From the IMG/VR virus record IMGVR_UViG_3300028048_000141, positions 1,476 through 65,475 of that record: a DNA stretch of 64,000 nt. The stretch is one strand, 5' to 3'. How positions within the stretch are numbered: the stretch's first letter is position 1; the number at the start of each line of letters is the position of its first letter. This document shows, one piece after another, positions 1 to 64,000 of the stretch. Below the pieces are notes generated by a model. The model was not told where the DNA came from and searched no databases. It saw nothing but the letters and a program-made list of their open reading frames with translations. The stretch is from a virus. The position numbers and the translations under genes are program-made.

Positions 1-773
1 CTGGTCCAGGCGACCTTGGCGTTGTACATGTACCCGTACTCGGCATGGATATTATTTACCCACTCGTCCATGGCCTCGATTTCCTCGTCGGTGGCCTCCC
101 TGAAACTGACGTCCTTGGCGGTCTTGCAGATGACGTTCACGACGGTCTCAGACGTTACGCCACCACCGACGTAGCCGTGGTCCCTGACGTAGCCGTAGGC
201 GATATACTTGATTTCATTGGTGTCGAGGAGGTATGAGGAGTTGCCGAACGCACGGAAGCATTCCACGATGTCATCGTCCTCGCACTCGCTTGCCAATACG
301 CAGGCGTCGATGACGGACATGATTTCGGCGCAGGCCTCCGCACTGAGTCCCCTGGTGTATTCCATGAGGCACTGCCTGCCGACCTGCCGGTACTCTCCCG
401 TCTCCATGTTGCGGACGAGGTAGGTGTCCTTGCGGGGCCTGACGGTTTTGCAGTGCTCACAATATGGATGGGATGTTTTGTACTTGGCCGGGATGTCTGA
501 TTCGAGTTCGGGGACGACGCAGCGGATGATGTTGCCGTTGTCCTTGTGCTCGACGGTGCCGACGAATTGCCAGCCGTCGATGACGTACTCGCCCGAGGCC
601 TCGACCTCGCGGCAGACGTGGAAGACGCCCTTGACGTTCTCGTCCTCGATTCGGACCTCGTCGCCTACCTCGAAGACGATTGTGTCGAGTCCCTTGTCGT
701 GGGTCTTGTTTATGATGCGGTTGACCTTCTTCTGGAGACGGTCGAGTTTGGAGACTGGGATATTGAACTTCAT
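1..773 (-). CDS. hypothetical Cys-rich protein, C-terminus runs off the window start. It is absent from the ORF track because the frame is open at the edge
   Basis: Hand translation from the ATG at 773 gives MKFNIPVSKLDRLQKKVNRIINKTHDKGLDT... with no stop before position 1. AGGAAG RBS 8 nt upstream. Codon usage matches neighbouring genes. Confidence 0.6.
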   Translation of the reverse strand, partial: MKFNIPVSKLDRLQKKVNRIINKTHDKGLDTIVFEVGDEVRIEDENVKGVFHVCREVEASGEYVIDGWQFVGTVEHKDNGNIIRCVVPELESDIPAKYKTSHPYCEHCKTVRPRKDTYLVRNMETGEYRQVGRQCLMEYTRGLSAEACAEIMSVIDACVLASECEDDDIVECFRAFGNSSYLLDTNEIKYIAYGYVRDHGYVGGGVTSETVVNVICKTAKDVSFREATDEEIEAMDEWVNNIHAEYGYMYNAKVAWT

Positions 774-797
774 GGTATCTTCCTGCCTTTCGGTGAT

Positions 798-826
798 AGT
801 ATACCACTTCCGTGACGGTGTGTCAA
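798..826 (-). promoter_or_regulatory. sigma70-type promoter: TTGACA, 17-nt spacer, TATACT
   Basis: Minus strand reads TTGACAcaccgtcacggaagtggTATACT about 25 nt upstream of the ATG at 773. Confidence 0.6.
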
Positions 827-830
827 ACCC

Positions 831-858
831 AAAATAAAAATCCACTCCGAAAAGTGGA
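831..858 (-). terminator. rho-independent terminator
   Basis: Minus-strand RNA CCACUUUUCGGAGUGG followed by AUUUUUAUUUU. Confidence 0.55.
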
Positions 859-901
859 AATCTATTGTTTTCTTAAACTTGGCGCAGTTACGCCGGTCCA
901 C

Positions 902-912
902 TTAATTTAGCG
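902..912 (-). promoter_or_regulatory. motif B (minus strand CGCTAAATTAA)
   Basis: Recurrent 11-mer. Here it lies 28 nt past the stop of the 939-1184 gene, next to the hairpin CCGTGA/TCACGG, and about 40 nt upstream of the 831-858 terminator. Confidence 0.4.
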
Positions 913-938
913 TCCGTGATTTGAGTCACGGTTTTGAA

Positions 939-1184
939 TCACAGCGAGGTGACGTTCACCATCAGCCAGATTCTCACGTCCTGGAGCACCTCGGTTATCC
1001 TGTCCAACTCACGTTCCGGGAGGTCCCATCGGAAGTCTATGGTGGCGAGTTCTTCGATAAGTTCCTTGGCCTTCTTGTCGTGTTTGAGCCTCTTGAGCAG
1101 GTAGGTCCCAATCCTAACGCAGTCCATCACCTTACGATGGTAATATGCCTCCTCGTAATCGGAAAAGTCGTATCTCGCTTCCAT
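939..1184 (-). CDS. hypothetical protein
   Basis: 81-aa ORF with a GGAGG RBS. Motif B variant 23 nt upstream. Confidence 0.5.
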   Translation of the reverse strand: MEARYDFSDYEEAYYHRKVMDCVRIGTYLLKRLKHDKKAKELIEELATIDFRWDLPERELDRITEVLQDVRIWLMVNVTSL

Positions 1185-1217
1185 ACGGACGTAGCCTCCA
1201 CTGACCTTTCCTCACAT

Positions 1218-1227
1218 GAATTTAGCG
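1218..1227 (-). promoter_or_regulatory. motif B variant (CGCTAAATTC)
   Basis: Lies about 35 nt upstream of the ATG at 1184, followed by a GGAGG RBS. Confidence 0.35.
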
Positions 1228-1244
1228 ATTGGTTTGGATGTGCT

Positions 1245-1484
1245 TCAGGCCTCCGGGCATGCCGGCTCGTCGTTGGCTGCGACATAGGCAGCCGTAACGG
1301 GGTCGCACATGGACATGAGGATGAGATGCCTCAGGAAAGCCCTTTTGCTGATGCCTAGTTCATCTCTGAGTGCCTTGATGTCGTCATCCATGAAATCCTC
1401 AAGGAGTTTGACGTTCTCGCTTGTTGCGCCCTCGCGTTGGGCTTTACGGATGAATTGGCTGAATCTTCTGTCTTTATCTGTCAT
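1245..1484 (-). CDS. hypothetical small protein
   Basis: 79-aa ORF in a compact minus-strand array. Confidence 0.5.
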   Translation of the reverse strand: MTDKDRRFSQFIRKAQREGATSENVKLLEDFMDDDIKALRDELGISKRAFLRHLILMSMCDPVTAAYVAANDEPACPEA

Positions 1485-1501
1485 TTCCTTACCGGAACGG
1501 T

Positions 1502-1756
1502 TTACTGTTCCGCCTCCACTGTTGTTTTGTTCGATGTGAATCCCCTCTCGTCCAACGCCCAGGAGATTCCGTAGTCGTCGACCTTGAGCATCCCCTCTCT
1601 GCCTCTGACGATGAGATTATATCCACCGTCGAAGAAGACCAGGTAGACGAAGTCGCTTCCCCTGAAGTCGTTGATGCCGCCGTCGTATCTCTTGACGACG
1701 ATTCCGTTTTTGACGCCTTCGATGGCTTTCTTGATGTTGCTCGATACCTGTGCCAT
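1502..1756 (-). CDS. hypothetical protein
   Basis: 84-aa ORF. Confidence 0.5.
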   Translation of the reverse strand: MAQVSSNIKKAIEGVKNGIVVKRYDGGINDFRGSDFVYLVFFDGGYNLIVRGREGMLKVDDYGISWALDERGFTSNKTTVEAEQ

Positions 1757-1757
1757 G

Positions 1758-2132
1758 TCACTCCACCATCTTTCCGCCGGAGAGTTTTTCCCAGGACATA
1801 TTGTATTCCTTGGACAGGATGTATGAGAGGTTGGGCTCCCAGTAATAGACGACGTCCTTGCTTACCGCCAATTGGAGTTCGAGTCCCACGTAGGGGGCGA
1901 TGGCCGCGGTTCCGCCTGATGCCATCGTCGCTCCGCCCTCCGGTCCGTATTCGGCCCATCCGCTGATGTGGTAATATGTGTCGCCGGTGAGTTGCGAGCG
2001 TACCAACGCGTAGTTGTATTGCCTTGAGCCGGTAATCATCTGATTGCCGCCGACCTTCTTGTAGTTCTCGTTGCATCCGGCCATGCATGACACGCATGCC
2101 AACGCCAACATCGCCAATGTAAGTTTCCTCAT
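1758..2132 (-). CDS. putative lipoprotein
   Basis: Start reassigned to the ATG at 2132. N-terminus MRKLTLAMLALACVSCMAGC is a signal peptide with a lipobox. AAGGAG RBS 8 nt upstream. Confidence 0.55.
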   Translation of the reverse strand: MRKLTLAMLALACVSCMAGCNENYKKVGGNQMITGSRQYNYALVRSQLTGDTYYHISGWAEYGPEGGATMASGGTAAIAPYVGLELQLAVSKDVVYYWEPNLSYILSKEYNMSWEKLSGGKMVE

Positions 2133-2443
2133 TGTTTGTTCTCCTTGTTCCAATTGAAGACCGCGAGATACCAATTGATACCCCTACGTATTTTGTTTTT
2201 GGTGCAGATGTTTTCGGGGTCGAACCCATCGTATTCAACGATTCCCTTTTCCATCAGGCTCTTGAATATGCGTTTGGCCTTCCTAAGGTTTCCGCAGCGA
2301 CCCAAGACCTTCATCCCATCGAAGTCATAATTTTCATACGACTCGATGTGTTTCATCAAATCACGTTCCTCTTGGGTGATTTTGACGGCTGGGTTTGGGA
2401 TGTTCGTTTTCATCGTTATTGGTCCTCTTCCTTTCTGGTCCAT
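2129..2443 (-). CDS. hypothetical protein
   Basis: 104-aa ORF whose stop overlaps the downstream start. Confidence 0.5.
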   Translation of the reverse strand: MDQKGRGPITMKTNIPNPAVKITQEERDLMKHIESYENYDFDGMKVLGRCGNLRKAKRIFKSLMEKGIVEYDGFDPENICTKNKIRRGINWYLAVFNWNKENKQ

Positions 2444-2793
2444 ATCCCGAAGTCGTTCCTATACCAACCCGGGTTCTCCTTGTGGAATCTCTCCCAGAGG
2501 TATTTCTCGTGTTCCTCGTCGACGGCGTATTCGTAATGGCCGTTGGGGAAACGTATCTCCTTGACGACGAGTTGGTCTTCGTTCACAGGCTCGAACGTGG
2601 TTCCCCATTCGCCGTCCTTGTCTACCACGGTCCAGAAGACCTCCAGGAACATTCCCTTCATCTCCATCTTGACCTGGCAGTATGAGTCATCGTTGTCCCT
2701 TCCCCAGTCGAGCAGGGTCTCCACGAGCCTCATGGCGTATTCGCGTTCGCTGTCCTTAGACCAATCGAACCCCATGCTGTTGACCTTACCCAT
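2416..2793 (-). CDS. hypothetical protein
   Basis: 125-aa ORF. Confidence 0.5.
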   Translation of the reverse strand: MGKVNSMGFDWSKDSEREYAMRLVETLLDWGRDNDDSYCQVKMEMKGMFLEVFWTVVDKDGEWGTTFEPVNEDQLVVKEIRFPNGHYEYAVDEEHEKYLWERFHKENPGWYRNDFGIWTRKEEDQ

Positions 2794-4114
2794 TCGGTTT
2801 GTCCTCGCTTTCGAACAGGAACGAATTGGGCAATTGACCGGCGTCCTCGTATAGTCCGATGAGTTTCTTTATGAAGTCCTCCTTCGAGTCCTCAAGGTAG
2901 AATCTGACGACCCCCTTGGTCCCGACCCATGATTTGTAGTCGTCGTTGCTCCAGGCGTACATCTCCCTGTCCGCGATTGATTTGGGGACCACAATCAGGA
3001 TTGGGGTTACCATGTTCTTGAAGTCCTCCTTGGACCAACGGCTGTTGTATTCTCCGTCGCAGGGCATGTAGGCTTTGCATCCGAACGGGATGTTGAAGTC
3101 CACGGTCCTCTCCACGAATTCGTCGTATACCTCGCCGGCGTTGTGCTCATAGGGCTTGTCGTTCCAGTCGTCTCCCCAATAATCCGTGCAGTCCTTCTTC
3201 CCGAAGAACGCCTTGAACCCGGATGACGTCCTATCCATGTCAATCAACTTGAGGTCCTCTTTCTTGAGGGGAGCCTTTTGAGCCACGAACCTGAGTCTGA
3301 TTGAGGTCATGGATTCCTGATGGTCGGTAGGGAACACATCCGAGATATCCACGGTACCCTCATCCGCGTTGACCACTTTAGGCTGCTGCATGATGAAGTC
3401 GGGGTCGACGTCGTTCCTAAGGACAATCTCGACCGGGAAGTTGGAATCGATTGGTGCACCGACGTTTATCGTTGTGGTGCCTTTGTCGAAGTCGATGTCC
3501 TTGACCACGATTCTGCCGATTGGGTTGAGGTAGTTGATTACGACGTCCCTGAAGAACTCGAGGTATTTCCTGCGCCTCCAATCCGAGTGGGGGTCCATGC
3601 CGACGGACCTGGAGGTTTCGTCCGAGTCGTCGTACATGGACGTGCCGGAGATGGTGACGCTCACGTGTCTCTTCCCGTCTTCGTCGGTCGATGCCATATA
3701 CGAGCCTACGCCATGTGCGAGGTAGGGCATGATGTCAAGGACGTCGTTGAATCTGTATTCCTCCGAGACGTAGAACGTGTCGCTTCCGTTGTCCTTTACC
3801 AACTCCTCGATGGTGTCGAACTTGGCGTAGTCTCCAAACTTCCTCTGGAACACCGGGTGCTCGTCGAACCTGTATCCGCATTTGCACCTCCCGTCATTTA
3901 ACTTCCTGATTTCCTTGATGTAGTCGTACATACTTGAATGATTTGCCACATACTCGGCGTTGGCCTTGTTTATCTTTACCGGATGGACGATGTTGATGAC
4001 GCCCCCGGTGGCCTCCTTGAATTTCAGAAAGCATTCGTAGAAGTTATCGCCCTCATCCCCCGATAGTAGGATGTGGCTAATCAAATCCGATGCGTCGCCT
4101 GTGAGTCTGCTCAT
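2786..4114 (-). CDS. large hypothetical protein; start moved to the ATG at 4114
   Basis: The ORF as listed starts inside its own promoter. The ATG at 4114 (MSRLTGDASD...) has an AAAGGAGA RBS and lies downstream of a TTGACA/TATAAT promoter. No recognisable domain. Confidence 0.6.
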   Translation of the reverse strand: MSRLTGDASDLISHILLSGDEGDNFYECFLKFKEATGGVINIVHPVKINKANAEYVANHSSMYDYIKEIRKLNDGRCKCGYRFDEHPVFQRKFGDYAKFDTIEELVKDNGSDTFYVSEEYRFNDVLDIMPYLAHGVGSYMASTDEDGKRHVSVTISGTSMYDDSDETSRSVGMDPHSDWRRRKYLEFFRDVVINYLNPIGRIVVKDIDFDKGTTTINVGAPIDSNFPVEIVLRNDVDPDFIMQQPKVVNADEGTVDISDVFPTDHQESMTSIRLRFVAQKAPLKKEDLKLIDMDRTSSGFKAFFGKKDCTDYWGDDWNDKPYEHNAGEVYDEFVERTVDFNIPFGCKAYMPCDGEYNSRWSKEDFKNMVTPILIVVPKSIADREMYAWSNDDYKSWVGTKGVVRFYLEDSKEDFIKKLIGLYEDAGQLPNSFLFESEDKPNG

Positions 4115-4141
4115 AACGAATCTCCTTTCTCGTTCGTAACT

Positions 4142-4171
4142 ATTATACACCGTTTTCGGTCGGTATGTCAA
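4142..4171 (-). promoter_or_regulatory. sigma70 promoter (TTGACA, 18-nt spacer, TATAAT), motif A
   Basis: Minus strand reads ggTTGACAtaccgaccgaaaacggtgTATAATag. Confidence 0.6.
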
Positions 4172-4235
4172 CCTTTTGTTATCTGTATGTGTGATTGAAG
4201 GGTGCTTTCTTTTATATATTTTCTTTGGGGATGCT

Positions 4236-4297
4236 GTAACGTTATAACGTAACGTCTATATCGTAACGTATATAACGTAACGTATATAACGTAACAT
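4236..4297. repeat. iteron-like direct repeats of TATA(A/T)CGTAACGT
   Basis: gtaacgttataacgtaacgtctatatcgtaacgtatataacgtaacgtatataacgtaacat holds four to five copies at a 12-14 bp period, each with an ACGT palindromic core. Confidence 0.6.
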
Positions 4298-4302
4298 CAA
4301 CC

Positions 4303-4340
4303 TACTCGAATACTATATACATAGTATTCTCGTAGGTAGA
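4303..4340. repeat. imperfect inverted repeat
   Basis: CTACTCGAATACTAT-ATACAT-AGTATTCTCGTAGGTAG, 12 of 15 arm matches. Confidence 0.5.
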
Positions 4341-4501
4341 CAGGGAAAAACCCAGACCTTTGAATTTTTTAAACCCAAACATATTTTTAAGGGTATTTTT
4401 TAGAAACCGAATCCATTTGACGTATTTTGAGGCGGCCGGCCCGACCGAGGGAGGGGCCTCCGCGATGCGTCGTCCCCAATATACTGGAACGTTTCCCCAC
4501 C

Positions 4502-5119
4502 TTATTGGTTGTCCCAGAGGTCAACGGGTTCGTATCCCTCGGGGTATTGCTGTTCGGTTTGCTCGTTATCTTCGGGCTTTTTGGCTCTGTTCATCTTACT
4601 TACGAACTTACCGTAGACCTTGGAGTAATCCCTGTCCTCGGACTTGGTGATTTGGAACGTCACGTTGTCGCTGAAGACTAATGAGAACAGTTGGTCTATC
4701 GCCATGGAACTTACGATTTCGAACACGGTGTCGCATGACATCTCGTCGACGATTCCGAATTGGTCGAACGGCCCCTTGAGCCCTGCCCTCTTGTACTTCT
4801 TAGAGATTTTGAATCCCTTGAAGTCGGGGATGAACGCCTGGCATCCGGTGAGTAGCCTATTAAATAATTCATTATTTAATAGCATTCCGTAGTACTTGAC
4901 CCAGACTTTGTCGAAGTCGTCCGAGCGGATGTCGTTGGCGTCTATCGGCAGGGTGGTCAATATCTTGACGATGATGTAGGTCAGTTTCTGTTCGAACCCG
5001 ACCAACGTCTCGCCCTCGACGTAGTCCCTCAGTCTGATGTGAATCATCCCGTCTGCGCAGAGGGGGTCCACGCCCGGGAGTTTGATTTTGTTGTTGTAGG
5101 TTATCTTAGTTTCCAGCAT
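4502..5119 (-). CDS. hypothetical protein
   Basis: 205-aa ORF, no recognisable domain. Confidence 0.5.
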   Translation of the reverse strand: MLETKITYNNKIKLPGVDPLCADGMIHIRLRDYVEGETLVGFEQKLTYIIVKILTTLPIDANDIRSDDFDKVWVKYYGMLLNNELFNRLLTGCQAFIPDFKGFKISKKYKRAGLKGPFDQFGIVDEMSCDTVFEIVSSMAIDQLFSLVFSDNVTFQITKSEDRDYSKVYGKFVSKMNRAKKPEDNEQTEQQYPEGYEPVDLWDNQ

Positions 5120-6071
5120 TGTCTGTTTCCTTCTTTTTTGGTTCCAGTTTGTTTCCGTACTTGTCGAAGCAGGTCCATTCCCCGTCGACGAACTTGATGT
5201 GCAATACGTTTGACATCTTGGAGTATGCGGTGCACGCGTCGATTGCGATTAGGTTCTTACCGAAATAGATTTCAAAATTTTTAGAACAATCCCCTTCGTA
5301 TCTTCTGTGGAAGTCGCTCGCGTGCCAGTGTCCGCAGACCAACACCTTCCCCTTGTCGGCCTCAGGTTTGAAGAAGCCGGCGTCGAACTGCGTGTATGGG
5401 CATCCCCACACGGCGTCGTACCAATCTGCTGTGGGTTCCCTCCAGTTGGGGTCGTATGTGCATGCCCAGTCCGGGATTTGATAGCCCATCGTGGCGTACT
5501 GTTCGTATTCCTCCTTCGGTTTTAACGGGATGAAACTGTGGACCATGACGAATTTGTCCATCTCGAAGTAGTTGACCCATTCGTCGCTTACCAGCCAGTC
5601 GACGATTTCGCTCTTCCTGACCTCGTCCCGAACGTGGTCCCAGGTTTTGACGATGTTCTTGCTGACGTATTCCCCGGTGTCGATGATTGGTGCGTCGCTG
5701 AGGTCACCGTGCTCAAGGTAGAGGTTGGAATACCAGTACGACCTATACAGTTTCTTTTCGTCCTCGTGCGCGATTTGGCAGAAGGTCCCGACGGTACCGT
5801 TGTGGTAATCGTAGTCGTCCGGGAACTGCTTGTCGTTCAGCAATTTGAGGAACAAAGGCTCGTGGTTGCCGCGGACGAGAATCCTCCTGCGTTTCGGTAT
5901 CGACATGATGAAGTCATACATCTCGATGGTTTCCGGTCCCCTGTCGAAGACGTCTCCCAGGACGACGAGTATGTGGTCCTTGTTGGTCTTCCTGAATCCC
6001 GCCTTGAACAGGGATTTCCTGACGATTGAGTAGAATGAGTGGCTGTCGCTTATCACAAAATATTCTTTCAT
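5106..6071 (-). CDS. calcineurin-like metallophosphoesterase
   Basis: Motifs ISDSHS, GDVFDRG, GNHE and GHWH. AAGGAGG RBS. Confidence 0.7.
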   Translation of the reverse strand: MKEYFVISDSHSFYSIVRKSLFKAGFRKTNKDHILVVLGDVFDRGPETIEMYDFIMSIPKRRRILVRGNHEPLFLKLLNDKQFPDDYDYHNGTVGTFCQIAHEDEKKLYRSYWYSNLYLEHGDLSDAPIIDTGEYVSKNIVKTWDHVRDEVRKSEIVDWLVSDEWVNYFEMDKFVMVHSFIPLKPKEEYEQYATMGYQIPDWACTYDPNWREPTADWYDAVWGCPYTQFDAGFFKPEADKGKVLVCGHWHASDFHRRYEGDCSKNFEIYFGKNLIAIDACTAYSKMSNVLHIKFVDGEWTCFDKYGNKLEPKKKETDNAGN

Positions 6072-6087
6072 GGATAGTCCTCCTTAT

Positions 6088-6113
6088 ATATTATACATTA
6101 TAAATTTATAATG
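6088..6113. promoter_or_regulatory. perfect palindrome TACATTATAAATTTATAATGTA overlapping the promoter of the 5106-6071 gene
   Basis: Read directly from the sequence. TATAAT occurs on both strands. A GTATAATAT motif-A -10 sits just downstream on the minus strand. Confidence 0.55.
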
Positions 6114-6121
6114 TATAAACT

Positions 6122-6781
6122 TTATTTCACGACAATCAGTTTGGCATCCCTCTCGGCCTCGAGTCTCTTGATTCTCCTTTCGAGTTCGCGAATCTTCTTG
6201 GCGTATGATTTCCTGATTTTGTCGTTGTGCTTTTTGGCCTCGGCTTTGCGTTTCGCCAGGTCTTCGCGTGCGGCTTGTTTCTCGGATGCCTCCGTAAGGG
6301 CCCTAGAACGCCTTTCCAGCCACGATTCGCGTTCGGCCGGTGTGGGAGCCCGCCAGTACCCGTAAACGCAGCGAGAGCCGTCTCTGGAGCAATCGTAGGT
6401 ATCGTACAGTACTCCGTCCTTCACGCACGAGAAGTGTCTGGAGAGATTGAGGATGAGGTTGCCCCGGGATGGAAGTTCCCCGTCGGCGACGTGGACCTTG
6501 CATCCGGTGCCGATTCCCATGCACGGGACCCACACCCATCCGAGTTCCTCCTCGATGTATTTCTTCGCCACGCGGGTGAACACGCCGTTGCGTGGCGTCT
6601 CGTGTTTGCAGTGGCGTTCGCGTTTGCTGTATCTGCGTTCTTTGGTCAGGACGAAAAGCCGGTCGTAGACTTCCTTGTAGTCCACGCCGGTCGCGTTGGC
6701 GATGGCTCTGGTGACGCAGTCGCCCACGTCGGTGGCCTTGAAGTATTTCTCCCTGCCGCCGGTCGCATAAACGAATTTCAT
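6122..6781 (-). CDS. hypothetical protein, possibly a papain-like peptidase fold, with a C-terminal coiled coil
   Basis: GDCVTRAIANATG with a later KVHVADG may be a Cys/His pair. The C-terminus is a KR/E-rich coiled coil. Assignment is weak. Confidence 0.45.
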   Translation of the reverse strand: MKFVYATGGREKYFKATDVGDCVTRAIANATGVDYKEVYDRLFVLTKERRYSKRERHCKHETPRNGVFTRVAKKYIEEELGWVWVPCMGIGTGCKVHVADGELPSRGNLILNLSRHFSCVKDGVLYDTYDCSRDGSRCVYGYWRAPTPAERESWLERRSRALTEASEKQAAREDLAKRKAEAKKHNDKIRKSYAKKIRELERRIKRLEAERDAKLIVVK

Positions 6782-6807
6782 GATGGTTTCCTCCTATGTT
6801 CCCAAAT

Positions 6808-6836
6808 AGTATATCACAGCAGGAAACGCATGTCAA
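6808..6836 (-). promoter_or_regulatory. sigma70 promoter TTGACA, 17-nt spacer, TATACT
   Basis: Minus strand reads TTGACAtgcgtttcctgctgtgaTATACT, followed by a TAGGAGGAAA RBS and the ATG at 6781. Confidence 0.6.
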
Positions 6837-6838
6837 AC

Positions 6839-6863
6839 TAAAGAAAAAGCAACCATTGGTTGC
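6839..6863 (-). terminator. rho-independent terminator
   Basis: GCAACC-AA-TGGTTGC hairpin followed by UUUUUCUUU on the minus strand. Confidence 0.55.
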
Positions 6864-9662
6864 TTAGTCTTCCGTGTCGTATTCGTTTAGGAATCTCTCG
6901 TATGCCTCGGTACACAGCGTGTCTATACTGTAGAAGTCGTGGATGAGGTCATACGAATCCTCGAAGTTCATGTCGTAACTGTAGATGTCTATTCCCTTCG
7001 CGTTGTTGGAGATTACGAATCCGATGTAGAGGGTGTTGTCCTCTCCCCACAACAGCGGTGAGTCCGGCTTGTCGTCATCCCAATCGCTTGAGGTGTTCAG
7101 ATACAACGCGTTGTCGTTGAAGATTCCGTACTTCTCCTCAAGGTCATGGCTTGATTCCACACTGTCTTTCGTGTTCCTGTCGTAAAGGTCGGCGTCACCG
7201 CCGGCGTATACGTAAATCTCCCTGCCGTCTTTCTTCAGGCTGAAGATTCCATCTACGCCGCAATACCAGATTGGGTCTCCCCTCTTGGGGTAGACCGGTT
7301 GATGGAACTCAATCGTGAAGCCGTGCCTTTCCGCGTCGGCCTTCATCTTTGCCATGTATTGCTGCGAGCCCGTTTCGTAATCGGTGTCCAAGTTATCCGC
7401 CTCGAAGGTTATGTCCGAGATGTCGCTGTCGTCGATGTCCTCGGTAATGTGCTCCCCGAATTTGAACGTGATGTTATCAGGCTCCTTGTTATATAGGAAG
7501 TTGTATACTATTTTGTTTGACCATCCATCGGGCCTTGATTCGGCGTCGCAGTAGATGACGCACTCAGGCGACTCAATCATGGAGAACGCGAAATCCCCGA
7601 TTGTAGTGACAGATGCCGGGATGTGTACCCTCTTCAGGCTTCTTCCGTAGGTGAACGCCTGCTTTGCGATTTCGGTCGTTCCCTCGGGGATGTCCAACGT
7701 TTCCATGCCGCTGCATCCGAAGAATGCGTCTTTGCCTATTTTCCTTAGGTTATTGGGCAATTGGACCCTCTTCATGTTGCTGCATCCGGAGAAGCATTCA
7801 TCCTGGATTTCCGTGATGCCGTCGGGAATCTTCACTTCCTCAAGTCCACTGAATTTGAACGCGCCGTTTTCGATTGACTTTATCGATTCGGGGAGGATGA
7901 CGTTCCTCAGCATCTTGCATTCGCTGAATGCGAGGCTGCCAATCTTGGTAACGGATTCAGGTATCTCCACTTCCTCCAGTCCCCAGAACCTGGAGCATGC
8001 GTATGCCGGAATCTCAGTCATACCATCCGGGAAGATTACCTTCTTGACGACTGCCCTACTGTCACCTAGGTAATCGTCGCCGCCGTATGTCCACACACCT
8101 CCTGTTCTGTCCAGGAAGTCCTGTTGGCTCAACGCGACATCGAAATCGTGTCTTGATGTGGAGAACGTGTTCTTGAACCACTTCGCTATCTTCTTAGATT
8201 TGCCGACGATGTAGCGTGCGAAGTCCTGGGACGATATCCTTGCGCAGTTTTCGCCGAAGTAATCCCTGTTCCTTGCGATGAACGTCCCTATCGCGTTGTC
8301 GTCGCCGTCCAATACGACGTATGTGTTTCTTATGGCTCCGTTTCCGTTGAAGTTATATTTTACTATGTCGCTGATTCTTTCGGCATTCTGTCCGTCATAA
8401 TACGAAAGGAATTCGTCGTAACTCAAAGGAACGACAACCTTCAATCCCGTCGCGCCGTCTTTCACCTTGGTGGGATTGTCCCTGGCGACGAACTCGATGT
8501 CCCCGATGTCTTCCTCCCCGTTTTCGTCTTCGTGCAGGCTTTGGGGCCTCGATACTCCCCAGATGATTTCTATTCCGTTGAGGAACACGGGTTCCCATGT
8601 CCTGGTGTCGTAATTATACGTCGATGTCTTTCTCTCAATCCAATCCTCTGCCCAACCGTCTGGTTTCTCCGGTGCCTCGCAGTAGACCTTTATTCTGACG
8701 CTGTCCGGGTTTGGTGCGGCCTCGGACCTATACCAGTTTCTGTACAGGTTGAATGCCTGTCTGCCAATCTTCGTGACCGAAAGTGGGATGAATATCTCGC
8801 TTAGTTTTCCGCAGTATGTGAAGCAGCGTTCCTGGATTTCCTGCAACCCATCGGGAAGGATTACCTTCTCAAGGTCATAGCAGTATGAGAACGTCCCTTC
8901 CTTGAGGACCTTGACTTTTGGGGGAATCCTGATTTCCCTTATCCCTGACGAGCAGAATGCATAGGAGCCGATTTTCTCGACGCTGTCAGGCAATTCGATG
9001 CTGGTGACGTTGGGGAACCACCCGAAGGCCCTGGACCTGATTTGCTTCGTCCCCGGTACGACTTCTATTCTCCTTGCCGCCTGTTTGTCCTTATGCGCAG
9101 GCTCCATGTCCGTGGGATAGACGTATGTCCCGGTTTGGGCGACCTTCTGTCCTCCCGCCTTCTTCTTCAATGCCGTCGATGTGTATTTGAATCCCTGGTC
9201 CACGGCCCACTTGGTCAATTTGGGGTCGTTCTGTTTGAAAATCCAGGTCGCCGCGCTGTATCTCGCGAACCTGGGCGAATAGACCCCGGCCCAGTTGGAG
9301 CAGAAAAGGAATTTGTTGTTTTCGTTTTGCTTGTCGATGAACACGAAGGCACTTGGCCAGTTCTTAGTCGTCCACGATTCCTCGTCGACCTGGTCGTATT
9401 CCATCTCGCGGTGATTGTATTTGTAGGGGCTGAGCCATTTAGTGCCGGATGCAAGAAGAATCATGCCGTCGAGGTTCTTCGGCTTGTATACGTCCCATTT
9501 GCTTCCGGAGCAGACCTTGTCCGCGCCGGCGGTGATGTCGACACCCTGGAAATCCAAATCACCGAGGTCGTCCTCGTTGAATTCCGGTTCCTGTTCGACG
9601 GCTGTCTCAGCGTCTATGTCGTCTTCTTTCAATAGTTTCAATGATTCCTTCAAATATCTCAT
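6864..9662 (-). CDS. BspA-type leucine-rich-repeat (LRR_5) protein, 932 aa
   Basis: Two blocks of about 23-aa repeats such as IPDGLQEIQERCFTYCGKLSEIFIPLSVTKIGRQAF. Typical of surface or host-interaction proteins. Confidence 0.7.
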   Translation of the reverse strand: MRYLKESLKLLKEDDIDAETAVEQEPEFNEDDLGDLDFQGVDITAGADKVCSGSKWDVYKPKNLDGMILLASGTKWLSPYKYNHREMEYDQVDEESWTTKNWPSAFVFIDKQNENNKFLFCSNWAGVYSPRFARYSAATWIFKQNDPKLTKWAVDQGFKYTSTALKKKAGGQKVAQTGTYVYPTDMEPAHKDKQAARRIEVVPGTKQIRSRAFGWFPNVTSIELPDSVEKIGSYAFCSSGIREIRIPPKVKVLKEGTFSYCYDLEKVILPDGLQEIQERCFTYCGKLSEIFIPLSVTKIGRQAFNLYRNWYRSEAAPNPDSVRIKVYCEAPEKPDGWAEDWIERKTSTYNYDTRTWEPVFLNGIEIIWGVSRPQSLHEDENGEEDIGDIEFVARDNPTKVKDGATGLKVVVPLSYDEFLSYYDGQNAERISDIVKYNFNGNGAIRNTYVVLDGDDNAIGTFIARNRDYFGENCARISSQDFARYIVGKSKKIAKWFKNTFSTSRHDFDVALSQQDFLDRTGGVWTYGGDDYLGDSRAVVKKVIFPDGMTEIPAYACSRFWGLEEVEIPESVTKIGSLAFSECKMLRNVILPESIKSIENGAFKFSGLEEVKIPDGITEIQDECFSGCSNMKRVQLPNNLRKIGKDAFFGCSGMETLDIPEGTTEIAKQAFTYGRSLKRVHIPASVTTIGDFAFSMIESPECVIYCDAESRPDGWSNKIVYNFLYNKEPDNITFKFGEHITEDIDDSDISDITFEADNLDTDYETGSQQYMAKMKADAERHGFTIEFHQPVYPKRGDPIWYCGVDGIFSLKKDGREIYVYAGGDADLYDRNTKDSVESSHDLEEKYGIFNDNALYLNTSSDWDDDKPDSPLLWGEDNTLYIGFVISNNAKGIDIYSYDMNFEDSYDLIHDFYSIDTLCTEAYERFLNEYDTED

Positions 9663-9694
9663 CGTAAGTTACCGTTAAACCTTTCGTGTATCAT

Positions 9695-9705
9695 TTAATT
9701 TAGCG
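9695..9705 (-). promoter_or_regulatory. motif B (CGCTAAATTAAAT)
   Basis: 31 nt upstream of the ATG at 9662. Confidence 0.45.
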
Positions 9706-9817
9706 TCTACCTATACTAGTTACGTCCCCCATCCCTTCTCTTCTATCTCTACCCTCTCCCCATGTCCTCCTCTTCCTCGACCCCTCATATTTATATAATT
9801 GTGTAGTGTACATAGGG

Positions 9818-9857
9818 ATTTTTAAATAAATAAAGAAAGGCCCGCATTGTGCGAGCC
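9818..9857 (-). terminator. rho-independent terminator
   Basis: GGCUCGCACAAUGCGGGCC hairpin followed by a U-rich tract on the minus strand. Confidence 0.5.
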
Positions 9858-9906
9858 GTTGAGAGGGTTACCAACTGAAAGGATAAGGGATGGCAGTGCC
9901 TCTCCC

Positions 9907-9917
9907 TTAATTTAGCG
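9907..9917 (-). promoter_or_regulatory. motif B (CGCTAAATTAAG)
   Basis: 10 nt past the stop of the 9930-10313 gene. Its TAGCG forms one arm of the hairpin TAGCGA-n8-TCGCTA. Confidence 0.4.
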
Positions 9918-9929
9918 AGGAAGTTTTCG

Positions 9930-10313
9930 CTATTCCGCGGCTTTCTCGCTGACCTCCGCATCTATCGGCTCTTCCCTGGCGTATCTGAGCCTTTGTCCGC
10001 AGGCCGGGCAGTATGTGGCTACGTTAAGGAACTTATGCTCCGCCTCCGTGCACATTCTGCACACGTCCGAATAGGACACCATGGGGTTTGAGATGTCAAC
10101 GATTACCCTTCCGCATTTGGGACAATGCACGAGATGGTGTACGACAGGATACGCGACCCCGTTCACCATTATCATCGCCTGCGAGTTCTTGTCGGTCACT
10201 TCCGCAATCGTGGCCAAGGCGGGGATGTCCTTCGTGTAGTCGTGGCCGCCCTCCAGTACTTCCACTTCCGGGGAGGCCGATGTTTCAACAATGTCTTTTT
10301 CTTCCATACACAT
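9930..10313 (-). CDS. zinc-ribbon protein, possibly translated from a leaderless mRNA
   Basis: Has CPKCG and CPACG pairs. The -10 TATAAT lies only 2-8 nt upstream of ATG codons at 10313 and 10307 with no RBS. Confidence 0.5.
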   Translation of the reverse strand: MCMEEKDIVETSASPEVEVLEGGHDYTKDIPALATIAEVTDKNSQAMIMVNGVAYPVVHHLVHCPKCGRVIVDISNPMVSYSDVCRMCTEAEHKFLNVATYCPACGQRLRYAREEPIDAEVSEKAAE

Positions 10314-10315
10314 AT

Positions 10316-10345
10316 ATTATACACGAAAATATGCGATAATATAAA
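10316..10345 (-). promoter_or_regulatory. motif-A promoter (-10 TATAAT) abutting the start codon
   Basis: Minus strand reads ttttcGTGTATAATATatgtgtATG. Confidence 0.45.
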
Positions 10346-10357
10346 TAAAAAGTATTA

Positions 10358-11554
10358 TCAGACATCCCAATAATCCTCGAACGGCGTGAATTCGTTAGTC
10401 TCCAGGCTTCTGTACAAATCAATCATGTCGTCGTTCCTGAGGAACACGGTGTATTTCTCGACGTTGTCGTTATCGTACAGTTCCTCTTGCGAAGGATAGA
10501 CCTTGACGATGTTCTTGGCGTCGGTCTTGATTGCCTTCGCCAGTTCGTTTATCAATTCCGAATCCGGTTCCGCGACGTCAGGCAATCCCTCGACCTTGGG
10601 TGCTTCCGGGATGACCCTCGTGTAGTTGTCGGAATCGGTGTAGATTTCGAATCTACCGTTCGATTTGCAATAGAGCATCGCGTATTTGTCTCCGAACGAG
10701 TTGATGAAGAAATAGAACTCGGATGGTGCGCCCAGGTGTTTGTTCCTGTAGAAGTTCCAGAAGTATTCCTTCTCCTTGCCGGTGATGCACCACCTCGTCC
10801 CCTTGCCGTAGATTGTGGCGGCGTCCAGGGTGTTTATCTTATATACCTTCCAGTTCTTGGAATGGTATATGAGTTCCGCCCCTTCCTTCGCGTCGGCCCT
10901 TATCTCCGACCTGGTTTTCTTGGCGGTCAACGACGTGAGGAATTCGATGAACTCCTCGGGTGTTGAGTTCCTCATCCACCAGTAGACGTCCCTCTTCTGT
11001 GCCTCGACCCTTTGCTTTTCCTTGTTGAATGTCCTTAGCACCTCATCGGTTTCGTCCATGTCGCCGACGAATGAGTTGACCCACTTGGCGAATCTTTCCC
11101 TGTCTTCCTTTGCCTCGTGCAGTATCCCCATGTCGCTTACGTCTGTCCAGGCGAATAGGTAAACGGTTTTTCCGTGTGCGTTTAACTTCGACGTGAAGTC
11201 GTATGGCTCTTCGCAATCTGGTTCCGCATCCTTGCTTAGATAGAAACTGTATCCGAAGTTGTCGTGGATGTAGTCTGCCTTTTCGTAAGTGTAACCGTAA
11301 CCATATTCGTCTTCCGGAAGTTCGTCTTGGTCATACAAATCTGTTTTGTCAATGGCGTCCTTAATCATGTCGATGTGTATCCTGTCGCCGGCGTCTGCCA
11401 CGAGATACCATCCGTGCTCATAATCGTAGAAAACCCTCAGGTCCGATTTCTGGATGTTGTTGTCTACGAACGCAAGAAAATCGGTATCACCAACTATTAT
11501 CTTGGTCGGGGTATCGTCAATCGGGTATACGTTCTCTAGTAATCTGCTTTCCAT
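10358..11554 (-). CDS. hypothetical protein carrying a conserved WC(I)TG domain; paralogous region shared with the 11606-13861 gene
   Basis: Start set at the ATG at 11554 (MESRLLEN). Region WKVYKINTLDAATIYGKGTRWCITG...FFINSFGDKYAMLY...RFEIY aligns with a segment of the next gene. Confidence 0.55.
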   Translation of the reverse strand: MESRLLENVYPIDDTPTKIIVGDTDFLAFVDNNIQKSDLRVFYDYEHGWYLVADAGDRIHIDMIKDAIDKTDLYDQDELPEDEYGYGYTYEKADYIHDNFGYSFYLSKDAEPDCEEPYDFTSKLNAHGKTVYLFAWTDVSDMGILHEAKEDRERFAKWVNSFVGDMDETDEVLRTFNKEKQRVEAQKRDVYWWMRNSTPEEFIEFLTSLTAKKTRSEIRADAKEGAELIYHSKNWKVYKINTLDAATIYGKGTRWCITGKEKEYFWNFYRNKHLGAPSEFYFFINSFGDKYAMLYCKSNGRFEIYTDSDNYTRVIPEAPKVEGLPDVAEPDSELINELAKAIKTDAKNIVKVYPSQEELYDNDNVEKYTVFLRNDDMIDLYRSLETNEFTPFEDYWDV

Positions 11555-11559
11555 ATCAA

Positions 11560-11570
11560 TTAATTTAGCA
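11560..11570 (-). promoter_or_regulatory. motif B variant (TGCTAAATTAAT) 5 nt upstream of the ATG
   Basis: Reads TGCTAAATTAATtgatATG. There is no room for an RBS, so the transcript would be leaderless if this is a promoter. Confidence 0.4.
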
Positions 11571-11571
11571 T

Positions 11572-11596
11572 AAAGCAAAAGACCTCCGAGGAGGCC
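11572..11596 (-). terminator. terminator-like hairpin with a U-tract
   Basis: GGCCUCCUCGGAGGUC followed by UUUUGCUUU on the minus strand. Confidence 0.45.
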
Positions 11597-11605
11597 TTTG
11601 TATGT

Positions 11606-13861
11606 TTATTCGCCGATTATGACTTGGACCGCGGAGTCGACGCTCTTTTTCAAACGCCTTATCCTGTCCCTGAATGAGAGTACCGACGAACCAGATGACC
11701 ATCTTTCACCGAAGAAGATGTCGTCCAGTTTATCCTTCCTCTGTTTCTTGTCCTTGAGGGCCAATGCATTCTCTATCGATTCTACGAGGTTAGTGTATTC
11801 CTCCATGAGTTGCATCAACTGCTCTGATAGGTTCCTAAGCGTCCTAATCTTGATTGGCGACGAGTTAATCTTCTTGACGTTGAACTTGGTCAGATAGGAT
11901 GCCAGTTCCTTTCTGATTCCGTTCAATTCGTCGAGGATGTAGTCCATCGATTTGACTTTGAATTTGCCGAGTTGGATTCTCATCCTCTCGTATTTATGGG
12001 GGTCAAGAAGGTATCCGGATTTATCGTAGCCCTCGGCGTTGGCGAATCTTTGGATTCTCTTGACCGCGGTCTCGACCCACTTATCGTTCTCGTCGTAGTG
12101 GCCAGGAACCTCGACCGGTTCGTCGTGGAGCCTCCATCCCTTCTCCGGATGTCTGCCGTATTTGTCGTCCCATGTGTGGAACTCCGCTCTGCCCCTTCTC
12201 TTTTCCTTCGACCAGTTTGATTCATCCGTCGAATCGTAATAGCAGAAGTCGACCGTGTTGGCGAGGATGTCCCTCTTTGAATATTTATCAAAGGTTTCTT
12301 TGCTCCAATATGAAGGCCAGTAGTAGTATTCGTGGTCGTTCAATCCCGGAATGTAGATTTGGTCCATCTCGGTCGTCTCATCGCCATATCTATATGAGTA
12401 TTTAAGGTGATAGATGGGGACGTATGGTTCCCTGGTGAACTTCGACGCCGGGCTGGGGATATCGTCCAGGGAATAGAAGTGCATCTTGTTCAAGTCGAGG
12501 TTTGCCCTATTGAACAGTTCCTTGGCATCCTTGTTCTTTTTTAGGAAGTCCCTTAGCCATTGCGGCATCGATTCGGAGAATTCCTCATTGAGTTCCAATG
12601 CCTCCTCAACGTCCTCCCCGGACGTGAAGTTTATATGCTTTGCATAGAAAGGTTGGTTTATCCTTTTGCATGCTATCGGATGTCTCTTCGTCGTGATTTT
12701 CACCTTTTCGCATTTGTCGAACGCGTTCAATTCCAAGGTGTCGACCGATTCCGGGAGGTTGACGGTCTCAAGGTTCTTGCACCCCTCGAACGCCGATTCC
12801 CCGATATTCTTCATGGTATTCCCCTCGATTACCACGGTCTTTAGGTTCGGCATGTCCGAGAACATCCCTTGGGCTACTGCGACGAATCCGTTGCCAATCG
12901 TCAATTTCCTTAACTTCGGCCAATTCTGCCACCTTCCCCTGAATTGGGTGATGTCCACGACATCGCCGGAGCGTTCGGTCGTGATTACCACTTCCTTCAC
13001 CAACTTCCTGAATCCGTTGTTGCCCATAATCTTCCTTGCCTCGTAGGACAAATCGCCGAAGTTGTATTCGAGTTTTGCGTCGCCGTTCTCGAATTCGATG
13101 TATTCCCTTACCCTATTCATGCTTTCGAAGTTCGCGAATTCAGGTTTGTCCTTCAATAGATTGAACAACGACCTTCTGCTCAGGAAGAAATCGACGGGTT
13201 CGACTCCGGAGTTGCCGCTGTCCTTGAATTCCCTGAAGTCGTTGAATCTTCTTTCGGGGGCGTATATGGCGAATTGGTATTTTTTGTCCCTGTCGTGTTT
13301 GTTGATTATGATGAAAATCTTTCCGCCGCGTTCGGTATAGTAGTTGTAATAGTGGTCGCTGTCGTGTCTTCCGGTGCACCAGACGGCGTTGTCGCCCCTG
13401 ATGAACTTTGACGCCTCGTATGTCTGTGGGTTCCAGACCTCCCAGTCATCGTTCTTGGCGAACATGACCGCGCCTGGGATTTGCTCCGCCCTGACCTCGA
13501 AATCGGATTTGTCGTAGACGTCGACGGTGTCGAGGAAGGAAGTGAGGTCGGAGAACTTCTTGAAGGCGTTGACGTCCCTGTATTTGGCGTTGTCGCCCTT
13601 GAGTTTGTTCTTGATTGATTTGTATTTCTCCAGTGCGGGTTTTACGGCGTCCCCGATTTCGTCGAAGTCCTCTCCCCTTTTGTGCAGGGTCAAAAGCCAC
13701 TTGCCGAACTCTCCGAGTTTGTTGTTCTCGACCTTGAACGTGGGGTCAAGTGCGATAATCCTGTCGAAATCATCCCTGCCCATCTGCTGGGAATAATACG
13801 TTCCGTATACGGAATCGAGGTCTTCGTCCAATATCAATAGTCTTTTTTCTTCAAACGCCAT
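11606..13861 (-). CDS. large protein with BspA-type LRR repeats plus a WCTG paralog domain
   Basis: LRR_5 repeats such as MPNLKTVVIEGNTMKNIGESAFEGCKNLETVNLPESV. Segment WEVWNPQTYEASKFIRGDNAVWCTG...KIFIIINKHDRDKKYQFAIY is paralogous to the 10358-11554 gene. AAGGAAG RBS. Confidence 0.65.
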   Translation of the reverse strand: MAFEEKRLLILDEDLDSVYGTYYSQQMGRDDFDRIIALDPTFKVENNKLGEFGKWLLTLHKRGEDFDEIGDAVKPALEKYKSIKNKLKGDNAKYRDVNAFKKFSDLTSFLDTVDVYDKSDFEVRAEQIPGAVMFAKNDDWEVWNPQTYEASKFIRGDNAVWCTGRHDSDHYYNYYTERGGKIFIIINKHDRDKKYQFAIYAPERRFNDFREFKDSGNSGVEPVDFFLSRRSLFNLLKDKPEFANFESMNRVREYIEFENGDAKLEYNFGDLSYEARKIMGNNGFRKLVKEVVITTERSGDVVDITQFRGRWQNWPKLRKLTIGNGFVAVAQGMFSDMPNLKTVVIEGNTMKNIGESAFEGCKNLETVNLPESVDTLELNAFDKCEKVKITTKRHPIACKRINQPFYAKHINFTSGEDVEEALELNEEFSESMPQWLRDFLKKNKDAKELFNRANLDLNKMHFYSLDDIPSPASKFTREPYVPIYHLKYSYRYGDETTEMDQIYIPGLNDHEYYYWPSYWSKETFDKYSKRDILANTVDFCYYDSTDESNWSKEKRRGRAEFHTWDDKYGRHPEKGWRLHDEPVEVPGHYDENDKWVETAVKRIQRFANAEGYDKSGYLLDPHKYERMRIQLGKFKVKSMDYILDELNGIRKELASYLTKFNVKKINSSPIKIRTLRNLSEQLMQLMEEYTNLVESIENALALKDKKQRKDKLDDIFFGERWSSGSSVLSFRDRIRRLKKSVDSAVQVIIGE

Positions 13862-13885
13862 AAAAACTCTTCCTTTTGCTATCAG

Positions 13886-13896
13886 TTAATTTAGCA
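13886..13896 (-). promoter_or_regulatory. motif B variant (TGCTAAATTAAC)
   Basis: Sits directly downstream of the 13897-13920 terminator and 22 nt upstream of the ATG at 13861. Confidence 0.45.
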
Positions 13897-13920
13897 ACAG
13901 AAAAAGGACCCGAAGGTCCC
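13897..13920 (-). terminator. rho-independent terminator with a UUCG tetraloop
   Basis: GGGACC-UUCG-GGUCC followed by UUUUUCUGUU. Confidence 0.6.
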
Positions 13921-14556
13921 ATCCGTCTGTATATGTTTTGAGTGTTCTTTGCGAAATGATTTAAGACCGGCCTTCGCCGTACAATACTTCCCAACCGTAC
14001 CTTGTTATCCGACATTCACTGGCTCTGAGGGCAAGGGAGCGACCCAAGCACTTTTCCAATGGCCACTTGCGTGACGATACAACGCCGGGGAGCGGAACCC
14101 CGGAACTTTCACCGAACTTCAGAGACATAAAATCCTTAAGTCATCGTTTTAAAAAGACGTGATACGGCTACTCGCTCGACTTCGATTCCTTATAGCACAT
14201 TACTGTGCGTCAACACGTCCGATACCCGTAGGGTGAGTTGCCGGGCATTATGTTTCTCAGGCATAATACCGCAGGCGGGATGGGATTACTCCCAGTGCCT
14301 CTTGTGGGGCGGAATCCGAAGTCAGGACTAGATACCATTGACATACTGCGACACTGACCAGAGCCTTGCCCTCACGGGTAGGTGAACCGTCCGTAGGCAT
14401 CGCTGCCTTTCCTTCAAGGTCTCGCTTTCCGGAACAGTATCCCATTCCGTAATCGCTACGTCGGCCAGACCCCTGCGGTCCGTAAGACCATCTTCACAGG
14501 GTTGTCAATAAATCCTTTCTCAAAGAACACTCGTGAACCACGCTCTCGCATCGTTC
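13921..14556 (-). ncRNA. candidate structured ncRNA of about 630 nt; ORF-free, bounded by a promoter and a terminator
   Basis: No ORF of 60 aa or longer in any frame. Motif-A -10 at 14565-14570. The terminator at 13897-13920 closes it. GC-rich with many local hairpins. Confidence 0.3.
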
Positions 14557-14560
14557 ACAT

Positions 14561-14578
14561 ACATATTATACACGATAA
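14561..14578 (-). promoter_or_regulatory. motif-A promoter (-10 TATAAT)
   Basis: + strand acatattatacacgataatt. Confidence 0.45.
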
Positions 14579-14645
14579 TTCCGAAGAGTGTAAATTTTTT
14601 TACGAATTTTCTCTTCGCAATCAACCGGCAGGTTTTCGCCCGCCT

Positions 14646-14656
14646 TTAATTTAGCG
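14646..14656 (-). promoter_or_regulatory. motif B
   Basis: 36 nt downstream of the tRNA-Gln 3' end and about 80 nt upstream of the motif-A -10. Confidence 0.4.
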
Positions 14657-14682
14657 TGTATTTTTTGCGCATTTTTGCGCTT

Positions 14683-14757
14683 TGGCTGGGGCGGGTGGAT
14701 TCGGACCACCGCATCCGCGGTTCAAAGCCGCGTGCCTTACCGCTTGGCTACACCCCA
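14683..14757 (-). tRNA. tRNA-Gln (anticodon UUG)
   Basis: Cloverleaf parsed by hand. Acceptor UGGGGUG/CGCCCCA, anticodon loop CUUUGAA, encoded CCA. Confidence 0.75.
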
Positions 14758-14762
14758 ATGTG

Positions 14763-14838
14763 TGGCACCCTCTGGGGGACTCGAACCCTCAACCTACTGC
14801 TTAGGAGGCAGTCGCGATATCCTTTTCGCCAAGAGGGT
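14763..14838 (-). tRNA. tRNA-Arg (anticodon CCU)
   Basis: Acceptor ACCCUCU/AGAGGGU, loop CUCCUAA, T-loop UUCGAGU, CCA. Confidence 0.7.
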
Positions 14839-14846
14839 GTGTCGGT

Positions 14847-14922
14847 TGGCACCCCGGGCAGGACTCGAACCTGCAACTTACTGCTTAGAAGGCAGTTACT
14901 CTATCCATTGAGTTACCGGGGT
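14847..14922 (-). tRNA. tRNA-Arg (anticodon UCU)
   Basis: Acceptor ACCCCGG/CCGGGGU, D-stem ACUC/GAGU, loop CUUCUAA, 76 nt, CCA. Confidence 0.8.
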
Positions 14923-14950
14923 ATTTATGGGCTTTCCGTCCACCCACCGT

Positions 14951-14962
14951 ATATTATACACG
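14951..14962 (-). promoter_or_regulatory. internal motif-A promoter inside the tRNA cluster
   Basis: atattatacacg on the + strand. Confidence 0.4.
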
Positions 14963-15009
14963 AAATCGGCAGAGGATGCAAATGTTTTTTTTCGGATGCG
15001 TTCCATCCG

Positions 15010-15083
15010 TGGCGGGCCCTGAGAGAATCGAACTCACATTCTTCGGTTAACAGCCGAGCGTTCTGCCTTTGAACTAAGGGCCC
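15010..15083 (-). tRNA. tRNA-Asn (anticodon GUU)
   Basis: Acceptor GGGCCCU/AGGGCCC, loop CUGUUAA, T-loop UCGAUUC. Confidence 0.75.
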
Positions 15084-15086
15084 GTA

Positions 15087-15171
15087 TGGTGGGAGGTGAT
15101 AGAGTCGAACTACCCGAGCCGATGGCAACTGTTTTACAGACAGTCCCGCTACCCCTACGGTATAACCTCCC
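15087..15171 (-). tRNA. tRNA-Tyr (anticodon GUA), class II
   Basis: 85 nt with a long variable arm. Loop CUGUAAA. Acceptor GGGAGGU/ACCUCCC. Confidence 0.75.
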
Positions 15172-15175
15172 GCGT

Positions 15176-15246
15176 TGGTCGCCGCACATGGAATCGGACC
15201 ATGCCTACGGAGGTATGAACTCCGCTTCGCCCCAGACTATACGGCG
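15176..15246 (-). tRNA. tRNA-Met/Ile2-like (anticodon CAU)
   Basis: Anticodon stem CGGAG/CUCCG with loop UUCAUAC. T-arm CAUGG-UCCGAUU-CCAUG. The D-arm folds poorly. Confidence 0.5.
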
Positions 15247-15248
15247 TT

Positions 15249-15323
15249 TGGTGGATTAGGTTGCGCTCGAATCAACTTCTGCAGATTTTCAGTCTGCCAC
15301 TCTACCATATAAGTTACTAATCC
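15249..15323 (-). tRNA. tRNA-Phe (anticodon GAA)
   Basis: Acceptor GGAUUAG/CUAAUCC, anticodon stem GCAGA/UCUGC, loop CUGAAAA. Confidence 0.7.
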
Positions 15324-15327
15324 ATAT

Positions 15328-15405
15328 TGGTTGTGAGGACGGGATTCGAACCCATACCCTCCCGGCTCCGGACCGGGTGTGCTACCAAGTTACATCCACC
15401 TCACA
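15328..15405 (-). tRNA. tRNA-Pro (anticodon CGG)
   Basis: Stem CCCGG/CCGGG with loop UCCGGAG. Acceptor UGUGAGG/CCUCACA. Confidence 0.65.
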
Positions 15406-15409
15406 ATGT

Positions 15410-15485
15410 TGGTGCCCCGAGAGGGATTCGAACCCCCAGACTACTCGTTCTAAGCGAGCATTGTATACCGTTCCAGCATCGGGGC
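15410..15485 (-). tRNA. class-I tRNA-like with anticodon UAG (Leu-type anticodon in a 76-nt body); atypical D-arm
   Basis: Acceptor GCCCCGA/UCGGGGC, anticodon stem GCUCG/CGAGU, loop CUUAGAA, T-arm GGGGG-UUCGAAU-CCCUC. No canonical D-stem could be found. Confidence 0.4.
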
Positions 15486-15499
15486 GATTCGGACGGATG

Positions 15500-15574
15500 T
15501 GGTAGGCTGGGGCAGAGTCGGACTGCCGTCTCAGACTTATCAGGTCTGCGTTCTGACCGTTAAACTACGAGCCT
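15500..15574 (-). tRNA. tRNA-Ile (anticodon GAU)
   Basis: Stem CAGAC/GUCUG with loop CUGAUAA. T-arm GGCAG-UCCGACU-CUGCC. One C-C mismatch in the acceptor stem. Confidence 0.65.
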
Positions 15575-15580
15575 ATTCAT

Positions 15581-15658
15581 TGGCGGACCACGAGGGAGTC
15601 GAACCCTCCTCTCTACCGTGACAGGGTAGCATACTCAGAACCGATATACGAGTAGTCC
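15581..15658 (-). tRNA. tRNA-Asp (anticodon GUC)
   Basis: Stem CUACC/GGUAG with loop CUGUCAC. T-arm GAGGG-UUCGACU-CCCUC. Confidence 0.7.
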
Positions 15659-15662
15659 GTTT

Positions 15663-15739
15663 TGGTGCACTAGGGAGGGCTCGAACCTCCGACCTCCAAC
15701 TTGTAAGGTTGGCACTCATCCCATCTGAGTTACTAGTGC
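15663..15739 (-). tRNA. tRNA-Val (anticodon UAC)
   Basis: Acceptor GCACUAG/CUAGUGC, D-stem ACUC/GAGU, stem CCAAC/GUUGG, loop CUUACAA. Confidence 0.8.
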
Positions 15740-15748
15740 ATATTAATT

Positions 15749-15827
15749 TGGTCGGGAGGGTGGGATTCGAACCCACGCCCTCTTGCTTCCAACGCAAGCA
15801 CGATAGACCAAACTACGCTACCTCCCG
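15749..15827 (-). tRNA. tRNA-Pro (anticodon UGG)
   Basis: Acceptor CGGGAGG/CCUCCCG, stem CUUGC/GCAAG, loop GUUGGAA, T-arm GUGGG-UUCGAAU-CCCAC. Confidence 0.7.
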
Positions 15828-15930
15828 ATGAAAAAGGGTGACACGGATTTTTCGTCCATGCCACCCTCGAAGTTGATTTAGAGCCTTGTTACCGCTAATT
15901 ACCACCTGAAATGGGCATGGACAAATAACC

Positions 15931-15945
15931 AATCATATTATAATC
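15931..15945 (-). promoter_or_regulatory. motif-A-like -10 (TATAAT) upstream of the tRNA block 15010-15827
   Basis: + strand catattataatcaaag. Confidence 0.35.
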
Positions 15946-16025
15946 AAAGACTGGTCTGGGTTGCACGAATACGAGATTGTCGTTTAGTCTCTTTGTCATG
16001 ATTGTCCTTCTCCTTTTTCAGACAC

Positions 16026-16036
16026 TTAATTTAGCG
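16026..16036 (-). promoter_or_regulatory. motif B. Its AGCGA forms a hairpin with a downstream TCGCT
   Basis: + strand TTAATTTAGCGAgtcgttttCGCT. Confidence 0.4.
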
Positions 16037-16093
16037 AGTCGTTTTCGCTTCAATGATTTTGTTAACAAACTTTTCGATTATGTCGTTTGTCAA

Positions 16094-16181
16094 TGGCGGA
16101 GGCACCGCGACTCGAACGCGGACGCCGGTTGCCCGACGGACACCTTAGCAGGGTGTTGAGATGCCATTACTCCATGCCTCC
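16094..16181 (-). tRNA. tRNA-Ser (anticodon GCU), class II
   Basis: 88 nt. Acceptor GGAGGCA/UGCCUCC, loop CUGCUAA, long variable arm. Confidence 0.75.
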
Positions 16182-16195
16182 TGGTTTAACTTCAA

Positions 16196-16269
16196 TGGAG
16201 CGGGCGACGGGAATCGAACCCGTATGACCACCTTGGCAAGGTGGCGTTCTACCATTGAACTACGCCCGC
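16196..16269 (-). tRNA. tRNA-Gly (anticodon GCC)
   Basis: Acceptor GCGGGCG/CGCCCGC, D-stem GUUC/GAAC, stem CCACC/GGUGG, loop UUGCCAA. Confidence 0.8.
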
Positions 16270-16272
16270 AAA

Positions 16273-16347
16273 TGGAGCGGGATACCGGAATCGAACCGGC
16301 GTCTCCTGCTTGGAAGGCAGGGGCCCTGACCATTGGACTAATCCCGC
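16273..16347 (-). tRNA. tRNA-Gly (anticodon UCC)
   Basis: Acceptor GCGGGAU/AUCCCGC, stem CCUGC/GCAGG, loop CUUCCAA. Confidence 0.8.
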
Positions 16348-16350
16348 ATG

Positions 16351-16427
16351 TGGAGACCCCAACGGGATTCGGACCCGTGAATGCAACCTTGAGAGGGTTG
16401 TGACTTAAGCCGCTTGTCTATGGAGCC
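16351..16427 (-). tRNA. tRNA-Glu (anticodon CUC)
   Basis: Acceptor GGCUCCA/UGGGGUC with two G-U pairs. Stem CAACC/GGUUG, loop CUCUCAA. Confidence 0.65.
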
Positions 16428-16449
16428 GTTTTATGATGTTACTATACAC

Positions 16450-17100
16450 CACATCATGGGGGTGAGGCTTATTCTACGCTCGTTTCTATTTCGCCTCTGC
16501 CGTTCGCTTCCACGAGAAGGCACTTCACTAGCCCAGCCTGCTTTCTTCTTACAGGAACATTCTAGGTTCTACCTGGGAGGGACTGTACCCACATACACAG
16601 GATTCTGGGTGTGGAACTTTTCCGGATGCCGTTTTGTGCATCACACGCTGTACTTGGTGGACTCGTTTATGCTGTGCCCTTTTGCAGCCGTAGGCGTAAT
16701 ATCCCGCTTCCGTTTGAATTCGGGCAGTTTGATGTGATTGCCCGGCACATTAGGTGTGCACGCTTACCCTTCCTCTCGTCGTGCCTCCTACCGTTCCTTT
16801 TTTACTTCTTCGGCGTAACGGCTAAGATACCAATTAAGGTTTTGTTTATTTGTCCTGCTTCTTCAACGACCTGCGCCGTCTGAGCCGGGCCTTTTGATTC
16901 GACGCACTTCCCGGTCGCGTCACCATTAGCCAGGTCCTACCTTATCCTGGTTTTCAACCCCATTCTGCATCATCCCGGATATTCGGGACCGTTTTCTCAA
17001 GGGTGAGGTCGCAGAGGTTTTACGTCTTCGTGCCGACGGGCTGTAAACATGATGCCTTAATACAATCACTTGCGGCATATGCTGTTATCATAGGGAAGTG
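16450..17100 (-). ncRNA. candidate structured ncRNA of about 650 nt; ORF-free, downstream of tRNA-Trp
   Basis: No credible ORF; the + strand ORFs here overlap tRNAs or have no signals. GC-rich. Bounded by tRNA-Trp and the tRNA-Glu promoter. Identity unknown. Confidence 0.25.
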
Positions 17101-17112
17101 AATGACCTATGA

Positions 17113-17186
17113 TGGCAGGCCTGCTAGGATTCGAACCCGGATACGCGGTTTTGGAGACCGCAGTCCTACCGTTGGACGACAGACCT
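17113..17186 (-). tRNA. tRNA-Trp (anticodon CCA)
   Basis: Acceptor AGGUCUG/CAGGCCU, D-stem GUCC/GGAC, stem GCGGU/ACCGC, loop CUCCAAA. Confidence 0.7.
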
Positions 17187-17196
17187 ATGTTCAGGA

Positions 17197-17718
17197 TTAG
17201 TCTTCTTCCGACTTCTCCTGTTCGAGAACCCAATCCAGGTTCTCCTTGTCGACATACCATATCTCGGCCTCATCGCCGTCGATTTTGGTCGGGTGGAATA
17301 CCCAGTCGCCTGATTTGACCTTCAATGCGTCGTTGATGTAGACATCTCCCCATCCGTCGCATTTCCTGAAGCCAACCCAGTATTTCCAATCCTTAAGGAA
17401 CCTCTCGGCATCATTCGCCTTCATTTCCATAAGTTGTTCCTCGGTGAAGTAGTGTGACAGCAACCAAGCCGCGGCGTACTCCGAGGATATCGAATCCTCG
17501 TCAATACATACCTTACGGCAGATGCCGTCCATCAGGGCTCCGGCAGACAGTTTGTCGTAGACCCTGCCACCATAACCCTCGTGCATGCAGAACGTGGCGA
17601 TGTCCGCGTAATCGAGGACGACGTCCCTCTTGCCTTCGTATTCACCCATTGTGAAGTAATTGGCCGTGAGTTTGAAGTGGTCGACCACCTTCAATTCAAG
17701 TTCATCCAAAACAAGCAT
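17197..17718 (-). CDS. hypothetical protein
   Basis: The listed ORF start overlaps tRNA-His. The ATG at 17718 (MLVLDEL...) has an AAAGGAG RBS. Confidence 0.55.
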   Translation of the reverse strand: MLVLDELELKVVDHFKLTANYFTMGEYEGKRDVVLDYADIATFCMHEGYGGRVYDKLSAGALMDGICRKVCIDEDSISSEYAAAWLLSHYFTEEQLMEMKANDAERFLKDWKYWVGFRKCDGWGDVYINDALKVKSGDWVFHPTKIDGDEAEIWYVDKENLDWVLEQEKSEED

Positions 17719-17736
17719 AGACTCTCCTTTCTGCAT

Positions 17737-17811
17737 TGGGGTGGGATAAGGGTGTCGAACCCATGTCCTCCGGTTCACAGCCGGATGCACTGCCGTTGTG
17801 CTAATCCCACC
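17737..17811 (-). tRNA. tRNA-His (anticodon GUG) with a genomically encoded G-1 and C73
   Basis: Reads G-GUGGGAU...AUCCCAC-C-CCA. Stem UCCGG/CCGGA, loop CUGUGAA. The extra 5' G pairs with discriminator C73. Confidence 0.75.
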
Positions 17812-17819
17812 AAGGTATG

Positions 17820-17905
17820 TGGTGCCCATGGTCGGACTCGAACCGACACGCTTTAGGGGCGGCAGATTTTGAGTCTGCTGCGTCTACCGGTTTCGCCACA
17901 CGGGC
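17820..17905 (-). tRNA. tRNA-Leu (anticodon CAA), class II
   Basis: 86 nt. Stem GCAGA/UCUGC, loop CUCAAAA, long variable arm, T-arm GUCGG-UUCGAGU-CCGAC. Confidence 0.7.
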
Positions 17906-17909
17906 ATGA

Positions 17910-17997
17910 TGGCGGAGAGTTAGGGATTCGAACCCCAGGTAGGTTGCCCTACTTCTGTTTTCAAGACAGACGCCTTCGACCGCTCGGCCAACTCTCC
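17910..17997 (-). tRNA. tRNA-Ser (anticodon UGA), class II
   Basis: 88 nt. Acceptor GGAGAGU/ACUCUCC, loop CUUGAAA. Confidence 0.8.
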
Positions 17998-18026
17998 ATT
18001 ATGGCTCCAGAAGGAGCCGTCGTTCA

Positions 18027-18428
18027 TTACTTGTCGCTCTTCAAGTAGGCGTGGCGAGCATCCAACTCGTCGATGGCCTCGCGAACCGTGTGTGCAAGGT
18101 AATCGACCTTGTTGAGCAGTTTTACGAGTGCCTCGCGGGCTTCGCGGTTGCCTTTGGCTTCCGCACGCTTGGATGCTAACACCTTACCGAAGATTTCGTC
18201 ATAGACGTCGTTGGGATTGCATTTGGCAACGCCGGCGGTCTTGAATCCGACTTCGGCGTTGCAGGAATTCCAGTTGAACGCCTGCGCCTCGTCAAGGGCC
18301 CGCATGACTTCCGAATGGGCCTTGTCGATGGCTTTGTCGGGCCTGTAGTTGGTGATGCCAAGCACAGTGGTGACGGGTCCTTTGCGAATGACTTTCTTCT
18401 CGGTGAATTTGAATGCCTTGGTGCTCAT
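18027..18428 (-). CDS. hypothetical protein
   Basis: 133-aa ORF. Confidence 0.5.
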   Translation of the reverse strand: MSTKAFKFTEKKVIRKGPVTTVLGITNYRPDKAIDKAHSEVMRALDEAQAFNWNSCNAEVGFKTAGVAKCNPNDVYDEIFGKVLASKRAEAKGNREAREALVKLLNKVDYLAHTVREAIDELDARHAYLKSDK

Positions 18429-18458
18429 GAGATTTCCTCCTTAATTATAGGTATTCAT

Positions 18459-18532
18459 TGGTGCCCCAGGGTCGAATCGAACGGCCGTCGGATGCTTACA
18501 AGGCAACTGTTCTGCCATTAAACTACAAGGGC
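18459..18532 (-). tRNA. tRNA-Thr (anticodon UGU)
   Basis: Acceptor GCCCUUG/CUGGGGC, D-stem GUUU..GAAC, loop CUUGUAA. A few mismatches. Confidence 0.55.
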
Positions 18533-18555
18533 ATCTGAGCAACTTGCCGGCACTT

Positions 18556-18566
18556 TTAATTTAGCG
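18556..18566 (-). promoter_or_regulatory. motif B, 22 nt upstream of the tRNA-Thr 5' end
   Basis: CGCTAAATTAAAagtgccggcaagttgctcagat, then the tRNA begins. Confidence 0.4.
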
Positions 18567-18580
18567 AAGGCTGGCTGCTC

Positions 18581-18594
18581 AAATATATTATACA
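18581..18594 (-). promoter_or_regulatory. motif-A promoter (-10 TATAAT)
   Basis: + strand atattatacatg. Confidence 0.4.
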
Positions 18595-18621
18595 TGATTT
18601 TTTCGAAGGGTGCAACGATTT

Positions 18622-19350
18622 TTATTTGGACTTTCTTTTGATTGCCCTGTCAATCGCCACCCTGTGGATGGAAGGCACGTCCTTCAACTTGCCTCCCTCG
18701 ATGATTGATTTCAGGTTTACCGGGGTGTAGTCGATGAACTCGGCGCACATGTTCATCCTATTTGGGTTTCCGCCCTCCCAGTTCGAGTGGTCGTGTCCGT
18801 GGATGTTGAACATGTACGGTGGAAGGTTCTCTATCGGTTCGTGTGACAAGATTATTTTGTCGTTAATCATGAGGGGACCTTCGTAGACTTCGTCGAACAG
18901 TTTGTTGTCGACCGTCTCCACGGTCGTGTATTTGCTTAGGACGTAGGTGTTAGCCTTCCTGAAGGCCTGCTTGTCCCCGTTGATGGCGGCCATCGTGTAC
19001 ATGTTCAAGAGCGTCGCGTCCTCGGCGGTCATGTTCTCATTCGAGAATTTCTCGACGGTGTTGACTTCCCTCCTGTAGTTGGTGACACCCTTGTCGTGGT
19101 TGCCCATGATAAGGACTTTGTAACCTTTTATTTTCCTGATGTAGTTGACGTCCCCGATGTCGCCAAGGAAGATGATGGTGTCGTTTTTGCCGACCTTTTT
19201 GTTTATCCTTCTGACTTGCTCGTCGTCTCCGATGTAGTCTTTGCGGAGGTGTTTCATCTCATCGTCACCGAAATGCGGGTCGCTGTAAATCCAGATGCTT
19301 CCGCCACGATACCATTTATCCGCGAATATCTCGTATAGGTGTTTTTTCAT
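18622..19350 (-). CDS. calcineurin-like metallophosphoesterase
   Basis: Motifs SDPHFG, GDIGD, GNHD and GHDH. Confidence 0.7.
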   Translation of the reverse strand: MKKHLYEIFADKWYRGGSIWIYSDPHFGDDEMKHLRKDYIGDDEQVRRINKKVGKNDTIIFLGDIGDVNYIRKIKGYKVLIMGNHDKGVTNYRREVNTVEKFSNENMTAEDATLLNMYTMAAINGDKQAFRKANTYVLSKYTTVETVDNKLFDEVYEGPLMINDKIILSHEPIENLPPYMFNIHGHDHSNWEGGNPNRMNMCAEFIDYTPVNLKSIIEGGKLKDVPSIHRVAIDRAIKRKSK

Positions 19351-19352
19351 GG

Positions 19353-19694
19353 TTAATCCTCCATCTGGAAACTTCTTTCCGGCTGTTGTCTCCGTTGCTC
19401 ATAGATGTGTGAAGGAGTGTGCTCGGAAACAGCGAGGTCTTTGACGGTTATTATCGTGACGTTGACGCTGGTCTTGGAACCGTCTCTCTTATTTTTCAGG
19501 ACGTCGACGTATGAGTGTTCGACGTTTACGACTTCCTGGTTAAGATACGTGGGACTGATTACGGGCACAATAGAGCCTTTTACAAGGCAGATGTAATAAC
19601 AGCAGATGTAATGACCTACGAAATCTGCCTCTTTGACAATGGCGCAGATTTCACCTGCGTCGAGATGTGACTCTAGGTATTCTTCAAGTTTCAT
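19353..19694 (-). CDS. hypothetical protein
   Basis: 113-aa ORF abutting the upstream and downstream genes. Confidence 0.5.
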   Translation of the reverse strand: MKLEEYLESHLDAGEICAIVKEADFVGHYICCYYICLVKGSIVPVISPTYLNQEVVNVEHSYVDVLKNKRDGSKTSVNVTIITVKDLAVSEHTPSHIYEQRRQQPERSFQMED

Positions 19695-20383
19695 TATCTT
19701 CGTTCCGTCCTTTCATGGAATATTCTGATTGCATCTTCGTCGGAGTCCGCCTCGAATCTGATGGCCCTCGTTTCTAAATAGGAGCAGTTTTCGTGATAGC
19801 GTCTTTTCGTGCCAATTAAATCCTCGTGGCCTTCCTTGTGGGATTCGGCGATTGATTTGAGGATGAATCCGTCGTCAAGGAACTCATACTTGAGATTCGC
19901 ATTCCCGTTTTTGAAATAATCGTCCTTGTCGATGAATCTGGTTTTGTCGAAGAATATCATATAGTTTTCGGAATCGACGATTTCATCCTCATAGGAGATT
20001 AAGACCCTTCTGTAAAGATTGGTACCGTCCTCCGCCCGTTTTGGCGCAATGAGAACCATGGCGTATTTCTTAGGCTTCGGTTCCACGGCGGCATCATATT
20101 CTTCCTTCCTTTTGATTTGCCCGTTTTCATCGATGTGACAGATAACGGGTTTAACCTTCATACTTTCGATTAGGACAAGTGGTTTCAACAACTCATCGAT
20201 TTCCTTTCGGACTTCGTATAGACTGAGCCGCCCTTCTGCTATCTCCCGTCTTACCTCTTCCTCCGCATATTTCCCTTTCATGGAGATTTCAATCATTTCC
20301 TCCGGTGTTTTTGGGGGAAGCATACCCAAAAGAAGCATATTGGCTAACGCTATCTTTGCTAATTCATTTTTTAATGTGCTCAT
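19694..20383 (-). CDS. hypothetical protein
   Basis: Start set at the ATG at 20383 (MSTLKNEL), which has a GGGGGAAAAGGA RBS. Confidence 0.5.
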   Translation of the reverse strand: MSTLKNELAKIALANMLLLGMLPPKTPEEMIEISMKGKYAEEEVRREIAEGRLSLYEVRKEIDELLKPLVLIESMKVKPVICHIDENGQIKRKEEYDAAVEPKPKKYAMVLIAPKRAEDGTNLYRRVLISYEDEIVDSENYMIFFDKTRFIDKDDYFKNGNANLKYEFLDDGFILKSIAESHKEGHEDLIGTKRRYHENCSYLETRAIRFEADSDEDAIRIFHERTERR

Positions 20384-20423
20384 TCCTTTTCCCCCTTTTC
20401 GTTCTTCGGCCTTTTTGCTTTCG

Positions 20424-20789
20424 TCATAACGATGCCACCAGTGCAAATGACACTATAATCTGCGCTAAATGGATGCCTTGGTCGATTAACATATTGGTTT
20501 TGCCGACGCACTTAAGCCAATCCACGAAGAAGTGAATGGCAACATTAGCGGCGAAGCAAACGACGAATGGTAAGCCAATCGCAGGCCAAACCAGCAACAG
20601 AAGTGGGAGCATGATGCAAGCCGTCCATATCGCGGAATGGGCGAACAGAACTGGAATCCATCCAGCCTTGTCTTTCGTGTCTTTCCAATAAGAAGGGCTT
20701 TTCGCTCCAGCAATCCAAGATGTTTGGAGAACATAGTCTCCGATGCAATGCCCGACAATCATTAACAATACTGTTAACGCATGATTCAT
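20424..20789 (-). CDS. small integral membrane protein
   Basis: Three to four hydrophobic helices. Contains HCIGDYVLQ. Confidence 0.5.
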   Translation of the reverse strand: MNHALTVLLMIVGHCIGDYVLQTSWIAGAKSPSYWKDTKDKAGWIPVLFAHSAIWTACIMLPLLLLVWPAIGLPFVVCFAANVAIHFFVDWLKCVGKTNMLIDQGIHLAQIIVSFALVASL

Positions 20790-21178
20790 TTTTCTTCCTC
20801 CTTGTTCAGCAACTCGAATTTTCCTTTCTCATTCATCTTCGCTGCATATATAAGGCCTTTGTCGGTCCATATCGCGCCATAATATCTTGCGTTTGAGAAC
20901 GAAAACGAACTTCCTTTGAAGTCATTGAAATTGCAGATGTTTGCGATTATCGGTATTTGACCATCGACTACGAGCACTTTTTCGTCACACAATTCTTCAA
21001 TAGTGTCGGCTTGCCTGACAATGTCTTCAATCGGTATATAAGTGATTTCTTTATCACTATCTTGCCCCCAATGGTTTAGGTCAATGCCAACAACTTCGCC
21101 ATTAAAGGTTCTTTCAACGACTTTTTTGTAAACGCTTGTATCGACAATGTGTCCGTCTTTCGTTCTGATGTATTTCAT
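20786..21178 (-). CDS. hypothetical protein; tandem paralog of the 21175-21510 gene
   Basis: Shares IRTKDGHIVDT, ADTIEELCD and GAIWTDKGLIYAAK with its neighbour. Confidence 0.5.
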   Translation of the reverse strand: MKYIRTKDGHIVDTSVYKKVVERTFNGEVVGIDLNHWGQDSDKEITYIPIEDIVRQADTIEELCDEKVLVVDGQIPIIANICNFNDFKGSSFSFSNARYYGAIWTDKGLIYAAKMNEKGKFELLNKEEEK

Positions 21179-21510
21179 AATAACTCAAACTCCCACTTTC
21201 CCTTACCATCTTTTAGTTTTGCAACATACTTTAGACCCCACTTTGTCCATATCGCCCCGTAGATTTCGTGACCATACATTAATCGATATGGTTTTTCGTT
21301 GGAGATAATGTGGCTATCTTCTCTCTCGTAATAATCCACGAAGTAATCACACAATTCCTCAATAGTGTCGGCTTCGCTTCTTATCTTGAACATTCCCCAC
21401 GAATTAAAGTCAATGTAGCCGTCCCCCAGCATATATGGGAGGGTGTTCTGCGTGTCTATTATGAATCCTTCTTCCGTCCTAACGTATCTCATTTCCCTTC
21501 CTCCAGGCAA
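21175..21510 (-). CDS. hypothetical protein; tandem paralog of the 20786-21178 gene
   Basis: Contains VRTEEGFIIDT, ADTIEELCDYFV and GAIWTKWGLKYVAK. Confidence 0.5.
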   Translation of the reverse strand: MPGGREMRYVRTEEGFIIDTQNTLPYMLGDGYIDFNSWGMFKIRSEADTIEELCDYFVDYYEREDSHIISNEKPYRLMYGHEIYGAIWTKWGLKYVAKLKDGKGKWEFELL

Positions 21511-21914
21511 AGGCGAATCGCAATCGAGTGAGACAAACCGATGTCATCGTAACAATAGTACGAATCATAGCCGTTGTCGAAGTAAGCCAAGGGACAGATG
21601 GCAGGGTGAATGTTGTCTTCGTCACCTAGGAAATAATCCACGATTTGGTCGGTTCTACCTTCCCTATAGGCGAGTTGGTCTTTGAACGGTAATGTTCTGA
21701 CTTCTCCCCATAAAGGAAGTCTTGCCTTGTATTTTTCGCGGATTTCCTGTGGTGCGTTATAATCAAACCATTGGGCTATTTTTGCTTTCAATGCGCGTAA
21801 TTTGTCAAGTGAGCCGTGCAACTGGGTTCCCTCCCATATCACGCTTTCCGCCAATAAGATGTTGCCGAATCTCTTGAATTCTATTTCTTTTCCGTCTTTG
21901 AATTTGATAACCAT
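21489..21914 (-). CDS. hypothetical protein
   Basis: 141-aa ORF. Confidence 0.5.
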   Translation of the reverse strand: MVIKFKDGKEIEFKRFGNILLAESVIWEGTQLHGSLDKLRALKAKIAQWFDYNAPQEIREKYKARLPLWGEVRTLPFKDQLAYREGRTDQIVDYFLGDEDNIHPAICPLAYFDNGYDSYYCYDDIGLSHSIAIRLCLEEGK

Positions 21915-21953
21915 CGTTTTACTCCTTTCAGTTTAGACTCATACATTATAACA

Positions 21954-22232
21954 TCAATCGGAAAAAGAGTCAACTGTCTCGTCTGCTTTGATTTTGGGGT
22001 TTAGTTCAAGTACCCGCTCGATTGTTAGCCCTGACATTTCCGCCAGGAACTCGGGGCTGCAGTACGTGAAGTCTACCTCCGGGTCTATCTGGGATATGAA
22101 GTCCTCCCAGGAATCGAATTCGCCGATATACCAATCTGAATCGCCGCATTCATCGCAATAGAGTTCGTCGTAATCCTTTTCGTAATCCGTCGTGTAGATT
22201 ACGCCGCTCAGATGGCTTTCATAGAAATACAT
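21954..22232 (-). CDS. hypothetical acidic protein
   Basis: 92-aa ORF. Confidence 0.45.
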   Translation of the reverse strand: MYFYESHLSGVIYTTDYEKDYDELYCDECGDSDWYIGEFDSWEDFISQIDPEVDFTYCSPEFLAEMSGLTIERVLELNPKIKADETVDSFSD

Positions 22233-22252
22233 ACCTATTCACCGTCCTTTGA

Positions 22253-22795
22253 CTAGGAGATGAGTGACGCGAGTATGTGCTTGCAGTCCTCGATGATGTT
22301 GTCTATGCCGTCGGTAACGTCGTAGACTTTGATTTCGCCGCCCCTGAGCGTGAACCTTGCGGTCTTGTGGTCGACGTCGGCGTAGTTGAGGTATGCGCCA
22401 AACCAATCTTTATTGTCATCTGCGAATGCATGGATGAAATCGAGGTCTCGGTCAATCACGCTTTCGATTTCCCTTTCCGGGAATAGGTTGTAGGTTCCGC
22501 ACCCGTATACTTTGCCTTTGTAATAGAAATAGAAGCACTGCCCGGTATCGTCGTCGAAGATATCGACCGATATCCCCCTGTATTTGTGCGTCTTGCAGTA
22601 ACAGTGTTTCTTTTCGTATTCCGTTGGCTCGGTCTCGCCTAACGCTGGGATGTATTCTACGAACTTCTTTTCGAACTCTTCCTTGAACTTGGGAATGTCC
22701 TGACCCTTGTCGAGGTACTCTTTGATTAAATAGGATACATATGAGACGGTGTTCAGTTTGCCGTTCTCGTATCCCTGCCCGAATTTATTACCCAT
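22253..22795 (-). CDS. hypothetical protein
   Basis: 180-aa ORF with an AAAGGAG RBS. Confidence 0.5.
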   Translation of the reverse strand: MGNKFGQGYENGKLNTVSYVSYLIKEYLDKGQDIPKFKEEFEKKFVEYIPALGETEPTEYEKKHCYCKTHKYRGISVDIFDDDTGQCFYFYYKGKVYGCGTYNLFPEREIESVIDRDLDFIHAFADDNKDWFGAYLNYADVDHKTARFTLRGGEIKVYDVTDGIDNIIEDCKHILASLIS

Positions 22796-22887
22796 CCTTT
22801 TGCTCCTTTCGATTTAGATGGTGTTACTCAAAAGAGTGTTGATTATCACATTGATTCAACGGTTTCTTTCCTTTGAGTTGTAGATGA

Positions 22888-22963
22888 TGGTGGACCCTAC
22901 CGGGCTCGAACCGGTGACCTCCTGCTTGCAAAGCAGGCGTTCTCCCAACTGAACTAAGGGCCC
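22888..22963 (-). tRNA. tRNA-Ala (anticodon UGC)
   Basis: Acceptor GGGCCCU/AGGGUCC with a G3-U70 wobble. Stem CCUGC/GCAGG, loop UUUGCAA. Confidence 0.8.
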
Positions 22964-22980
22964 AATTATAGACGTTTTCC

Positions 22981-23000
22981 ACGTCCAGTATTATTATACA
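22981..23000 (-). promoter_or_regulatory. motif-B variant fused directly to a motif-A -10 (CGCTAAATTCggtgTATAAT)
   Basis: This is the only site where B sits 4 nt upstream of the TATAAT. It drives tRNA-Ala. Confidence 0.45.
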
Positions 23001-23021
23001 CCGAATTTAGCGTAAGTGCAA

Positions 23022-23045
23022 ATAAAAAATCCGGAATTGACCGGA
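23022..23045 (-). terminator. rho-independent terminator
   Basis: AUCCGG-UCAAUU-CCGGAU followed by UUUUUU. Confidence 0.6.
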
Positions 23046-23112
23046 TTTCGATTTTCGAAGTTCTTACTTGTTTTGGACTAGGTAAGTAAGCGAATGCCTA
23101 GTGCTGAACTTA

Positions 23113-23334
23113 TTAGTATGCCCTTTGAATGTAGAACCTGACATTACCATCGGCGATATAAGTCTTGTCGTGGTTGTCGTCCCATACCTCATTGATTCTC
23201 AAACCGTATTTGTCGCAGATGCTGTACATGTATTGGTTTGCCGCCTGCCTTGAGGAGAAAATCTTGGAACCAAGTTTCATCCCGGTGCATGCGAATGAGT
23301 AGGCGTGTTCAGCGTTAGATGTAAATCCAAACAT
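23113..23334 (-). CDS. hypothetical small protein
   Basis: 73-aa ORF with a GGAGG RBS. Confidence 0.5.
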   Translation of the reverse strand: MFGFTSNAEHAYSFACTGMKLGSKIFSSRQAANQYMYSICDKYGLRINEVWDDNHDKTYIADGNVRFYIQRAY

Positions 23335-23660
23335 TGCTATACCTCCACATTAGTTTAACGTCGTCCCGGACGAACGGAGGAGCAATGTCGTTGCTGACAA
23401 TTTAAGCCGGTATTTAAGGCACCGGCGGGCCCTGAAAGGAGGAAACGCAGTTTTTCGGTTTTTAGCCGTGGTCATTAGGCTTGGCATCATACACCATCGC
23501 TGATGTGCCATCTGCTAACCATCCGCCCGGACTGTCGTTATCTGGCCAACGGAAGTCCGCACCGTAGGCCCCATGATACACCCTTTGGTTCAAAGCCCCC
23601 AAACCCCGTCAAGGTAAGTGTATTGAAGGGGGTATAGTTTAGTGTCGTTTCGGACAACCC
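23335..23660 (-). ncRNA. about 325-nt ORF-free, G-run-rich leader or candidate ncRNA downstream of a motif-A promoter
   Basis: -10 at 23665-23670. No ORF over 20 aa. Runs of GGGG/CCCC suggest structure. May be a long 5' UTR for the 23113-23334 gene. Confidence 0.25.
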
Positions 23661-23693
23661 ATATATTATACAGGAATTTTTCGGAAAGTGCAA

Positions 23694-23999
23694 TTATTTT
23701 TTGCTTTCTTTTTCCTTCGAGGCCTTCAGTGCGTTCTGCTTGACGTTCCTGAAGAACTCCTCGCGTTTCTCTTTGGTATCGAGTCTTCTGAAGTCGCCCC
23801 AGAGTTCGTCAGAGACGTTTCTGACGCCTCTGGCCGTGCAGGAAGCCTCAAACGATTCCCTGTCGTTGTGCTTGGACAACATCCCGCACTTCGCCATTTC
23901 CATTCTCATGGTCTTGGAGTATTCGTGGAACATCTTCCTTTTGGGGCCGTGTTTCTTGTGAGGTCCGGCTGACCCCGTCTTCGCTTTTCCTTTTGCCAT
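23694..23999 (-). CDS. small basic protein, possibly DNA or RNA binding
   Basis: 101 aa, K/R-rich at both ends. AAAGGAG RBS. Confidence 0.5.
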   Translation of the reverse strand: MAKGKAKTGSAGPHKKHGPKRKMFHEYSKTMRMEMAKCGMLSKHNDRESFEASCTARGVRNVSDELWGDFRRLDTKEKREEFFRNVKQNALKASKEKESKK

Positions 24000-24024
24000 G
24001 GTTTCGTCAGGCTCCTTTCAATAT

Positions 24025-24035
24025 TTAATTTAGCG
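24025..24035 (-). promoter_or_regulatory. motif B, 28 nt upstream of the ATG at 23999
   Basis: CGCTAAATTAAATATTGAAAGGAGCCTGACGAAACCATG. Confidence 0.45.
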
Positions 24036-24037
24036 TG

Positions 24038-24421
24038 TCATTTAAGGGAATTGTACACAAAGATGAACTTAGCGTATAAATCCTCGATGGAATCGGCACT
24101 CGTAAGGCTGGTGATATCGTAGATATCGTCAAGGGTGATGGGGGTGACGTTCTTGGTCGCGTCCTTCTTCGGTTTCTTCGATTCGAAGTCATAGTAGAGG
24201 TTCCTCATGAACTCCGTGAACGCACGCTTGGCCTTCCTGAGATGCTTCTTATCATTTAGGAGGAGGCAGAAGTAGTAGGTGCCATCCTGCTTGTCCCTGG
24301 ACACGGAGAACCAACGTCCGTGCTCATCGGAAATCTCGATGAAGTAATCATGGAGTTCCCTGTCCATCGCATCTATGAATTTGAGAAGGTCGATTTTCTC
24401 CGCTATGACTTTAATCCCCAT
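24038..24421 (-). CDS. hypothetical protein
   Basis: 127-aa ORF. Confidence 0.5.
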   Translation of the reverse strand: MGIKVIAEKIDLLKFIDAMDRELHDYFIEISDEHGRWFSVSRDKQDGTYYFCLLLNDKKHLRKAKRAFTEFMRNLYYDFESKKPKKDATKNVTPITLDDIYDITSLTSADSIEDLYAKFIFVYNSLK

Positions 24422-25094
24422 ATGACAAGTCCTCGATTCCCTCGAAAAGGTATGCGCCGGATTTGATTAACGAGTTGGTCCAGGATTTCTTGGAGGTGGG
24501 TGCGCAGTAGATTTCTGCACCGAGTTGGAGCGAGGACAACAACGCACTCATATTGGCATCCGATTCCTTTGCCCTGTTGAAGATAATCTTGGAGCAGATT
24601 TTGCCGAAGAGATAGGCAAGTGCGTCCCTGGACACGTCGTCTTCTGTCGCTGATAGGGTGATGTAGGCGGTGTTGCTGCCGTCGACCGCGGACAACTCGA
24701 TGACGTGGCTGCCGAGGTATGCGGCGACAGCGTCCTTGTTGACGGAGAGCAACGCGGGTTCGAATTCGTCCCCGGATGGGAGTTTGTCTTCCCTGCCCAA
24801 GATGCCGACGATGTTGCCACGGCCTTCGGTGAGGGTATTGAGGACCCAGTCGACGTCGCCTTCGATGAATAGGACGAGTTCGGGGAGCATGGTGTCCTTT
24901 AAATGCTCGGGATACCTTTCATCGAGGATGGTGACGGGGGTCCAACCGGAATCCCTGACTTTCTTAAAGGATTCCTCAAGTTCCTCGTCGGACGGGCGGT
25001 TTTCGACGTCCTTGATGGTTTTGATGACTTCCTTGGAGTCACCGGATGCGAGGATGGCCAACGCCACCAATAATTCAAATGCATTTAAGTCCAT
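24411..25094 (-). CDS. possible DprA/SLOG-like Rossmann-fold protein (weak)
   Basis: Start set at the ATG at 25094 (MDLNAF), which has an AAAGGAGG RBS. The GNIVGILG...SAVDGS...EIYCAP layout resembles the DprA/LOG-like fold. Low certainty. Confidence 0.4.
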   Translation of the reverse strand: MDLNAFELLVALAILASGDSKEVIKTIKDVENRPSDEELEESFKKVRDSGWTPVTILDERYPEHLKDTMLPELVLFIEGDVDWVLNTLTEGRGNIVGILGREDKLPSGDEFEPALLSVNKDAVAAYLGSHVIELSAVDGSNTAYITLSATEDDVSRDALAYLFGKICSKIIFNRAKESDANMSALLSSLQLGAEIYCAPTSKKSWTNSLIKSGAYLFEGIEDLSYGD

Positions 25095-25096
25095 GA

Positions 25097-25402
25097 TTAG
25101 TTTTCCTCCTTTGGCATGATTTGATTGAGTAATTGTTCGAATTCCTTGAACTCTTCGTCGTCGTGGTACCATATATAATTCTCACCGTGAATATAGGTTA
25201 AGGACGTGCTGTTTTCGGATGTGGCAAGTCCCTTGACGACGACGCCTAGTTTGACCAAGAGTTTGACCACCTTGTCGATTAGTGCCTTCTCGGCGGACAA
25301 TTGTCCCTTTAGGGACGCGACCTCTTCGGTCAGGGCCTCGTTCTTCTGTTCTTCGGTTTCTAAGAGTTGAAGAACCTTCTCTTCGCAGGTTTTCGCTTTC
25401 AT
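25097..25402 (-). CDS. hypothetical coiled-coil protein
   Basis: 101-aa ORF. Confidence 0.5.
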   Translation of the reverse strand: MKAKTCEEKVLQLLETEEQKNEALTEEVASLKGQLSAEKALIDKVVKLLVKLGVVVKGLATSENSTSLTYIHGENYIWYHDDEEFKEFEQLLNQIMPKEEN

Positions 25403-25414
25403 GTGATTTCCTCC

Positions 25415-25603
25415 TTACCTGGATTTCTTCCTGGCTTTGCGGGCGGCCTTGTTTTTCTTTCGGTTGTTTGCTTTCCTCTGTGCCTTCTGCTCCGCTTTCT
25501 GCTGGTAGTTGGCACGGTACTTGCAATGCCGTACAGGCTCGGACGACATCCTCCTCGACTCGTTTAGGTAGAAGTCGAATGCGTCCGCGAAATCGTATTT
25601 CAT
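25415..25603 (-). CDS. small basic protein
   Basis: 62 aa with a C-terminal K/R run. Fills the gap between neighbouring genes. Confidence 0.4.
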   Translation of the reverse strand: MKYDFADAFDFYLNESRRMSSEPVRHCKYRANYQQKAEQKAQRKANNRKKNKAARKARKKSR

Positions 25604-25665
25604 AACAAATCCTCCCGCTTATGCCTACCATAATTATAGGTTATTTGCATACGCATGTCAACATG

Positions 25666-26541
25666 TTATTCCCCGACGTTGATGAGGTTTTCGACGTAGT
25701 CCCTTCCGGAGTCGACGAACCTCGGGATGTCGTCGTCGATATCCCATCTGCTGTAGAATTTGGTATCGCGTGGAAGTTCGCATGTGCTGTCTGTGAAGAA
25801 CAACCATCCGCCTTCCGGTGTCGGATAGACCTCTTCCTCGGAGTGCTCGTTTCCGTCGGGGTCCTTGAAGTAGCACCTCTTGACGCAGCAACTGCCACGT
25901 TTGTATGTGGTAGGTTCGTTTCCCCAAACAAATCCCTTCTCCCTCTCCATCTTGTCGACGAGTTGCGGGCAGGTGAGGTTTTGGAGTTGCTTGTGGGAGA
26001 ACATGGATTGGGCATAGGATTGGATGGAGTTCCTCTCCGCGTCCAACTGCCTCCAAAAAATGCAGTTCGTTACCTCTTCCTTCGGGATGTTGAACGCCCT
26101 GGCGTCGAACGTGGCCTGGAAGAGTTTCCTTGCGTATTTCTTGAATTCGTTTTCGTTCTCGGTCATCTCCGCGATGTTGTTCATGAACACCCTGTTGAAT
26201 TCGAGGGTGGCCATCGAAGCACTGATTGAGACGAGTTTCTGGACGTCGTATTCGAACCAGGCGGAAGACGTGAGCGTCTGATAGTCGACCAACACCAACG
26301 TGATTTCGTCCGATTGCGTGTATCCCAGGACGCAGCCCTGGATGTTCTTGCAGAGGTACTGCATCGTCTCCTGCATGGACTTGACGAGTATCGCGTCGAT
26401 TGGTTTGTCCATCCCCTTCGTGAATGTGTGGAAGGCCCTGCCGTCGATTCTGATGATTACCGGTGTCCTTCTGGTTAGTTTGAGTTTTGCGGGGTTTTCG
26501 TAGAATGCCTTCATCCTATCCCCAAGTGAGTCCTTTACCAT
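25666..26541 (-). CDS. Thg1-like protein (tRNA-His guanylyltransferase family, 3'-5' polymerase)
   Basis: VIIRIDGRAFHTF and LGYTQSDEITLVL match the two hallmark Thg1 catalytic motifs, VVVRLDGRNFHRF and AYGQSDEYSFVF. Confidence 0.75.
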   Translation of the reverse strand: MVKDSLGDRMKAFYENPAKLKLTRRTPVIIRIDGRAFHTFTKGMDKPIDAILVKSMQETMQYLCKNIQGCVLGYTQSDEITLVLVDYQTLTSSAWFEYDVQKLVSISASMATLEFNRVFMNNIAEMTENENEFKKYARKLFQATFDARAFNIPKEEVTNCIFWRQLDAERNSIQSYAQSMFSHKQLQNLTCPQLVDKMEREKGFVWGNEPTTYKRGSCCVKRCYFKDPDGNEHSEEEVYPTPEGGWLFFTDSTCELPRDTKFYSRWDIDDDIPRFVDSGRDYVENLINVGE

Positions 26542-26558
26542 TGTCTATTCCTCTCAAA

Positions 26559-26978
26559 TTACCACTCATGTGATTCTTCCTTGTGCTTCACATAATTGGC
26601 GTACAGCACCTCGAATGCCTCGGCAAGGACCTTTCTGAATTGCCTGGTTGATTCCCAGTCCGGGCATTCCTTTTCGATTCTGTCACCGACCGAGCGATAT
26701 GAGCATTCACCGTCCTTGTCGTGTTCGACGAACGCGATGACGATGTAACTCGGTTTCTTCTTGGTGCCGTGGTTAACGTTGACCTCGATGGCCAATTCCT
26801 CATGTGGCGGAATCGTTTCGAAATCTATGGCCGGGAATCCCTTTTCGTCTTTCTTGGTCGAGCCGTCGTCATTGTGCATGAAGACCAGCCTTGCGACCGT
26901 GCAAAGCCTGAATTTGCCAAGCGTCATGAAATCCTGATGCTTGCCGTCGCCTTTGAGTTTAACTACGTTGCGTTTCAT
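26559..26978 (-). CDS. hypothetical protein
   Basis: 139-aa ORF. Confidence 0.5.
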   Translation of the reverse strand: MKRNVVKLKGDGKHQDFMTLGKFRLCTVARLVFMHNDDGSTKKDEKGFPAIDFETIPPHEELAIEVNVNHGTKKKPSYIVIAFVEHDKDGECSYRSVGDRIEKECPDWESTRQFRKVLAEAFEVLYANYVKHKEESHEW

Positions 26979-28867
26979 TGGTTTCCTACCTTCTCAGTGT
27001 ATTTGCATTTGGGATATCCGGTGCATCCCAGGAATCTTCCGTAAGCACCCGTTCTGAACACGAGCGGCTTACCACATTCCGGGCAGACTCTGTCGGAAGG
27101 CTCGGCCTTTGGACGAGGTCCTCCTGAGACTTTCTTCGCGGTCTCCTCCAATTTATTATACAGGTTTTTGAGGAACGAGAGATAATCCAATTTCGAATTG
27201 GCGATTAAGTCAAGGTCCTTTTCCATTTCGCTGGTATAATTTACGTTGATGATGTCCCCGAACGACTTGTCGAGGAAATCGGATAACGCCATTCCCTTTT
27301 CGGTAGGCACGATGCATCCGTCCACTACTTCGCAGTATCCCCTGGATGGGTCTAGGAGGGTGGACAATATTGTGGAGAACGTCGAAGGCCTTCCGATTCC
27401 GCAGGATTCCAATTCCTTGATGAGCGTGGCTTCCTTGAATCTGGCGGGAGGTGTGGTCGTCTTGCTTACAGCGGTCATTGACGGGCTGTACGACTTATCG
27501 ATTACCTCACCCTTCGAGAACGTTTCCTTGACTAACTCGTCATCGGTCTTGTCCTTATCCTTATATGTGTAGACCTTTTGGTATCCGTCGAACACCAATT
27601 CCTTGGAAACCATATGGAACTCGTGCTTTCCGCATTTGATTGTGTATGTGGTCTCGCCGGTGACGGCAGGTGCCATCATGGTAGCGACGGTTCTTTTATA
27701 GATGATTTCATACACCTTTACCAAATCCTTGTCATCCAGTAGTTTGGCGAGTTTGCTAGGCGTCATATTGAGGTCAACCGGTCTGATTGCCTCGTGGCCG
27801 TCCTGGGCCGTTTCCGCCTTCTTTGCCTCCTTGATTGGTGCGAAGTATTCCTTGCCGTATTTTGATTTGACGTGCTTCTCCAAGATGGGTAGGAACTCCG
27901 GTGCGAATTCCGGGCTGTCAGTTCTGATGTATGTGATTAAGGCGATGTGCTCGCCATCGATATTAAGTCCCTCAAATAATTTCTGGGCATATTCCATGGA
28001 CCTCTTGGTGCTGATTCCCAACTTGGACGAAACCTCCTGTTGGAACGTGGAGGTGATGAATGGCGGCTTGGGAAAACTGTTCTTGTTCTTATACTTGATG
28101 TCTGAGACGGTGAACCAATCTCCCTGTTTTGTCGATTTTTTGCAATCTTCGGTGACTTCGACGCAATAGTCGTAGGAAGGTCTCTTTACTTCCTTTCCGT
28201 CGCACCCGAAGTATTTGGCTTTGAATTCCTTTCCGTTCTTGACGAAGTTCAATGTCAGTTCGCCGTATTCATCCGGGACGAAGTCGATGATTTTCCTTTC
28301 GAGGTCGGCGATTAACTTAAGGCCTGCTGATTGGCATCTTCCGACGCTCTTGGCTTGGACCTTCCTCCTGGCCTCGGGCGAAAGCCTATATCCGATTAAA
28401 CGGTCCGCTATGCGTCTGGTATGGGCCGCATTGACCAGGGCGTCGTCGATATTGCGTGGTTTCTCGAATGCCTTCAGAACCGCGTTCTCTGTGATTTCGT
28501 GGAACGTTACCCTGTGGCACTTGGCCGCCGGAATCTTAAGGAACTTCTTGAGACCCCAGGCAATGGCCTCACCTTCGCGGTCAGGGTCGGTCGCCAAGTA
28601 TACCTCGTCGGCGAGTTCGACCTGTTCCTTCAATTCAGAAACGATTTTCTTCTTATCCGCCAAAACGGCGTACTTGGTCTTGAAATCGTTTTCCGGCTCA
28701 ACACCGGTATTCCAATAGGTTCCGCCGTTCTGTATTTCGCAGATGTGTCCCACAGAGGCCTTGACGACGCATTTGTTGTATCCGGCATCCTTGAGGATTT
28801 TGGAAATCGTCGGGACCTTGTTCGGAGACTCGACGATTATCAATGTTCTTTTCTTTTTGTCAAGCAT
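26975..28867 (-). CDS. topA: type IA DNA topoisomerase with a C-terminal zinc ribbon
   Basis: Toprim region LIIVESPNKVPTI, DPDREGEAIAW, active-site YIRTDS, C-terminal CPECGKPL...CTGYPKC. AAAGGAGG RBS. Confidence 0.85.
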   Translation of the reverse strand: MLDKKKRTLIIVESPNKVPTISKILKDAGYNKCVVKASVGHICEIQNGGTYWNTGVEPENDFKTKYAVLADKKKIVSELKEQVELADEVYLATDPDREGEAIAWGLKKFLKIPAAKCHRVTFHEITENAVLKAFEKPRNIDDALVNAAHTRRIADRLIGYRLSPEARRKVQAKSVGRCQSAGLKLIADLERKIIDFVPDEYGELTLNFVKNGKEFKAKYFGCDGKEVKRPSYDYCVEVTEDCKKSTKQGDWFTVSDIKYKNKNSFPKPPFITSTFQQEVSSKLGISTKRSMEYAQKLFEGLNIDGEHIALITYIRTDSPEFAPEFLPILEKHVKSKYGKEYFAPIKEAKKAETAQDGHEAIRPVDLNMTPSKLAKLLDDKDLVKVYEIIYKRTVATMMAPAVTGETTYTIKCGKHEFHMVSKELVFDGYQKVYTYKDKDKTDDELVKETFSKGEVIDKSYSPSMTAVSKTTTPPARFKEATLIKELESCGIGRPSTFSTILSTLLDPSRGYCEVVDGCIVPTEKGMALSDFLDKSFGDIINVNYTSEMEKDLDLIANSKLDYLSFLKNLYNKLEETAKKVSGGPRPKAEPSDRVCPECGKPLVFRTGAYGRFLGCTGYPKCKYTEKVGNQ

Positions 28868-28925
28868 GCTTTCCTCCTTTCGTTTGTACGCATAAGAGGC
28901 GGATTGTCTGTCCGCCCCTTGTGCC

Positions 28926-28940
28926 CGACACCTATATTAT
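28926..28940 (-). promoter_or_regulatory. motif-A promoter for the topoisomerase gene
   Basis: + strand cctatattatacagg. A GGCGGA/TCCGCC hairpin lies in the 5' UTR. Confidence 0.45.
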
Positions 28941-28965
28941 ACAGGATTTTCAATCATTGTGTGAA

Positions 28966-29874
28966 TTATTTGACGCTGGTCACCTTGGTGCGGTAGTGGA
29001 AGCATTGGATGTTCCAGCCGCCGGCACTGAAGGTCTGTACGCTGGCTTTGCCGTTGAGCCCCTCGACGATTCCGTTGATGTCACCCTTGGCACCGATGCG
29101 GAGACCGAGTGCGTCGGTGATTTCTCCGGTGATGTGGGTGATTTGGTTGATGAGGTTCTTGTATTTGGCCTTGACTTCGTCGTCGAGGATTTTCTCAAGG
29201 AGTTCCTCATCGATTTCGTAGGAGTCGAGGACGTATTCGTAATCCCAGCGGTTCTCGGGGTTGGGATACACATATTTGTGTTTGAGTTTGGTGATTTCCT
29301 TGGTAACCCTGTCGATTCCCCACCAATAGTTTTCCTCGAATGATTTCTCCTGATACCAGTCGAGTCTTCCGCGTTCGTTGGCGTGTTCGGCGACGTATGC
29401 GTCCTTGGCTGCCTTGTATCCCAACTTGAGGTCATAGTATCTCTTGGCGTTCTTGCGATACCATTCGCGGGAGAGTTCCTTCCAGTTCATGAGGAACTTC
29501 CAGATGACCTCGATTTTCTCTTCCTTGTCGAAGTTGATGAGTTTGTCCATTTGGACCTGGTATTTGGAAAGGGTGGCTCTGGCTTCGGCCAAATCGCGGT
29601 ATGCACGGTAGGTCTCGTTGAGTTGTGGGCCCTTGTTCCATTCGTGGTCCTGACGGTATACGGTGGGGTCGTCGTAATGGGAGGTCTCGTATTCCTTGTA
29701 GGCTTTGTATGCGTCGTTGAATCTGACGTCGCCGTAGACGAGTTCGCAATTGGCGCAGACGGCGATGGCCTCTGGATTCATCCCGGAAGTCCATTTGGCG
29801 ATTCTCTTGAGAATCTTCTCGATGTCTTTTTGCTTCTTGTCGATGCGTTCTTGGATTTGTTCTTTGGTCATCAT
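28966..29874 (-). CDS. hypothetical protein
   Basis: Start set at the ATG at 29874 (MMTKEQ), downstream of a TATAAT and an AAGAGGAAAA RBS. Confidence 0.55.
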   Translation of the reverse strand: MMTKEQIQERIDKKQKDIEKILKRIAKWTSGMNPEAIAVCANCELVYGDVRFNDAYKAYKEYETSHYDDPTVYRQDHEWNKGPQLNETYRAYRDLAEARATLSKYQVQMDKLINFDKEEKIEVIWKFLMNWKELSREWYRKNAKRYYDLKLGYKAAKDAYVAEHANERGRLDWYQEKSFEENYWWGIDRVTKEITKLKHKYVYPNPENRWDYEYVLDSYEIDEELLEKILDDEVKAKYKNLINQITHITGEITDALGLRIGAKGDINGIVEGLNGKASVQTFSAGGWNIQCFHYRTKVTSVK

Positions 29875-29938
29875 TGTCGTTTTCCTCTTTTCGTAGACGA
29901 TTATACCACGGTTTCCCCCGGTATGCAAATGTTTTCGA

Positions 29939-30163
29939 TTAAAGGATGCCCCAGAATTCCATTAACATGGCCTTAACCGGTTCTGAGTACATGTTCCTGA
30001 ACTCCCAGATGTCACCACGGGGACGGAATCCGTTTTCGTCTTTGTAGATGTCGGAATAGAAGTCAATCATACTCTCGACGACATCGAAGCCGTTCCTGGT
30101 TGGATTGGCGTTGAGTTCCCCGATGGCCTTGATGATTTTCTGTTTGTAATCTGCTACTTCCAT
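29939..30163 (-). CDS. hypothetical small protein
   Basis: Start set at the ATG at 30163 (MEVADYKQ), which has a GGAGGAAA RBS. Confidence 0.5.
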   Translation of the reverse strand: MEVADYKQKIIKAIGELNANPTRNGFDVVESMIDFYSDIYKDENGFRPRGDIWEFRNMYSEPVKAMLMEFWGIL

Positions 30164-30204
30164 GACATTTCCTCCTGTCGTGTCCGAAAACATTATAGAC
30201 CGAG

Positions 30205-30232
30205 ACGATGTATAATGTCAAATATTTTTAAC
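30205..30232. promoter_or_regulatory. inverted repeat ACATTATA-n12-TATAATGT spanning a -10
   Basis: + strand aACATTATAgaccgagacgatgTATAATGTc. It uses the same half-sites as the 6088 palindrome. Confidence 0.45.
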
Positions 30233-30261
30233 GTTAAAATGAAAAAGCACCGTTTCCGATG

Positions 30262-30492
30262 CTATTCCTTGTGGTGTTTGTAATACTCCTCCCAGATGAG
30301 GGCCGTCGTGATGTCCCCCTGGGCAAGAATCTTTCCGTAGAAGTTCGTGGTGTGGTTTTTCTTGAACCTATAGTATCCTAGAATCTTACCGTAGAAGTCC
30401 CTGGCTACCTTATTGCCGTCGGACAAGGTCTCGACCGAACCTATTTCTATTCCGTTGAACTTCCTGATTTTCTGCTTGGACGTGACTGCCAT
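30262..30492 (-). CDS. hypothetical protein
   Basis: 76-aa ORF. Confidence 0.45.
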   Translation of the reverse strand: MAVTSKQKIRKFNGIEIGSVETLSDGNKVARDFYGKILGYYRFKKNHTTNFYGKILAQGDITTALIWEEYYKHHKE

Positions 30493-30878
30493 CAGTAATC
30501 CTCCCCGTTGCCGTAATTCACCATGACTTCCCTGAGGTCCCGGTGTTGTTCCGCGGCCTCCATTATATCTATTAATTTAGCCTCACACAATTTCTTCCTC
30601 TGATAGAAGGTGGTATTGAGGAAGGTATTGATTTCCTTGATTATCTTTACTTCCTTGTATTCCATCCTCTTAAGGGAACTCGTGTAACCGTTGGGCAGAT
30701 GGTCGATGTCGGGGATGACCGGGCCCCAAGTGAATATGGTCGTGGTTCCAAGCGACGTCCTCGCCACCATGTAGAAGTACACACCATCCTCGGTGCATGC
30801 CTCTATGGCGAAATTGCCGATGTCCTCTATCTTCAATAGGTTCTGGGCCGTAGACAATCGATTGTATTCAAAATCCAT
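30492..30878 (-). CDS. hypothetical protein
   Basis: 128-aa ORF. It contains an internal motif-B-like 11-mer at 30573. Confidence 0.5.
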   Translation of the reverse strand: MDFEYNRLSTAQNLLKIEDIGNFAIEACTEDGVYFYMVARTSLGTTTIFTWGPVIPDIDHLPNGYTSSLKRMEYKEVKIIKEINTFLNTTFYQRKKLCEAKLIDIMEAAEQHRDLREVMVNYGNGEDY

Positions 30879-31549
30879 TATTTTTTGTCTTCCTTGATTT
30901 CCTCGGGCTTCTCAAGCGTGATTTCGCCTGACGCGACGCCTGCCATGAATTTAATGGCATCGTCGATTCTCTTCAACTCGGGGTCCTCCTGGATTTCCTT
31001 TTGGAGTTCCTCGTTCCTCTTCTTGAGGGAATCAATCCACATCTCGATGATTTGTGTTTGGATTTCCTCCGGTGCCTTGTCGAAGTCCTCGTCAATCTCA
31101 AGTCCGATGTCCGACAGTAGGATTCCGTCCAATAGGTTGACCATTTGCTCGAAGACCTCTGCGACCACGCCTTCGAACTTGTTTTCCTCGACGTATCCGT
31201 TGGGTTTCTGGTACTTGGCGAGGATTCTGTCGTGTCTTGGGGTGATGAACGTCCTTCCGGGGAGGCTCGGCGAGGTTTCCCTTGCCAAATGCATGCCTTC
31301 CGTCTTGGTAATCATCGGATTGACGAACGTCCTGATTTCCCCATCGGAGAATTTGATGCAGAAGATTCTGTCGTCGTGTCCCAATTGGGGTGCGGCGAGT
31401 GCGACGACGTCGACGTTGTCCTTCAAGGTGTCCTTGAGGTCCGAAACTATCGATTGCGCCTCGCCTCTGCGTTGAAGCACGTTGATTTCCTCGCTTCTTT
31501 CCGACAATTTGTCTGTGTCGGTGCTGATTTTCAATACGTATTTTGCCAT
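30878..31549 (-). CDS. peptide-deformylase-like protein with all three metal ligands replaced; predicted catalytically inactive
   Basis: PDF motif 1 is conserved (VALAAPQLG against G-x-G-x-AA-x-Q). Motif 2 EGCLS is changed to ETSPS. Motif 3 QHExDH is changed to FEQMVN. Acidic C-terminal tail. Confidence 0.5.
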   Translation of the reverse strand: MAKYVLKISTDTDKLSERSEEINVLQRRGEAQSIVSDLKDTLKDNVDVVALAAPQLGHDDRIFCIKFSDGEIRTFVNPMITKTEGMHLARETSPSLPGRTFITPRHDRILAKYQKPNGYVEENKFEGVVAEVFEQMVNLLDGILLSDIGLEIDEDFDKAPEEIQTQIIEMWIDSLKKRNEELQKEIQEDPELKRIDDAIKFMAGVASGEITLEKPEEIKEDKK

Positions 31550-31550
31550 T

Positions 31551-31820
31551 TTATTCCTCCGCCTCTGTTACGATAATCCTATAGATGCCTTCCTCGAAGT
31601 TCCCGATGAGTTTGATGTCGTAATCGTCGCTCATGAAGACGAATTCGCTCACGTTTTCGTTCAACAGCGTCGAATCCTCGTCCATGTCGAGCCCTTCGGC
31701 GTTGTCCAATAGGGTGTAGACCTTCGAATATTCCTCGCTGTCGGGCAATTCGACGATGTATTTCTCGCCGGCCATCTTGCCTGGGTATTCGATTCCCAAT
31801 TCCTTTAAGAACTTATCCAT
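31551..31820 (-). CDS. hypothetical protein
   Basis: 89-aa ORF. Confidence 0.5.
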   Translation of the reverse strand: MDKFLKELGIEYPGKMAGEKYIVELPDSEEYSKVYTLLDNAEGLDMDEDSTLLNENVSEFVFMSDDYDIKLIGNFEEGIYRIIVTEAEE

Positions 31821-32178
31821 CTTTGACCTCCGATTTGCATTTCCTGATGTATTCCCTGAATTCCTTGAGGCAATCCTCGTTCTCGGCTATGACGTAATCG
31901 TCTGATGCGGACTCCAACGCCGAATAGACGTCCTTGTTCTGTCTCTTGTAGGCCTTTTCCTTGGATTTCCTGTTGGGTTTGGATAATAAGAGGGCGACGT
32001 ATGCCAACCTCTCGTAGTTTTCCTTGATTTTGGCGAGCATCTGCTGTGCCTGCTCGACCTGTTCCTGAGTCACCTGTCCTTCCTTCAACAATATATTGAA
32101 GTCCTTGGTGTCCTCAAGCATCTCGAAGTACTGTTCCTGTACCTGAGCGTAATATCTCTTGAAGTGTTTCAGTGCCAT
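31813..32178 (-). CDS. hypothetical protein
   Basis: 121-aa ORF. Motif-A promoter at 32203-32220. Confidence 0.5.
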   Translation of the reverse strand: MALKHFKRYYAQVQEQYFEMLEDTKDFNILLKEGQVTQEQVEQAQQMLAKIKENYERLAYVALLLSKPNRKSKEKAYKRQNKDVYSALESASDDYVIAENEDCLKEFREYIRKCKSEVKDG

Positions 32179-32213
32179 GCAAATATCCTTTCAATTATAT
32201 TATACACGGTTTC

Positions 32214-33443
32214 TTACTTTAATCTAACGTTAATGTCGACGACGTTGTCGCCGTCGAACACAAGGAGTTTCTGCTCAGGCTCGCTGAACAGCCTCCTTCC
32301 GTATGCGTATGTGTCCGTGCCCATGATGCTTCCGTTGACGTACACCTTGCAGTTTTGGAAGGTGTGTTCAGCCGAGTTGTGGAAATGCGCAAGGAAGATG
32401 CAACTTACCCACTCGTTGGTGAGGCCAATCATGTCCTGGACGACGGACGATTTCTTGTCTTCGTGACCGTGTGCGAACATGAAGAGTTTTCCATTGATTC
32501 TGAACATCCCGACCCCGGCGTCGATGTTGTCGTTGGGGAACATGATGTCGGTGTTCTTCAACCTTTCCTTGATGAACCAGTCGATGATTCTGTTGAGGTT
32601 CTCCTTTTCGATTGCCTCGTCCTTGTTGGGGGACAATCTGGCGTGGTTGTCGGTTACGCTCCTGTACGTGACGACGGGTGCGGCCTCCTGCAACGTGTTA
32701 AGGAACTCGGCAAGCATCTCGGCGGCCATCATTGCTTGGTCGACGACGTTGATTGTCTGCTCAAGCCTGATTGACGTGTGGATGATTCCGGAAATCATGT
32801 CTCCCATGTTGAGGACGTGCAATACCTTGACGTTGAACTTCTCGCAGTAGTCCTTGATGTTGGCCGCGAACTTGTTGAGCCTCTTTACGGCGATTTCGGG
32901 CGAATACGAATTATACGAATTATTGAAGTATTCGCCAAGATGCAAATCGGATACCCCGACTACCATCTCGGTCGTCCTGTCCCCGATTGTCTCCATAGGC
33001 TTGACCTTTGGTAGGTCACGCATCTTTTCCGCGGCCCGGACGATTTCCTCCTTGAACAACTCGATTCTCGCGTCGTCCCTCAAGGTCCTCCTGTACGCAG
33101 CGTAGGTGTCCCTGAGTTTGGTCCTTTCCCTATACAATTCGGCTTTCTGCTCGTCCAGGGATTTCTCAACTTCCTTGGTGGTCACCTCGCTGACGGTCTT
33201 GTCGTCCAACACCTTGGGGTTCTTCGGAACGACCCCGTTCTTGTAACGTTTGGCCAAAACCCATTTCCTTAGTTGTTCCCCGGTCTTGTTGGGGACAAGC
33301 ATGGAGGCGACCTCGTTCCAGTCCTTATCGGCCCTCAGCATCTCCTGGTGGGTGACGCCGATAGCGTATATCTCGTCATCGGTGAATTCACCCGGTTTCT
33401 TATTGAACATCTTGACATAGTTTATGAATTCTGCCTTAGTCAT
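32214..33443 (-). CDS. metallophosphoesterase with an N-terminal extension
   Basis: Motifs VSDLHLG, GDMISG, DNHA, GHEDK and AHFHN. Start set at the ATG at 33443, which has an AAGGAGAAGAACG RBS. Confidence 0.65.
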   Translation of the reverse strand: MTKAEFINYVKMFNKKPGEFTDDEIYAIGVTHQEMLRADKDWNEVASMLVPNKTGEQLRKWVLAKRYKNGVVPKNPKVLDDKTVSEVTTKEVEKSLDEQKAELYRERTKLRDTYAAYRRTLRDDARIELFKEEIVRAAEKMRDLPKVKPMETIGDRTTEMVVGVSDLHLGEYFNNSYNSYSPEIAVKRLNKFAANIKDYCEKFNVKVLHVLNMGDMISGIIHTSIRLEQTINVVDQAMMAAEMLAEFLNTLQEAAPVVTYRSVTDNHARLSPNKDEAIEKENLNRIIDWFIKERLKNTDIMFPNDNIDAGVGMFRINGKLFMFAHGHEDKKSSVVQDMIGLTNEWVSCIFLAHFHNSAEHTFQNCKVYVNGSIMGTDTYAYGRRLFSEPEQKLLVFDGDNVVDINVRLK

Positions 33444-34059
33444 CGTTCTTCTCCTTATCTCCGTCTCCGTCGCCTTCGGCCTCAGGCTTCTCAAGTTCGA
33501 CCGTCTGCACGCCCGAGTCTATGTCCTCAGCCGGTTGCTCCGTCGATGCCGTAACCTGCTTAATCAATTCCTTAACGGCGTCCAATACCTTGTCCCTGGA
33601 ATCCCTGGTCAACGCGTTGTCGCCGACGTGGATATTGACCTCGTTCTTCTGCTGGTTCAATTGAATCATCGGCTTCTCGTCTATGTGCTCAAGGGTCTGT
33701 TGCGACGCGGCAATCTGCTCTTGGACAATCTTCATGTACTGCAGCAACTCCTGGTTGCTGATTTCGTCGGGCCTCTTCGTGAACCTCTCGATTGCCTGGT
33801 CATGGACCGCATCCAACAGGTTGTTCAACTTGACGACCCTCAACGCGTTCTTCTTGGCCTGGTTCATCGAGAACTTGCCAACCAGCCCTGTGAGTTCGTC
33901 CTGAGACTCCGCCTTGACTATCCCGGAAACGATTTCGGCCGTTTCCCTTTCCAGCGGCAAAGTATCGATTTCCGCCGGTAACATCGTGTCTTCTTCCAGC
34001 GTTTGTTCCGCTTGTTCCGCTTCCTGTTCCGTCTGCTCGATTTTCTTCTCTTCTTCCAT
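33436..34059 (-). CDS. hypothetical acidic protein
   Basis: 207 aa, E/Q-rich. Confidence 0.5.
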   Translation of the reverse strand: MEEEKKIEQTEQEAEQAEQTLEEDTMLPAEIDTLPLERETAEIVSGIVKAESQDELTGLVGKFSMNQAKKNALRVVKLNNLLDAVHDQAIERFTKRPDEISNQELLQYMKIVQEQIAASQQTLEHIDEKPMIQLNQQKNEVNIHVGDNALTRDSRDKVLDAVKELIKQVTASTEQPAEDIDSGVQTVELEKPEAEGDGDGDKEKNDD

Positions 34060-34427
34060 TAAACGATTTCCTTGTAGACCTTGGTCACCCTCTCGACGAG
34101 GGCTTCCTCAAGTTCGTCTTTCAATAAATTTTGCTTGTAAATTATGGATTGTTTCACCACATCCTCGAGTTTTTCGGACGGAACGAAGTGATATACCGCT
34201 TCGTTGTCTTCGACTTTGATGCTAAGGGTTCCGATGCCGATGTCGATATCGGTGATGTCCTTATCCGCTTGAGCGGAATCCGCGATTGCGTCGCTGATGC
34301 AAAAAAGTTCCTTGGTCACCAATCTCCTGAGGGCCTTCTCGGGGATGGTGGTGAGAATCGATACCCCTTTGATAATGTCATTCATCGTCGTCTTCCTCCA
34401 ATTGTATTTCCTCGAACGGTTCCGCAA
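34059..34427 (-). CDS. hypothetical protein
   Basis: 122-aa ORF. Confidence 0.5.
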   Translation of the reverse strand: MRNRSRKYNWRKTTMNDIIKGVSILTTIPEKALRRLVTKELFCISDAIADSAQADKDITDIDIGIGTLSIKVEDNEAVYHFVPSEKLEDVVKQSIIYKQNLLKDELEEALVERVTKVYKEIV

Positions 34428-34731
34428 TCTCGCCGTTCCCGTCCAGGTAGTCGTCCTCGTCGTTCGAATACTGACCCAACTTATCCCCGTCCTTCGGTGC
34501 GAACACCTTGTTGATGTCCTTAATCATCGAGATTGGGTTCTTAGACAACAGGAATTGGATGTTCTCCACCAGGTTGTCGTAATAGTTGTTGAACGACCCG
34601 TCCAGTCTCTTGTCTATGCATTCCCCGATTACCTCGGCCGCCGTCTTGGCGTCGCTGGACTGCGATGCCCTGTCCTTTATGGTAAGTAGGATTTCCTTGA
34701 ACCTCGCCAGACTATTTCCTTCTGAAGTCAT
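34378..34731 (-). CDS. hypothetical acidic protein
   Basis: 117-aa ORF. Confidence 0.45.
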   Translation of the reverse strand: MTSEGNSLARFKEILLTIKDRASQSSDAKTAAEVIGECIDKRLDGSFNNYYDNLVENIQFLLSKNPISMIKDINKVFAPKDGDKLGQYSNDEDDYLDGNGEIAEPFEEIQLEEDDDE

Positions 34732-35104
34732 AGTTGTTCAAGACCTCCTTGACCTTGAAATAACAGGATTTTATCTCGGCGGTTTTGTAGTCCTCGGAAT
34801 CAAGGAGTTTCAACGCCTGTTGGAATGGAATCTCCTCGATGTCGACGTATTGGTATAGAAGCAATGCGTTGATGACCAACTTGAATTCCTTCATGGTCGG
34901 GACCTTGATTGTCATTCCGCCGAAGTACTCAAGGAAGTTGAACAGCGAATCGTTGTCGAGGATATAGGCCAACTCGCTCAGGGTGCTGTATTCCGGGATA
35001 TCCTTCATTTTGTATACCGCGAACAGAATCATCGAGTAGACGTCCGTCATCTCGAGTCCCTCTAGTTTTTCCTTAACTGCTTTTCTCATATCATTCCACC
35101 TCAC
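34712..35104 (-). CDS. hypothetical protein
   Basis: 130-aa ORF. Confidence 0.5.
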   Translation of the reverse strand: MRWNDMRKAVKEKLEGLEMTDVYSMILFAVYKMKDIPEYSTLSELAYILDNDSLFNFLEYFGGMTIKVPTMKEFKLVINALLLYQYVDIEEIPFQQALKLLDSEDYKTAEIKSCYFKVKEVLNNYDFRRK

Positions 35105-35938
35105 TGTTATCCCTCGGCTCCGTGTTGTAAGCCGACATTAGTATTGAGTTCAAATCGTCGTCGGACAACCTGAACGATTCGGCGGTACCGTTTATGTTGT
35201 CGCTTATCTTCTGTCTGGTCATGTTGGCCAATAGTTCAACGTAATTGGCCCAGGAGTTATCGAGCATCCAGACGGTCGTGCTCGTCTCCTTCTCCCTTTC
35301 GAATGCCCTGAGGATTGCATCGTCCCTTATCTGCGAGCCTTCCTCGTTCAACTTCGCAAGGAAACCGTTGCTCAACGTGACGCTCTTGAGAATCGTTATC
35401 AACACGGACATGTACAGCCTTCTGCACAATACCTTGTCGTCCCTGTACGGCGTGTTCCTGATGGTTTTCCTTATGTAGTAAGGAATCCTCGAGAACTGCC
35501 TTTCCATCTCCTCAGACAATCCGTGATTGTAATCGGCCTGGACGCTGTCCTTGAGCCTGTTGCCTACCGCCTGGCATACGTCCTCCCCGTCGTATTCGGG
35601 GACCAACACCCCGGAGTATTTCTCCCTTAGGTAATCTACCCTCATCTTTGGAACGACGAACTTGGCGTAGTTCAGTATCGATTTGATGTCCTTGTTGGCT
35701 ATGACCCTAAGGTACATCCTCGATGCCGCGTACAACGAGAACTCGTCGTATTCGGCGAAGTCGTCGAAGTTCTTGGTGCTGAAGTATTTGCCCTTGCACG
35801 CAAGCATGTATACTATGTGGTATAGGTATTGGTACATCAACGCGTCCGGCCTTTCCCCTTCGGCGTCCCTTATGTGGGAGTCGAAGAAGATTGCCATGTC
35901 GGTGTACTTAACCCCAGCCGGTCTTTTGTATGTCGCCA
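35091..35938 (-). CDS. hypothetical protein
   Basis: Start set at the ATG at 35938 (MATYKRP), which has a GGAGGTGA RBS. The longer listed ORF would overlap sbcC. Confidence 0.55.
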
Positions 35939-35950
35939 TCCAATCACCTC

Positions 35951-37834
35951 CTATTTCACGTAACTTACCCCGGATTCGTTCTTCTCGACGGTCAACTCGC
36001 TGTCGCATGGGATTTCGAGTTCGTCGCTGTGGTGCGAGATGATGAACACGCTCTCGATTCCGCCCAGTTCCTTCGTGATGAAGTTCAGGACCCTGTCGCA
36101 ACTGGTGCTGTCCAACGCGTCCGTTATCTCGTCCAAGACGAGGATGTTCGATGAGAATCCGAGGTATTTGCACATCATGTCCCTCAAGGCGAATTGGACG
36201 ATGAGGTCGACCCTTTGCTTCTCCCCACCCGATAGGTTCTCGTAATCCTTTCTGAGGTATGAGATGTTGATGTTGTTTCCGTCGAGTTCGAATTCGATTT
36301 CGTCCGAGCCGAAGATTTGCGACGAGTATTCCTTGGCCCTGGAGTTGATGTAATCGATGACACCGGTCAACAGGTATCCCCTGAAGTTCCTCCTGAGCAT
36401 CGTGGACATCTTGTCCAAGACCTCCTGGTGTTTCTTCAACGACGAGTGCTCTTCGGCAAGCACGTTCAATTCGTTGTTCAACGAGTCCAACGATTCCTTT
36501 GTCTCGGAGATTTCCTTCTTGAGCCTATTGATGTTGGATTCGTGGTTTTCCTTCGCGGCCTTGGTGGATGCGAGGTCCCTTTCCAACATCGACTTGGAGG
36601 ATAGAATCATCCTGATTTCGCCCTGGAGGTTGAACGTCTCCGCCTTCAGAACGTCGATTTTCCCCTTCAAACCTGAGGTCATTTCGTTGAATTTGTCGTT
36701 GATTCCGTTGATGGCGTCCCTGTATTCCTTCGCGTCCTCCGCGATTTCGGAATCGATTTTATTCAGGCTTTCAACCACGGTTTTGAGTTCTTCCTCAAGT
36801 GCCGTAGTGTCGGGCTTGATTACGTTCGGAATCTTCTGGCCGCATGTCGGGCAGACGTCCGTGATTGATTTCATTTTGCGGATTTCCGCCTCAAGCGAGA
36901 ACTTCCTATTGGAGACGTCCTGCCTCTTCGAATTGAGTTCCTTCGAATATTCCAAATGGTTGGTCTCCATTTCGGTCAAGGCGGCTTGTTTCTTCTCGCC
37001 GATGGAGTAATACTCCTTTTCGAGTCCGTCCAGTTCGGTGGACTTGGCCGTGACCAAATCGGACTTTGCCTTCTCGGACTCCTCGTTCGCTTTAATCTTT
37101 TCGGTGAGGTCCTTTATCGTGGAATCGTATTCTACCGGCTTTTCCGCCTCTTCGAGTTCGGCTTCCAATCTGGTCATGGTTTGTTCGTATAACGATTTCT
37201 TGGAGGTTCCGGAAAGCGTCTTGTCCTCGTTCTCGCGAACCATCCTGCCCACGATTGAACCGCGGGCCTCGACCCTTTCCTTGAGGTCCTGAATCATGAA
37301 ATCTGATTTTGAGAGGTGCTCCAACACCTCCTTACGTCCGCTTGGTTTGTTGCTCGTGAATTTCTGAGGCAATCCCTGTCCTAGGATGATTACGCTGCCC
37401 AGAAGTTCTGGGGTGACGTCGGGCAGCAATTGGTCCAGGATTTCCCTCGACTCGTTGATGCCCTTTCCGGACTTGTCCTCGCCGTCTACCATGATTTTGA
37501 GGTTGGTGCCCAACTTGGCGTCGTCCTTGCTTCTGGTGACGACGTATGTCTTGCCGTCTACCTCGAATTCGAGCGATACCCAACAGCCGTCGTCGAAATA
37601 GATATTGGCAAGGTTGGATTTGATTCCACCGATTGTCTCTCCGGTCAATGCGAATGAGATTGCGCTCCAAATGGTGGATTTGCCGGAACCGTTCGATTTG
37701 GCCGCGTCCTTGGGGTTTCTGTTGACCCCGCTGACCAGGCAGTATCCGCGGTCACGCAAATCTATCTCCGCGTCCCCGAACGAAAGGAAGTGGTGGATTT
37801 TGACCTTATTGAATCGAATATTCATTATTTGCAC
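35951..37834 (-). CDS. sbcC: SbcC/Rad50-family ATPase
   Basis: Walker A NGSGKST, central coiled coil with a CPTCGQ zinc hook, C-terminal LVLDEITDALD. Confidence 0.8.
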   Translation of the reverse strand: MQIMNIRFNKVKIHHFLSFGDAEIDLRDRGYCLVSGVNRNPKDAAKSNGSGKSTIWSAISFALTGETIGGIKSNLANIYFDDGCWVSLEFEVDGKTYVVTRSKDDAKLGTNLKIMVDGEDKSGKGINESREILDQLLPDVTPELLGSVIILGQGLPQKFTSNKPSGRKEVLEHLSKSDFMIQDLKERVEARGSIVGRMVRENEDKTLSGTSKKSLYEQTMTRLEAELEEAEKPVEYDSTIKDLTEKIKANEESEKAKSDLVTAKSTELDGLEKEYYSIGEKKQAALTEMETNHLEYSKELNSKRQDVSNRKFSLEAEIRKMKSITDVCPTCGQKIPNVIKPDTTALEEELKTVVESLNKIDSEIAEDAKEYRDAINGINDKFNEMTSGLKGKIDVLKAETFNLQGEIRMILSSKSMLERDLASTKAAKENHESNINRLKKEISETKESLDSLNNELNVLAEEHSSLKKHQEVLDKMSTMLRRNFRGYLLTGVIDYINSRAKEYSSQIFGSDEIEFELDGNNINISYLRKDYENLSGGEKQRVDLIVQFALRDMMCKYLGFSSNILVLDEITDALDSTSCDRVLNFITKELGGIESVFIISHHSDELEIPCDSELTVEKNESGVSYVK

Positions 37835-38856
37835 ACCTCCGACAATTCGGCGTATACCGTTTCGCTAGGGCCCAATTCCTTTATGACGAACTCCCTGAAT
37901 TTCTTCAGATGGTCGACGTCCGTGAGTTCCTCTATGTTCGCCTCGGAACCTGCCGATGCCTCCGCGCAGTAAAGTATGATTTTATATGCGATGATGTTGG
38001 GATAGTTCCGGATTGCGTCGCGGAGTTCGGCCTCGCAGCCCTCCTCGCATTTGATTGAGACGACCGCGTTGTTTCCGAGTTCGCCCAGTTTTTTCTCGAT
38101 TTCCTTTTCGTCGCCGATTTCTATTTTGTAGAATTTCATCGCGTGCGGGTTGGTGATGAATTCTATGAGTTCGGTGTCAGTGTCATATATCATGACTTGG
38201 TGTTTATAAATGAACCCATCCTCGCCGAAGTTCTGTCCGGTTAGGTTCCCAAGGTTCAACGCATATATGTTGTCGCCGTCATAGAATAATCCCTGATTGT
38301 GCAGGTGTCCGTTGATGTAAACCTTGCAGTTCTCGCGGATTTCGTCCAAACCGAATCCGATGGTGGATTCGAACGCACCGTATCTGACCCCCTTCAAATC
38401 GTTATGGGAGAACACGACCGGTTTCTCAATCCCGCCAAGGTACTCGACCAAGGGTTTTCTGTTTTCCTCAAGGATATAGGGAATCAAGACGAGCGAATCG
38501 AAAATGACGGTCGGCTCGCTTATGATATGGAATCCCTCCTTCTCAAGGGCCTTGGTAGAATTGTATTTCAAGGAGGCCACCGAAGACTCGTGGTTGCCTA
38601 CGATGAAATAATGCGGAATCTTGCTACTCCACTTGACCTCTTGCAAAACGGTGAGTTCCTCGCTGGTCAAATCCGCCTTGTCGAAGAAGTCACCCAAATA
38701 TATCACGGCGTCGCAATTGTAAAACACCGCATCGTCCTCGGCCCAGTTGACGCTTTCCAAAAGGTTGCTTAACCTGGTGGAACATTTGTCGTTTCTGCTT
38801 CTGACTATGGACGAATACGTGCTCCAATGGACGTCGCCTACTACGAGTATCTTCAT
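37825..38856 (-). CDS. sbcD: SbcD/Mre11-family nuclease
   Basis: Motifs VVGDVHW, GDFFD and GNHE. Start set at the ATG at 38856, which has an AAAGGAGA RBS. Confidence 0.8.
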   Translation of the reverse strand: MKILVVGDVHWSTYSSIVRSRNDKCSTRLSNLLESVNWAEDDAVFYNCDAVIYLGDFFDKADLTSEELTVLQEVKWSSKIPHYFIVGNHESSVASLKYNSTKALEKEGFHIISEPTVIFDSLVLIPYILEENRKPLVEYLGGIEKPVVFSHNDLKGVRYGAFESTIGFGLDEIRENCKVYINGHLHNQGLFYDGDNIYALNLGNLTGQNFGEDGFIYKHQVMIYDTDTELIEFITNPHAMKFYKIEIGDEKEIEKKLGELGNNAVVSIKCEEGCEAELRDAIRNYPNIIAYKIILYCAEASAGSEANIEELTDVDHLKKFREFVIKELGPSETVYAELSEVCK

Positions 38857-38880
38857 GCAATCTCCTTTCACGCTACACGA

Positions 38881-38894
38881 ATATTATACATTAA
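38881..38894 (-). promoter_or_regulatory. motif-A promoter for sbcDC
   Basis: + strand atattatacatt. Confidence 0.4.
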
Positions 38895-39346
38895 AATTCG
38901 GTATCTTCTAAATAATTTATCATTTTGGTGCCATATTTGGTGGCCGTTCCCTCAAACCATATCGAATCGTACCAGTCGTCCGGGAAACTCCTTTTGCTCA
39001 ATCTATGGTACCAATATCTTATCACCGACGGTATTCCGACGATGAACGGTTGAAGCGGGCCGAACGCGAGGTTCTGCAATGCATGTCCGAACTCGTGCCT
39101 TCTGGTGTGTTCGAACCAGTAGGGATTAGTCTCGGAGTAATTTCCGCATAATGCCACCGCACCGAGTTCCAGTCCTCCCCAGTTTCCGCCTACTTCCACT
39201 ATATATGATACACCGTTTTTGTGCACCTTGCAACCACAAAGTGCCAAAATCCCGGTGACGATTAATCCCGGGACGGTCATCAACGCTCCCCAAGTCAGGG
39301 ATACCAACCAGAAGTATATTCCGAATAGAACCTTATTTGACTTCAT
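38891..39346 (-). CDS. membrane protein with an HExxH zinc-metallopeptidase motif
   Basis: Two N-terminal TM helices, then HEFGHALQ. Confidence 0.5.
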   Translation of the reverse strand: MKSNKVLFGIYFWLVSLTWGALMTVPGLIVTGILALCGCKVHKNGVSYIVEVGGNWGGLELGAVALCGNYSETNPYWFEHTRRHEFGHALQNLAFGPLQPFIVGIPSVIRYWYHRLSKRSFPDDWYDSIWFEGTATKYGTKMINYLEDTEF

Positions 39347-39869
39347 CTTTTATCTTGCACTCCTCTTTATTCATCCTTACATATTCACGTTCCTTAACAT
39401 ATCCGTCGAAACACCTTTCGCAGAACGGCAGGATATATCCCTTCGTCATGTATTCCGCCTGTTTTCCGCATGAGATGCAGTAGTTGCCTGAGATGTCCTC
39501 ATAACGTTCCAGGACATCCATGACTTCCTGAGGTGCGGACGCATATAGGCATAGGCATCCCCATTTCTCCTTGATGTCCTGCCAATGTATTGTCGGGTCC
39601 TCGCAGCCATTCGCCTTAGCCTTCTTCAATGCCGCTGCGATGTCCTTGGTCAATTGCTTTCCGAAGGCCTTTCTCCATCCGCACGGAATCTGGTCGTATT
39701 GGGTGAATCTGTATCCTAGTTTCCTTCCATCCCATACGTTCCTGGCTGTCCAGAACGGATACCTTAGGCAGAATATATAATTGCGAATCCAGACAAACGG
39801 ATATGTGATACGATACCAGGCGTTCTTCAAGAATCTTATGAATTTGTTTGTTATCATCAATCCCACCAC
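39333..39869 (-). CDS. hypothetical Cys-rich protein
   Basis: 178 aa with several CxxC pairs. Confidence 0.5.
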   Translation of the reverse strand: MVGLMITNKFIRFLKNAWYRITYPFVWIRNYIFCLRYPFWTARNVWDGRKLGYRFTQYDQIPCGWRKAFGKQLTKDIAAALKKAKANGCEDPTIHWQDIKEKWGCLCLYASAPQEVMDVLERYEDISGNYCISCGKQAEYMTKGYILPFCERCFDGYVKEREYVRMNKEECKIKDEVK

Positions 39870-40213
39870 TCCCTTATGTGTTTGCCGACTTTGTCGAATA
39901 ATTCCTCGACGTCCTCCTGCCTGTAATCGCAGTCGTGAGTTTCAATCATCCTACGTATGAGGTCAGCCAATTCCCCAAGGGATTCCTCCTGTTCCTTCGT
40001 ATCGGCGGAATACACGTTGAATCCCATTTTGTAATATTCATAGAAGTCGACGCAGATTGACATCAGCATGTTTATGACCCACTCGGAATCGTACATACTG
40101 TATTTCTTCCTAATCAACTTCATGAGTTTCCTTTTGTTCTTCCTCTGAATCCTTTTCTGCTCCATCTTGAGCCTGAAGGATAATTTAGGGAACATTTTGT
40201 CGTTTTGGCTCAT
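39857..40213 (-). CDS. hypothetical protein
   Basis: 118-aa ORF. Confidence 0.5.
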   Translation of the reverse strand: MSQNDKMFPKLSFRLKMEQKRIQRKNKRKLMKLIRKKYSMYDSEWVINMLMSICVDFYEYYKMGFNVYSADTKEQEESLGELADLIRRMIETHDCDYRQEDVEELFDKVGKHIREWWD

Positions 40214-41196
40214 TTTCTGTAAACCCTCATGACCCTGACGTCCTTTGGCTTTTCCACTGGAACCACGACGATTTCCTCGGAGACGATTTCCTCGGATTTT
40301 AGTTTCTTGAACGCCTCCAGAATCCTCTCGTGGTTCTCCTCACCCATCCATTGGTTCTCGACGTCGAACGAGGGCTTCTCCCTTGTCCAGTGGCTGTAAT
40401 ACGGGCAGAGGTTCTTTCCCTCTTCCTTCAAGTGCGGATTGGTGTATGAGAATTGGCACCAATAGCATAACGGCGTCGGTTTCGGTTTGAAGTCCTTGTT
40501 TCCAATCTTCTCGAAGAGTGAGTCAAGTTTCTTCCTTCCCCTATTCATGAATCCTTTGGTTCCGGCATCCTGGGTCGTGTCACAGAGGGGCAAATCGTAT
40601 TGGCAGATGAAATTCTCCTCAGTGGTATCATACATCTTGGTTGCGGCAAGGATGTAGATGACGAATTGCAACGGAGTCACCAAGTCGGCATGCTCAAGTT
40701 CGACGTCGTATGATTTTATGTCCTGGATGATGTATTTGTTGGTCAGACCGTCGTAGATGACCCTGTCGATTGCCCCCTTGAACGTCCTTCCCTTGTCGTC
40801 GGTGAAGTTGAACTTCTTCTCGATTCCGACGATTTTGTAGGAAGGATGTGCATTCATCAGTGTTTCCAATCTATGAATGCCAGACGTGACGTATTGCTCG
40901 GTCTTCTGCTTATAGGTCCTGCCGGATTTAGGGTTGACCTCGTTGTATTCCTTGGGATACTTCTTCTCAATCTTGGCGGCTGTATCAAGGAATGATTTTT
41001 TCAATGCGTCATAATCGATTGGCTTTCCGTCGACGATGCTGTTCGCGATTGATTCCTCGGTCTTGTGGATTAGCGTGCCGTATTCGGTCGCCACCGTCTC
41101 GTCATAGATGAAATGCTTGTCAACGTAGACGAGTTTGTATTTGAACCCACAGTTCTCGTAGGTATTCAGTTTTGAGTATGAAAAATTCTCTGCCAT
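40210..41196 (-). CDS. PD-(D/E)xK exonuclease of the Cas4/RecB family with a 4Fe-4S cysteine set
   Basis: SYSKLNTYENCGFKY at the N-terminus, AIDRV...IQDIKS in the middle, CYWCQF...CPYY at the C-terminus. Confidence 0.7.
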   Translation of the reverse strand: MAENFSYSKLNTYENCGFKYKLVYVDKHFIYDETVATEYGTLIHKTEESIANSIVDGKPIDYDALKKSFLDTAAKIEKKYPKEYNEVNPKSGRTYKQKTEQYVTSGIHRLETLMNAHPSYKIVGIEKKFNFTDDKGRTFKGAIDRVIYDGLTNKYIIQDIKSYDVELEHADLVTPLQFVIYILAATKMYDTTEENFICQYDLPLCDTTQDAGTKGFMNRGRKKLDSLFEKIGNKDFKPKPTPLCYWCQFSYTNPHLKEEGKNLCPYYSHWTREKPSFDVENQWMGEENHERILEAFKKLKSEEIVSEEIVVVPVEKPKDVRVMRVYRK

Positions 41197-41201
41197 GCAC
41201 G

Positions 41202-42122
41202 TTACCTCACTATATCGAAGAATTTGGCCGTTACGTAGGACACCAGACCTGAGTTGCTTATGCCGAGCCTTCCGGTCTTCAAATCGTAGTCGATTCCGGT
41301 AAGGAACCTCATCAGTTCAATCAACTGCTCATGCGTGAATAGGTTGCTGTTGTATCTGATTGCGTTGAATTGGTTCTGCTTCATGCCCAAGGCATCTGCC
41401 GTGGCCCTCGGATTGAACTTGACGTCAATCATGTTCTTCACGTTCCTTTGCAGCAACGTGACCACGCCGGTCCCTTCCACATCGATGAAATCGAGATGCG
41501 AGAGGATGAACGCGACGGTGTCCATGTCACGCTTAATCAAAGCCTTTATGAAATCGAATATTCCGAGTTGGATGGAATCGACGAAATCCCCGTCTTCGAT
41601 AAGTTCTTTTAAAACATTTTGCTGGAGTTCTGCGGGGAATAGTTTTATTTTGTCGAGTTTCGACGAAATGTTGTAGATATCCCCTCCGGTCAAGGCGTAT
41701 AACTTCGACGCGGATTGGCTGTCCAACCCCTTGCACACCTCCATGATGTAGTCAACGACCTGCCACTCCAGCAACTTTGGCATCACGTATACGTTGACGT
41801 CCTCGCTTTCTGCGATTTCCTTGGAGACCGATTTGCACACGATGACAGTGTTCCTGGCCGCCTCATAGTCCAAAACGTCCCCCTCGACCTTGTCCGTATA
41901 CAAAACGAAAAGCGTATCGGCGGAGCCTGTGAAGGTGTTCTTGCTCTCAAGGGATTCCGACAGTTTGTCGATGGCCAATTTGACCATTCCCCTGGAGTTG
42001 GCGATTCCGTTGACGTATGTCTTGGCCAGGAAGTTGTCTTCCGGGCAGACGAAGATTGCACACGTGCTTTCTACGGAGCCGGACAATATCTTTGCCTTCA
42101 ATGAAATCAAACTGCCTTCCAT
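41202..42122 (-). CDS. clamp-loader delta-like subunit (HolA-like)
   Basis: Sits directly downstream of two AAA+ clamp-loader subunits. Assignment rests on position and length only; no diagnostic motif was identified. Confidence 0.5.
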   Translation of the reverse strand: MEGSLISLKAKILSGSVESTCAIFVCPEDNFLAKTYVNGIANSRGMVKLAIDKLSESLESKNTFTGSADTLFVLYTDKVEGDVLDYEAARNTVIVCKSVSKEIAESEDVNVYVMPKLLEWQVVDYIMEVCKGLDSQSASKLYALTGGDIYNISSKLDKIKLFPAELQQNVLKELIEDGDFVDSIQLGIFDFIKALIKRDMDTVAFILSHLDFIDVEGTGVVTLLQRNVKNMIDVKFNPRATADALGMKQNQFNAIRYNSNLFTHEQLIELMRFLTGIDYDLKTGRLGISNSGLVSYVTAKFFDIVR

Positions 42123-42131
42123 ATCTCCTCC

Positions 42132-42917
42132 TTACGCTTTTCTTCTTTGCATCCACGCGACGGTGACGTAATTGTACATCAACTGCTCCGCGTTCAGTTT
42201 CGGGAACCTAATCAACCTGTTTTTGTAGTCCTTGGTGAGTTCGTACATTCCCAATAGCGAATCGTCGAAACCCGCCATATACTTATTATACAACTTTTTT
42301 ATCGTTAAGTTAAGGAATGCCAGAACATTGTCCTTGCATTTCGCGACCAACGACATGGCGTTGTCGAATCTGGCGTCCTGAAGTTTGTCCACGAACGCCG
42401 TGCTTAGGGAATCCAGTTCCTTAATCCTGTTCGGTTCGACGTCCATTATCTGACCGGGCGTGGAACCTGAGTCCAGGATTAGGTCTATTTCGTCGTCCAA
42501 GGCCATTGGTGACACGAATTCCCTTAATGTGTCCCTGGAGTATTCCTCGAACTTGTATTGGACGCATCTATTCTTTATCGTGGGCAACAGAACCTCAGGG
42601 TTGTCGCAGACGATGATGATGTGCGCGAAGTCCCCTGGCTCCTCGATGAACTTGAGCATCGAGTTCTGGACCTTCTCTGTCAAGGACGACGCGTCTATGA
42701 GATATAGCGTCGGAACCGGTCTGGCCTGGTATTCCGCTATCGAATCGGCCGATAATCCCTCGGATACGTCCATGTACTCAAGCCCGAACCTTTCGGCGTA
42801 TTCTTTGGCCAATGTGTGCTTTCCGCACCCGTATTCCCCTAAAAACAGCATCGTTTTGGGGGAATATGAGATGTCTTGGGAGAATAAACGGCCAATCAAC
42901 TTATCTTGACCGACCAT
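42132..42917 (-). CDS. AAA+ clamp-loader small subunit (delta-prime-like)
   Basis: Walker A GEYGCGKHT. SRC-type motif IKNRC. Confidence 0.65.
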   Translation of the reverse strand: MVGQDKLIGRLFSQDISYSPKTMLFLGEYGCGKHTLAKEYAERFGLEYMDVSEGLSADSIAEYQARPVPTLYLIDASSLTEKVQNSMLKFIEEPGDFAHIIIVCDNPEVLLPTIKNRCVQYKFEEYSRDTLREFVSPMALDDEIDLILDSGSTPGQIMDVEPNRIKELDSLSTAFVDKLQDARFDNAMSLVAKCKDNVLAFLNLTIKKLYNKYMAGFDDSLLGMYELTKDYKNRLIRFPKLNAEQLMYNYVTVAWMQRRKA

Positions 42918-42918
42918 A

Positions 42919-43935
42919 TCACTTACCCCTGGCGAATCTTGAGAACGACAGCATGACCGTCGTCTTGATATCGGAATCGTTATACAGCGACTTCTTCAAG
43001 TCGAGGAGTTTGTCCATGAGGTCGACGAAGTATTTCTCGCTTCCCTCGAACCCGACCGTGTACTTGACCTTCGCCTCCAACGATTCCGGGATGGAAGTCG
43101 GACCGAGGTCCTTGAACAGGCAGTATTTCTCGATATCGAAGATGAACGCCGCGTATTGGTCAACGAACAATCTCAAATCGGTGCCGGATTTGTAGCAGTT
43201 TTCGAGAATCCCGATTACCTTCGCGTGTTCGCGGTCGACCATCGCGTCCGTCAATTTGAACATCGTTTCGTATGAGAACTCGCCCAAACACTCCAACACG
43301 TTCTCCATCGAGATGTCGTTGGAATACTGGGAGCATTTGTCTAGGTTGCTGATGGCTTCCCTTACGCACCCGTTGGACACCTTCGCGATATAGGTGCAAG
43401 CGGCATCATAGTTAGTGAATCCCTCTTTTGCGCAGATTTCCCTCAACCTTTTTTCGATGTCCTCGGCCGGGACCTTCGTGAGGTTGAATCTCATCAACCT
43501 GTTGAGAATCGTCGCCGGAATCTTCTGGGGGTCGGTGGTGCAGAACATGAATATCGTGAACATGGGAGGTTCCTCGATTCCCTTAAGGAACGCGTTCCAT
43601 CCCTGAGTGGTAATCATGTGCGCCTCATCGATGATGAAGATTTTGTATTCGCCGTAGATGCTCCTCTGTTGGGCGTCCTCGATTATTTCCCTGACGTTGT
43701 CGACGCCGTTGTTTGACGCCGCGTCGATTTCGATTGGCATGCCCTCCCCGCCGTTAATCTTCCTGGCGAAGATTCTGGCCAACGTGGTTTTGCCGGTTCC
43801 TGAGGGGCCTGAGAACAAATAGACGTTAGAATACTGCTTCGACTCCAACTGCCTTTCGAGAATCCTAATCGTAGACTTCTGCGACAGTGTTTCCCCGAAT
43901 TCGTTTGGTCTGTACTTAACCGCTAAACTTTCCAT
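42919..43935 (-). CDS. clamp-loader ATPase (DNA polymerase III gamma/tau-like)
   Basis: Walker A GPSGTGKTT, Walker B IFIIDEAH, sensor TTDPQKIPATILNR. Confidence 0.75.
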   Translation of the reverse strand: MESLAVKYRPNEFGETLSQKSTIRILERQLESKQYSNVYLFSGPSGTGKTTLARIFARKINGGEGMPIEIDAASNNGVDNVREIIEDAQQRSIYGEYKIFIIDEAHMITTQGWNAFLKGIEEPPMFTIFMFCTTDPQKIPATILNRLMRFNLTKVPAEDIEKRLREICAKEGFTNYDAACTYIAKVSNGCVREAISNLDKCSQYSNDISMENVLECLGEFSYETMFKLTDAMVDREHAKVIGILENCYKSGTDLRLFVDQYAAFIFDIEKYCLFKDLGPTSIPESLEAKVKYTVGFEGSEKYFVDLMDKLLDLKKSLYNDSDIKTTVMLSFSRFARGK

Positions 43936-43938
43936 CCG

Positions 43939-44316
43939 TCAAATCCTTTCTAAGACCTTTACCATGTTGAGTGGGAGCCATCCCATCCACACGGTTGTCT
44001 TGTCCGTTTTCGTTGCTGGGTCGTAACCGAATCCCATGACCTTAATCATCCTGTTCATCTTGGAGAGCACCTCGACCTTGAAGTACTTGTCCTCCGGTAC
44101 CTTGCCCTGATTCCAGTTGCTTACCAGGATTTGGTTGGCCAACGGATTCAACAACGAATCGTCCAACTCAATCAGGTAGCAACTCCCGACGTCCATTCGC
44201 ACGTCCGATATCTTAGGTATGTGCCACGTCTTCGTCCGTGCGTCGTAATTGGATAAATCAGCCTCTTGGACCTTGGCCAATTGGCTTTCAATTATCTTGT
44301 TCATGCCTTTGCTCAA
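43939..44316 (-). CDS. hypothetical protein
   Basis: 125-aa ORF. Confidence 0.5.
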   Translation of the reverse strand: MSKGMNKIIESQLAKVQEADLSNYDARTKTWHIPKISDVRMDVGSCYLIELDDSLLNPLANQILVSNWNQGKVPEDKYFKVEVLSKMNRMIKVMGFGYDPATKTDKTTVWMGWLPLNMVKVLERI

Positions 44317-44926
44317 TCAGGTAACAACTCATCATATCGGCACAATGTAAGAGAGTCGTCAGACTGCTTTTCGCCAAAATCGAACACATGTCCTTGTTCG
44401 CGTATCCGATGTCGAGTCCGCAATTGAAGTTAATCAACGCCGAGGTCTCGTCGGGATTGAGGGGGATGAACTTGCTCACGAGTAGGAACGTGTTGACGGC
44501 TACGTTTCCGAGTTCCCTGTCTTCCGGTTCCCTGATTTTGAATTCCCTGACGGAAGTCCATTTCCCGTTCTCGTCCTTGACGTTCCTGGCGTATTCCGTG
44601 AAATAGTTCGCCTTGCCCAAATCGTGGAGCAGGGCGACCACCTTAAGCGAGTTCTCGTCGAACTTCCTTTCGTCCGCCAGTTTCTGTTCGCCGAGGTATT
44701 CCATGTACCCAGCCAATTCCACGATTACCCTGTATGTGTTTAGGGAATGCTCGCAAAGACCGCCGTCGTAGGCGGCGTGGCATTTAATGGACGCCGGTGC
44801 GAAGAAGAAATCGCTTTCGTCCAAAAACGAAATGAGACCGTCGATATCGGCCCCGTGGATGTCTATGGATTTCAATAGGTTGACGAACGTCGCCCTGTTC
44901 TGGACAATCTTTTCCTTTGTTAACAT
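44288..44926 (-). CDS. HD-domain phosphohydrolase
   Basis: H...HD pattern: CHAAYDGGLCEHS then LLHDLGK. Motif-A promoter at 44941-44955. Confidence 0.6.
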   Translation of the reverse strand: MLTKEKIVQNRATFVNLLKSIDIHGADIDGLISFLDESDFFFAPASIKCHAAYDGGLCEHSLNTYRVIVELAGYMEYLGEQKLADERKFDENSLKVVALLHDLGKANYFTEYARNVKDENGKWTSVREFKIREPEDRELGNVAVNTFLLVSKFIPLNPDETSALINFNCGLDIGYANKDMCSILAKSSLTTLLHCADMMSCYLIEQRHEQDN

Positions 44927-45040
44927 AGTGCTTCCTCCTCACAATATTATACGATAAACTTAGAAAAAATGAAAGTGTTGATTGTATGGGTGTTATCGCC
45001 TCACCCGACTCCACCACCTCAGGAGGGTGCCTGAGGACAC

Positions 45041-45508
45041 TTAGTTCTTCTTCTTGAGTCTGTGTTCGAGCATCTTCTCGTGGTTCTCACGGTCGGTGAC
45101 GACCAAGTACTTGGTCTGCTTCGTGGAGATGAATGGGTTGATGGCTTCCTTAAGGGCCGCGTTGTCCTTGAGTTCCTTGTTCAATTCCTTTTTCTTGATG
45201 CTGACCTCGACCTTCAAGAAGTCGTTGAACCCGTTGTCGGAAAGGTATTTCTTGACGGCTTCCTCGTCGTCGTAGCCGGTGGTGCTGGTGACGCCGATGG
45301 ACGCGATGACGTCGCCGACCTCCTTCTCGTTGATATTGTTCTCAAGGAATTCCTTCAATAGTTCCGCCTTGATGCCGTTGGCCTCGTTGCGGGCTGCCTT
45401 GATTTCCTCCTCGATTGCTTTCTTCTCCCCCTCCCTGAAGTCTGCAAAATACTCAAGTTCGAAGACCTTGTTGATTTTTTCTTCCTGTGTCATATGCTTT
45501 CCTTTCAA
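45041..45508 (-). CDS. hypothetical protein
   Basis: 155-aa ORF, K/E-rich. Confidence 0.5.
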   Translation of the reverse strand: MKGKHMTQEEKINKVFELEYFADFREGEKKAIEEEIKAARNEANGIKAELLKEFLENNINEKEVGDVIASIGVTSTTGYDDEEAVKKYLSDNGFNDFLKVEVSIKKKELNKELKDNAALKEAINPFISTKQTKYLVVTDRENHEKMLEHRLKKKN

Positions 45509-45522
45509 GAATATGTATGTTA

Positions 45523-45597
45523 TGGTCCTCCAGCAGGGAGTCGAACCCCGATTTAGCCCTTATAAGGAGCCCACTCTGACCGTTGAGTTACAGGAGG
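45523..45597 (-). tRNA. tRNA-Ile (anticodon UAU, reads AUA)
   Basis: D-stem ACUC/GAGU. Anticodon stem GGCUC/GGGCU with G-U pairs. Loop CUUAUAA. T-arm CGGGG-UUCGACU-CCCUG. Confidence 0.55.
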
Positions 45598-45605
45598 ATA
45601 TGTCA

Positions 45606-45690
45606 TGGTGCCCAAGACCGGAGTCGAACCGGTATGCCTTTCGGCGAGGGATTTTAAGTCCCTTGCGTCTACCGATTCCGCCACTCGGGC
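45606..45690 (-). tRNA. tRNA-Leu (anticodon UAA), class II
   Basis: 85 nt. Acceptor GCCCGAG/CUUGGGC, stem AGGGA/UCCCU, loop CUUAAAA, long variable arm. Confidence 0.75.
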
Positions 45691-45693
45691 AAT

Positions 45694-45773
45694 TGGTTGC
45701 AGGACTAGGAGTCGAACCTAGTATCTCAACCGGTTATGGGCCGTGAATGGTATATCCGTTCCACTCTCCTGCA
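45694..45773 (-). tRNA. tRNA of undetermined identity (80 nt)
   Basis: Clear acceptor UGCAGGA/UCCUGCA, T-arm CUAGG-UUCGACU-CCUAG, and ACCA. The anticodon arm could not be folded canonically; a CAU triplet is present. Confidence 0.4.
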
Positions 45774-45827
45774 ATATATGTAATCGAGGTCTTTTATAAC
45801 GGTGTCTCTTAACCGAGGATAATCGTT

Positions 45828-46224
45828 TGGTGGACCCGCCGGGAGTCGAACCCGGGTCCAAATACCTTTGGGCGACAATCTCTACATCTTAGTCGATTTG
45901 ATTGTGACGGCAGGATGTTTAACCGACAACGTCCCCTGACCGTGTACGCCACATTTGTTTTCGCTTTCCTCGGGTGACGTTCCTCGGTTCGCTAGTCCGA
46001 TTGTTTGCCCGAATACCGCCATCAGACTTCACGGGATTCAGGAGAGCCGTTACTCAGATTAGTAACTTAAGGCCATTCTAGGAGTGCCAACTTTGAAGAG
46101 GTTGGCGAAGAATGATTTGACTCTGTTGATTAAAGATTTGCCATTTGTTGTTTGTTTGGTTTATGGTGACCAACCGATGCAATCGTAACCCGCAAATACC
46201 TGTCAAAACCAAATATACGAGCCC
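45828..46224 (-). ncRNA. ssrA: tmRNA (SsrA), about 397 nt
   Basis: 3' end GGACCCGGGUUCGACUCCCGGCGGGUCCACCA is a T-arm plus acceptor with no anticodon arm, as in E. coli GGACGCGGGUUCAACUCCCGCCAGCUCCACCA. The 5' end GGGCUCG pairs with CGGGUCC including a G3-U70 wobble, and A73 follows. The 5' region UUUGACAGGUAUUUGCG and GGUUGGUCACCAUAAACC parallel E. coli UUCGACGGGAUUUGCG and GGUUGGCCUCGUAAAAAGCC. The tag ORF is not resolved. Confidence 0.65.
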
Positions 46225-46282
46225 AGTTTGTTTTTCCCGACCTGGCAATGGCCGGAAGCACGGATTTCCCATCCGCACCCTT

Positions 46283-46311
46283 ATTTTAGCACGTTTGGGC
46301 AGGCAAGTCAA
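46283..46311 (-). promoter_or_regulatory. sigma70 promoter TTGACT, 17-nt spacer, TAAAAT, upstream of the tmRNA
   Basis: Minus strand reads TTGACTtgcctgcccaaacgtgcTAAAAT. This implies a roughly 50-nt leader that would be removed by RNase P. Confidence 0.5.
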
Positions 46312-46362
46312 CGACTTTCGCGTTTTCTGACTTAACCTGCCCACGCACATCATGCATTACCT

Positions 46363-46755
46363 TTAGGCTTCGAATCCGCCGTCGTCATTGCCACCGTCAT
46401 TCCCTATTTTGCCAAGCATGCGCCTTGCGTTGTCCTGCTTGTTCTGGAGTGCGTTCTTCAGGAACCTGGCCCTTTGTTCATGGAAGTTGAGTTCCAATCC
46501 CATATGGTAGGTTTCCGCGACGTCCGCCTCCTCGGGCAATAGCCAGTAGGGCTTCGGGGCCTCGTCGTTGTCGTCGACGTATTCGATTAGCACCTTCGAT
46601 TTGCGGTCGTCGAGATTGACCGCCACCACGATTTTTCCGCCTTCCAGCAACATGGAGACCGTATCTCCGATTTTCTTGTAGAACGTGGCTGCGTCCGGAT
46701 AGTTGACCTTGTCCAGGACCACCCTGTTCACATCGTTTAGGATTGTCGTAATCAT
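46363..46755 (-). CDS. hypothetical protein
   Basis: 130-aa ORF. Confidence 0.5.
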   Translation of the reverse strand: MITTILNDVNRVVLDKVNYPDAATFYKKIGDTVSMLLEGGKIVVAVNLDDRKSKVLIEYVDDNDEAPKPYWLLPEEADVAETYHMGLELNFHEQRARFLKNALQNKQDNARRMLGKIGNDGGNDDGGFEA

Positions 46756-47108
46756 TTGGAATTCTCCTCCTCAAGTTTCCCCACGAGGAACCTGAACAGC
46801 GATTCGTCGATTAGGAAGTAGTTTTCGGTCCCGGGTGCGAACGTGACCGCTATGGCCGTGTTGGATAGGCGTTGCGTGAACGCCTCCTCTTTGTTCTTGT
46901 CAATCCATTCCTTTTTGATGGATATCGAACTTTTCTCGGATGTCGGCGTTTTGCATTCAATCAGCATGGACGCCCCGTCATGATGGACGTCGCCCTTTCT
47001 GAACTTTCCGGCACCCGAGTTGGAGACCTGTTGCCCTCCGACCAGTTTGACGACCGATTTCTCCTGCATGTCGGAGTAGTACCTAGTGCTTTCCCTGTTC
47101 TTAGTCAT
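46752..47108 (-). CDS. putative PD-(D/E)xK nuclease (VRR-NUC-like)
   Basis: GAGKFRKGDVHHDGASMLIECKT fits the G..G.(P)D...ExK pattern. Sits next to the recombinase gene. Confidence 0.45.
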   Translation of the reverse strand: MTKNRESTRYYSDMQEKSVVKLVGGQQVSNSGAGKFRKGDVHHDGASMLIECKTPTSEKSSISIKKEWIDKNKEEAFTQRLSNTAIAVTFAPGTENYFLIDESLFRFLVGKLEEENSK

Positions 47109-48273
47109 CGGCCTGTTCCTTCGCCAAATCGACCCCGAACTTCTCCTCGATATCGGTATCGAGCATCTCGTTGAAGATGGCGACGTAGTTGTCTTCCTTC
47201 TTTTCGAGTCTCTCGTAAATCTTGGTGTAGAGTTTCTTCCAGACGTCCTTGTGTTCCTCGAAATATGCCTTGAGTTTCTTTCTGCCCTGGACCTTGATTG
47301 GCTTGCCGTTGTCGTCGAACATGGCCGCGCCTTCGTAGTCCGGATTCATCACCACATACCATCCGGCGGACGCGTTCATGATGTAGCCGAAGTGCAAGGC
47401 GACGTCGATTGTGTCTTCGAGGATGTCCACGCCCCTGACGTAGTTGAGGTGCATGTATCCGACTTTCCTGTCCCACTTGCAGACTTTCGTCTTGAGGACG
47501 GCCACCTCGATGATGTGTCCTGCCGGCGATTCGGCCTTGGTGGTCAGTTTCGCGCCTTCGTCGTCGAAGAATTCGCCACGCTTGAACATGAGCCTCATGG
47601 AGCATGCGTGTTTCCAGGCACGTCCGCCGGGGGTCATCAGGAAGTCGCCATAGCCGGAGAGGTTTTCCCTGACCTGGTTGATTGCGACCAACGTGGCCTT
47701 GTATTTCCTCAACAGCCCGATTGCCGTGTTGGCGAACCTGGTCAATGAGCCTGAGATTCCGCCCATCTGTTTCTTTTCCATCGATTCGTTGGCGATTTGC
47801 ATGGGAACCAACGTGGCGATTGAGTCGAAGATGAGCAAACCGACCTCTCCGGTCTTCAGCATCTCCAACGCCATGTCGAAGATTTCCTCGGCCGATTGCG
47901 CCTCCGGTCTGATGATGACCGTCCTGACGGGTGCATCGGCATCCATGTCGTATCCGAGTTTCTTTGCCCAGACCGGGTCAGCGGTGCCCTCGTTGTCCAA
48001 TAGGACGATGGCACGTGGATTGTCGGGGTTCCTTTCGATTTCGGCCCTTTGGTATGATGCCGCAATCATGAACGCGGTGGTGGTTTTTCCCGAACCCTCG
48101 GCACCACTCAATTCGATGATACGTCCCTCAGGCACACCGCCGTAAACGCAGTAATCGAACGACGGGGAACCCAACGAAAGCATGCCGTCGACGGACAATT
48201 CCTCGACGCCTACCTTGACGACAGAGTCGCCGTATTTCTTTGAGATGTTCTTCAATACATCGGTTAATCCCAT
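47101..48273 (-). CDS. RecA/UvsX-family recombinase
   Basis: Walker A SGAEGSGKTT. RecA core LLIFDSIATLVP. 390 aa. AAGGAGG RBS. Confidence 0.8.
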   Translation of the reverse strand: MGLTDVLKNISKKYGDSVVKVGVEELSVDGMLSLGSPSFDYCVYGGVPEGRIIELSGAEGSGKTTTAFMIAASYQRAEIERNPDNPRAIVLLDNEGTADPVWAKKLGYDMDADAPVRTVIIRPEAQSAEEIFDMALEMLKTGEVGLLIFDSIATLVPMQIANESMEKKQMGGISGSLTRFANTAIGLLRKYKATLVAINQVRENLSGYGDFLMTPGGRAWKHACSMRLMFKRGEFFDDEGAKLTTKAESPAGHIIEVAVLKTKVCKWDRKVGYMHLNYVRGVDILEDTIDVALHFGYIMNASAGWYVVMNPDYEGAAMFDDNGKPIKVQGRKKLKAYFEEHKDVWKKLYTKIYERLEKKEDNYVAIFNEMLDTDIEEKFGVDLAKEQADD

Positions 48274-48378
48274 TACATTTCCTCCTTCTTGTATTTTCTG
48301 ACGTTTTTCCTGAATATCCTGATGACCTTCCTCAACGCCCTCTTGGTCTTTCTGTCGAGGACGGTTTTACCTTTGCCG

Positions 48379-48957
48379 TTATTGTCCATTGCCCTTGAAT
48401 CCACTCTTGTTCTGGTTGACCCCTCCGAACATGGACAATTGCTTATCCTGCGCGTGGGAACTGATGAGTTTGCTCAATGTCCTTACCATTTCCTGGGCGG
48501 CCTCGATTTTGCTCTTGACGATTCTGAAACTCCTGGAGTAGATTTGGTTGATGATTGTCTCGTTCAACGATGCCTTCTCGGCGTATGCCACATGGTCTCC
48601 GACGGTCGTTCTGGCCTTCTTCGATGAGGTGTCGACTGCCGCCTTCGCCTGGCTTTCGCTGTAGGCCTCGTTGTATTTCATCCTGGCACTCGTCTTGGAC
48701 ATGTCGTCGTAGAACCCGAAGAACTCGCAGTTGGCGTTCAGGAAGTAGAGTGCGTTCGTGAGTTCGAGGAAATACCTTTCCAACAATTCGTCCGACGGAT
48801 TGTCCTGGATGACGATTCTCTCCTGAATCTCGGTCATCAAAGCGTCCAAATCCTCGGTCTTCGCCTTGACGATGTCATTGGCAATCAACTGGATGGTTCT
48901 TACCTGCTCGTCCGTTTCCTTGAGCAAATCGTTTAACGTTTCCTTAGTCACTTCCAT
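48379..48957 (-). CDS. hypothetical protein
   Basis: 192-aa ORF between the recombinase and the resolvase. Confidence 0.5.
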   Translation of the reverse strand: MEVTKETLNDLLKETDEQVRTIQLIANDIVKAKTEDLDALMTEIQERIVIQDNPSDELLERYFLELTNALYFLNANCEFFGFYDDMSKTSARMKYNEAYSESQAKAAVDTSSKKARTTVGDHVAYAEKASLNETIINQIYSRSFRIVKSKIEAAQEMVRTLSKLISSHAQDKQLSMFGGVNQNKSGFKGNGQ

Positions 48958-49297
48958 ATGTCGAACATCCTCCCGGACAACCCGTGTCCAAATTCAATGT
49001 GCTTACCCATTCCGAGAACGCGTCGTCCTCGTATTTCTCCTTGAGCCAATCGCAGAACCCATAGTCGGAGTATATCTCCCACATATCCAACGTGTTGTTG
49101 AGCCATGAGTCCTCTATTCCCTTGACGAATTCCTTTGCCCCGTCCTCTAGGTACCAAGCAAGGGGATGGTAGGGTTTGTTGTAGTGTTTGCAGTACTTGT
49201 ATTCAATCACGTCCTGCAACGACTCATGAACCGCGTACCCGTAATCGACCACGGAGTTTCCGCCGTAGTCGAAGGTGTAGTATACAATCTTATCCAT
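48944..49297 (-). CDS. hypothetical protein
   Basis: 117-aa ORF. Confidence 0.5.
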   Translation of the reverse strand: MDKIVYYTFDYGGNSVVDYGYAVHESLQDVIEYKYCKHYNKPYHPLAWYLEDGAKEFVKGIEDSWLNNTLDMWEIYSDYGFCDWLKEKYEDDAFSEWVSTLNLDTGCPGGCSTYGSD

Positions 49298-49769
49298 TTT
49301 GCATCTCCTTCAACGCCTTTACCAGATACGTGTAATCGGTATTGAGGAACACCCTCTTCTTAACCGACGGAATGTCCACTACCTTATACTCATCGACCAT
49401 ATTCGCGTTTATAGATTTATGGCCGTCCTCACGTATCCTCTGAAGTTCCTCTGCCGGGAACCACATGACCTTATCCTGCTTTTCGAACCATACGAGGACC
49501 CCAGGATAGGTGTCCTCGGTCCCGATGTAAGACACGAGCCTATCGTACTGTCGTATCTTGGCGAAGTTCAACGTGTTCTGATTCGTAGACTTGCACTCCA
49601 TCAGGAACAGCATCTTGTTTGTGAACCCGATGAAGTCGCAGGGATTCTGGCTTGTGGTAAGATACCCGGATATTTGGTCCGGAAGTCTGTAGATGAAGGA
49701 TTTCGGGAAGCACCTCTTCCAGTCCTCCTTCACCTTCGCCTCAAACTTCTTACCCCTGTTTACCGCCAT
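49290..49769 (-). CDS. recU: RecU-like Holliday-junction resolvase (PD-(D/E)xK)
   Basis: NPCDFIGFTNKMLFLMECKST matches the RecU D...E-x-K core. Confidence 0.65.
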   Translation of the reverse strand: MAVNRGKKFEAKVKEDWKRCFPKSFIYRLPDQISGYLTTSQNPCDFIGFTNKMLFLMECKSTNQNTLNFAKIRQYDRLVSYIGTEDTYPGVLVWFEKQDKVMWFPAEELQRIREDGHKSINANMVDEYKVVDIPSVKKRVFLNTDYTYLVKALKEMQNG

Positions 49770-50890
49770 TATCGGGTCTCCCTCACCTCGGGAAGTATGT
49801 TCTTGACGTTGTTCCTCTCGATGATGATTGCCTTGTTGTTCCCGAACCTGATTGTGATGAAGTCCTCATCGCAACTCTCAAGCGTCAACTTAAGGTCGTT
49901 CGCGTTCAACAACACGGAATAACTGATTGCCGATGCCGCGTTCGAGTATGGAACCGGTTCGAGGTTCTCCTTCTTGGTGTCGTAGACAACCAATTCGTCG
50001 GAGCCGAAATCGATATGGAATATCGGACTGAGCGTCTTCGATTTGAGGTCCACGAAGATTGCCAACCTGTTGATTGCGTCGAGAAGGATGTTCTTGTCGA
50101 CGACTACCTCGTATTTGTAAACCGAGTTGGCGAGGTTTCTGATTGCCTCCTTGGGTACCATCGTGGTGAATGCCTTATCGGAGGTGAGGATGGCCACCAA
50201 TTGGATGTAGTCGTCCTCGAAACTGACCTTCGTCTGAACCGCCCCGGCGACCTCGTCGTAACCGATTTTGAAGTCGACCGAATCGGAGTTGAACAACTTG
50301 AACAGTTTGACTAGTTTCTCGCTTAACGTCAACACGACAGGCTGGGGCAATGTGAATGAGTTGACGCAGGCCCCGGCCGCGAACGTGATGGCCCCTTGCT
50401 CGTCGACGTGGAAGAACCTTCTCGCGTCCTTTGAGGAAGAGCCGCTCTTCGCCAATTCCTTCGAGTTGTATTTGAGGATTGACTTGAGTATCGTCGTGTC
50501 GATTGCGAACTCGCTCGTCACGTTGTCGATGTGGATTTTATTGATGGTCACCAACGCACCATCCTTGTCCACGATATACGGAATCTTGTATTTTCCGTTC
50601 GCCTTGATTAGAAGGTACGTGTCTTCCTGTTCGAAACTCACCTCTTTCGTGGTGATTTTGCTGATTAAGTCAAGGAAGAGCGTGGCCTTAACCACGACGT
50701 GGAACTCCGTCTCGAATTCCAAGGGAATCTTGACCGAGACGAAATATTCGTTGTTCGCCACGTTCAAGTGCAAGACGTTCCCGACCATCTCCATTTCCAG
50801 TGTCTCGCTTCCGGGGGTACTGGAATGGGAATCGACGGCGTCGAAAATCTTCTTTGCGCTGTCCTGTAGCAATTTTGTTTCAATTACCAT
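49769..50890 (-). CDS. dnaN: DNA polymerase III beta sliding clamp (DnaN-like)
   Basis: 373 aa. N-terminal LEMEMVGNVLHLNV resembles the DnaN LEMEMVARV segment. Confidence 0.7.
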   Translation of the reverse strand: MVIETKLLQDSAKKIFDAVDSHSSTPGSETLEMEMVGNVLHLNVANNEYFVSVKIPLEFETEFHVVVKATLFLDLISKITTKEVSFEQEDTYLLIKANGKYKIPYIVDKDGALVTINKIHIDNVTSEFAIDTTILKSILKYNSKELAKSGSSSKDARRFFHVDEQGAITFAAGACVNSFTLPQPVVLTLSEKLVKLFKLFNSDSVDFKIGYDEVAGAVQTKVSFEDDYIQLVAILTSDKAFTTMVPKEAIRNLANSVYKYEVVVDKNILLDAINRLAIFVDLKSKTLSPIFHIDFGSDELVVYDTKKENLEPVPYSNAASAISYSVLLNANDLKLTLESCDEDFITIRFGNNKAIIIERNNVKNILPEVRETR

Positions 50891-50925
50891 TTGATTCTAT
50901 CTCCTCTCACACATCCATATTATAC

Positions 50926-50940
50926 ACGTTTTCATGATAA
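50926..50940 (-). promoter_or_regulatory. motif-A promoter for dnaN
   Basis: + strand catattatacacgttttc. Confidence 0.4.
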
Positions 50941-50944
50941 ACTA

Positions 50945-53503
50945 TCATAGTTTTTTAAGCACTTCCGCCAATTCCTCGCGAGGCGTCTCACAATGTTCCT
51001 TGGCGATTTCTGAGAATGCTGTCTCAGCGTCCACACCGGACTTCCTGAGGTCCGCGTATTCCTCTTTGACGACGTCCATGTAGTCGTTGTAATACCATCT
51101 GTCGCAGATGTCGGCGTCGCACTTGAACGGGACGTTGACGAATCCCTCGACGGACCTCTTCATGATGTCGCAGAGCCTTTCGGCGACCTTGTCGGCGTTT
51201 TCCTTCGGGCATTCGCCGATGAGTTCGTCGTGGACGCCGATGAGGATTTTGAATCCCCACTCCCTCAACTTCTCGTCGTTGTAGAGTTTAATCATGGCTA
51301 TCTTTGTCATGGTAGCCGCACTTCCCTGGATACGTGCGTTGAGGCATTGGCGTTCGGCCTGGGAAATCTTACCGGAGTTGTCGACTACCTTGAGTCCGTG
51401 GACCTTCGCCAGGCCGACTATCTCGCTGACTTCCTTCTTGTATCTCGTCTTGTATAGCATCGCGGTGTATTTGTCGATGATGTCCTGGTTCGATACCCTG
51501 TTCCTGCAGTTCAGGAATGGATTGAAGTCGTTCGCGGACACGTTATTTGACGTGACCACGAATTTGGGGAGGTTGATGTCGGGCAACCTTCTCCTCCTTC
51601 CCCAAAGGTCGGTGACGTAACCCAACGCCTTCGCCATGGAATGCGATGCGTCGATTGTGTCCTTGACCCGTGGGAACGATTTGTAGAAGTTGTCGATGAT
51701 TCCCTGTGCGTCGGCGATTGTGCTGTGGATTTGCTCGGCGATGGCCGCAGGTCCGCGTGAATACATGATTCCGAGGAGGATTGACTTGCAGTTTCCCCTC
51801 CTCTTCTTTCCCTCGGGATTGGCTGAGCCGTCCTTATGGTGTTCCATGTTGTCCCAGTAATCGTTATGGTATACGCCGCTCGCGATTGTGGCATACAGGT
51901 CCTTGCCTTCCCTATAGGCGTTAATCATGTTCTCGTCACCTGACAACTGACTCAGAAGACGGGGTTCCTGCTGCGAGAAGTCTGAACCTACCAACGTATA
52001 TCCGTCCCTTGCCTTGAAGAGCATACGGATTTCCTTGTTGTGGGAGGGAATCTGCTGGAGGTTTGGTTCGGACGAACTGAACCTGCCCGTCTTCGCGCCG
52101 TATTGGTTGAACGAACAGTGGATTCTTCCGTCGACCGGATTGATTTTGGTCGGCAACGAATCGATGAAGGCGGTGATTAGTTTGTTGATTTCCCTGTACT
52201 CCGACAGTTTGTTGGTTAGCGGTGTGTTGATTTGGCTTAGGATGTCGTCGCCCGTGCCACGCGGTTTGCTTTCGTCGACCGGAGGGGTCTTCATGATATC
52301 GTAAACCAAGATGGCGATTTGCTGTGGGCTTCCAAGGTTGACGACCTCGTTGAGTTGCTCGCCTTTGGATTTCCCCAGTTTGTACCTTCTTCCGGATTCG
52401 TCCACGAACGGATAGGATTTTTCGATGTTCTTCCTTTCCCTTTCGTATTCCTCCGGCGTCAGTTTCTTTTTGGTTTTCTTTGGCTTGTAGTATATGCGTG
52501 GCTTGAACGTAGCGTCCTCGGTAAGCCTCCAGGCGTCGATGTCGGGTTGAATCTTGGCGATTTCGGCATAGACGTCGTCCTCTTTGTTTTTGAGCAGAGT
52601 ATGGTACTTGTCGCCGAGTCGTTTAGAATACTCGACGTCGAATTCGACCCCGGTGAGTTCCATCTCGGCCACCACGACGATACAGGGCATCTCGACGTTG
52701 AAGAACAACTCCCTGATGTCCGCGTAATCCGGTGAATCCATGATGCCCTTTTGGTATTCCGAATACAGCCTATAGGTCATAAGGGAGTCGGTGGCGGCGT
52801 ACAACGCGAACAACTCCGGGGAGAAGATTTCGTATTTCTCCTTCTCGAAGAGTTTCTCGATGCTGTATTTGACCTGCTCTTTGTCTATGTGGGTAATATA
52901 TTGGGTCTTGAGGTTGGCCTCCTCGTTCTCGTCGATGAGTTTGGCCGCAATCAAGGTGTCCCAATAGCACGGCAATTCGACGTGACAGGTGCATTTGAGT
53001 ACCTGATAGTCGAATTTGTAGTTGTGGAATATGAGTTTGATTCCTGTCAGCAACCTGACGAGTTCCTCGGCGATGTCGCCTTCTGTCAATTGCCAAGGCA
53101 GTCTTTCACCGGTCATGTAATCGATATGGTTGACCGGAACGTAAACTTGCTTCTGACCTGGGGTATATAAACAAAGACCCATCAACTTACATGTCAACGG
53201 GTCAAGGCTGTTATTGGTTTCGGTATCGACCGCCAATACCCCGTTGGCAATGGCAACAGAGATATAGTCATGAAGGTCTTCCTTGGTCTTCACGACGGAT
53301 ACGTTTCCGACCTGACGGCCAAGGATTCTGTAGACCTTCTCTTTGATTACCGATATTCTCTCGCCTATGGATAGTTTCTTTGATGCACCCCGGACAGTGG
53401 CCTTAACCTCTTTGGGCTTGCGGATTTTCCTCAACGCGGCTTTGGTTTGTTCTTCCGTGTCGATGTTGAACTCCGCTCCCCAAAGGCTTTCTATCACGGA
53501 CAT
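50945..53503 (-). CDS. polA: family A DNA polymerase (Pol I-like) with a 3'-5' exonuclease domain
   Basis: 852 aa. Motif A DFSQQEPRLL, motif B RQCLNARIQGSAATMTK, motif C LIGVHDELIGE. AAGGAGG RBS. Confidence 0.85.
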   Translation of the reverse strand: MSVIESLWGAEFNIDTEEQTKAALRKIRKPKEVKATVRGASKKLSIGERISVIKEKVYRILGRQVGNVSVVKTKEDLHDYISVAIANGVLAVDTETNNSLDPLTCKLMGLCLYTPGQKQVYVPVNHIDYMTGERLPWQLTEGDIAEELVRLLTGIKLIFHNYKFDYQVLKCTCHVELPCYWDTLIAAKLIDENEEANLKTQYITHIDKEQVKYSIEKLFEKEKYEIFSPELFALYAATDSLMTYRLYSEYQKGIMDSPDYADIRELFFNVEMPCIVVVAEMELTGVEFDVEYSKRLGDKYHTLLKNKEDDVYAEIAKIQPDIDAWRLTEDATFKPRIYYKPKKTKKKLTPEEYERERKNIEKSYPFVDESGRRYKLGKSKGEQLNEVVNLGSPQQIAILVYDIMKTPPVDESKPRGTGDDILSQINTPLTNKLSEYREINKLITAFIDSLPTKINPVDGRIHCSFNQYGAKTGRFSSSEPNLQQIPSHNKEIRMLFKARDGYTLVGSDFSQQEPRLLSQLSGDENMINAYREGKDLYATIASGVYHNDYWDNMEHHKDGSANPEGKKRRGNCKSILLGIMYSRGPAAIAEQIHSTIADAQGIIDNFYKSFPRVKDTIDASHSMAKALGYVTDLWGRRRRLPDINLPKFVVTSNNVSANDFNPFLNCRNRVSNQDIIDKYTAMLYKTRYKKEVSEIVGLAKVHGLKVVDNSGKISQAERQCLNARIQGSAATMTKIAMIKLYNDEKLREWGFKILIGVHDELIGECPKENADKVAERLCDIMKRSVEGFVNVPFKCDADICDRWYYNDYMDVVKEEYADLRKSGVDAETAFSEIAKEHCETPREELAEVLKKL

Positions 53504-53515
53504 GCACTATCCTCC

Positions 53516-54406
53516 TTAGAATAAAGTATTGTATCTGCGGGGTCTGTCTGCGGAAGCGGGTGCTTCTTCGACGGGGGCCGCGACTGCGGCGTGGACAGTT
53601 GCGGGAGCGGGTTCCGATGCCACGGGTGCGGCGGGGGCGACGGGTGTCGCTTCCGCTGCTTTGGCGGGAGCGGCCTCGGCGGTCGCTGTGCCTTCTTTCT
53701 TGAAGGCGGGGAATTCGCCGGTTTCGAGGTATTTTGACATATCCTCGGCGGTCTTGACGCTATAGGAGTGATGTCCGGCGTCGAACCCTTCGAACGCTGA
53801 GAAGTCCTTCACATAGACTTCGGGGCGATAGACGTTGGGGTTCTTGGCCTTGATGTGGTAGACGGTGTCGCGGCTTCCCTTCGCGCCGGAACGGGTGATT
53901 TGGAACACGACGTCGCGGATGGGGGTGCCTTCGGCATAGAAACCGTCGTCGATGCCGTCCTTATACGCCCTGACGATTTCCTCGGAAATCTTGGCGGGAC
54001 GGTCCCAGCAATGGGGCTCAGCGGATGTCTTTCCGTTGTTGTCAACGGTGTAGACGACCATCTTGACGAACATTTTGTTCTTGACGGCCGAGATGCCTTC
54101 GTCGGTGGATGAGCAGAACGGGCAGACGGAAATGGGTTCCTTGGGTCCCCTTAGGCAGGAGACGTAACGGTTGTAGGTCTTGCCGCTTGCGGAAACCGCC
54201 TTGACGGAGTGGACGGTGACGATTTGGAAATCGTTTGGGGAACCGTAGTCGAAACGGACCAAGATGGAATCCTTGTCGTTGCTTAGGAGTCCCTTGAGAT
54301 ACCCGACCTTACGTTCGGGGAAGTTGCCGCCGAAACCGCCGTTGGCGTCGCGGGCAGCCGCGCTGTTTTTGTTGTTGATGTAGTCTTCAAATGTTTTGAT
54401 AGCCAT
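53516..54406 (-). CDS. gp32-like single-stranded DNA-binding protein
   Basis: His, then Cys-x10-Cys-x2-Cys zinc site (HSVKAV...VSCLRGPKEPISVCPFC). Ala/Pro-rich acidic C-terminal tail. Confidence 0.5.
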   Translation of the reverse strand: MAIKTFEDYINNKNSAAARDANGGFGGNFPERKVGYLKGLLSNDKDSILVRFDYGSPNDFQIVTVHSVKAVSASGKTYNRYVSCLRGPKEPISVCPFCSSTDEGISAVKNKMFVKMVVYTVDNNGKTSAEPHCWDRPAKISEEIVRAYKDGIDDGFYAEGTPIRDVVFQITRSGAKGSRDTVYHIKAKNPNVYRPEVYVKDFSAFEGFDAGHHSYSVKTAEDMSKYLETGEFPAFKKEGTATAEAAPAKAAEATPVAPAAPVASEPAPATVHAAVAAPVEEAPASADRPRRYNTLF

Positions 54407-54463
54407 AAAATTTTCCTTTCATACCCCTATTATACACTGTTTTCATTATAAGTGCAAACATTT

Positions 54464-55081
54464 TTACTTCCCGGTGGACCCCAATCCGCCGATTCTTTCG
54501 CCGGTGGCGTCGTCGTCATCGGTCGTGTCGTACTTGACGAAGATTCCCTGGAGAACCCTGTCGTTCTTCTGGACGTGGAACACGTTGGGGCCGAAGTTGT
54601 GGAACCTAGCCTTAATCACGCCCTCGTTATCCTTATTGTTGTAATAGTCGGAGTCGATGATACCGGCAGTGTTCGTGATTGCGATGTGGTTCGTCCCCTT
54701 GAATCCCAAACTACTTCTTGGGACAATCATCAGGAATTCACCGGGTTTGATTCTGCACTTAATCTCAAGCGAGACCTCGACCGTGTCCCCAGGTTCCACC
54801 CAGAACTCCACCGGCGAGTGTAAGTCGTATCCGGCACTCCTCCCCGTCGACCTATGGGGCAAATCGAAGTCCCGTGGGCCGTCGCTTAGGTATTCGAACC
54901 TATTGTATGATTCGTTTGGCTCCCCGACGATTTCACAATCCGATACGTCGATGTCCGGATGTTTTTCCTGGGGGTATCTCATTACAGTGTCGTGTGCGAT
55001 TAGGTTGCCGTCCAAATCATAGATGTAGCCATCGTCCGGACACCAGTACTGATTTCCCTCCTTAACCAATTTCTTCCCCAT
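54464..55081 (-). CDS. dut: dUTPase
   Basis: dUTPase motifs AGYDL, PRSSLGFKG, AGIIDSDY and RIGGLGSTG. Confidence 0.8.
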   Translation of the reverse strand: MGKKLVKEGNQYWCPDDGYIYDLDGNLIAHDTVMRYPQEKHPDIDVSDCEIVGEPNESYNRFEYLSDGPRDFDLPHRSTGRSAGYDLHSPVEFWVEPGDTVEVSLEIKCRIKPGEFLMIVPRSSLGFKGTNHIAITNTAGIIDSDYYNNKDNEGVIKARFHNFGPNVFHVQKNDRVLQGIFVKYDTTDDDDATGERIGGLGSTGK

Positions 55082-55346
55082 CGAATATAACCTCCTTGGT
55101 TTCCTTTACCAGTTTCTTTCCGCAAAGCGGACAGTATTTGAAGTGAATCTCGGATTCCATTTCGTTGTTCTTGTCCAAAACGTATGGCGACATGAACAAC
55201 TTACCGGTTTTCTCGCAGGCTATTTCCACTTCGCCTACCTTCTTGTCCTCGTTCTCAAGGATGTCGATGACGTTGACCCTGGCATGGCCATCCGCCAAAA
55301 TGAATGCTACTTTCTTCATTTTCTTCCTCCGTATCTCGCCAACCAC
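55062..55346 (-). CDS. hypothetical zinc-ribbon protein
   Basis: 94 aa with CEKTG...CPLCG. Confidence 0.5.
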   Translation of the reverse strand: MVGEIRRKKMKKVAFILADGHARVNVIDILENEDKKVGEVEIACEKTGKLFMSPYVLDKNNEMESEIHFKYCPLCGKKLVKETKEVIFDGEEIG

Positions 55347-56305
55347 TCGTCGCTTCCGATTATCTCAAGGGAGTCGTATTCCTCCTCGGTCAAATCGTTG
55401 ACGTCCTTTCCACGCGGTATCATTATGATATCGACGAACACGTCTTTCCTTATGGCCTTCAGGAACCTTCTGATTCCCTTGTCGCCTGCCTCGTCACCGT
55501 CGAACGCAAGGTAATAGTGCCTTATCGGACTTCGGTTGAGGATGTCATATTGATGCCTTGTCCCGGTTCCGAACAAAGCGATTGACGGCATTCCGTATTT
55601 CCAGAGGGTCAGACAGTTGATTTGCGATTCGACTATCGTCACCTCCGGTATGTCGAACTTCTTTATGAAGTTGAATAGATATAGTGGTTTTTCCTTATCG
55701 GATTCGAGTACGAACCTCTTGCTGTTCACGCTTCTCTTGGTGACCGTGTAGAGGTTTCCGTCCTCATCCCAGACGGGGAATACCACGCACTCCTCGTTGG
55801 GGTCGTATCTTACTTTGAACTTCCCGCACACCTCTTTGGTGAGATGCCTCTTCTCGAGATACGGATGCCAATCGAGCAATCCGTCCAGGAACGATTCGTC
55901 CATAGCCTCGACCTTTTTCTTTTCTGACGGCAGTTCTATGTCCGACATGACAATCGAGGAGGTATCGGTGAGATATCCGAAGTTATCCACCAACCAATCT
56001 TCCCCAAATTCATCGTCCTCGTCGAAACATAATCCGATGAAATGTGCGAGTGAGCCGTTCTCGCCACAGGTGAAGCAGTGCATCGTCCCATATTCCCTAT
56101 CCGGGGAATCTCCGCAATACACACCGCAACTCGGCCTGCTCTCGTGTCCGCCCTTATGCTCGGGGTTAGGGCACGTGACCTTAACCCAGTCGTTGTTCGG
56201 CTCAATCCTTTCAAGTTTGCCGTTTGTCAACTGTGACTTGGCCAACTCAAGTATGTCCTCGATTGGGGCGTCTATCAGATGGTTTCTGATTATCAAATCG
56301 CTCAT
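55316..56305 (-). CDS. DnaG-type DNA primase (zinc-binding domain plus Toprim)
   Basis: CPNPEHKGGHESRPSCGVY zinc site. Toprim region EVTIVESQINCLT...AFDGDEAGDKG. Confidence 0.75.
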   Translation of the reverse strand: MSDLIIRNHLIDAPIEDILELAKSQLTNGKLERIEPNNDWVKVTCPNPEHKGGHESRPSCGVYCGDSPDREYGTMHCFTCGENGSLAHFIGLCFDEDDEFGEDWLVDNFGYLTDTSSIVMSDIELPSEKKKVEAMDESFLDGLLDWHPYLEKRHLTKEVCGKFKVRYDPNEECVVFPVWDEDGNLYTVTKRSVNSKRFVLESDKEKPLYLFNFIKKFDIPEVTIVESQINCLTLWKYGMPSIALFGTGTRHQYDILNRSPIRHYYLAFDGDEAGDKGIRRFLKAIRKDVFVDIIMIPRGKDVNDLTEEEYDSLEIIGSDEWLARYGGRK

Positions 56306-57621
56306 CAGAAGATTCCCTCGCCGCCGTCGGGACTGTTGTATCTGCTCTCGAACTCGGCCTGTTCCCTGTCGGAAACGGGATTGAACACGGCACCGCCGTC
56401 GTCCTTGGTCTCTTCCGGGACATAGGTGAAATAGCCCTTGTTCAAGTCGATTACGTAAGTCAGTTTCTGGCCGTTTGCGCTGTCCCTCGATTTGACGACG
56501 TGCATGGTCATGATTGTGTTGTCCTTCTTGTCCCTGGTGATGCCGATTACGAACGTGGCGAATCTGCCGACGTCGTCGGAACCGGCGATTTGCGTGGTGT
56601 CGATTACGTCCGGGTTATCGTCGTTCTTCGTCCTGTTCTGTTGCGATACGGAGATGATGGGGATGTGCGCAAGGACCTGGAGTTTCTTCAAGTCCTGCGA
56701 GATGTTGGCCATCCTCTCGGGAAGGCTTCTGCCGTTCCTCTGGTCGTCCAACAACGACAGTTGGTCTATGAACAGGATGTCGAGTTTCTTCTTCTCGATG
56801 AACACTCGTAAGGCGTTCACGTCGGCCATCCCGTTAATCATCTGAGGTGTGAGAACCTCCAATGTCCCGGTGTATTTCCCAGGCAATTCGTCCATATATT
56901 TCTTGTATTCGGTCTGAATCATGTCGTTGCCGTGGTTCAACGCTCCGTTGTTGATGTGGCCCAATAGGGTATCGATTCTGTAACCGACCTTCCTTTCGGA
57001 CATCTCGCCGGAATACAGTCCGACCCTCAATCCCTGGGCTGCCGCAGCAGACGCCATCTTGGCCAAAATCCAGGACTTACCGATGTTGGTTCTGGCGACT
57101 ATGACGCCGAGGTCCTCTTCCCTGTCGATTCCGCCGATGACGTCGTCCAATTCCTTGAACCCTGTGGAAAGGTAGTATTTGGAATAATCCTGCGTTCTCT
57201 CGACGTATGCGTCGTATCTGCTGGTATCCTTGAGGATATCCACGCTCTTCAGGCTGACGCCCACCTTATTGATTTTCTCGATTGACTTCTCGTATTCCCT
57301 GGTGGCCTCGTCGACCTTACCGGAAATGAGCAACTTCTTTACGGAGTTGAACGTGGCGGCCATTTCCCTGGCCTTGTAATCGTCCAGGAGTGCTTGGATT
57401 AGATAGTCCTCGCTCTCATTTACTACGATGATTTCGAACTGCGGGAACACGCTGAGGAATGTTTCCTTGTCGGGAACGATTCCGTATGTGTCCCTGTGGT
57501 TTACAATGAACTTGAACTCTTCCCTATAATCGCTGAAATAATCTGCGGTGAGGTTGTTCAAATCAATCAAAGACGTGTCTTTTGTGTTAAGTATGTAATT
57601 CAAGACCTGTAATTGAATCAT
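56305..57621 (-). CDS. dnaB: DnaB-family replicative helicase
   Basis: RecA-like core with Walker A ARTNIGKSWILAKMA, preceded by an N-terminal helical domain. Confidence 0.8.
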   Translation of the reverse strand: MIQLQVLNYILNTKDTSLIDLNNLTADYFSDYREEFKFIVNHRDTYGIVPDKETFLSVFPQFEIIVVNESEDYLIQALLDDYKAREMAATFNSVKKLLISGKVDEATREYEKSIEKINKVGVSLKSVDILKDTSRYDAYVERTQDYSKYYLSTGFKELDDVIGGIDREEDLGVIVARTNIGKSWILAKMASAAAAQGLRVGLYSGEMSERKVGYRIDTLLGHINNGALNHGNDMIQTEYKKYMDELPGKYTGTLEVLTPQMINGMADVNALRVFIEKKKLDILFIDQLSLLDDQRNGRSLPERMANISQDLKKLQVLAHIPIISVSQQNRTKNDDNPDVIDTTQIAGSDDVGRFATFVIGITRDKKDNTIMTMHVVKSRDSANGQKLTYVIDLNKGYFTYVPEETKDDGGAVFNPVSDREQAEFESRYNSPDGGEGIF

Positions 57622-57652
57622 TATAATCCTCCTCCCATATTATACACGATTT

Positions 57653-58339
57653 TCATTGGTTCTTTAATTTTCTTTTGTCAAGTCCCTTGAACTGTATTGC
57701 GTCGGACGCATTGAAGATTCTGCTGTATAATCTGTCACCGACCGCGTCCTTTAACTCTTCCTTCCCCAAATTGGAAGTGAATATGTTGGACTTTCCGTGG
57801 AATATCCTGCCATCGATGAACGACAACAGGTTCTCGGCCTCGAACGACGTGATTGCCTTTGTGGCGATGTCGTCCCAGACCACGATGTCAGCCGATAGGA
57901 TGTTCTTCTTGATGTGTTCGACGTACTCGCTCTTGTTTGAGATGTTTTCCTTGAGTGCTATCAGGAACTGGGGAACGTTGATGAACAACGCCCTGCAGGT
58001 CAACTCGGACTTATACCAAATCTTATTTAGATATGATTGGATAAGGACAATCGCCCATGACGTCTTCCCGCATCCGCATTGGCTTGAATACAGATATAGG
58101 TTCTTTCCGGAGCCGACGAATTCGAGTATGTTGTTCGATACGGAACTGAGATAGTCATAAACGTCCTTATCCGGGTCGTTGGTATAGAGATAGAACTCCG
58201 GCCTCTTTCTCATTTCGTGCGGGATTAGGGCCTCATCGAACAGGTAGTCCAACTTGAAGTGCTTAAGGCAGAACGTATCGCAGTCGGCATGGCTGCACGA
58301 ATCCTTCATCCAGCAGTTATCATTGTCTATCGTTAACAT
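57653..58339 (-). CDS. DnaC/IstB-like AAA+ helicase loader
   Basis: Walker A SQCGCGKTSWAI. Walker B VVWDDI. Confidence 0.65.
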   Translation of the reverse strand: MLTIDNDNCWMKDSCSHADCDTFCLKHFKLDYLFDEALIPHEMRKRPEFYLYTNDPDKDVYDYLSSVSNNILEFVGSGKNLYLYSSQCGCGKTSWAIVLIQSYLNKIWYKSELTCRALFINVPQFLIALKENISNKSEYVEHIKKNILSADIVVWDDIATKAITSFEAENLLSFIDGRIFHGKSNIFTSNLGKEELKDAVGDRLYSRIFNASDAIQFKGLDKRKLKNQ

Positions 58340-58514
58340 CGATTGGCCCCCTTTCCTCGTTCTTTCTTAAAGTGAAAAAGGAGACGTCATCATATTCAGG
58401 ATTGGCCAAGCACTCGTTCAAGAACCTGACGGCATCCCCCTTGTTGTCGAAATTCCTAACCACCTTAGAATAAGGCATGTTGATTCCGACGGTTAACGTT
58501 ACTGTGTATGACAT
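58320..58514 (-). CDS. hypothetical small protein
   Basis: 64-aa ORF. Confidence 0.4.
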   Translation of the reverse strand: MSYTVTLTVGINMPYSKVVRNFDNKGDAVRFLNECLANPEYDDVSFFTLRKNEERGPIDVNDRQ

Positions 58515-58529
58515 GATGACATCCTCCCG

Positions 58530-59273
58530 TTATTTTCGTTTGCTTCGTTTGTATTCCTCGATTTGCTCGTCGGACAACTCGCTTTGGGCCGTGTTCCTGA
58601 CGGATTTAGTCGAAGAAGACCTGGGCATTAAGCACTCGTATGCCCAGTTGCAATTAGTATACGACATCGTGATTGCGATGTCAATGACTTTCAACATCGT
58701 GTCGACGTCTCCGTTTGTGAGTTTTACCAACTTCTTCTGGAAATCCGTCACGATTACCTTGGTCAAGGCCTTATTGGTATCACACAGTGAATCAATCCAG
58801 GAACCGAGCATCTCCCGAACCTTCTCGTCCAATTCGGGCATGATGTAGTGCTTGAGCCTTTCGGCCACTTTTTCCCTCCTTGCCTTGGTCATGTCCTTGA
58901 TTCCGCAGGTGTTCCTGATGTCATCAATCAACACGCTATCCGCCGGAATCATCATGAGGTTGAACACCTTATTGAAGTCTACCTTTATGACGTCGCCGGT
59001 TTCCCTTTCGAGAATCTTGAGTGTGATTAGGTTATCCTCAATCTTCCTTTGTTCGGCGACGTCGAGGGTTGTCCTTCCCTTTATGTATTTTCTGTCGACG
59101 TAGAAGAATCCGTTGTCGACGCAGTTCTTTACGACCGCTTTCCTATATATCCTAAGCAACTCGGAGATATACACCGCCCCGATAAGGCCAAACCCCGCGT
59201 TATTCGCGAGGTTGATATTGTATGATACGTAGTTGTCCGGGTTGAACGCCGCGGTTACGTCTATATCGAGCAT
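58530..59273 (-). CDS. hypothetical protein; replication-initiation role possible from position alone
   Basis: 247 aa, directly upstream of the helicase-loader gene. Confidence 0.45.
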   Translation of the reverse strand: MLDIDVTAAFNPDNYVSYNINLANNAGFGLIGAVYISELLRIYRKAVVKNCVDNGFFYVDRKYIKGRTTLDVAEQRKIEDNLITLKILERETGDVIKVDFNKVFNLMMIPADSVLIDDIRNTCGIKDMTKARREKVAERLKHYIMPELDEKVREMLGSWIDSLCDTNKALTKVIVTDFQKKLVKLTNGDVDTMLKVIDIAITMSYTNCNWAYECLMPRSSSTKSVRNTAQSELSDEQIEEYKRSKRK

Positions 59274-60157
59274 CCTGTCAATTCCTTTCTCAAGAATCTC
59301 TTGACCCTATCGAGTTTCTTATGCATCTTGGAACTGTAATATCCATGCATTTCCTTGGTGAATTCGAGAACTTTATTGGAATCCAACCCGAACTGTTCCG
59401 CGAACTCGATGGCGTCTTCGTCTGGAATATAGTGGAGATACTCGATAAGGGTTCTGTCGCTGTAGTTCCCACTCTCGTCGGAAACCATGATACCTTCGCC
59501 CCTGGCGATTGCCCAGGTCGTTATCGCCCCGAAGAGGTTGTCCTGCCCAAGCAACTTGACCACAAAACCGTCTACCGAGTCTGATTTCGAGAAATAGGTG
59601 TCCTCCACATACAGCGTGTCGCCCAACGTGACTACGTCACCTGACTTCTCATATTGCTGAACTATGTCGTCAAGGCTGATGGTATTGTAGTCGAACCTCC
59701 TCTTGATATAGTTGCTTCGCTGGTATTGTGTGCACCTGACGGAGTAGATGCACCTGTTGATGCATTTCTCAGGGCCTCTGCGGTCGTTGTAGAACTTGAA
59801 GTCCTTGTCCAACCATTTCCTCGCTTTCCTGTCGGTCGCCTTTTGGATACCCATGAAAATCCAGTCAATCATGTCCGACATTTCATAGCCGCTGCCTGCA
59901 CTCTGCTTGTAGAAAAGCGGAACGAGGTGCCAGTATCTAACCAATAAGGCACTGATGTATTTGTCCTTTGCCTCTTCGTCGTTGGCATCCCTCGCCTCGC
60001 AGTATTTGTTTGCGAGCACGTCGATGTCATACGGGACGTCTTCCTTCTGTCCGACTATAAAACCGGGAATGCATGACGCCCTATCCGTGAATTGCTTGTA
60101 TACCTTGTATAGACTCATTTGCTTTCCTCCTCCATAATCCCCATCAGTATAACACAT
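59261..60157 (-). CDS. hypothetical protein; weak resemblance to a divergent sigma factor
   Basis: ISALLVRYWHLVPLFYKQ is like sigma region 2. C-terminal IPDEDAIEFAEQFGLDSNKVLEFTKE looks like an HTH. Speculative. Confidence 0.3.
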   Translation of the reverse strand: MCYTDGDYGGGKQMSLYKVYKQFTDRASCIPGFIVGQKEDVPYDIDVLANKYCEARDANDEEAKDKYISALLVRYWHLVPLFYKQSAGSGYEMSDMIDWIFMGIQKATDRKARKWLDKDFKFYNDRRGPEKCINRCIYSVRCTQYQRSNYIKRRFDYNTISLDDIVQQYEKSGDVVTLGDTLYVEDTYFSKSDSVDGFVVKLLGQDNLFGAITTWAIARGEGIMVSDESGNYSDRTLIEYLHYIPDEDAIEFAEQFGLDSNKVLEFTKEMHGYYSSKMHKKLDRVKRFLRKELTGCSI

Positions 60158-60325
60158 ACGTCCACTCCGGTCAAACGTTTTTACCAGGGAGGTCTGAATG
60201 TTACCCTGTCTATCTTGACGATTTCCTCATAAGCGAGAATAACTCCCCGACGGATATTTCCTTTCCGAGGGGGAGTCTGTTCGCTACATGGAGGCTTTGA
60301 TGCAGGGTCAAAACCTCTTTCATGC

Positions 60326-61693
60326 TTAATTTCCTCCGGGAACGATGATGCTGAGTGCGTCGTCACCAGCGACAACGTCAGGCAAGTTGCCATCCCATTT
60401 AGCGAGGTATGCGAGGTATTGTAGGTAGTCCTCTACGAGCGATTTGAACTTATCGGCACCGGGTCCGGTTGTGATGTCGATGTCATACTTGGTGGCAACC
60501 AACGTGACCGTCGTGGTTACCGTCATAGTTCCGGTTTCGATTCCGACGGTTTCTGTCGTGGTGGATTCCGCCTGTTTGACATCGAACACGTCTTCGGCAG
60601 TCGCGATTGTTACGTCACCGTTGGAGTATTCGGTCTTGACTTCTGTCTTGTAAGTATACTCTTCGTTGACGGTATAACCTATGGTTCTCGCCAACTCGAT
60701 GATGTTGTAGGTTGCCGCCTCGGCTGAAGCCTGCGCGACAATCTTCTGCGCCTCGGCGTTACCGTGGGCCTCCTCGATTTTCTTCTTCGCCTCAAGTTTG
60801 GCGACCTCCAATTCGGCTTCCGCCTTGGTGATGGACGCCTGCTTTTGCTGTTCCGCGATGACTTTGTCCTCGACGGCCTTCTCGAACTCATCTGTGAAAT
60901 CGATGTTGGTCAAGACGACGTCTTTGACGTTCACGTAATAGTCGGCGGAGATTCCATTCCTGACGTTATCGGAAACGTTATTGGAGAATTGCGCACGGTT
61001 TTGGATGATTGTCATGGCTTCGGCGGAAGACATGATGGCCTTCGTCTTTTCGATGGCGACTGTTTCGATACGGGCCTGAAGTGCGTCGAGGCTTCCGTAT
61101 TCGGTCGCGATTTTCATGATGTTCTCGCTTTGGACCTGATACTGTAAGAATACCTCAAGTTCCATCGTCTGCCCGTCTTTGGAATAGGCGAACGTGGTGA
61201 TTTTGTCCTGTTGGACCTTGGTATCGTAGGTTTCGTACTTGTTGGTCATGTAGAAGTCGAAGTACGTGCCCGGCAACCTCAAATCGTTAATCTTACCGAG
61301 TTGTCTGACGACGGCGACGGTACCGGTTTCGACCTGATGGAACGAACCGGGGACGGTGATGACGAACGCCAATGCGGCCAATGTCAGGCCGACGGCGGTC
61401 AAGAATCCGAGGGGCTTTGCCTCAGTGACCTGATGTTCGGCCTTGTACTGTTCGACGAGTGTATCGTATTTCTTGTTTTCCCTGGCGAGTTCCGCATCTG
61501 CTGTCTTACCGGAATACTGAAACTTGATATAGTCGATGCTTTCCTTGTGTTTTTTCTCGAGTTCGGCCAAGCCGTCTTCGTAACGGGATTCCTCTTCGCT
61601 CCTCTTGGAGTATTTGATTCCCTGCCAGATGGCGATGCCGGCCACGGCGGCCAATACCAAGAAACCCACCGTGAATAGAATTGCCTTAATCAT
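60326..61693 (-). CDS. SPFH/band-7 (stomatin/HflC-like) membrane protein
   Basis: N-terminal TM helix, second TM, SPFH core VETGTVAVVRQLGKINDLRLPGTYF, coiled coil, Thr-rich C-terminus. Confidence 0.65.
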   Translation of the reverse strand: MIKAILFTVGFLVLAAVAGIAIWQGIKYSKRSEEESRYEDGLAELEKKHKESIDYIKFQYSGKTADAELARENKKYDTLVEQYKAEHQVTEAKPLGFLTAVGLTLAALAFVITVPGSFHQVETGTVAVVRQLGKINDLRLPGTYFDFYMTNKYETYDTKVQQDKITTFAYSKDGQTMELEVFLQYQVQSENIMKIATEYGSLDALQARIETVAIEKTKAIMSSAEAMTIIQNRAQFSNNVSDNVRNGISADYYVNVKDVVLTNIDFTDEFEKAVEDKVIAEQQKQASITKAEAELEVAKLEAKKKIEEAHGNAEAQKIVAQASAEAATYNIIELARTIGYTVNEEYTYKTEVKTEYSNGDVTIATAEDVFDVKQAESTTTETVGIETGTMTVTTTVTLVATKYDIDITTGPGADKFKSLVEDYLQYLAYLAKWDGNLPDVVAGDDALSIIVPGGN

Positions 61694-61722
61694 ATCCTTT
61701 CATGTCCTCCTGATTAAAACGA

Positions 61723-63996
61723 TTATAACCTGAATTTAGATAGGGAGTCAAAGCATTTTTCCATGAATTTCTCCCTGAGGCTGATTATATCCGTCGGATA
61801 TGGATACGTGGGTGCCTCGCCCTTCGTCTTGACGGCGTCGTTCTCATATGCGTCCCTGCAGAACGCGTAGAATAGGTTTTCGAGGTATGACGTCAACATT
61901 CCCGTCTTCGTGATGTAACCGCATCTCAACGTCGTCGTCGCGACTCCCCTCAACTTCTTCCATAGATTGTAGTATCCCGTCTTGGCCTTGAACATGAATC
62001 CGGCCGAGTCCTCGAACACGAATCCCTCGACGTACTCACCGTTCAATTGGTATTCTACGTCATCCAAGGATTTGTAGAACTCATATAACGAATCCCAGTC
62101 CTTGAACTCATATACCAACTTCTTATGCTCGAACCCGAGTTCGTCCGCGATTGCCGACATCTCATTGTATCCGAGTTTCTCGAACGTGAGTTTGTTTTTT
62201 ATGATGTCAAGCAACACGAGTTTGCTCTTATCGTATTTTATGATGTGCGGGTCGTTCTTTACGTCGATGCACTCGAACACGAAACTGACTTTTTCGTCCG
62301 GGTTTTGCAGGGTTTTCTGTTTTTCCCTGAACCAGTTCAACAAAGAGTTCCATAACTTGTCGTCGTCTTGGTGCAACGCCGTGTGGATGTATTTGGCGAA
62401 ATCCCCGCCGAGTGATGACTTGCTTGCAATCAACAGGTCGTCCTTTTCCTCGTCATATGACACGATTGCGAGGAACCCGTTCTCCTTAAGGTAGGCCGAT
62501 ACCGGGAACACCAGGTTTGATTTGAGCGAAGCGGGCTCAGTGGCCGCGACCTCGCCGACCCTGAAGAACTTCTCATAACTCCTTGCCGCCACCTCATACT
62601 TGGCCGTGTCGATGAACAGGCCGCGTGCCAGGATTGTCTGACGGTTCCAGTTGCCCTTCTCGAAGGCTTCCCTGCTGAAGTTGAATGACGAGATGTTCCT
62701 ACCTTGGTCCTTCTCGTTGACGAACCTGTTGTTTCTGAGATAGTCTACGGCATCCTTGACCGTTTCGACCGGCCTTTCCTCCGTGTTGAGGTTTTCGTTG
62801 ACCGGCTGGCAGTCGTCCAGGTAAACGGGCGTCCACTTCAGGTTCCTGTCCAACTCTACGATTCTGAGTTGTCCGCCGAACTCGACCCTGCCCTCAAGGT
62901 TGAAAACCCTGTCGCAGATATCGATTTCGCTGCCCTCCGTGTTCCTGTGGCCATGGACGAGGAATTGGTTTTCCTTCGTCTGCGCCATCCAGGATTCGGA
63001 AACGGTGATGTAGTCGCTGTAGGTCCCGGCCCCGTGGATGAACTTATCCGTAGGCAGGAACAACGGGTTAGTGTTCAGGTTGGGGATGCCGCCATGGCAG
63101 GCGAGAATCTCCAAACCGTTGTATGTGATGTGGGAGAACTGCCTGCATTTGCGGTAGAACATCCTGGCCATCTTCTCGTCGAATCCGCCCTCAATCAAAG
63201 CCGGCTTCGTCTTGTATTCGAACTCGCGTGACCTGGCTGGAACACCTTCGCCGTAATCGCGAATCCAACGCTCGTGGTTTCCCTCAAGCAGACAGACGTT
63301 CGGCAGGTCCTTGATTGAATCAAGCCACTTCAGAACCTCGCAGTTTTGGTTTCCGCGGTCGATGTAGTCGCCCAAGAAGATGTATTCGTATTTCGGATTC
63401 AATCCGTTTTTGAAATCCGGATACTGCATCAAGGTGTCGAAGCACCCGTGGATGTCCCCGACGAACACGAGTTTTTCGTACTCGGAGACGTCGAACGGCT
63501 CGTCCAGGATGGATTCGAATTCGTCCGGCTGGATTACCTTGATTCCCGCCGGGACCTTTTGGGTCGCGTAACGGGCGTAGATATTGAGGATTGCCTTATC
63601 CGGAACAATCTTCTCCTGGGGCCTCATCCTGTTTTGCTTCAGACATGTCTCAAGCGGAACGCCCGTGAAATCTACGCAGAACATCCTGTATCTGTACTTG
63701 GACGCAAGGTCCTTGTACTGCTGCATGTCCTTGGTCTTTGAGCAGGTTGCGTCGATGACGGTGAATTCGCCGCGTTGCATCCTGTGCTCAAGAATCTTGA
63801 ACAAGACTGACCAAACCTCGTTTTCGTTGTCCCTTTCCTGCGAGATTGAGAACTCGCCGAAAGCGTTCAGGTCGACTGAACTGCAGAGGATTCTGATGTC
63901 GTCCGGGGACAACGTGTAGTTCTTAAGGTGGTGCTTCTCAATCCAGGTCGTTTTGCCTGCGCCAGGGGCACCACGCATCAATAATAGAGTTCTCAT
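61723..63996 (-). CDS. Pnkp-like RNA repair enzyme: 5' kinase, metallophosphatase, and ligase/adenylyltransferase domains
   Basis: P-loop GAPGAGKTT. Central calcineurin-like motifs VFVGDIHGC, GDYIDRG and GNHE. C-terminal KENG lysine motif. Same domain order as Clostridium thermocellum Pnkp. Confidence 0.7.
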   Translation of the reverse strand: MRTLLLMRGAPGAGKTTWIEKHHLKNYTLSPDDIRILCSSVDLNAFGEFSISQERDNENEVWSVLFKILEHRMQRGEFTVIDATCSKTKDMQQYKDLASKYRYRMFCVDFTGVPLETCLKQNRMRPQEKIVPDKAILNIYARYATQKVPAGIKVIQPDEFESILDEPFDVSEYEKLVFVGDIHGCFDTLMQYPDFKNGLNPKYEYIFLGDYIDRGNQNCEVLKWLDSIKDLPNVCLLEGNHERWIRDYGEGVPARSREFEYKTKPALIEGGFDEKMARMFYRKCRQFSHITYNGLEILACHGGIPNLNTNPLFLPTDKFIHGAGTYSDYITVSESWMAQTKENQFLVHGHRNTEGSEIDICDRVFNLEGRVEFGGQLRIVELDRNLKWTPVYLDDCQPVNENLNTEERPVETVKDAVDYLRNNRFVNEKDQGRNISSFNFSREAFEKGNWNRQTILARGLFIDTAKYEVAARSYEKFFRVGEVAATEPASLKSNLVFPVSAYLKENGFLAIVSYDEEKDDLLIASKSSLGGDFAKYIHTALHQDDDKLWNSLLNWFREKQKTLQNPDEKVSFVFECIDVKNDPHIIKYDKSKLVLLDIIKNKLTFEKLGYNEMSAIADELGFEHKKLVYEFKDWDSLYEFYKSLDDVEYQLNGEYVEGFVFEDSAGFMFKAKTGYYNLWKKLRGVATTTLRCGYITKTGMLTSYLENLFYAFCRDAYENDAVKTKGEAPTYPYPTDIISLREKFMEKCFDSLSKFRL

Positions 63997-64000
63997 TTCC

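Follow-up and report, generated by a model that had tools for sequence, protein, structure and literature searches.

Motif B and its surroundings

The window, the whole 64-kb stretch of phage DNA that was analysed, carries sigma-A type promoters throughout (motif A, TTGCAy-N17-GTGTATAATAT). It also carries repeated copies of an 11-mer, motif B (CGCTAAATTAA), which lie near protein genes, tRNA genes and short non-coding units. The copies and the features that bear on them are listed below.

902-912, minus strand: motif B (CGCTAAATTAA), heading a 69-nt unit (901-833) with a 5' hairpin and a terminator (858-841)
826-798, minus strand: sigma-A type promoter, downstream of the 901-833 unit and followed by a gene starting at 773
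1217-1227, minus strand: motif B variant CGCTAAATTCA, unchanged in the relative L028; 32 nt before the SD-preceded ATG (1184) of an 81-aa gene
9695-9705, minus strand: motif B, 32 nt before ATG 9662 of a 932-aa BspA-type LRR protein
9907-9917, minus strand: motif B, heading the candidate small RNA of the next line
9830-9906, minus strand: candidate small RNA, its 5' hairpin closing a C/U-rich loop of 17 nt and followed by a terminator (9857-9839)
11560-11570, minus strand: motif B (TGCTAAATTAA), right after terminator 11599-11578; 5 nt before ATG 11554 of a gene with a 398-aa product and no SD
13886-13896, minus strand: motif B (TGCTAAATTAA), right after terminator 13920-13905, which closes the ROOL RNA gene (14525-13950); 24 nt before ATG 13861, the start of a 751-aa LRR protein
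14646-14656, minus strand: motif B, 3' of tRNA-Gln; a sigma-A type promoter (14594-14565) lies downstream, as does the ROOL RNA
16026-16036, minus strand: motif B, 3' of tRNA-Ser and 26 nt before the SD-preceded ATG (15999) of a 34-aa ORF; a terminator-like hairpin and T-run, identified by eye, lie downstream
18556-18566, minus strand: motif B, with a sigma-A type -10 (TATAAT, 18592-18587) 20 nt upstream and tRNA-Thr (18532) 23 nt downstream; a tandem layout of motif A and motif B
23002-23012, minus strand: motif B variant CGCTAAATTCG, within the spacer of a sigma-A type promoter (23022-22993) and 38 nt before tRNA-Ala (22963)
24025-24035, minus strand: motif B, 2 nt past the upstream gene's stop and 25 nt before the SD-preceded ATG (23999) of a 101-aa gene
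30572-30582, minus strand: motif B variant GGCTAAATTAA, within the 3'-terminal part of ORF 30492-30878 and 79 nt before ATG 30492; TATAAT follows 4 nt after the copy
59261-60118, minus strand: 285-aa ORF with a sigma-factor fold, candidate reader of motif B

Exact copies of CGCTAAATTAA number seven in the window (902, 9695, 9907, 14646, 16026, 18556 and 24025), all on the minus strand, where shuffled sequences give an expectation of zero. With one mismatch allowed there are 11 sites against 0.75 expected, the additional ones being 1217, 11560, 13886 and 30572. The 8-mer core GCTAAATT is among the top two over-represented words of the gene strand (p ~5e-18), with 12 copies against about 0.2-1 expected; every one of these lies on the gene (minus) strand and within 902-30582. 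A 13th copy of motif B is found just beyond window position 1. Eleven of the 12 copies are intergenic, the exception being the one at 30572, which falls within the 3'-terminal part of an ORF, in a window of which about 10% is non-coding according to a crude map of ORFs and RNAs (two spurious ORF calls corrected). The repeated CGCTAAATTAA signal is genuine.

The preliminary description had reported the 11-mer at 11 or more intergenic sites, which the placement of the GCTAAATT copies confirms, and the check set beforehand, a frequency above chance, gave the same answer. The motif in its site list is real, with two positions shifted by one nucleotide (1217 for 1218 and 30572 for 30573). There is no copy at 22991, where a site had been listed; the nearby copy is CGCTAAATTCG at 23002-23012, which has two mismatches.

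Sequence anatomy, downstream units and conservation

Motif B takes the form CGCTAAATTA in the window phage and TGCTAAATTA in its relatives, that is, (T/C)GCTAAATTA, and a T-G is conserved two to three bases past the 11-mer. G-14, C-13, A-10, T-8 and A-6 are invariant. The hexamer TAAATT agrees with the sigma-A consensus at four of six positions, keeping T-12, A-11 and T-7, and its non-consensus bases are fixed. Base -15 is C in nine of the 13 window-phage copies; T stands there in two of these 13 and in 22 of the relatives' 37, and a T thus precedes the G (TGn) in 24 of all 50 copies. No -35-like consensus emerges upstream of motif B in either the 13 window-phage or the 37 relatives' sites. 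From -30 to -10 the window-phage sites mostly hold less than 0.6 bit of information, with a maximum of 0.69 at -9, while in the relatives an A/T-rich stretch from -9 to -3 reaches 0.5-0.9 bit. The sites accordingly present a -10-like hexamer without a -35, as had been proposed for the TAAATT core, and the little information upstream agrees with the earlier statement that no -35 precedes it.

Strong intrinsic terminators stand a few nucleotides ahead of at least five copies, an arrangement already described for the two copies directly downstream of 13920-13905 and 11599-11578. The distance from motif B to an ATG ranges from 5 to more than 50 nt. Among 50 sites examined, 34 have an SD-preceded start within 400 nt, and at 17 of these SD and ATG lie 21-53 nt downstream; copies near tRNAs precede them by 23-38 nt. 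The copies at 23002, 30572 and 18556 overlap sigma-A type promoters or lie just downstream of them. Local hairpins noted earlier at 9913-9932 and 16030-16049 are present, but they are 4-bp stems (AGCG/CGCT) and not common to the sites.

Short transcripts had been suggested for the copies at 902 and 9907, and both are followed by a 5' hairpin and a terminator, the terminators (858-841 and 9857-9839) lying 43 and 49 nt downstream. The two hairpin-terminator units directly after motif B have fold z-scores of -3.1 to -5.7, and L028 has the 9907 unit at 97% identity. Both copies are flanked by a stop codon and a terminator, a position that suits a promoter only if these units are genuine RNAs. The gene at 11554 is predicted from its sequence to have a leaderless mRNA, as the preliminary description had anticipated: its homologue in a relative is called from the same ATG, and two other phages have SD-less ATGs at an equal distance from the motif. 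In the three phages, such ATGs begin 4-6 nt after motif B, at index 14-16 counted from the G.

All five homologous motif B sites are kept in L028, where conserved blocks start exactly at the 5' edge of the motif and the sequence upstream has been replaced or deleted; the counterpart of copy 9695 directly abuts a terminator T-run. A relative at 84% protein identity has kept motif B with its upstream flanks replaced. Across 1.53 Mb of related uncultured phages (25-57% GC), the gene strand bears 39 copies of GCTAAATTAW and the other strand seven; 37 of those 39 avoid the deep interior of long ORFs. Genes directly downstream of motif B in the relatives encode the portal, head maturation protease (two cases by PHROG, one more by sequence resemblance), head-tail adaptor and tail sheath, together with a weak match to the terminase large subunit (E 3e-5). 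The contigs with these virion genes have topoisomerase IA, peptide deformylase, DnaB, primase and one small protein in common with the window phage. Since the latter's own virion genes lie outside the window, late-gene placement is seen in the relatives only, a sample biased in that some of them came from scanning for motif B. Motif B also lies 5 and 26 nt before c-di-GMP-I riboswitch aptamers in the relatives L034 and L031. An identity with the start-associated sequences of cluster K mycobacteriophages, which keep a fixed place just ahead of protein start codons, was rejected, as motif B also precedes tRNAs, aptamers and non-coding units and its distance to the ATG varies.

A probable second promoter class and its candidate reader

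The promoter reading is based on enrichment, restriction to one strand, intergenic placement, the lack of a -35, the geometry of terminators, SDs and tRNAs, conservation, and the existence of mapped counterparts in other phages. On this sequence evidence, motif B is very probably a late-gene promoter of the Herelleviridae-like long -10 box type in an uncultured gut or rumen phage. The first promoter class, against which an earlier reader had set motif B as a second, is motif A. The fuller model, in which motif B is a second phage promoter class read by a phage factor after a sigma-A phase, is likely; the firing of motif B, its timing and its reader protein are what we infer.

According to this model, host sigma-A RNA polymerase would read TTGCAy-N17-TGTATAAT (motif A) across the window, including the replication module, which encodes the putative, divergent sigma-like protein (59261-60118). 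A phage factor would then steer the RNA polymerase core to motif B, here (C/T)GCTAAATTAA followed by nTG, acting as a long -10 box that lacks a -35 and whose -10 hexamer is TAAATT. Transcription would start about 5-7 nt past the 11-mer, at index 13-16 from the G. Within the window, motif B would head blocks of tRNA genes, small genes, a pair of LRR-protein cassettes and both candidate small RNAs; in the relatives it would head virion genes. Units with both promoter types (18556, 23002 and 30572) may be expressed throughout infection.

The sigma-like ORF had been put forward as a candidate reader. A sigma fold is indeed present, a Sigma-2 domain fold with an extra C-terminal helical domain, and the link to motif B is circumstantial. 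The ORF lies in the replication module, which is presumably early and is served only by sigma-A type promoters. Pfam Sigma70_r2 and Sigma70_r4 and the solved sigma sequences were not significantly matched by the ORF, by profiles of six and 67 sequences, or by single family members; one member of the 67-sequence family matches Sigma70_r3 (E 0.003). The family comprises 603 clusters at 50% identity, has no Pfam model, is conserved in the clade and co-occurs with motif B at the clade level. That the ORF is a sigma factor reading motif B is a tentative assignment, to which we give slightly less than an even chance. It is more doubtful, though conceivable, that the 285-aa family is an unrecognised, very divergent sigma family reading TGCTAAATTA, in a box language common to Herelleviridae and a large uncultured clade of gut and rumen phages. 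If so, the code would be an ancient or convergent late-transcription code, despite virion and sigma proteins that share no sequence similarity. Its phages would infect Firmicutes-like hosts, judged by their SD and sigma-A promoter signals, and in the clade it would also govern phage small RNAs and tRNA blocks, lie upstream of the ROOL RNA and head c-di-GMP riboswitches.

No phage sigma would be needed if the host sigma-A holoenzyme read motif B late as an extended -10 (TGnTAAATT), once a phage protein had disabled recognition of the -35 and UP elements. The anti-sigma of Staphylococcus phage G1 is the model for such a switch, and Thermus phage P23-45 offers a comparable one. TAAATT keeps T-12, A-11 and T-7, G-14 is invariant, and TGn occurs in 24 of the 50 copies, so that host sigma-A could read motif B in this way. 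T-15 itself is frequent in the relatives' copies and rare in the window phage, where C mostly takes its place. A constraint common to host polymerases would explain why the motif is found both in phages of 25-57% GC and in Herelleviridae, whose sigma-like proteins have no sequence similarity to the ORF. The authors of the Listeria phage CKA15 study likened its late motif to the extended -10 of SigA promoters and noted an anti-sigma homologue (PMC12282133), whereas the study of Staphylococcus Kayvirus vB_SauM-515A1 concluded that an alternative phage sigma is in use (PMC7698491). Against a sigma-A reading, C-13, A-10, T-8 and A-6 are non-consensus yet invariant, while sigma-A sites scatter around TATAAT, and the window phage's own sigma-A type promoters use TGTATAAT. 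The phage also encodes a sigma-fold protein that is conserved in its clade. Overall, reading by host sigma-A is unlikely.

Two other readings make motif B something other than a promoter. The mycobacteriophage L5 repressor binds asymmetric stoperator sites in one orientation, and motif B, an asymmetric, mostly intergenic, multi-copy site in one orientation relative to transcription, might similarly be an operator at which a phage DNA-binding protein blocks promoters or elongating polymerase. The copies at 23002, 30572 and 18556, which overlap or closely follow a sigma-A type promoter, would suit this role. It was nevertheless rejected as very improbable: copies lie past terminators and at promoter-like distances from SD-preceded ATGs, tRNAs and riboswitch aptamers, and SD-less genes begin 4-6 nt after the motif. 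The window ORFs covered by a Pfam scan or by precomputed Pfam hits yielded neither an integrase nor a repressor domain, a scope in which 13 ORFs between 35951 and 57621 fell outside all family scans and 57 ORFs outside PHROGs. An AU-rich endonuclease target, cutting polycistronic transcripts near tRNAs and freeing 3'UTR-derived small RNAs, would account for copies that flank tRNA genes, for 902 and 9907 between stop codon and terminator, and for the location of every window copy on the transcribed strand. Little RNA is expected, however, at the copies just past strong intrinsic terminators, and conserved blocks begin at motif B while the transcribed sequence upstream is swapped, which makes RNA processing the least probable of these readings. 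Both an operator and a processing site are also at odds with the near-identity of motif B to mapped transcription start regions in Herelleviridae (PMC12282133, PMC7698491). The promoter reading would have several uses. A 10-11 nt word marking late transcription units would aid annotation across a large group of uncultured phages from gut and rumen, and from it start sites, leaderless genes and independent small RNAs can be predicted. The sigma-fold ORF, which sequence searches miss, could be assayed in vitro with no need for a cultured host.

Relation to known late promoters

In phage T4, gp55 reads the late promoters (TATAAATA) together with gp33 and the sliding clamp (structure 7d7d). Motif B resembles them as a -10-only promoter accompanied by a small, highly divergent sigma-like protein, here only a candidate reader, and the window phage also encodes a sliding clamp and clamp loader. 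The promoter sequences differ, and the 285-aa ORF has its extra C-terminal helical domain. The likeness to phage late promoters drawn in the preliminary description therefore stands, with the long -10 box of Herelleviridae (TGCTATATTA and TGTTATATTA) and not T4 as the closest match.

SPO1 late promoters, read by gp33/gp34, have the form CGTTAGA-N17-19-GATATT (PMC3601020). There, a phage sigma from the replication module turns host RNA polymerase to late genes, a role that is predicted here. The -10 GATATT is similar to TAAATT and TATATT, but SPO1 has the -35 element CGTTAGA and motif B has none. The motif B-like word GCTAWAWTA was absent from the 48.6 kb of SPO1 examined.

Late promoters of Listeria phage CKA15 (Herelleviridae, Pecentumvirus) read TGCTATATTA; its start sites were mapped by ONT-cappable-seq and sorted according to when the genes behind them peaked in expression, and the 40-min group gave TDTGCTATATTA without a -35 (PMC12282133). 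Those of Kayvirus vB_SauM-515A1 read TGTTATATTA, again without a -35, with the initiating base 6 bp past the box, and one consensus late site lies just before a terminator (PMC7698491). In Listeria phage A511, TGCTATATTAW lies upstream of the endolysin, protease and capsid genes and of gp81, a gene of the portal region; position 33520, before the first late operon gene, has an exact TGCTAAATTAA. The window phage's clade is uncultured, and its structural proteins show no BLAST similarity to those of A511 or SPO1. The ORF family likewise lacks sequence resemblance to SPO1 gp34 and to the A511 sigma, hhalign probabilities against SPO1 gp34, gp28 and the A511 sigma being below 1%. Neither membership in Herelleviridae nor carriage of a gp34-type sigma is supported by these comparisons.

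Several differences are evident. Box position 5 of motif B is A instead of T, the window phage favours C before the G, and a T-G is conserved after the 11-mer. Motif B also heads tRNA blocks, candidate small RNAs and, in relatives, c-di-GMP riboswitches, and it lies upstream of a ROOL RNA gene. The similarities are nonetheless extensive. Both systems have a 10-nt long -10 box without a -35 or UP element, upstream of morphogenesis genes (for motif B, in the relatives), both include transcription units with early and late promoters, and both have late sites upstream of homing endonuclease genes. The Kayvirus initiating base, about 6 bp past the box, agrees with the SD-less ATGs at index 14-16 here; these ATGs and the riboswitch aptamers that begin 5-26 nt after motif B lend indirect support to a start at such a distance. 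How a near-identical late-promoter word came to be present in Listeria and Staphylococcus Herelleviridae and in phages with unrelated virion proteins is a question of origins. Relative to the Herelleviridae box TG(C/T)TATATTA, motif B is one base off CKA15 and A511 and two off Kayvirus. Judged by sequence, it is thus a one- or two-base variant of the mapped late promoters of Listeria and Staphylococcus phages, a kind of signal that is already known.

Placement and surroundings of motif B

Motif B is a real feature of this phage. The 11-mer CGCTAAATTAA occurs in seven exact copies, and in 11 when up to one mismatch is allowed; dinucleotide shuffles predict 0 and 0.75, respectively. All of these copies lie on the minus strand, as do all window genes. 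The core GCTAAATT is found 12 times, again on the minus strand only, between 904 and 30581. When words on the gene strand were ranked by enrichment, two stood far above the rest, GCTAAATTAA and the motif A word TGTATAAT(AT), which belongs to a sigma-A type promoter. Non-coding DNA makes up about 10% of the window on our own crude map of ORFs and RNAs; once two spurious ORF calls are corrected, 11 of the 12 copies fall there. The replication genes (30583-64000) and the 7.7 kb lying upstream of the window are free of copies. A 13th copy is located about 460 nt past window position 1, ahead of a 695-aa gene, on ENA contig ERZ27252073:k141_269272 (105,285 bp), which the window reads in reverse complement. 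The repetition reported in the preliminary description is therefore genuine and, as it had proposed looking for, continues beyond the window. Its coordinates were correct to within 1 nt, except that 22991 holds no copy, the actual one being CGCTAAATTCG at 23002-23012. A literature search with the motif string returned unrelated primer sequences only.

The copies in the window occur in five kinds of context (past a terminator and ahead of a gene; between genes; ahead of RNA genes; heading short terminator-ended units; in combination with a sigma-A type promoter), site by site as follows:

13886 (minus strand): directly after terminator 13920-13905; ATG 24 nt downstream
11560 (minus strand): after terminator 11599-11578; ATG 5 nt downstream, without a Shine-Dalgarno (SD) sequence
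1217, 9695, 24025 and 16026 (minus strand): between genes; SD and ATG 25-32 nt downstream
18556 (minus strand): tRNA-Thr 23 nt downstream; TATAAT of a sigma-A type promoter 20 nt upstream
23002 (minus strand): tRNA-Ala 38 nt downstream; inside the spacer of a full sigma-A type promoter
14646 (minus strand): sigma-A type promoter and ROOL RNA downstream
30572 (minus strand): TATAAT 4 nt downstream
902 and 9907 (minus strand): each heading a short unit closed by a terminator

Inspection of the sites bears out two earlier observations, that copies can directly follow terminators (13886 and 11560) and that no -35 consensus precedes the motif. The local hairpins described at the motif are not a general feature and were rejected as such, being 4-bp stems at two sites only, 9907 and 16026; they arise because these two sites alone have in common AGCGAAAAC 4-5 nt upstream of motif B. 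A MotA-box or -35-like role with a downstream -10 partner was likewise rejected, and no conserved hexamer is present 11-18 nt downstream of the sites. Three copies (18556, 23002 and 30572) are paired with elements of sigma-A type promoters.

The sigma-A type promoters themselves (TTGCAy, a 17-nt spacer and GTGTATAATAT) are spread over the whole window, with about 20 sites at 4147-57644 on the minus strand. In these, GTG abuts TATAAT (TGTATAAT), so that the TG stands at -14/-13 rather than the usual -15/-14, and an A-rich spacer (GAAAAyC) lies ahead of GTG-TATAAT. Together with strong AGGAGG ribosome-binding sites, the TTGCAy/TATAAT promoters suggest hosts of Firmicutes type. Two large BspA-type LRR proteins (6864-9662 and 11606-13861, minus strand) each have their own cassette running from motif B to a terminator.

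Motif B in related phages

The locus L028 comes from a close relative, with 84% identity to the window phage in the 398-aa protein. All five homologous copies of motif B are kept there, the CGCTAAATTCA variant among them, and the homologue of the 398-aa gene (396 aa) is called from the same SD-less ATG. In alignments of the two phages, conserved blocks start exactly at the 5' edge of motif B. At 902 the upstream gene is replaced by a different one in L028. At 9695 an insertion in the window stops at the motif, and the L028 copy abuts the terminator T-run. This purine-rich insertion of 119 nt (9706-9824, minus strand; GAGGGGTCGAGGAAGAGGAGGACATGGGGAGAGGG...) separates a terminator from the following copy and is missing from L028. 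The coincidence of block edges with motif B would fit a function of the motif as a block boundary; it is taken here instead as a by-product of promoter-gene-terminator cassettes. T4-type phages have promoter-stem-loop cassettes of which these boundaries are reminiscent.

Homologues of the metallophosphatase at 18622-19350 number 3087, many of them on 100-270 kb contigs, and neither this enzyme nor the sigma-like ORF gave a tblastn match among cultured phages. Loci around homologues of these two genes make up a clade sample of 1.53 Mb (25-57% GC), in which GCTAAATTAW occurs 39 times on the marker-gene strand and seven times on the other. All but two of the marker-strand copies (37/39) are not deep inside a long ORF, meaning that fewer than 50 codons of open frame extend on at least one side. 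Relatives have the consensus ttTGCTAAATTAWwTGA; the window phage favours C before the G (9/13 copies). Among 50 sites examined, 34 had an SD-preceded start within 400 nt, and in 17 of these the SD and ATG lay at +21 to +53 nt. Two sites in relatives precede riboswitch aptamers:

L031 18294-18371: c-di-GMP-I aptamer (RF01051, 57.9 bits), 26 nt downstream of motif B
L034 5322-5397: c-di-GMP-I aptamer (RF01051, 53.8 bits), 5 nt downstream of motif B

Since an aptamer lies within its own transcript, this spacing places the probable transcription start a few bases past motif B. Long ORFs open with SD-less ATGs at index 14-16, counted from the G of the motif, in three phages (window 11554, L081 2223 and L117 6210); a candidate in L082 was discarded as an ORF of only 31 aa. 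Homing (HNH-type) endonuclease genes lie directly 3' of motif B at L053 18413-19369 and L117 6224-7027, and one homing endonuclease gene in the relatives has an SD-less ATG 4 nt past the motif.

IMG/VR was also scanned for TTGCTAAATTAWWTGA, which revealed contigs bearing three to five copies arrayed on the same strand. This sample is biased, as one copy per locus was selected for; the extra same-strand copies and the functions of downstream genes are independent of that selection. Genes directly 3' of the copies encode portal, head-tail adaptor and tail sheath proteins, head maturation protease (two PHROG matches and a third ORF similar by sequence) and, as a weak match, a terminase-like protein. 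Four of the contigs can be linked to the window phage. Three have in common with it topoisomerase IA (46% identity), DnaB (52% identity), peptide deformylase, primase, a DnaC-like loader and a 101-aa protein that itself lies 3' of copy 24025; the fourth (L147) is the same contig that bears a metallophosphatase homologue (L072). Other searches added little: DNA comparison with cultured phages matched tRNAs only, IMG/VR relatives reached through DNA polymerase (L001-L022) were too distant, with no motif B in the replication modules fetched, and a topoisomerase scan of IMG/VR gave one irrelevant locus.

Candidate small RNA units and other RNA genes

The tiny transcripts suspected at 902 and 9907 remain credible as candidate RNAs. 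Both units consist of a 5' hairpin and a terminator hairpin, with fold z-scores of -3.1 and -3.5, and are conserved in the relative, where their counterparts score -3.4 and -5.7. In the candidate small RNA at 9830-9906 (minus strand), the 5' hairpin has a C/U-rich, anti-Shine-Dalgarno-like loop of 17 nt (AUCCCUUAUCCUUUCAG), and the terminator is strong. From the 9907 motif to the end of the terminator T-run, 80 of 82 nt (97%) are identical in L028, a higher level than in the flanking coding DNA (proteins of the relative are about 84% identical). In the 902 unit (833-901) the stem is kept through G-U pairs (GGAC/GUUU vs GGAC/GUCC), which argues for transcription in the orientation of motif B.

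Several other RNA genes and RNA-related proteins are carried by this phage. A full-length ROOL RNA (Rfam RF03087, 160.9 bits; 13950-14525, minus strand) lies in the tRNA region, preceded by a sigma-A type promoter (14594-14565), followed by terminator 13920-13905 and flanked on either side by motif B copies. A phage-encoded tmRNA (RF00023, 94.6 bits; 45828-46224, minus strand), not called by ARAGORN, adjoins tRNA-Ile(tat) and tRNA-Leu(taa). The translation and RNA-repair kit comprises 25 tRNAs, a Thg1-like tRNA-His guanylyltransferase, peptide deformylase, a kinase-phosphatase-RNA ligase fusion (Pnkp type), a CCA-adding enzyme and a type IA topoisomerase, its proteins being encoded at 25666-26541, 30878-31549, 61723-63996 and 26975-28867 of the window and at 5995-7449 of the related locus L025.

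A candidate reader of motif B and comparison with known late promoters

The most likely extent of the sigma-like ORF that the preliminary description placed at 59261-60157 is 59261-60118, which gives 285 aa. The sigma fold holds for the modelled protein; a sequence match does not, as searches of Pfam, PHROGs and PDB, alone or as a profile, found none. Its family has 603 cluster representatives, and hhalign detected no similarity to SPO1 gp34, SPO1 gp28 or the A511 sigma. As modelled, the product is a sigma-fold protein from the replication, presumably early, module. In several phages its gene lies upstream of a partner ORF and of DnaC-like, DnaB and primase genes. The ORF that follows here (58530-59273, minus strand; 247 aa), and that in relatives (246-268 aa) always comes after the sigma-like gene, has no family match and could encode a partner protein, as gp33 is to gp34. 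Pfam sigma or RNA polymerase domains are absent from the window ORFs scanned or having precomputed Pfam listings, a set that leaves out 13 ORFs between 35951 and 57621 (no family library). A phage RNA polymerase was dropped as reader, there being no such domain among the ORFs scanned and no DxDGD catalytic motif, in the window or in the related loci L023 and L025.

Timing logic and analogy suggest that the sigma-like protein may read motif B. Host sigma-A polymerase would transcribe the replication module from motif A promoters, and the sigma-like protein made from it would redirect the polymerase core to motif B, with transcription starting about 5-7 nt past the 11-mer. Units with both promoter types would be expressed throughout infection. 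The new leads of most use are the hidden family of sigma-fold proteins and the small RNAs predicted for this phage.

In the main rival reading, motif B would serve sigma-A itself as an extended -10 after a phage protein has disabled recognition of -35 or UP elements. The invariant G-14, the frequent T-15 in relatives and the sharing of the box by clades with dissimilar sigma proteins all speak for it, but C occupies -15 in 9/13 copies of the window phage and the non-consensus positions never vary; this reading is considered unlikely. Operator or stoperator-like sites would hardly be expected just after terminators, or spaced like promoters relative to genes, tRNAs and aptamers, and motif B has mapped counterparts in other phages; this reading is very improbable. 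The same post-terminator copies, distances and counterparts make RNA-processing sites, if anything, slightly less plausible still. The promoter reading of the preliminary description is supported as far as sequence analysis goes.

Those counterparts come from Herelleviridae. In CKA15, a P100-like Listeria phage, start sites mapped by ONT-cappable-seq were assigned to groups according to when expression of the downstream genes was highest; the late groups yield TGYTATAWTA and TDTGCTATATTA, with TGCTATATTA as the commonest form, a motif that the authors call extended -10-like, without a -35, and expression of the phage sigma gene peaks mid-infection (PMC12282133). RNA-seq of the Staphylococcus Kayvirus vB_SauM-515A1 identified 12 late promoters that have TGTTATATTA as their long -10 box, lack -35 and UP elements and initiate at the base 6 bp past the box; the authors infer a phage-specific sigma (PMC7698491). 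Some of its units are under early and late promoters, one late promoter lies ahead of a homing endonuclease gene, and one consensus site stands just before a terminator (PMC7698491). In the A511 genome, TGCTATATTAW precedes the endolysin, portal-region (gp81), protease and major capsid genes, and the first late-operon gene has an exact TGCTAAATTAA 32 nt ahead of it. SPO1 late promoters (CGTTAGA-N17-19-GATATT, quoted in PMC3601020) are a poorer match, having a -35 element, unlike motif B. BLAST detected no similarity between the clade's structural proteins and A511 or SPO1.

Motif B nearly matches the CKA15, Kayvirus and A511 boxes and is therefore, on the evidence of its bases, a one- to two-base variant of this mapped late-promoter type. 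It would thus belong to a known class of -35-less promoters with a long -10 box, here in a large clade of uncultured phages. The likeness extends to arrangement: tandem motif A and motif B units correspond to the early and late units there, sites just before terminators occur in both, and homing endonuclease genes lie directly downstream in both, here in relatives only.

What the first reader, a model, noticed from the sequence alone, without database searches (positions are those of the whole stretch)
13921..14556. ORF-free, promoter-driven, terminator-closed region of about 630 nt; candidate large ncRNA
No ORF of 60 aa or longer exists in any frame between the motif-A -10 at 14565 and the UUCG-loop terminator at 13897-13920. 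This is far longer than an ordinary phage intergenic gap. The region is GC-rich and full of local complementarity. I tested the sequence by eye against tmRNA, RNase P RNA, SRP RNA and group I intron hallmarks. None fit convincingly, so the identity is open.
Basis: seen in the sequence. Interest (0 to 1): 0.55.

Follow-up and report, generated by a model that had tools for sequence, protein, structure and literature searches.

The report
Phage-encoded ROOL RNA (nanocage RNA)

Summary
The region is real and is a large structured ncRNA gene on the minus strand. Rfam's ROOL model (RF03087) matches 13950..14525 (-) end to end at 160.9 bits (gathering 99.1, E 5e-34). No other family matches. A recurrent phage promoter motif (TTTACA-18-TATAAT, 14594..14565) lies 39 nt upstream of the model start. 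A GGGACC-UUCG-GGUCC + U-tract terminator (13920..13897) lies 30 nt downstream. The closing helix P1 extends 12 bp beyond the Rfam model (14532..14521 with 13951..13940).

The eight nearest relatives, all metagenomic phage contigs, are at most 58% identical. Against them the window keeps 124 of 148 consensus pairs, 35 through compensatory double changes. It also keeps the covarying B4 kissing-loop pair (UGAG/CUCA) and the GGGUCGCUCCC loop, which form inter-subunit bridges in the cryo-EM octamer.

The setting is typical of ROOL: a phage genome, at the 3' end of a 22-tRNA array, with a tmRNA elsewhere in the window. The only ORF of 60 aa or more inside (62 aa) is not conserved.

Biological function is unknown for the whole family. 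The best-supported mechanism is self-assembly into an RNA-only nanocage during infection.

Novelty: new, divergent member of a known kind. Interest is modest.

The parts
14565..14594 (-). Promoter: -35 TTTACA (14594..14589), 18-nt spacer, -10 TATAAT (14570..14565). It contains the recurrent phage motif TCGTGTATAATAT (14575..14563). The inferred transcription start is about 14558.
   Evidence: 11/12 match, best in 13000..19500. (12 matches to the motif in the window, 11 on the - strand, vs 0.97 expected). The start site is inferred from spacing, not measured.
14533..14558 (-). Predicted 5' leader hairpin (GUGAAC...GUUCAC) directly abutting P1. It is not part of the Rfam model.
   Evidence: The MFE and centroid folds of the 662-nt transcript both contain it. 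It is not conserved in relatives (alignment A1), so its status is uncertain.
14521..14532 (-). 5' strand of a 12-bp extension of closing helix P1 (GAGUGUUCUUUG), lying outside and overlapping the unpaired ends of the Rfam model.
   Evidence: Perfect complement of 13951..13940. In 9 sequences, 94.4% of cells are paired and 4 of 12 pairs show compensatory changes; slid controls give 40-57%.
13950..14525 (-). ROOL RNA core (Rfam RF03087, model positions 1-574 of 574).
   Evidence: 160.9 bits, gathering 99.1, E 4.6e-34 (window-wide) / 7.9e-36 (local). 123 of 149 ungapped model pairs are canonical, and 132 of 191 conserved consensus nucleotides are identical.
14253..14261 (-). Hairpin loop CCUGAGAAA. 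UGAG (14259..14256) is the 5' partner of the B4 kissing loop, which is intermolecular in the cryo-EM octamer.
   Evidence: Family alignment: loop UGNN covaries with downstream NNCA (UGGU/ACCA, UGGC/GCCA, UGAG/CUCA, UGAU/AUCA, UAGCA/UGCUA). B4 residues are taken from Suppl. Table 2 of PMC12286853.
14234..14237 (-). CUCA, the 3' partner of the B4 kissing interaction.
   Evidence: Sequence read.
14195..14208 (-). Hairpin GCACA-GUAA-UGUGC with a GNRA tetraloop. It corresponds to the loop that donates the B2 A-minor contact (A366) in env-120.
   Evidence: CM alignment. Suppl. Tables 1-2 of PMC12286853. The correspondence is by model position, not by a 3D model.
14115..14164 (-). Variable AU-rich linker (about 50 nt) enclosed by the GCCG/CGGU stem. 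It is the equivalent of the disordered linker that points into the cage interior.
   Evidence: CM alignment places it in the model's long variable hairpin loop. It is unalignable among relatives. Its role in the cage comes from PMC12286853.
14035..14045 (-). GGGUCGCUCCC hairpin (UCGCU loop). Its GC dinucleotide makes the symmetric B6 bridge between half-shells in env-120.
   Evidence: Identical to the family consensus. B6 = G565-C566'.
13940..13951 (-). 3' strand of the P1 extension (CAAAGAACACUC).
13897..13920 (-). Intrinsic terminator: GGGACC-UUCG-GGUCC stem-loop (13920..13905) followed by UUUUUCUG.
   Evidence: Also present in the MFE fold.

Best explanation
[quoted passage not shown] It is most likely transcribed from its own promoter (about 14558) to its own intrinsic terminator (about 13897), giving a non-coding RNA of about 660 nt. 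The RNA folds into the ornate ROOL secondary structure, closed by a long P1 helix.

By homology with the ROOL RNAs solved by cryo-EM, eight copies are expected to self-assemble, without protein, into a hollow D4-symmetric nanocage about 28 nm across, with the variable AU-rich linker pointing into the cavity.

Shown here: family membership, conserved and compensated secondary structure, retention of two inter-subunit contact motifs (B4, B6) and of the B2 donor loop, promoter and terminator consensus sites, and the phage/tRNA-array context.

Inferred: that it is expressed as a discrete transcript, that it forms the octamer, and what the cage does. No biological role is established for any ROOL. 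The leading hypothesis in the literature is encapsulation or sequestration of a macromolecule (tRNAs, ribosomal subunits or other cargo) during infection.
For: - Rfam RF03087 matches full-length at 160.9 bits against a gathering score of 99.1. Nothing else matches at E<=1 in 13700..14800 except the neighbouring tRNA.
- 123 of 149 model pairs are canonical and 132 of 191 conserved nucleotides are identical.
- RNAalifold on the window plus its 8 nearest relatives gives 149 pairs, 79 with double changes.
- The window alone keeps 124 of 148 of these pairs, against 59.5 +/- 5.7 with shuffled partners. 35 are kept through compensatory changes, at <=58% sequence identity.
- The P1 extension is supported by covariation.
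- B4 kissing-loop complementarity is kept as UGAG/CUCA within a family-wide covarying pair. The B6 loop is identical to the consensus.
- Thermodynamic z-score is -4.16.
- Promoter and terminator are present.
- Context matches the published family description. There are 25 tRNAs and a tmRNA in a phage window, and the same ROOL + tRNA + tmRNA arrangement is seen in other phage contigs. The literature describes ROOL as phage/prophage-borne and near tRNA islands.
- The octamer cage structure comes from PMC12286853 and from Ling et al. as summarised in PMC12515178.
Against: - It is the lowest-scoring ROOL of all those examined (160.9 bits against 204-406).
- 24 of 148 subgroup consensus pairs are broken in the window.
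- No complement for the B1 kissing loop is evident. The 5' hairpin loop is UUACG, and it is invariant (UUGCG) in the subgroup.
- The hairpin loop that carries the B5 stacking adenosine is UUCCGCU here, not A-rich. Cage geometry or stoichiometry could therefore differ.
- No expression data are available. The promoter and terminator are consensus matches only.
- The function of the family is unknown.
Confidence: 0.93

Rival explanations
1. The region encodes one or more small proteins that were overlooked, for example the 62-aa ORF at 14257..14445 (-), and the RNA structure is incidental.
For: A 62-aa ATG ORF exists on the transcribed strand.
Against: The aligned region contains stop codons and/or frameshifts in all 8 related sequences. 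Substitutions follow base-pair covariation, not codon structure. The full-length ROOL match explains the sequence.
Confidence: 0.02
2. It is a decaying, non-functional ROOL relic: a pseudogene carried along with the tRNA array, no longer able to fold or assemble.
For: It has the lowest Rfam score among the ROOLs seen. 24 consensus pairs are broken and the B1/B5 motifs are not recognisable.
Against: 35 pairs are maintained by compensatory double substitutions at <=58% identity, which requires continued selection on structure. P1, the conserved loops and the B4 complementarity are intact. A dedicated strong promoter copy and a clean terminator flank it. Part of the low score is compositional: 52% GC against a family median of 42%. 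In addition, the CM alignment is locally out of register in the central helix, which does pair in the RNAalifold consensus.
Confidence: 0.04
3. It acts mainly in cis, as a long structured 5' leader or processing platform. On this view it is co-transcribed with the upstream tRNA array and/or the downstream 751-aa LRR-protein gene, rather than being a free-standing RNA.
For: ROOL RNAs are often adjacent to tRNAs, and co-transcription has been suggested. The downstream ORF starts only 36 nt after the terminator U-tract. Read-through cannot be excluded.
Against: A separate copy of the phage promoter motif lies between tRNA-Gln and ROOL, and a canonical intrinsic terminator lies between ROOL and the ORF. 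Neighbouring genes differ completely among ROOL loci, which argues against a gene-specific cis role.
Confidence: 0.05

Closest known systems
ROOL RNA, Rfam RF03087 (Weinberg et al. 2017, PMC5737381). Cryo-EM structures: env-120 (PDB 9MDS, Kretsch et al. 2025, PMC12286853), and ROOL-Efa / ROOL-Firm (Ling et al. 2025, as summarised in PMC12515178).
   Same: - Full-length match above the curated threshold.
- About 580-nt core with multi-junction architecture closed by P1.
- The conserved blocks are present: GUGAAGA, GGGAUAC, GUAGCC, UCUGAAG, GGUGAAAGUU, GGGUCGCUCCC, CUCAGA, CGAAGG.
- The variable internal linker, the B4 kissing complementarity and the B6 loop are all present.
- Encoded in a phage next to a tRNA array.
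   Different: - Only 37-45% identical to mainstream ROOLs and <=58% to the nearest relative found.
- Highest GC of the 62 ROOLs compared.
- P1 is 12 bp longer than the model.
- The 5' hairpin loop (B1 partner in env-120) and the B5 loop have different sequences.
- It has its own promoter motif and terminator, whereas other examples lie between tRNAs.
Divergent ROOL subgroup found here in IMG/VR and other metagenomic contigs (L085, L177, L215, L162, L091, L072, L104, L106).
   Same: - Shares the invariant GAUGGUCUUGCGGACCGC-type 5' hairpin, UCUGAAGYUCGGUGAAAGUU, and the extended GUUCUUUG/CAAAGRAC P1.
- Lower Rfam scores than mainstream ROOLs: 204-222 bits for the three members scanned (L085, L091, L072).
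- Three members (L072, L104, L215) lie beside or within tRNA arrays.
   Different: - The window retains the GNRA-capped helix (AGGCA-GCGA-UGCCU) that the other eight have deleted.
- It has a much shorter linker (50 nt, against about 75-95 in most of the relatives).
- It is 42-49% divergent from them.
[quoted passage not shown]
   Same: - Large ornate phage/prophage RNA near tRNA arrays.
- Forms an RNA-only nanocage with an internal disordered linker.
- Function unknown.
   Different: - Unrelated sequence and secondary structure.
- 14-mer with D7 symmetry, 38 nm across.
- No GOLLD match in the window at the Rfam thresholds.

Membership tests
ROOL RNA (RF03087) | Covariance-model score above the curated gathering threshold, covering the whole model | tested here: met
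   160.9 bits vs 99.1; model 1-574 of 574; not truncated.
ROOL RNA (RF03087) | Core of about 580 nt with an ornate multi-junction secondary structure closed by a long-range P1, supported by covariation | tested here: met
   576-nt core. 123 of 149 CM pairs are canonical. RNAalifold on 9 sequences gives 149 pairs, 79 with compensatory changes. The window keeps 124 of 148, 35 of them compensatory. P1 plus its 12-bp extension is 94% paired.
ROOL RNA (RF03087) | Highly conserved nucleotide blocks in loops and junctions | tested here: met
   132 of 191 upper-case consensus positions are identical. GGGUCGCUCCC, GGGAUAC, GUGAAGA, GGUGAAAGUU, CUCAGA and CGAAGG are present.
ROOL RNA (RF03087) | Covarying loop-strand tertiary pairing. 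It was originally called a pseudoknot and is the intermolecular B4 kissing loop in the cryo-EM cage. | tested here: met
   Window UGAG (14259..14256) / CUCA (14237..14234). The pair covaries across 62 ROOLs. Residue identities come from Suppl. Table 2 of PMC12286853.
ROOL RNA (RF03087) | Internal variable linker with no sequence or structure conservation | tested here: met
   14164..14115 falls in the model's variable hairpin loop. It is unalignable among relatives.
ROOL RNA (RF03087) | Encoded in phages or prophages, often beside tRNA islands | tested here: met
   22 tRNAs at 14683..18532 lie immediately upstream on the same strand. Phage-type genes are present: family A DNA polymerase, Pnkp/RNA ligase, Thg1-like.
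ROOL RNA (RF03087) | Other inter-subunit bridges of the octamer: B1 kissing loop, B5 A-A stack, B3 P7 daisy chain | tested here: inconclusive
   B1: no complement to the UUACG loop was found after the linker. B5: the equivalent loop is UUCCGCU, not A-rich. B3/P7 is not always conserved in the family. Mapping was by motif only, because the text copy of env-120 lost 9 nt.
ROOL RNA (RF03087) | Protein-free assembly into a homo-octameric nanocage | not testable with these tools
   Needs mass photometry or cryo-EM of the transcript. Known for env-120, ROOL-Efa and ROOL-Firm only.
ROOL RNA (RF03087) | Expressed as an abundant discrete RNA | not testable with these tools
   Only promoter and terminator consensus sites are available. 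There are no transcript data.
   At E<=1, only ROOL and the adjacent tRNA match in 13700..14800. The window's tmRNA is elsewhere, at 45828..46224.

The most novel reading that the evidence does not exclude
This GC-rich ROOL and its small subgroup may represent a structurally distinct ROOL variant. The subgroup has an invariant 5' hairpin, no recognisable B1 or B5 contacts, and a longer P1. It could therefore assemble with different inter-subunit contacts or stoichiometry. Alternatively, it could work together with the uncharacterised small basic protein 'sp101' (window 23694..23999). Homologues of sp101 sit directly upstream of ROOL in 5 of 6 testable subgroup loci, and otherwise at the head of phage tRNA arrays. 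That protein would be the first candidate protein partner of a ROOL or tRNA island.
Probability: 0.1. Interest if true: 0.6.

Novelty: new member of a known kind. Interest (0 to 1): 0.3.

Why it matters
ROOL is one of very few natural RNAs known to build a closed, protein-free cage larger than a ribosome, and its biological role is still unknown. Each divergent, well-delimited copy helps to separate what the cage needs (here the B4 and B6 contacts, P1 and the core junctions survive 55-60% sequence divergence) from what is dispensable (linker length, the B1 and B5 motifs, the P7-type hairpin). This copy comes with clear transcription signals, in a phage that also carries 25 tRNAs, a tmRNA and RNA-repair and tRNA-maturation genes. 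That fits the idea that ROOL belongs to a phage translation/RNA-maintenance module. For genome annotation, the practical message is that this 'long intergenic gap' is a known RNA gene that protein-centred pipelines leave blank.

Tried and rejected
- blastn ('distant') of the locus against 50,697 INPHARED phage records gave no match.
- Relatives of the adjacent 751-aa LRR protein in IMG/VR: none found, so synteny could not be used to find orthologous ROOLs.
- An 18-mer of the subgroup hairpin was scanned in metagenome and genome collections. Most hits were chance matches in GC-rich genomes. No ROOL was found in the returned bacterial genome loci, so no host could be assigned.
- The CM-derived structure was transferred onto a MAFFT alignment. 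Several central helices then looked 'window-only'. I traced this to an off-by-one error in my P1 extension and to a register shift in the CM alignment of the central helix. It was corrected with RNAalifold and recounting.
- Residue-exact mapping of cryo-EM contacts was not possible. The text copy of env-120 is 650 nt rather than 659 nt, so I mapped by motif instead.
- I searched for a B1 complement in the window and subgroup. Nothing convincing was found.
- The 62-aa ORF as a gene: rejected.
- sp101 characterisation: no Pfam or PHROG family. The AF2 model (pLDDT 76) has no Foldseek match in the PDB. Its linkage to ROOL or tRNA genes is frequent but not universal.

Full report
**Observation**

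The stretch between tRNA-Gln (14683..14757, minus strand) and the start codon of a 751-aa ORF (13861, minus strand) contains no credible gene.

TTTACA-18-TATAAT lies at 14594..14565 on the minus strand, matches 11 of 12 positions, and is the best site between 13000 and 19500. Its core TCGTGTATAATAT has 12 matches in the window (<=2 mismatches), 11 of them on the coding (minus) strand, against 0.97 expected by chance. The minus-strand copies checked against the ORF list (for example 14951, 50917 and 57637) lie between genes. One further copy lies inside the tRNA array at 14951..14963.

The terminator GGGACC-UUCG-GGUCC followed by UUUUUCUG lies at 13920..13897.

Two details of the observation are inexact:
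- A 62-aa ORF (14257..14445, minus) lies inside the region.
- The region is only marginally GC-richer than the rest: 51-52% against 49.9% for the window.

**Identity**

A gathering-threshold Rfam scan of the whole window gives a full-length match to ROOL RNA (RF03087) at 13950..14525 on the minus strand. The score is 160.9 bits against a gathering score of 99.1, with E 4.6e-34 and model positions 1-574 of 574. A permissive scan of 13700..14800 finds nothing else except the neighbouring tRNA. This disposes of tmRNA, RNase P, SRP, group I intron and GOLLD for this locus.

In the CM alignment, 123 of 149 ungapped model pairs are canonical, and 132 of 191 conserved (upper-case) consensus nucleotides are identical.

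**Anatomy**

- The inferred transcript runs from about 14558 to about 13897 (662 nt).
- Its MFE is -245.9 kcal/mol, z = -4.16 against dinucleotide shuffles.
- The fold contains a 5' leader hairpin (14558..14533), a long closing helix and the terminator hairpin.
- The closing helix P1 extends 12 perfectly complementary base pairs beyond the Rfam model: GAGUGUUCUUUG at 14532..14521 pairs with CAAAGAACACUC at 13951..13940.
- In nine sequences this extension is 94.4% paired, with compensatory changes at 4 of 12 pairs. Slid-partner controls give 40-57%.
- The model's long variable hairpin loop corresponds to an AU-rich linker of about 50 nt (14164..14115).

**Relatives and structure conservation**

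No similar DNA exists in 50,697 deposited phage genomes.

Pattern scans of IMG/VR and metagenomes, followed by nhmmer, recovered about 100 ROOL loci. A small subgroup of eight distinct sequences is closest to the window: L085, L177, L215, L162, L091, L072, L104 and L106. Even these are only 51-58% identical, and mainstream ROOLs are 37-45% identical.

The three subgroup members that were scanned score 204-222 bits with Rfam, and mainstream ROOLs score 350-406. The window is therefore the most divergent member seen. Part of this is composition: its GC content is the highest of the 62 ROOLs compared (51-52% against a median of 42%).

RNAalifold on the nine-sequence alignment independently predicts the ROOL architecture, with 149 pairs of which 79 show double (compensatory) changes. 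The window forms 124 of 148 of these pairs, against 59.5 +/- 5.7 when partners are shuffled. Relative to the commonest pair of its eight relatives, it has 79 pairs identical, 10 changed on one side, 35 changed on both sides and 24 broken.

An earlier count used the CM-derived structure on the MAFFT alignment. It also exceeded all controls: 53 pairs with double changes, against 28.7 in shuffles and 12-34 in slid controls. That count suffered from a register shift in the central helix and from an off-by-one error in my P1 extension, which I corrected later.

The 62-aa ORF is broken by stops or frameshifts in all eight relatives.

**Mechanism**

Published cryo-EM work shows that ROOL RNAs assemble without protein into a D4-symmetric homo-octameric cage of about 28 nm, with the variable linker disordered inside (Kretsch et al. 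2025, PMC12286853; Ling et al. 2025 as summarised in PMC12515178).

I mapped the published inter-chain bridges (Suppl. Table 2) onto the window by motif. Exact residue mapping was not possible because the stored text of env-120 had lost 9 nt. The results are:

| Bridge | Contact in env-120 | Finding in the window |
|---|---|---|
| B4 | Loop UGGUA with UACC; the most conserved quaternary contact | Kept as UGAG (14259..14256) with CUCA (14237..14234) |
| B6 | GC in the U(C/U)GCU loop | Sequence identical in the window: GGGUCGCUCCC, 14045..14035 |
| B2 | GNRA loop donating an A-minor contact | Present: GCACA-GUAA-UGUGC |
| B1 | Kissing loop | No recognisable counterpart; the 5' hairpin loop is UUACG, invariant (UUGCG) in the subgroup |
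| B5 | A-A stack | No recognisable counterpart; the loop is UUCCGCU |

Across 62 ROOLs the B4 pair covaries (UGGU/ACCA, UGGC/GCCA, UGAG/CUCA, UGAU/AUCA, UAGCA/UGCUA, UGGUG/CACCA).

So the core of the assembly interface is conserved, but cage formation by this particular RNA is an inference.

No biological role is established for any ROOL. The literature proposes encapsulation of tRNAs, ribosomal subunits or other cargo, and no later paper in the library changes this.

**Context**

All long ORFs in the window are on the minus strand. The window carries:
- 25 tRNAs, 22 of them in an array at 14683..18532 that ends just upstream of ROOL;
- a tmRNA at 45828..46224;
- a family A DNA polymerase whose best matches are Clostridium and Streptococcus phages at 36-39% identity;
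- a Pnkp/RNA-ligase fusion;
- a Thg1-like tRNA-His guanylyltransferase;
- a metallophosphoesterase.

The same combination of ROOL, tRNA array and tmRNA is seen in other phage contigs. It fits the published description of the family.

The gene downstream of ROOL encodes a 751-aa BspA-type LRR protein with no relatives in IMG/VR.

**Verdict**

The RNA belongs to a known family, so the find is a new, divergent member rather than a new kind. Interest is modest. The value lies in comparative structure (what survives about 60% divergence), in a cleanly delimited transcription unit, and in a possible lead, noted in passing, to a small basic protein associated with phage structured-RNA islands.

Noticed in passing
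window 23694..23999 (-): An uncharacterised 101-aa basic protein ('sp101', with the conserved N-terminal motif MAKGK...AGPHKKHGPKRKMFH) has no Pfam or PHROG family. Homologues (36-46% identity) lie 370-740 nt directly upstream of ROOL, on the same strand, in 5 of 6 testable subgroup loci (L106, L072, L091, L215, L162). In other contigs they immediately precede tRNA genes (window, L227, L228, L229, L235), and in three contigs neither is nearby (L231, L232, L234). Only 13 clusters exist in 5.8 billion proteins. The AF2 model is a small helical domain with a disordered basic tail and has no PDB fold match. It is a possible RNA-island-associated RNA-binding protein.
   Followed up: partly
window 14683..18532 (-), plus 22888..22963 and 45523..45690: There are 25 tRNA genes, all on the minus strand, 22 of them in one array interrupted by a few ORFs (e.g. 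17197..17829, 210 aa, with a 47%-identical homologue in ROOL locus L215). The set reads 19 of the 20 amino acids (none for Lys or Cys, plus one CAU tRNA).
   Followed up: partly
window 45828..46224 (-): A phage-encoded tmRNA (RF00023, 94.6 bits, full length) is flanked by tRNA-Ile(tat) and tRNA-Leu(taa). ROOL + tRNA + tmRNA co-occurrence is also seen in IMG/VR loci L001, L004, L006 and L030.
   Followed up: no
window: 6088, 10314, 14563, 14951, 18585, 23663, 28934, 32197, 38881, 50917, 57637 (all -): A recurrent promoter-like motif TCGTGTATAATAT (<=2 mismatches) occurs 11 times on the coding strand, against about 1 expected. It probably marks one temporal class of phage promoters. One copy drives ROOL and one sits inside the tRNA array.
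   Followed up: partly
window 61723..63996 (-), 25666..26541 (-), 18622..19350 (-): An RNA repair and maturation gene set is present: a 757-aa Pnkp-like kinase/phosphatase/RNA-ligase fusion (phrog_8238, E 6e-198), a Thg1-like tRNA-His guanylyltransferase (phrog_4717), and a calcineurin-like phosphoesterase. Together with the tRNAs, tmRNA and ROOL, they suggest a large investment in translation and RNA maintenance.
   Followed up: no
window 11606..13861 (-) and 6864..9662 (-): Two large proteins downstream of ROOL share BspA-type leucine-rich repeats (PF13306; phrog_35892/18805). The 751-aa one has no relatives in IMG/VR by the pattern/tblastn search.
   Followed up: no
L227 (Logan DRR595521 contig, 8 kb) and L228 (ENA ERZ27257203, 10.7 kb): These are the only close relatives of the window's phage that were found. 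Their sp101 is 99% and 80% identical, with the same local gene order (topoisomerase/Thg1 ... sp101 ... tRNA-Ala). Both contigs end before the tRNA array and ROOL, so an orthologous ROOL could not be compared.
   Followed up: partly

What the first reader, a model, noticed from the sequence alone, without database searches (positions are those of the whole stretch)
25666..26541. Thg1-like 3'-5' polymerase in a phage whose tRNA-His already encodes G-1
The protein has both Thg1 catalytic motifs, RIDGRAFHTF and GYTQSDEITLVL. The phage tRNA-His (17737-17811) carries a genomically encoded G-1 opposite C73. Canonical G-1 addition is therefore unnecessary. The enzyme is more likely a tRNA 5'-end repair polymerase of the TLP type. 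Phage-encoded TLPs are scarcely described. Combined with Pnkp, tmRNA and about 26 tRNAs it outlines a dedicated tRNA maintenance and repair system.
Basis: partly seen in the sequence, partly recalled or inferred. Interest (0 to 1): 0.7.

Follow-up and report, generated by a model that had tools for sequence, protein, structure and literature searches.

The report
Phage Thg1-like reverse RNA polymerase gene
This uncultured gut or rumen phage carries an intact bacterial-type Thg1-like enzyme that most likely rebuilds damaged 5' ends of tRNAs; the same gene is already annotated in well over a hundred sequenced phages, so it is a correct but fairly ordinary find.

Summary
ORF 25666..26541 (-) encodes a 291-aa protein with both quoted motifs. 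It matches Pfam Thg1 (104 bits, cut-off 29) and PHROG 4717 (E 2e-85). Its best solved relative is the Bacillus thuringiensis Thg1-like protein (TLP), E 2e-57, and the predicted fold agrees (TM 0.88). All known catalytic residues are invariant in 50 homologues. The eukaryotic anticodon-reading HINNLYN motif is replaced.

The phage tRNA-His is the only one of 25 tRNAs with G at -1 and C at 73. No tRNA has a 5' mismatch that would need editing.

It is therefore a TLP, and tRNA 5'-end repair is the best-supported role. That role is inferred, not shown.

The rarity claim fails for annotation: 164 GenBank phage records, at least 580 IMG/VR contigs and more than 8000 metagenomic proteins carry relatives. 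The repair reading with polynucleotide kinase and RNA ligase was proposed in 2010 and 2021. I found no biochemical study of a phage enzyme.

The "system" is scattered over 50 kb here, but is compact in two relatives (TLP beside RlaP, tRNAs and a kinase-phosphatase-ligase fusion).

One feature seems undescribed: the tRNA-elbow beta-hairpin varies from 11 to 71 residues among close homologues.

Verdict: new member of a known kind.

The parts
25666..26541 (-). Thg1-like protein (TLP) gene, 291 aa
   Evidence: ORF. Pfam Thg1 104 bits. PHROG 4717 E 1.8e-85. BtTLP 4kgk E 1.8e-57. AF2 model pLDDT 89.5, Foldseek top hit BtTLP with TM 0.88.
26422..26451 (-). Motif RIDGRAFHTF: R31 (incoming-NTP contact) and D33 (metal-binding carboxylate; BtTLP D30, human D29)
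   Evidence: Residue roles from PMC3701042. R31 and D33 are invariant in 50 homologues.
26290..26325 (-). Motif GYTQSDEITLVL: S77 (activation step), D78 (metal-binding), E79 (third carboxylate)
   Evidence: All three are invariant in 50 homologues.
26020..26040 (-). AERNSIQ (aa 168-174), aligned to the eukaryote-specific HINNLYN anticodon-recognition motif. The His is replaced by Glu; N171 (activation-step Asn) is kept.
   Evidence: Alignment to Candida Thg1. Motif role from PMC6471195. Translation. N171 invariant.
25744..25896 (-). Expanded beta-hairpin region, aa 216-266 (51 aa). It occupies the C-terminal position where MaTLP has its tRNA-elbow-binding 'ruler' hairpin (placement inferred), and carries about 35 aa more than BtTLP.
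   Evidence: Gap in the BtTLP alignment. Model strands 217-226 and 262-269, pLDDT 76-88. Length ranges 11-71 aa in 50 homologues. Hairpin role from PMC4820378.
26559..28965 (-). Probable transcription unit upstream of the TLP gene: promoter-like site 28965..28936 (11/12), type IA topoisomerase 26975..28867, and an ORF of 139 aa with no family match 26559..26978
   Evidence: Genes overlap or are 17 nt apart. Co-transcription is inferred.
25633..25661 (-). Perfect TTGACA-N17-TATAAT immediately after the TLP stop codon; marks the start of the next unit
   Evidence: 3 perfect sites in the window, 0.01 expected.
17737..17811 (-). tRNA-His(GUG) with encoded G-1 (17811), C73 (17740) and CCA
14683..18532 (-). 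Array of 22 tRNA genes, candidate substrates. All have encoded CCA and none has a mismatch at pairs 1:72 to 3:70.
22888..22963 (-). tRNA-Ala(UGC), the tRNA gene nearest the TLP gene (2.7 kb away)
45523..46224 (-). tRNA-Ile(UAU), tRNA-Leu(UAA) and tmRNA (45828..46224)
   Evidence: tmRNA RF00023, 94.6 bits.
61723..63996 (-). 757-aa RNA healing-and-sealing fusion: P-loop polynucleotide kinase (aa 4-142), metallophosphoesterase (175-354), Rnl1-type RNA ligase (457-676)
   Evidence: Pfam AAA_33, Metallophos and RNA_lig_T4_1. phrog_8238 full length, E 6e-198. Bacterial Pnkp model TIGR04075 only 66 bits against a cut-off of 750.

Best explanation
The gene encodes a catalytically competent bacterial-type Thg1-like protein, that is, a template-dependent 3'-to-5' RNA polymerase. 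Host RNA polymerase probably transcribes it together with replication genes.

The mechanism is inferred from the characterised homologues BtTLP and MaTLP. The enzyme would bind a tRNA whose 5' strand of the acceptor stem is short by one or a few nucleotides. It holds the acceptor end in one subunit and the tRNA elbow with the beta-hairpin of the partner subunit. It activates the 5'-monophosphate with ATP or GTP (K46, S77, N171). It then adds the nucleotide that pairs with the opposite 3'-strand base, using two metals held by D33 and D78 (also R31, K102, R148). It removes pyrophosphate and stops when the stem is full length.

Substrates could be any of the 25 phage tRNAs or host tRNAs. Restoring G-1 opposite C73 on tRNA-His is one special case.

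Together with the kinase-phosphatase-ligase fusion, which can supply 5'-phosphate ends and reseal breaks, it would keep the tRNA pool usable during infection.

Shown: family, fold, intact catalytic residues, absence of the anticodon-reading motif, encoded G-1:C73. Inferred: activity, substrates and biological role.
For: Family and subtype. BtTLP scores E 1.8e-57 with TM 0.88; eukaryotic Thg1s score only 1e-5 to 1e-7 with 16-22% identity.

Active site: E15, R31, D33, S77, D78, E79, K102, R148, R164 and N171 are invariant, and K46 is at least 90% conserved, in 50 homologues. They map onto BtTLP E12, R28, D30, K43, S74, D75, E76, R131 and R147, whose roles were established experimentally.

HINNLYN is replaced by AERNSIQ, as expected for an anticodon-independent enzyme.

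tRNA-His already carries G-1:C73.

Association with RNA repair genes in relatives: in L160 the order is SPFH, RlaP, TLP, two tRNAs, then further genes, then Pnkp-Rnl. In L143 it is SPFH, two tRNAs, TLP, two tRNAs, Pnkp-Rnl. RlaP or Pnkp-Rnl homologous segments lie near the TLP gene in 26 of 160 loci. Two IMG/VR relatives carry both TLP and the Pnkp-Rnl fusion; in the 145-kb one the two genes lie about 31 kb apart, as in the window.

Earlier comparative genomics reached the same reading.
Against: No phage TLP has been assayed, and the physiological substrates of bacterial TLPs are themselves unknown.

In this window the gene is not next to tRNA or repair genes. Its immediate neighbours are a topoisomerase and ORFs with no family match.

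Only 11 of 80 IMG/VR loci and 24 of 80 GTDB loci have any tRNA within 10 or 6 kb of the TLP gene.

No phage tRNA has an encoded 5' defect, and no nuclease that trims tRNA 5' ends was identified here.

The beta-hairpin is much longer than in the characterised enzymes, so substrate geometry might differ.
Confidence: 0.6

Rival explanations
1. The main job is upkeep of tRNA-His identity. The enzyme re-adds G-1 opposite C73 on phage or host tRNA-His whenever RNase P or a nuclease removes the extra base, so that histidyl-tRNA synthetase still charges it.
For: BtTLP adds G-1 to C73-tRNA-His in a templated way, and the authors explicitly keep this role open even where G-1 is encoded. MaTLP retains a second, anticodon-dependent binding mode for tRNA-His. 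The phage tRNA-His has C73, the right template. In one relative (L166) the tRNA-His next to the TLP gene lacks G at -1.
Against: The His that stacks on anticodon base G36 in Thg1 is replaced by Glu. BtTLP is kinetically much better on truncated tRNAs than at position -1. G-1 is encoded here, and retention by RNase P is the bacterial norm (established knowledge). The L166 tRNA-His has no C73, so templated addition there would not give G.
Confidence: 0.2
2. The enzyme acts on something other than tRNA acceptor stems. Candidates are the tRNA-like end of the phage tmRNA, another small RNA, or broken RNA ends in the ligase pathway (making a 5'-adenylylated end or filling a gap before the Rnl1-type ligase seals it).
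For: The 2010 analysis raised 5'-App formation and ligation support as possibilities. The phage encodes tmRNA and ROOL RNA. RlaP, a predicted gap-filling nucleotidyltransferase, sits directly beside the TLP gene in L160. The hypervariable hairpin suggests variable partners.
Against: Every characterised TLP uses a recessed 5' end opposite a template strand, as in an acceptor stem. Anticodon-loop breaks offer no template. There is no direct evidence for any non-tRNA substrate here.
Confidence: 0.12
3. The protein makes a nucleotide signal or decoy (its palm domain is related to GGDEF and Cas10), or it is a passenger gene with no role in infection.
For: Thg1, GGDEF and Cas10 palm domains are related. 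Weak structural hits to GGDEF and adenylyl cyclase appear far down the list.
Against: All Thg1-specific residues, including those of the activation site, are invariant across homologues that are only 55-69% identical overall, which argues for the Thg1 reaction and for selection. PADLOC gives no meaningful match. The gene is widespread in large phages.
Confidence: 0.04

Closest known systems
Bacillus thuringiensis Thg1-like protein, BtTLP (PDB 4KGK, 4KGM)
   Same: Best sequence match (E 1.8e-57, 35-38% identity in the structural alignments) and best fold match (TM 0.88). All catalytic and nucleotide-binding residues are the same. There is no HINNLYN motif. The organism's tRNA-His already encodes G-1.
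   Different: Encoded by a phage. It has about 14 extra residues in the helix after aa 120 and about 35 extra residues in the C-terminal beta-hairpin. Activity is untested.
Phage 'tRNA-His guanylyltransferase' family, PHROG 4717 (e.g. Bacillus phage Bc431v3 gp143, Bacillus phage G gp378, Fusobacterium phage Fnu1 gp147)
   Same: Same family over the full length (E 1.8e-85). Carried by large phages (86-498 kb among the records listed). Bc431v3 carries 20 tRNA genes, and Fnu1 also has the kinase-phosphatase-ligase fusion.
   Different: At most 52% identical to any GenBank phage protein. The surrounding 12 kb has no megablast match to any phage record.
Methanosarcina acetivorans TLP, MaTLP (PDB 5AXK-5AXN)
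   Same: Same fold. It shows anticodon-independent repair in which a beta-hairpin reads the tRNA elbow and measures the acceptor stem.
   Different: Only 21-22% identity. Its hairpin is 18 residues against 51 here. Equivalence of its conserved R215 was not established.
Eukaryotic Thg1 (yeast, Candida, human)
   Same: Same superfamily, the same three carboxylates and the same three-step chemistry.
   Different: Thg1 adds G-1 opposite A73 without a template and reads the GUG anticodon through HINNLYN. That motif is absent here, and the tRNA-His here has C73 and an encoded G-1.
Mitochondrial tRNA 5'-editing TLPs (e.g. Dictyostelium DdiTLP3)
   Same: The same repair chemistry on many tRNA species.
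   Different: Editing exists to fix encoded mismatches in the first three acceptor pairs. None of the 25 phage tRNAs has one.
T4 Pnkp + Rnl1 tRNA healing and sealing
   Same: The window encodes kinase, phosphatase and Rnl1-type ligase activities, here in one polypeptide. TLP would add a fourth repair activity, for 5' ends.
   Different: The phosphatase is a metallophosphoesterase, not the T4 type (established knowledge). The fusion lies 35 kb from the TLP gene. No anticodon nuclease target is known here.

Membership tests
Thg1 superfamily (Pfam PF04446) | Profile match above the curated threshold | tested here: met
   104.1 bits against a cut-off of 29.2, aa 8-153 covering profile positions 2-130 of 130.
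Thg1 superfamily (Pfam PF04446) | Three conserved carboxylates (human D29, D76, E77; BtTLP D30, D75, E76) | tested here: met
   D33, D78 and E79 are aligned and invariant in 50 homologues. Roles.
Thg1 superfamily (Pfam PF04446) | Activation-step residues (yeast K44, S75, N161) and nucleotidyl-transfer residues (R27, K96, R133) | tested here: met
   K46, S77, N171 and R31, K102, R148 by alignment. All are invariant or at least 90% conserved.
Thg1 superfamily (Pfam PF04446) | Polymerase-like palm fold plus the Thg1 C-terminal region | tested here: met
   AF2 pLDDT 89.5, pTM 0.86. The top 32 PDB hits are all Thg1 or TLP chains. Pfam Thg1C was not reported at E <= 1, but the BtTLP alignment covers aa 4-227 and 262-287.
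Thg1 superfamily (Pfam PF04446) | 3'-to-5' nucleotide addition activity | not testable with these tools
   Needs an enzyme assay.
Thg1-like proteins (TLP), bacterial type | Closer to characterised TLPs than to eukaryotic Thg1 | tested here: met
   BtTLP scores E 1.8e-57; Thg1s score 7.5e-7 to 9e-5. Foldseek gives 1e-25 against about 1e-15.
Thg1-like proteins (TLP), bacterial type | Lacks the eukaryote-specific HINNLYN anticodon motif | tested here: met
   AERNSIQ occupies the aligned position. Motif definition.
Thg1-like proteins (TLP), bacterial type | Beta-hairpin that binds the tRNA elbow and limits extension | tested here: inconclusive
   A hairpin is predicted (strands 217-226 and 262-269) but it carries a 35-aa insertion. 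Equivalence to MaTLP R198-R215 was not shown residue by residue.
Thg1-like proteins (TLP), bacterial type | Watson-Crick templated repair of 5'-truncated tRNAs, not limited to tRNA-His | not testable with these tools
   Defined biochemically for BtTLP and MaTLP.
Thg1-like proteins (TLP), bacterial type | Dimer-of-dimers assembly | not tested
   Only a monomer was modelled.
Bona fide Thg1 (tRNA-His G-1 addition opposite A73) | HINNLYN motif with the anticodon-stacking His | tested here: not met
   His is replaced by Glu169.
Bona fide Thg1 (tRNA-His G-1 addition opposite A73) | Cognate tRNA-His lacks an encoded G-1 and has A73 | tested here: not met
   G at -1 and C at 73 are encoded. The host tRNA-His is unknown.
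tRNA 5'-editing system (mitochondrial type) | Encoded mismatches in acceptor pairs 1:72 to 3:70 | tested here: not met
   All 25 tRNAs pair at these positions. The only mismatches are at 6:67, in three tRNAs.
Phage RNA healing-and-sealing module acting with TLP | Kinase, 2',3'-phosphatase and RNA ligase encoded by the same genome | tested here: met
   757-aa fusion at 61723..63996. It is not the bacterial Pnkp equivalog (66 bits against 750).
Phage RNA healing-and-sealing module acting with TLP | Gene linkage between TLP and the repair genes | tested here: inconclusive
   35 kb apart in the window. Within 2-4 kb in L143 and L160, and RlaP is adjacent in L160. RlaP or Pnkp-Rnl segments are near the TLP gene in 26 of 160 loci.

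The most novel reading that the evidence does not exclude
Phage TLPs may belong to a mobile counter-defence RNA-repair kit (TLP, RlaP nucleotidyltransferase, kinase-phosphatase-ligase fusion, often an SPFH protein and tRNA genes). This kit would restore tRNA 5' ends attacked by a so far unrecognised host nuclease that trims acceptor stems. The 11-to-71-residue variation of the tRNA-elbow 'ruler' hairpin would then reflect adaptation to different tRNA sets or an arms race. If true, phages would supply the missing physiological context for bacterial-type TLPs.
Probability: 0.15. Interest if true: 0.65.

Novelty: new member of a known kind. Interest (0 to 1): 0.3.

Why it matters
The natural substrates of bacterial-type Thg1-like proteins have been an open question since 2011. 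Phages that carry the gene alongside their own tRNA sets and RNA healing-and-sealing enzymes are a convenient place to look for those substrates. This particular phage is uncultured, and cultured phages of Bacillus, Staphylococcus, Fusobacterium, Caulobacter and Mycobacterium carry the same family. The window therefore adds one more example plus two modest leads: the hypervariable hairpin, and the compact TLP-RlaP-ligase-tRNA clusters in relatives. It does not add a new kind of system.

Tried and rejected
1. 5'-editing need: I inspected all 25 acceptor stems and found no mismatch at pairs 1-3, so this was rejected.

2. Known phage: megablast of 20-32 kb against 50,697 phage records gave no match.

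3. Tight tRNA linkage: only 11 of 80 IMG/VR loci have a tRNA within 10 kb of the TLP gene. The neighbourhood is not conserved with window genes.

4. A 26th tRNA: relaxed ARAGORN settings gave only noise, and Rfam at E <= 0.1 added nothing.

5. The 685-nt ORF-free stretch 16428..17112: no Rfam hit, fold z-score +0.52.

6. Immediate neighbours of the TLP gene: no informative PHROG or Pfam family.

7. NCBIfam has no model matching the TLP. PADLOC gave only a chance-level hit, so a defence-system reading was rejected.

8. Literature: five searches found annotations and two comparative-genomics discussions, but no biochemical study of a phage TLP. The 2019 Thg1 review does not mention phages or viruses.

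9. Genome-wide co-occurrence of TLP with tRNA-His type could not be done, because only 6-20 kb around each hit is retrievable.

Full report
OBSERVATION

The ORF at 25666..26541 on the - strand is real. It starts with ATG and encodes 291 aa, and a GAGAGGAA ribosome-binding site lies about 8 nt upstream. RIDGRAFHTF is aa 31-40 and GYTQSDEITLVL is aa 73-84.

The family matches are strong:
- Pfam Thg1 (PF04446): 104.1 bits against a gathering score of 29.2.
- PHROG 4717, 'tRNA-His guanylyltransferase': E 1.8e-85 over the whole length.
- The exact protein is on record from 5 contigs; the four shown come from four sequencing runs.

ARAGORN finds 25 tRNA genes, all on the - strand. Each has an encoded CCA.

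tRNA-His occupies 17737..17810. It has G at 17811 and C at 17740, that is G-1 opposite C73. It is the only tRNA in the window with G at -1 and the only one with C at 73.

WHAT THE PROTEIN IS

- The best solved relative is the Bacillus thuringiensis Thg1-like protein (4kgk, E 1.8e-57). Eukaryotic Thg1 enzymes score only 1e-5 to 1e-7.
- An AlphaFold model built on 50 homologues is confident (pLDDT 89.5, pTM 0.86).
- Its 32 best PDB matches are all Thg1 or TLP chains. BtTLP comes first (E 1e-25, TM 0.88 on the target).
- The residues shown experimentally to matter in BtTLP, yeast and human Thg1 all align to identical residues here. These are E15, R31, D33, K46, S77, D78, E79, K102, R148, R164 and N171.
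- All of these are invariant, or at least 90% conserved, in an alignment of 50 homologues that are otherwise only 55-69% identical to the query, apart from one 90% relative.
- The eukaryote-specific HINNLYN motif holds the histidine that stacks on anticodon base G36. It is replaced here by AERNSIQ.

The protein is a bacterial-type TLP with an intact active site.

LIKELY FUNCTION

BtTLP and MaTLP add missing nucleotides to 5'-truncated tRNAs, using the 3' strand of the acceptor stem as template.
- They prefer such substrates 5- to 160-fold over addition at position -1.
- They are not restricted to tRNA-His.
- MaTLP holds the acceptor end in one subunit and the tRNA elbow with a flexible beta-hairpin of the other. 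This sets where extension stops.

By homology, the same chemistry is the best explanation here.

Mitochondrial-type 5' editing can be excluded. None of the 25 tRNAs has a mismatch in the first three acceptor pairs; the only mismatches are at 6:67 in three tRNAs.

Restoration of G-1 on tRNA-His remains possible as one of several activities. C73 is the right template, and Rao et al. explicitly left this role open for organisms that encode G-1.

It is not a new inference.

CONTEXT IN THE WINDOW

The window is the replication and nucleotide-metabolism region of a large phage. It has no close relative among 50,697 GenBank phage records.

Replication and related genes:
- DnaB, primase, DNA polymerase I and clamp-loader subunits
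- RecA, RecU and SbcCD
- dUTPase, a type IA topoisomerase and peptide deformylase

The TLP gene follows the topoisomerase gene and a 139-aa ORF with no family match. The gaps are 17 nt or less. A promoter-like site (11/12) lies upstream of the topoisomerase, and a perfect TTGACA-N17-TATAAT lies just after the TLP stop codon. Co-transcription with the topoisomerase is therefore likely, though inferred.

Where the tRNA-related parts lie:
- The nearest tRNA gene is 2.7 kb away.
- The main array of 22 tRNAs is about 7 to 12 kb away (14683..18532).
- The tmRNA (Rfam 94.6 bits) is about 19 kb away in the other direction (45828..46224).

It combines a P-loop kinase, a metallophosphoesterase and an Rnl1-type RNA ligase.
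- It is a full-length match to phrog_8238.
- It scores only 66 bits against the bacterial Pnkp model, whose cut-off is 750.
- The same fusion occurs in 140 GenBank phage records, mostly Staphylococcus, Lactobacillus, Bacillus and Fusobacterium phages.

All the ingredients of a tRNA maintenance kit are therefore present. They are scattered over about 50 kb and do not form a dedicated locus.

EVIDENCE FROM RELATIVES

How common the family is:
- 164 GenBank phage records carry relatives. The complete genomes listed are 86-498 kb. All are below 60% identical, and the best is 52%.
- At least 580 IMG/VR contigs carry relatives. Most of the 80 best are 80-280 kb.
- More than 8000 metagenomic proteins match at E < 1e-10; this was the cap of the search.
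- In bacterial genomes and MAGs the closest relatives are almost all from gut and rumen Clostridia: Lachnospiraceae, Ruminococcus and Oscillospiraceae. This points to the likely host group.

Local linkage to tRNA genes is weak. It is seen in 11 of 80 IMG/VR loci within 10 kb and in 24 of 80 GTDB loci within 6 kb.

Two loci are telling:
- L143: SPFH protein, tRNA-Leu, tRNA-Pro, TLP, two small ORFs, tRNA-Gln, tRNA-Leu, kinase-phosphatase-ligase fusion.
- L160: SPFH protein, RlaP (the RNA-ligase-associated Pol-beta nucleotidyltransferase, PF10127), TLP, tRNA-Cys, tRNA-Trp, a sigma factor, further genes, then the fusion.

Segments homologous to RlaP or to the fusion lie near the TLP gene in 26 of the 160 loci.

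Two IMG/VR relatives carry both TLP (53% identity) and the fusion (62%). In the 145-kb contig the two genes lie about 31 kb apart, as in the window. Fusobacterium phages Fnu1, FNU2 and FNU3 also have both genes.

This recurrent, minority association supports an RNA-repair role.

WHAT IS ALREADY KNOWN

- 2010: Anantharaman, Iyer and Aravind reported Thg1 genes next to polynucleotide kinase and RNA ligase genes. They proposed tRNA repair roles, including in large DNA viruses.
- 2021: the jumbo-phage survey lists Thg1 among phage RNA-repair enzymes.
- 2013: the Bacillus phage Bc431v3 paper called its gene 'highly unusual'. Many later phage papers simply annotate it.

I found no biochemical or genetic study of a phage TLP. 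The 2019 specialist review does not mention phages or viruses.

'Scarcely described' is therefore true only for experiments.

ONE FEATURE THAT MAY BE NEW

The C-terminal beta-hairpin region (aa 216-266, window 25744..25896) is 51 residues long here. Among the 50 close homologues it ranges from 11 to 71 residues, while the flanking sequence is nearly invariant. By its C-terminal position I equate it with the element that reads the tRNA elbow in MaTLP, which is poorly conserved there too. That equivalence is inferred, not shown residue by residue. Its meaning is unknown.

VERDICT

The TLP assignment and the encoded G-1 hold. The rarity claim and the 'dedicated system' are overstated.
- The finding is a new member of a known kind.
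- The biological role (tRNA 5'-end repair during infection) is the best-supported inference, at about 0.6. G-1 upkeep on tRNA-His (about 0.2) and non-tRNA substrates (about 0.1) are the rivals.
- Interest is modest, at 0.3.

Noticed in passing
window 13950..14525 (-): Full-length ROOL RNA (Rfam RF03087, 160.9 bits against a gathering score of 99.1). It lies 157 nt from the 3' end of the 22-tRNA array.
   Followed up: no
window 45828..46224 (-): Phage-encoded tmRNA (RF00023, 94.6 bits, full length). ARAGORN misses it. It sits directly beside tRNA-Ile(UAU) and tRNA-Leu(UAA).
   Followed up: partly
window 14683..18532, 22888..22963, 45523..45690 (-): All 25 tRNA genes encode their 3' CCA. No CCA-adding enzyme was found among the ORFs scanned.
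   Followed up: partly
window 15176..15246 and 15328..15405 (-): Two ARAGORN tRNAs are not detected by the Rfam tRNA model even at E <= 0.1. They are 'Met' (71 nt, anticodon at position 30, C1-G72) and Pro(CGG). They may be atypical tRNAs.
   Followed up: no
window 16428..17112: A 685-nt stretch inside the tRNA region has no ORF above 50 aa on the coding strand, no Rfam match and no unusual folding energy (z +0.52).
   Followed up: partly
window 61723..63996 (-) and 60326..61693 (-): A kinase + metallophosphatase + Rnl1-type RNA ligase fusion (phrog_8238) lies next to an SPFH/Band 7 protein. SPFH homologues also lie near the TLP gene in 10 of 160 related loci, and a prohibitin-family gene sits two genes from the TLP gene in Fusobacterium phage Fnu1.
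   Followed up: partly
L160 4176..12493 and L143 4412..10752: Compact clusters in MAG contigs. L160: SPFH, RlaP, TLP, tRNAs, further genes, then Pnkp-Rnl. L143: SPFH, tRNAs, TLP, tRNAs, Pnkp-Rnl.
   Followed up: yes
L166 9116..9188: In a TLP-bearing contig with 11 tRNAs beside the gene, the tRNA-His has neither G at -1 nor C at 73. This is the opposite of the window. Single case; the register was judged by eye.
   Followed up: partly
window 25744..25896 (-), alignment A1: The TLP beta-hairpin region varies from 11 to 71 residues among 50 close homologues. The longest class shares a motif of the form DGQ-VKN...GxFYFDGDGFYFF.
   Followed up: partly
window 4142..4171, 25633..25661, 30192..30221 (-): Three perfect TTGACA-N16-18-TATAAT sites, all on the coding strand (0.01 expected by chance). 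This suggests host sigma-70/sigA-type transcription of the region.
   Followed up: no
window 6864..9662 and 11606..13861 (-): Two large proteins (932 and 751 aa) with BspA-type leucine-rich repeats (LRR_5, E 7e-73 and 1e-12) lie just beyond the ROOL/tRNA region, at its low-coordinate end.
   Followed up: no
window 30878..31549 (-): Phage-encoded peptide deformylase (Pfam E 7e-21), another translation-related gene in the region.
   Followed up: no
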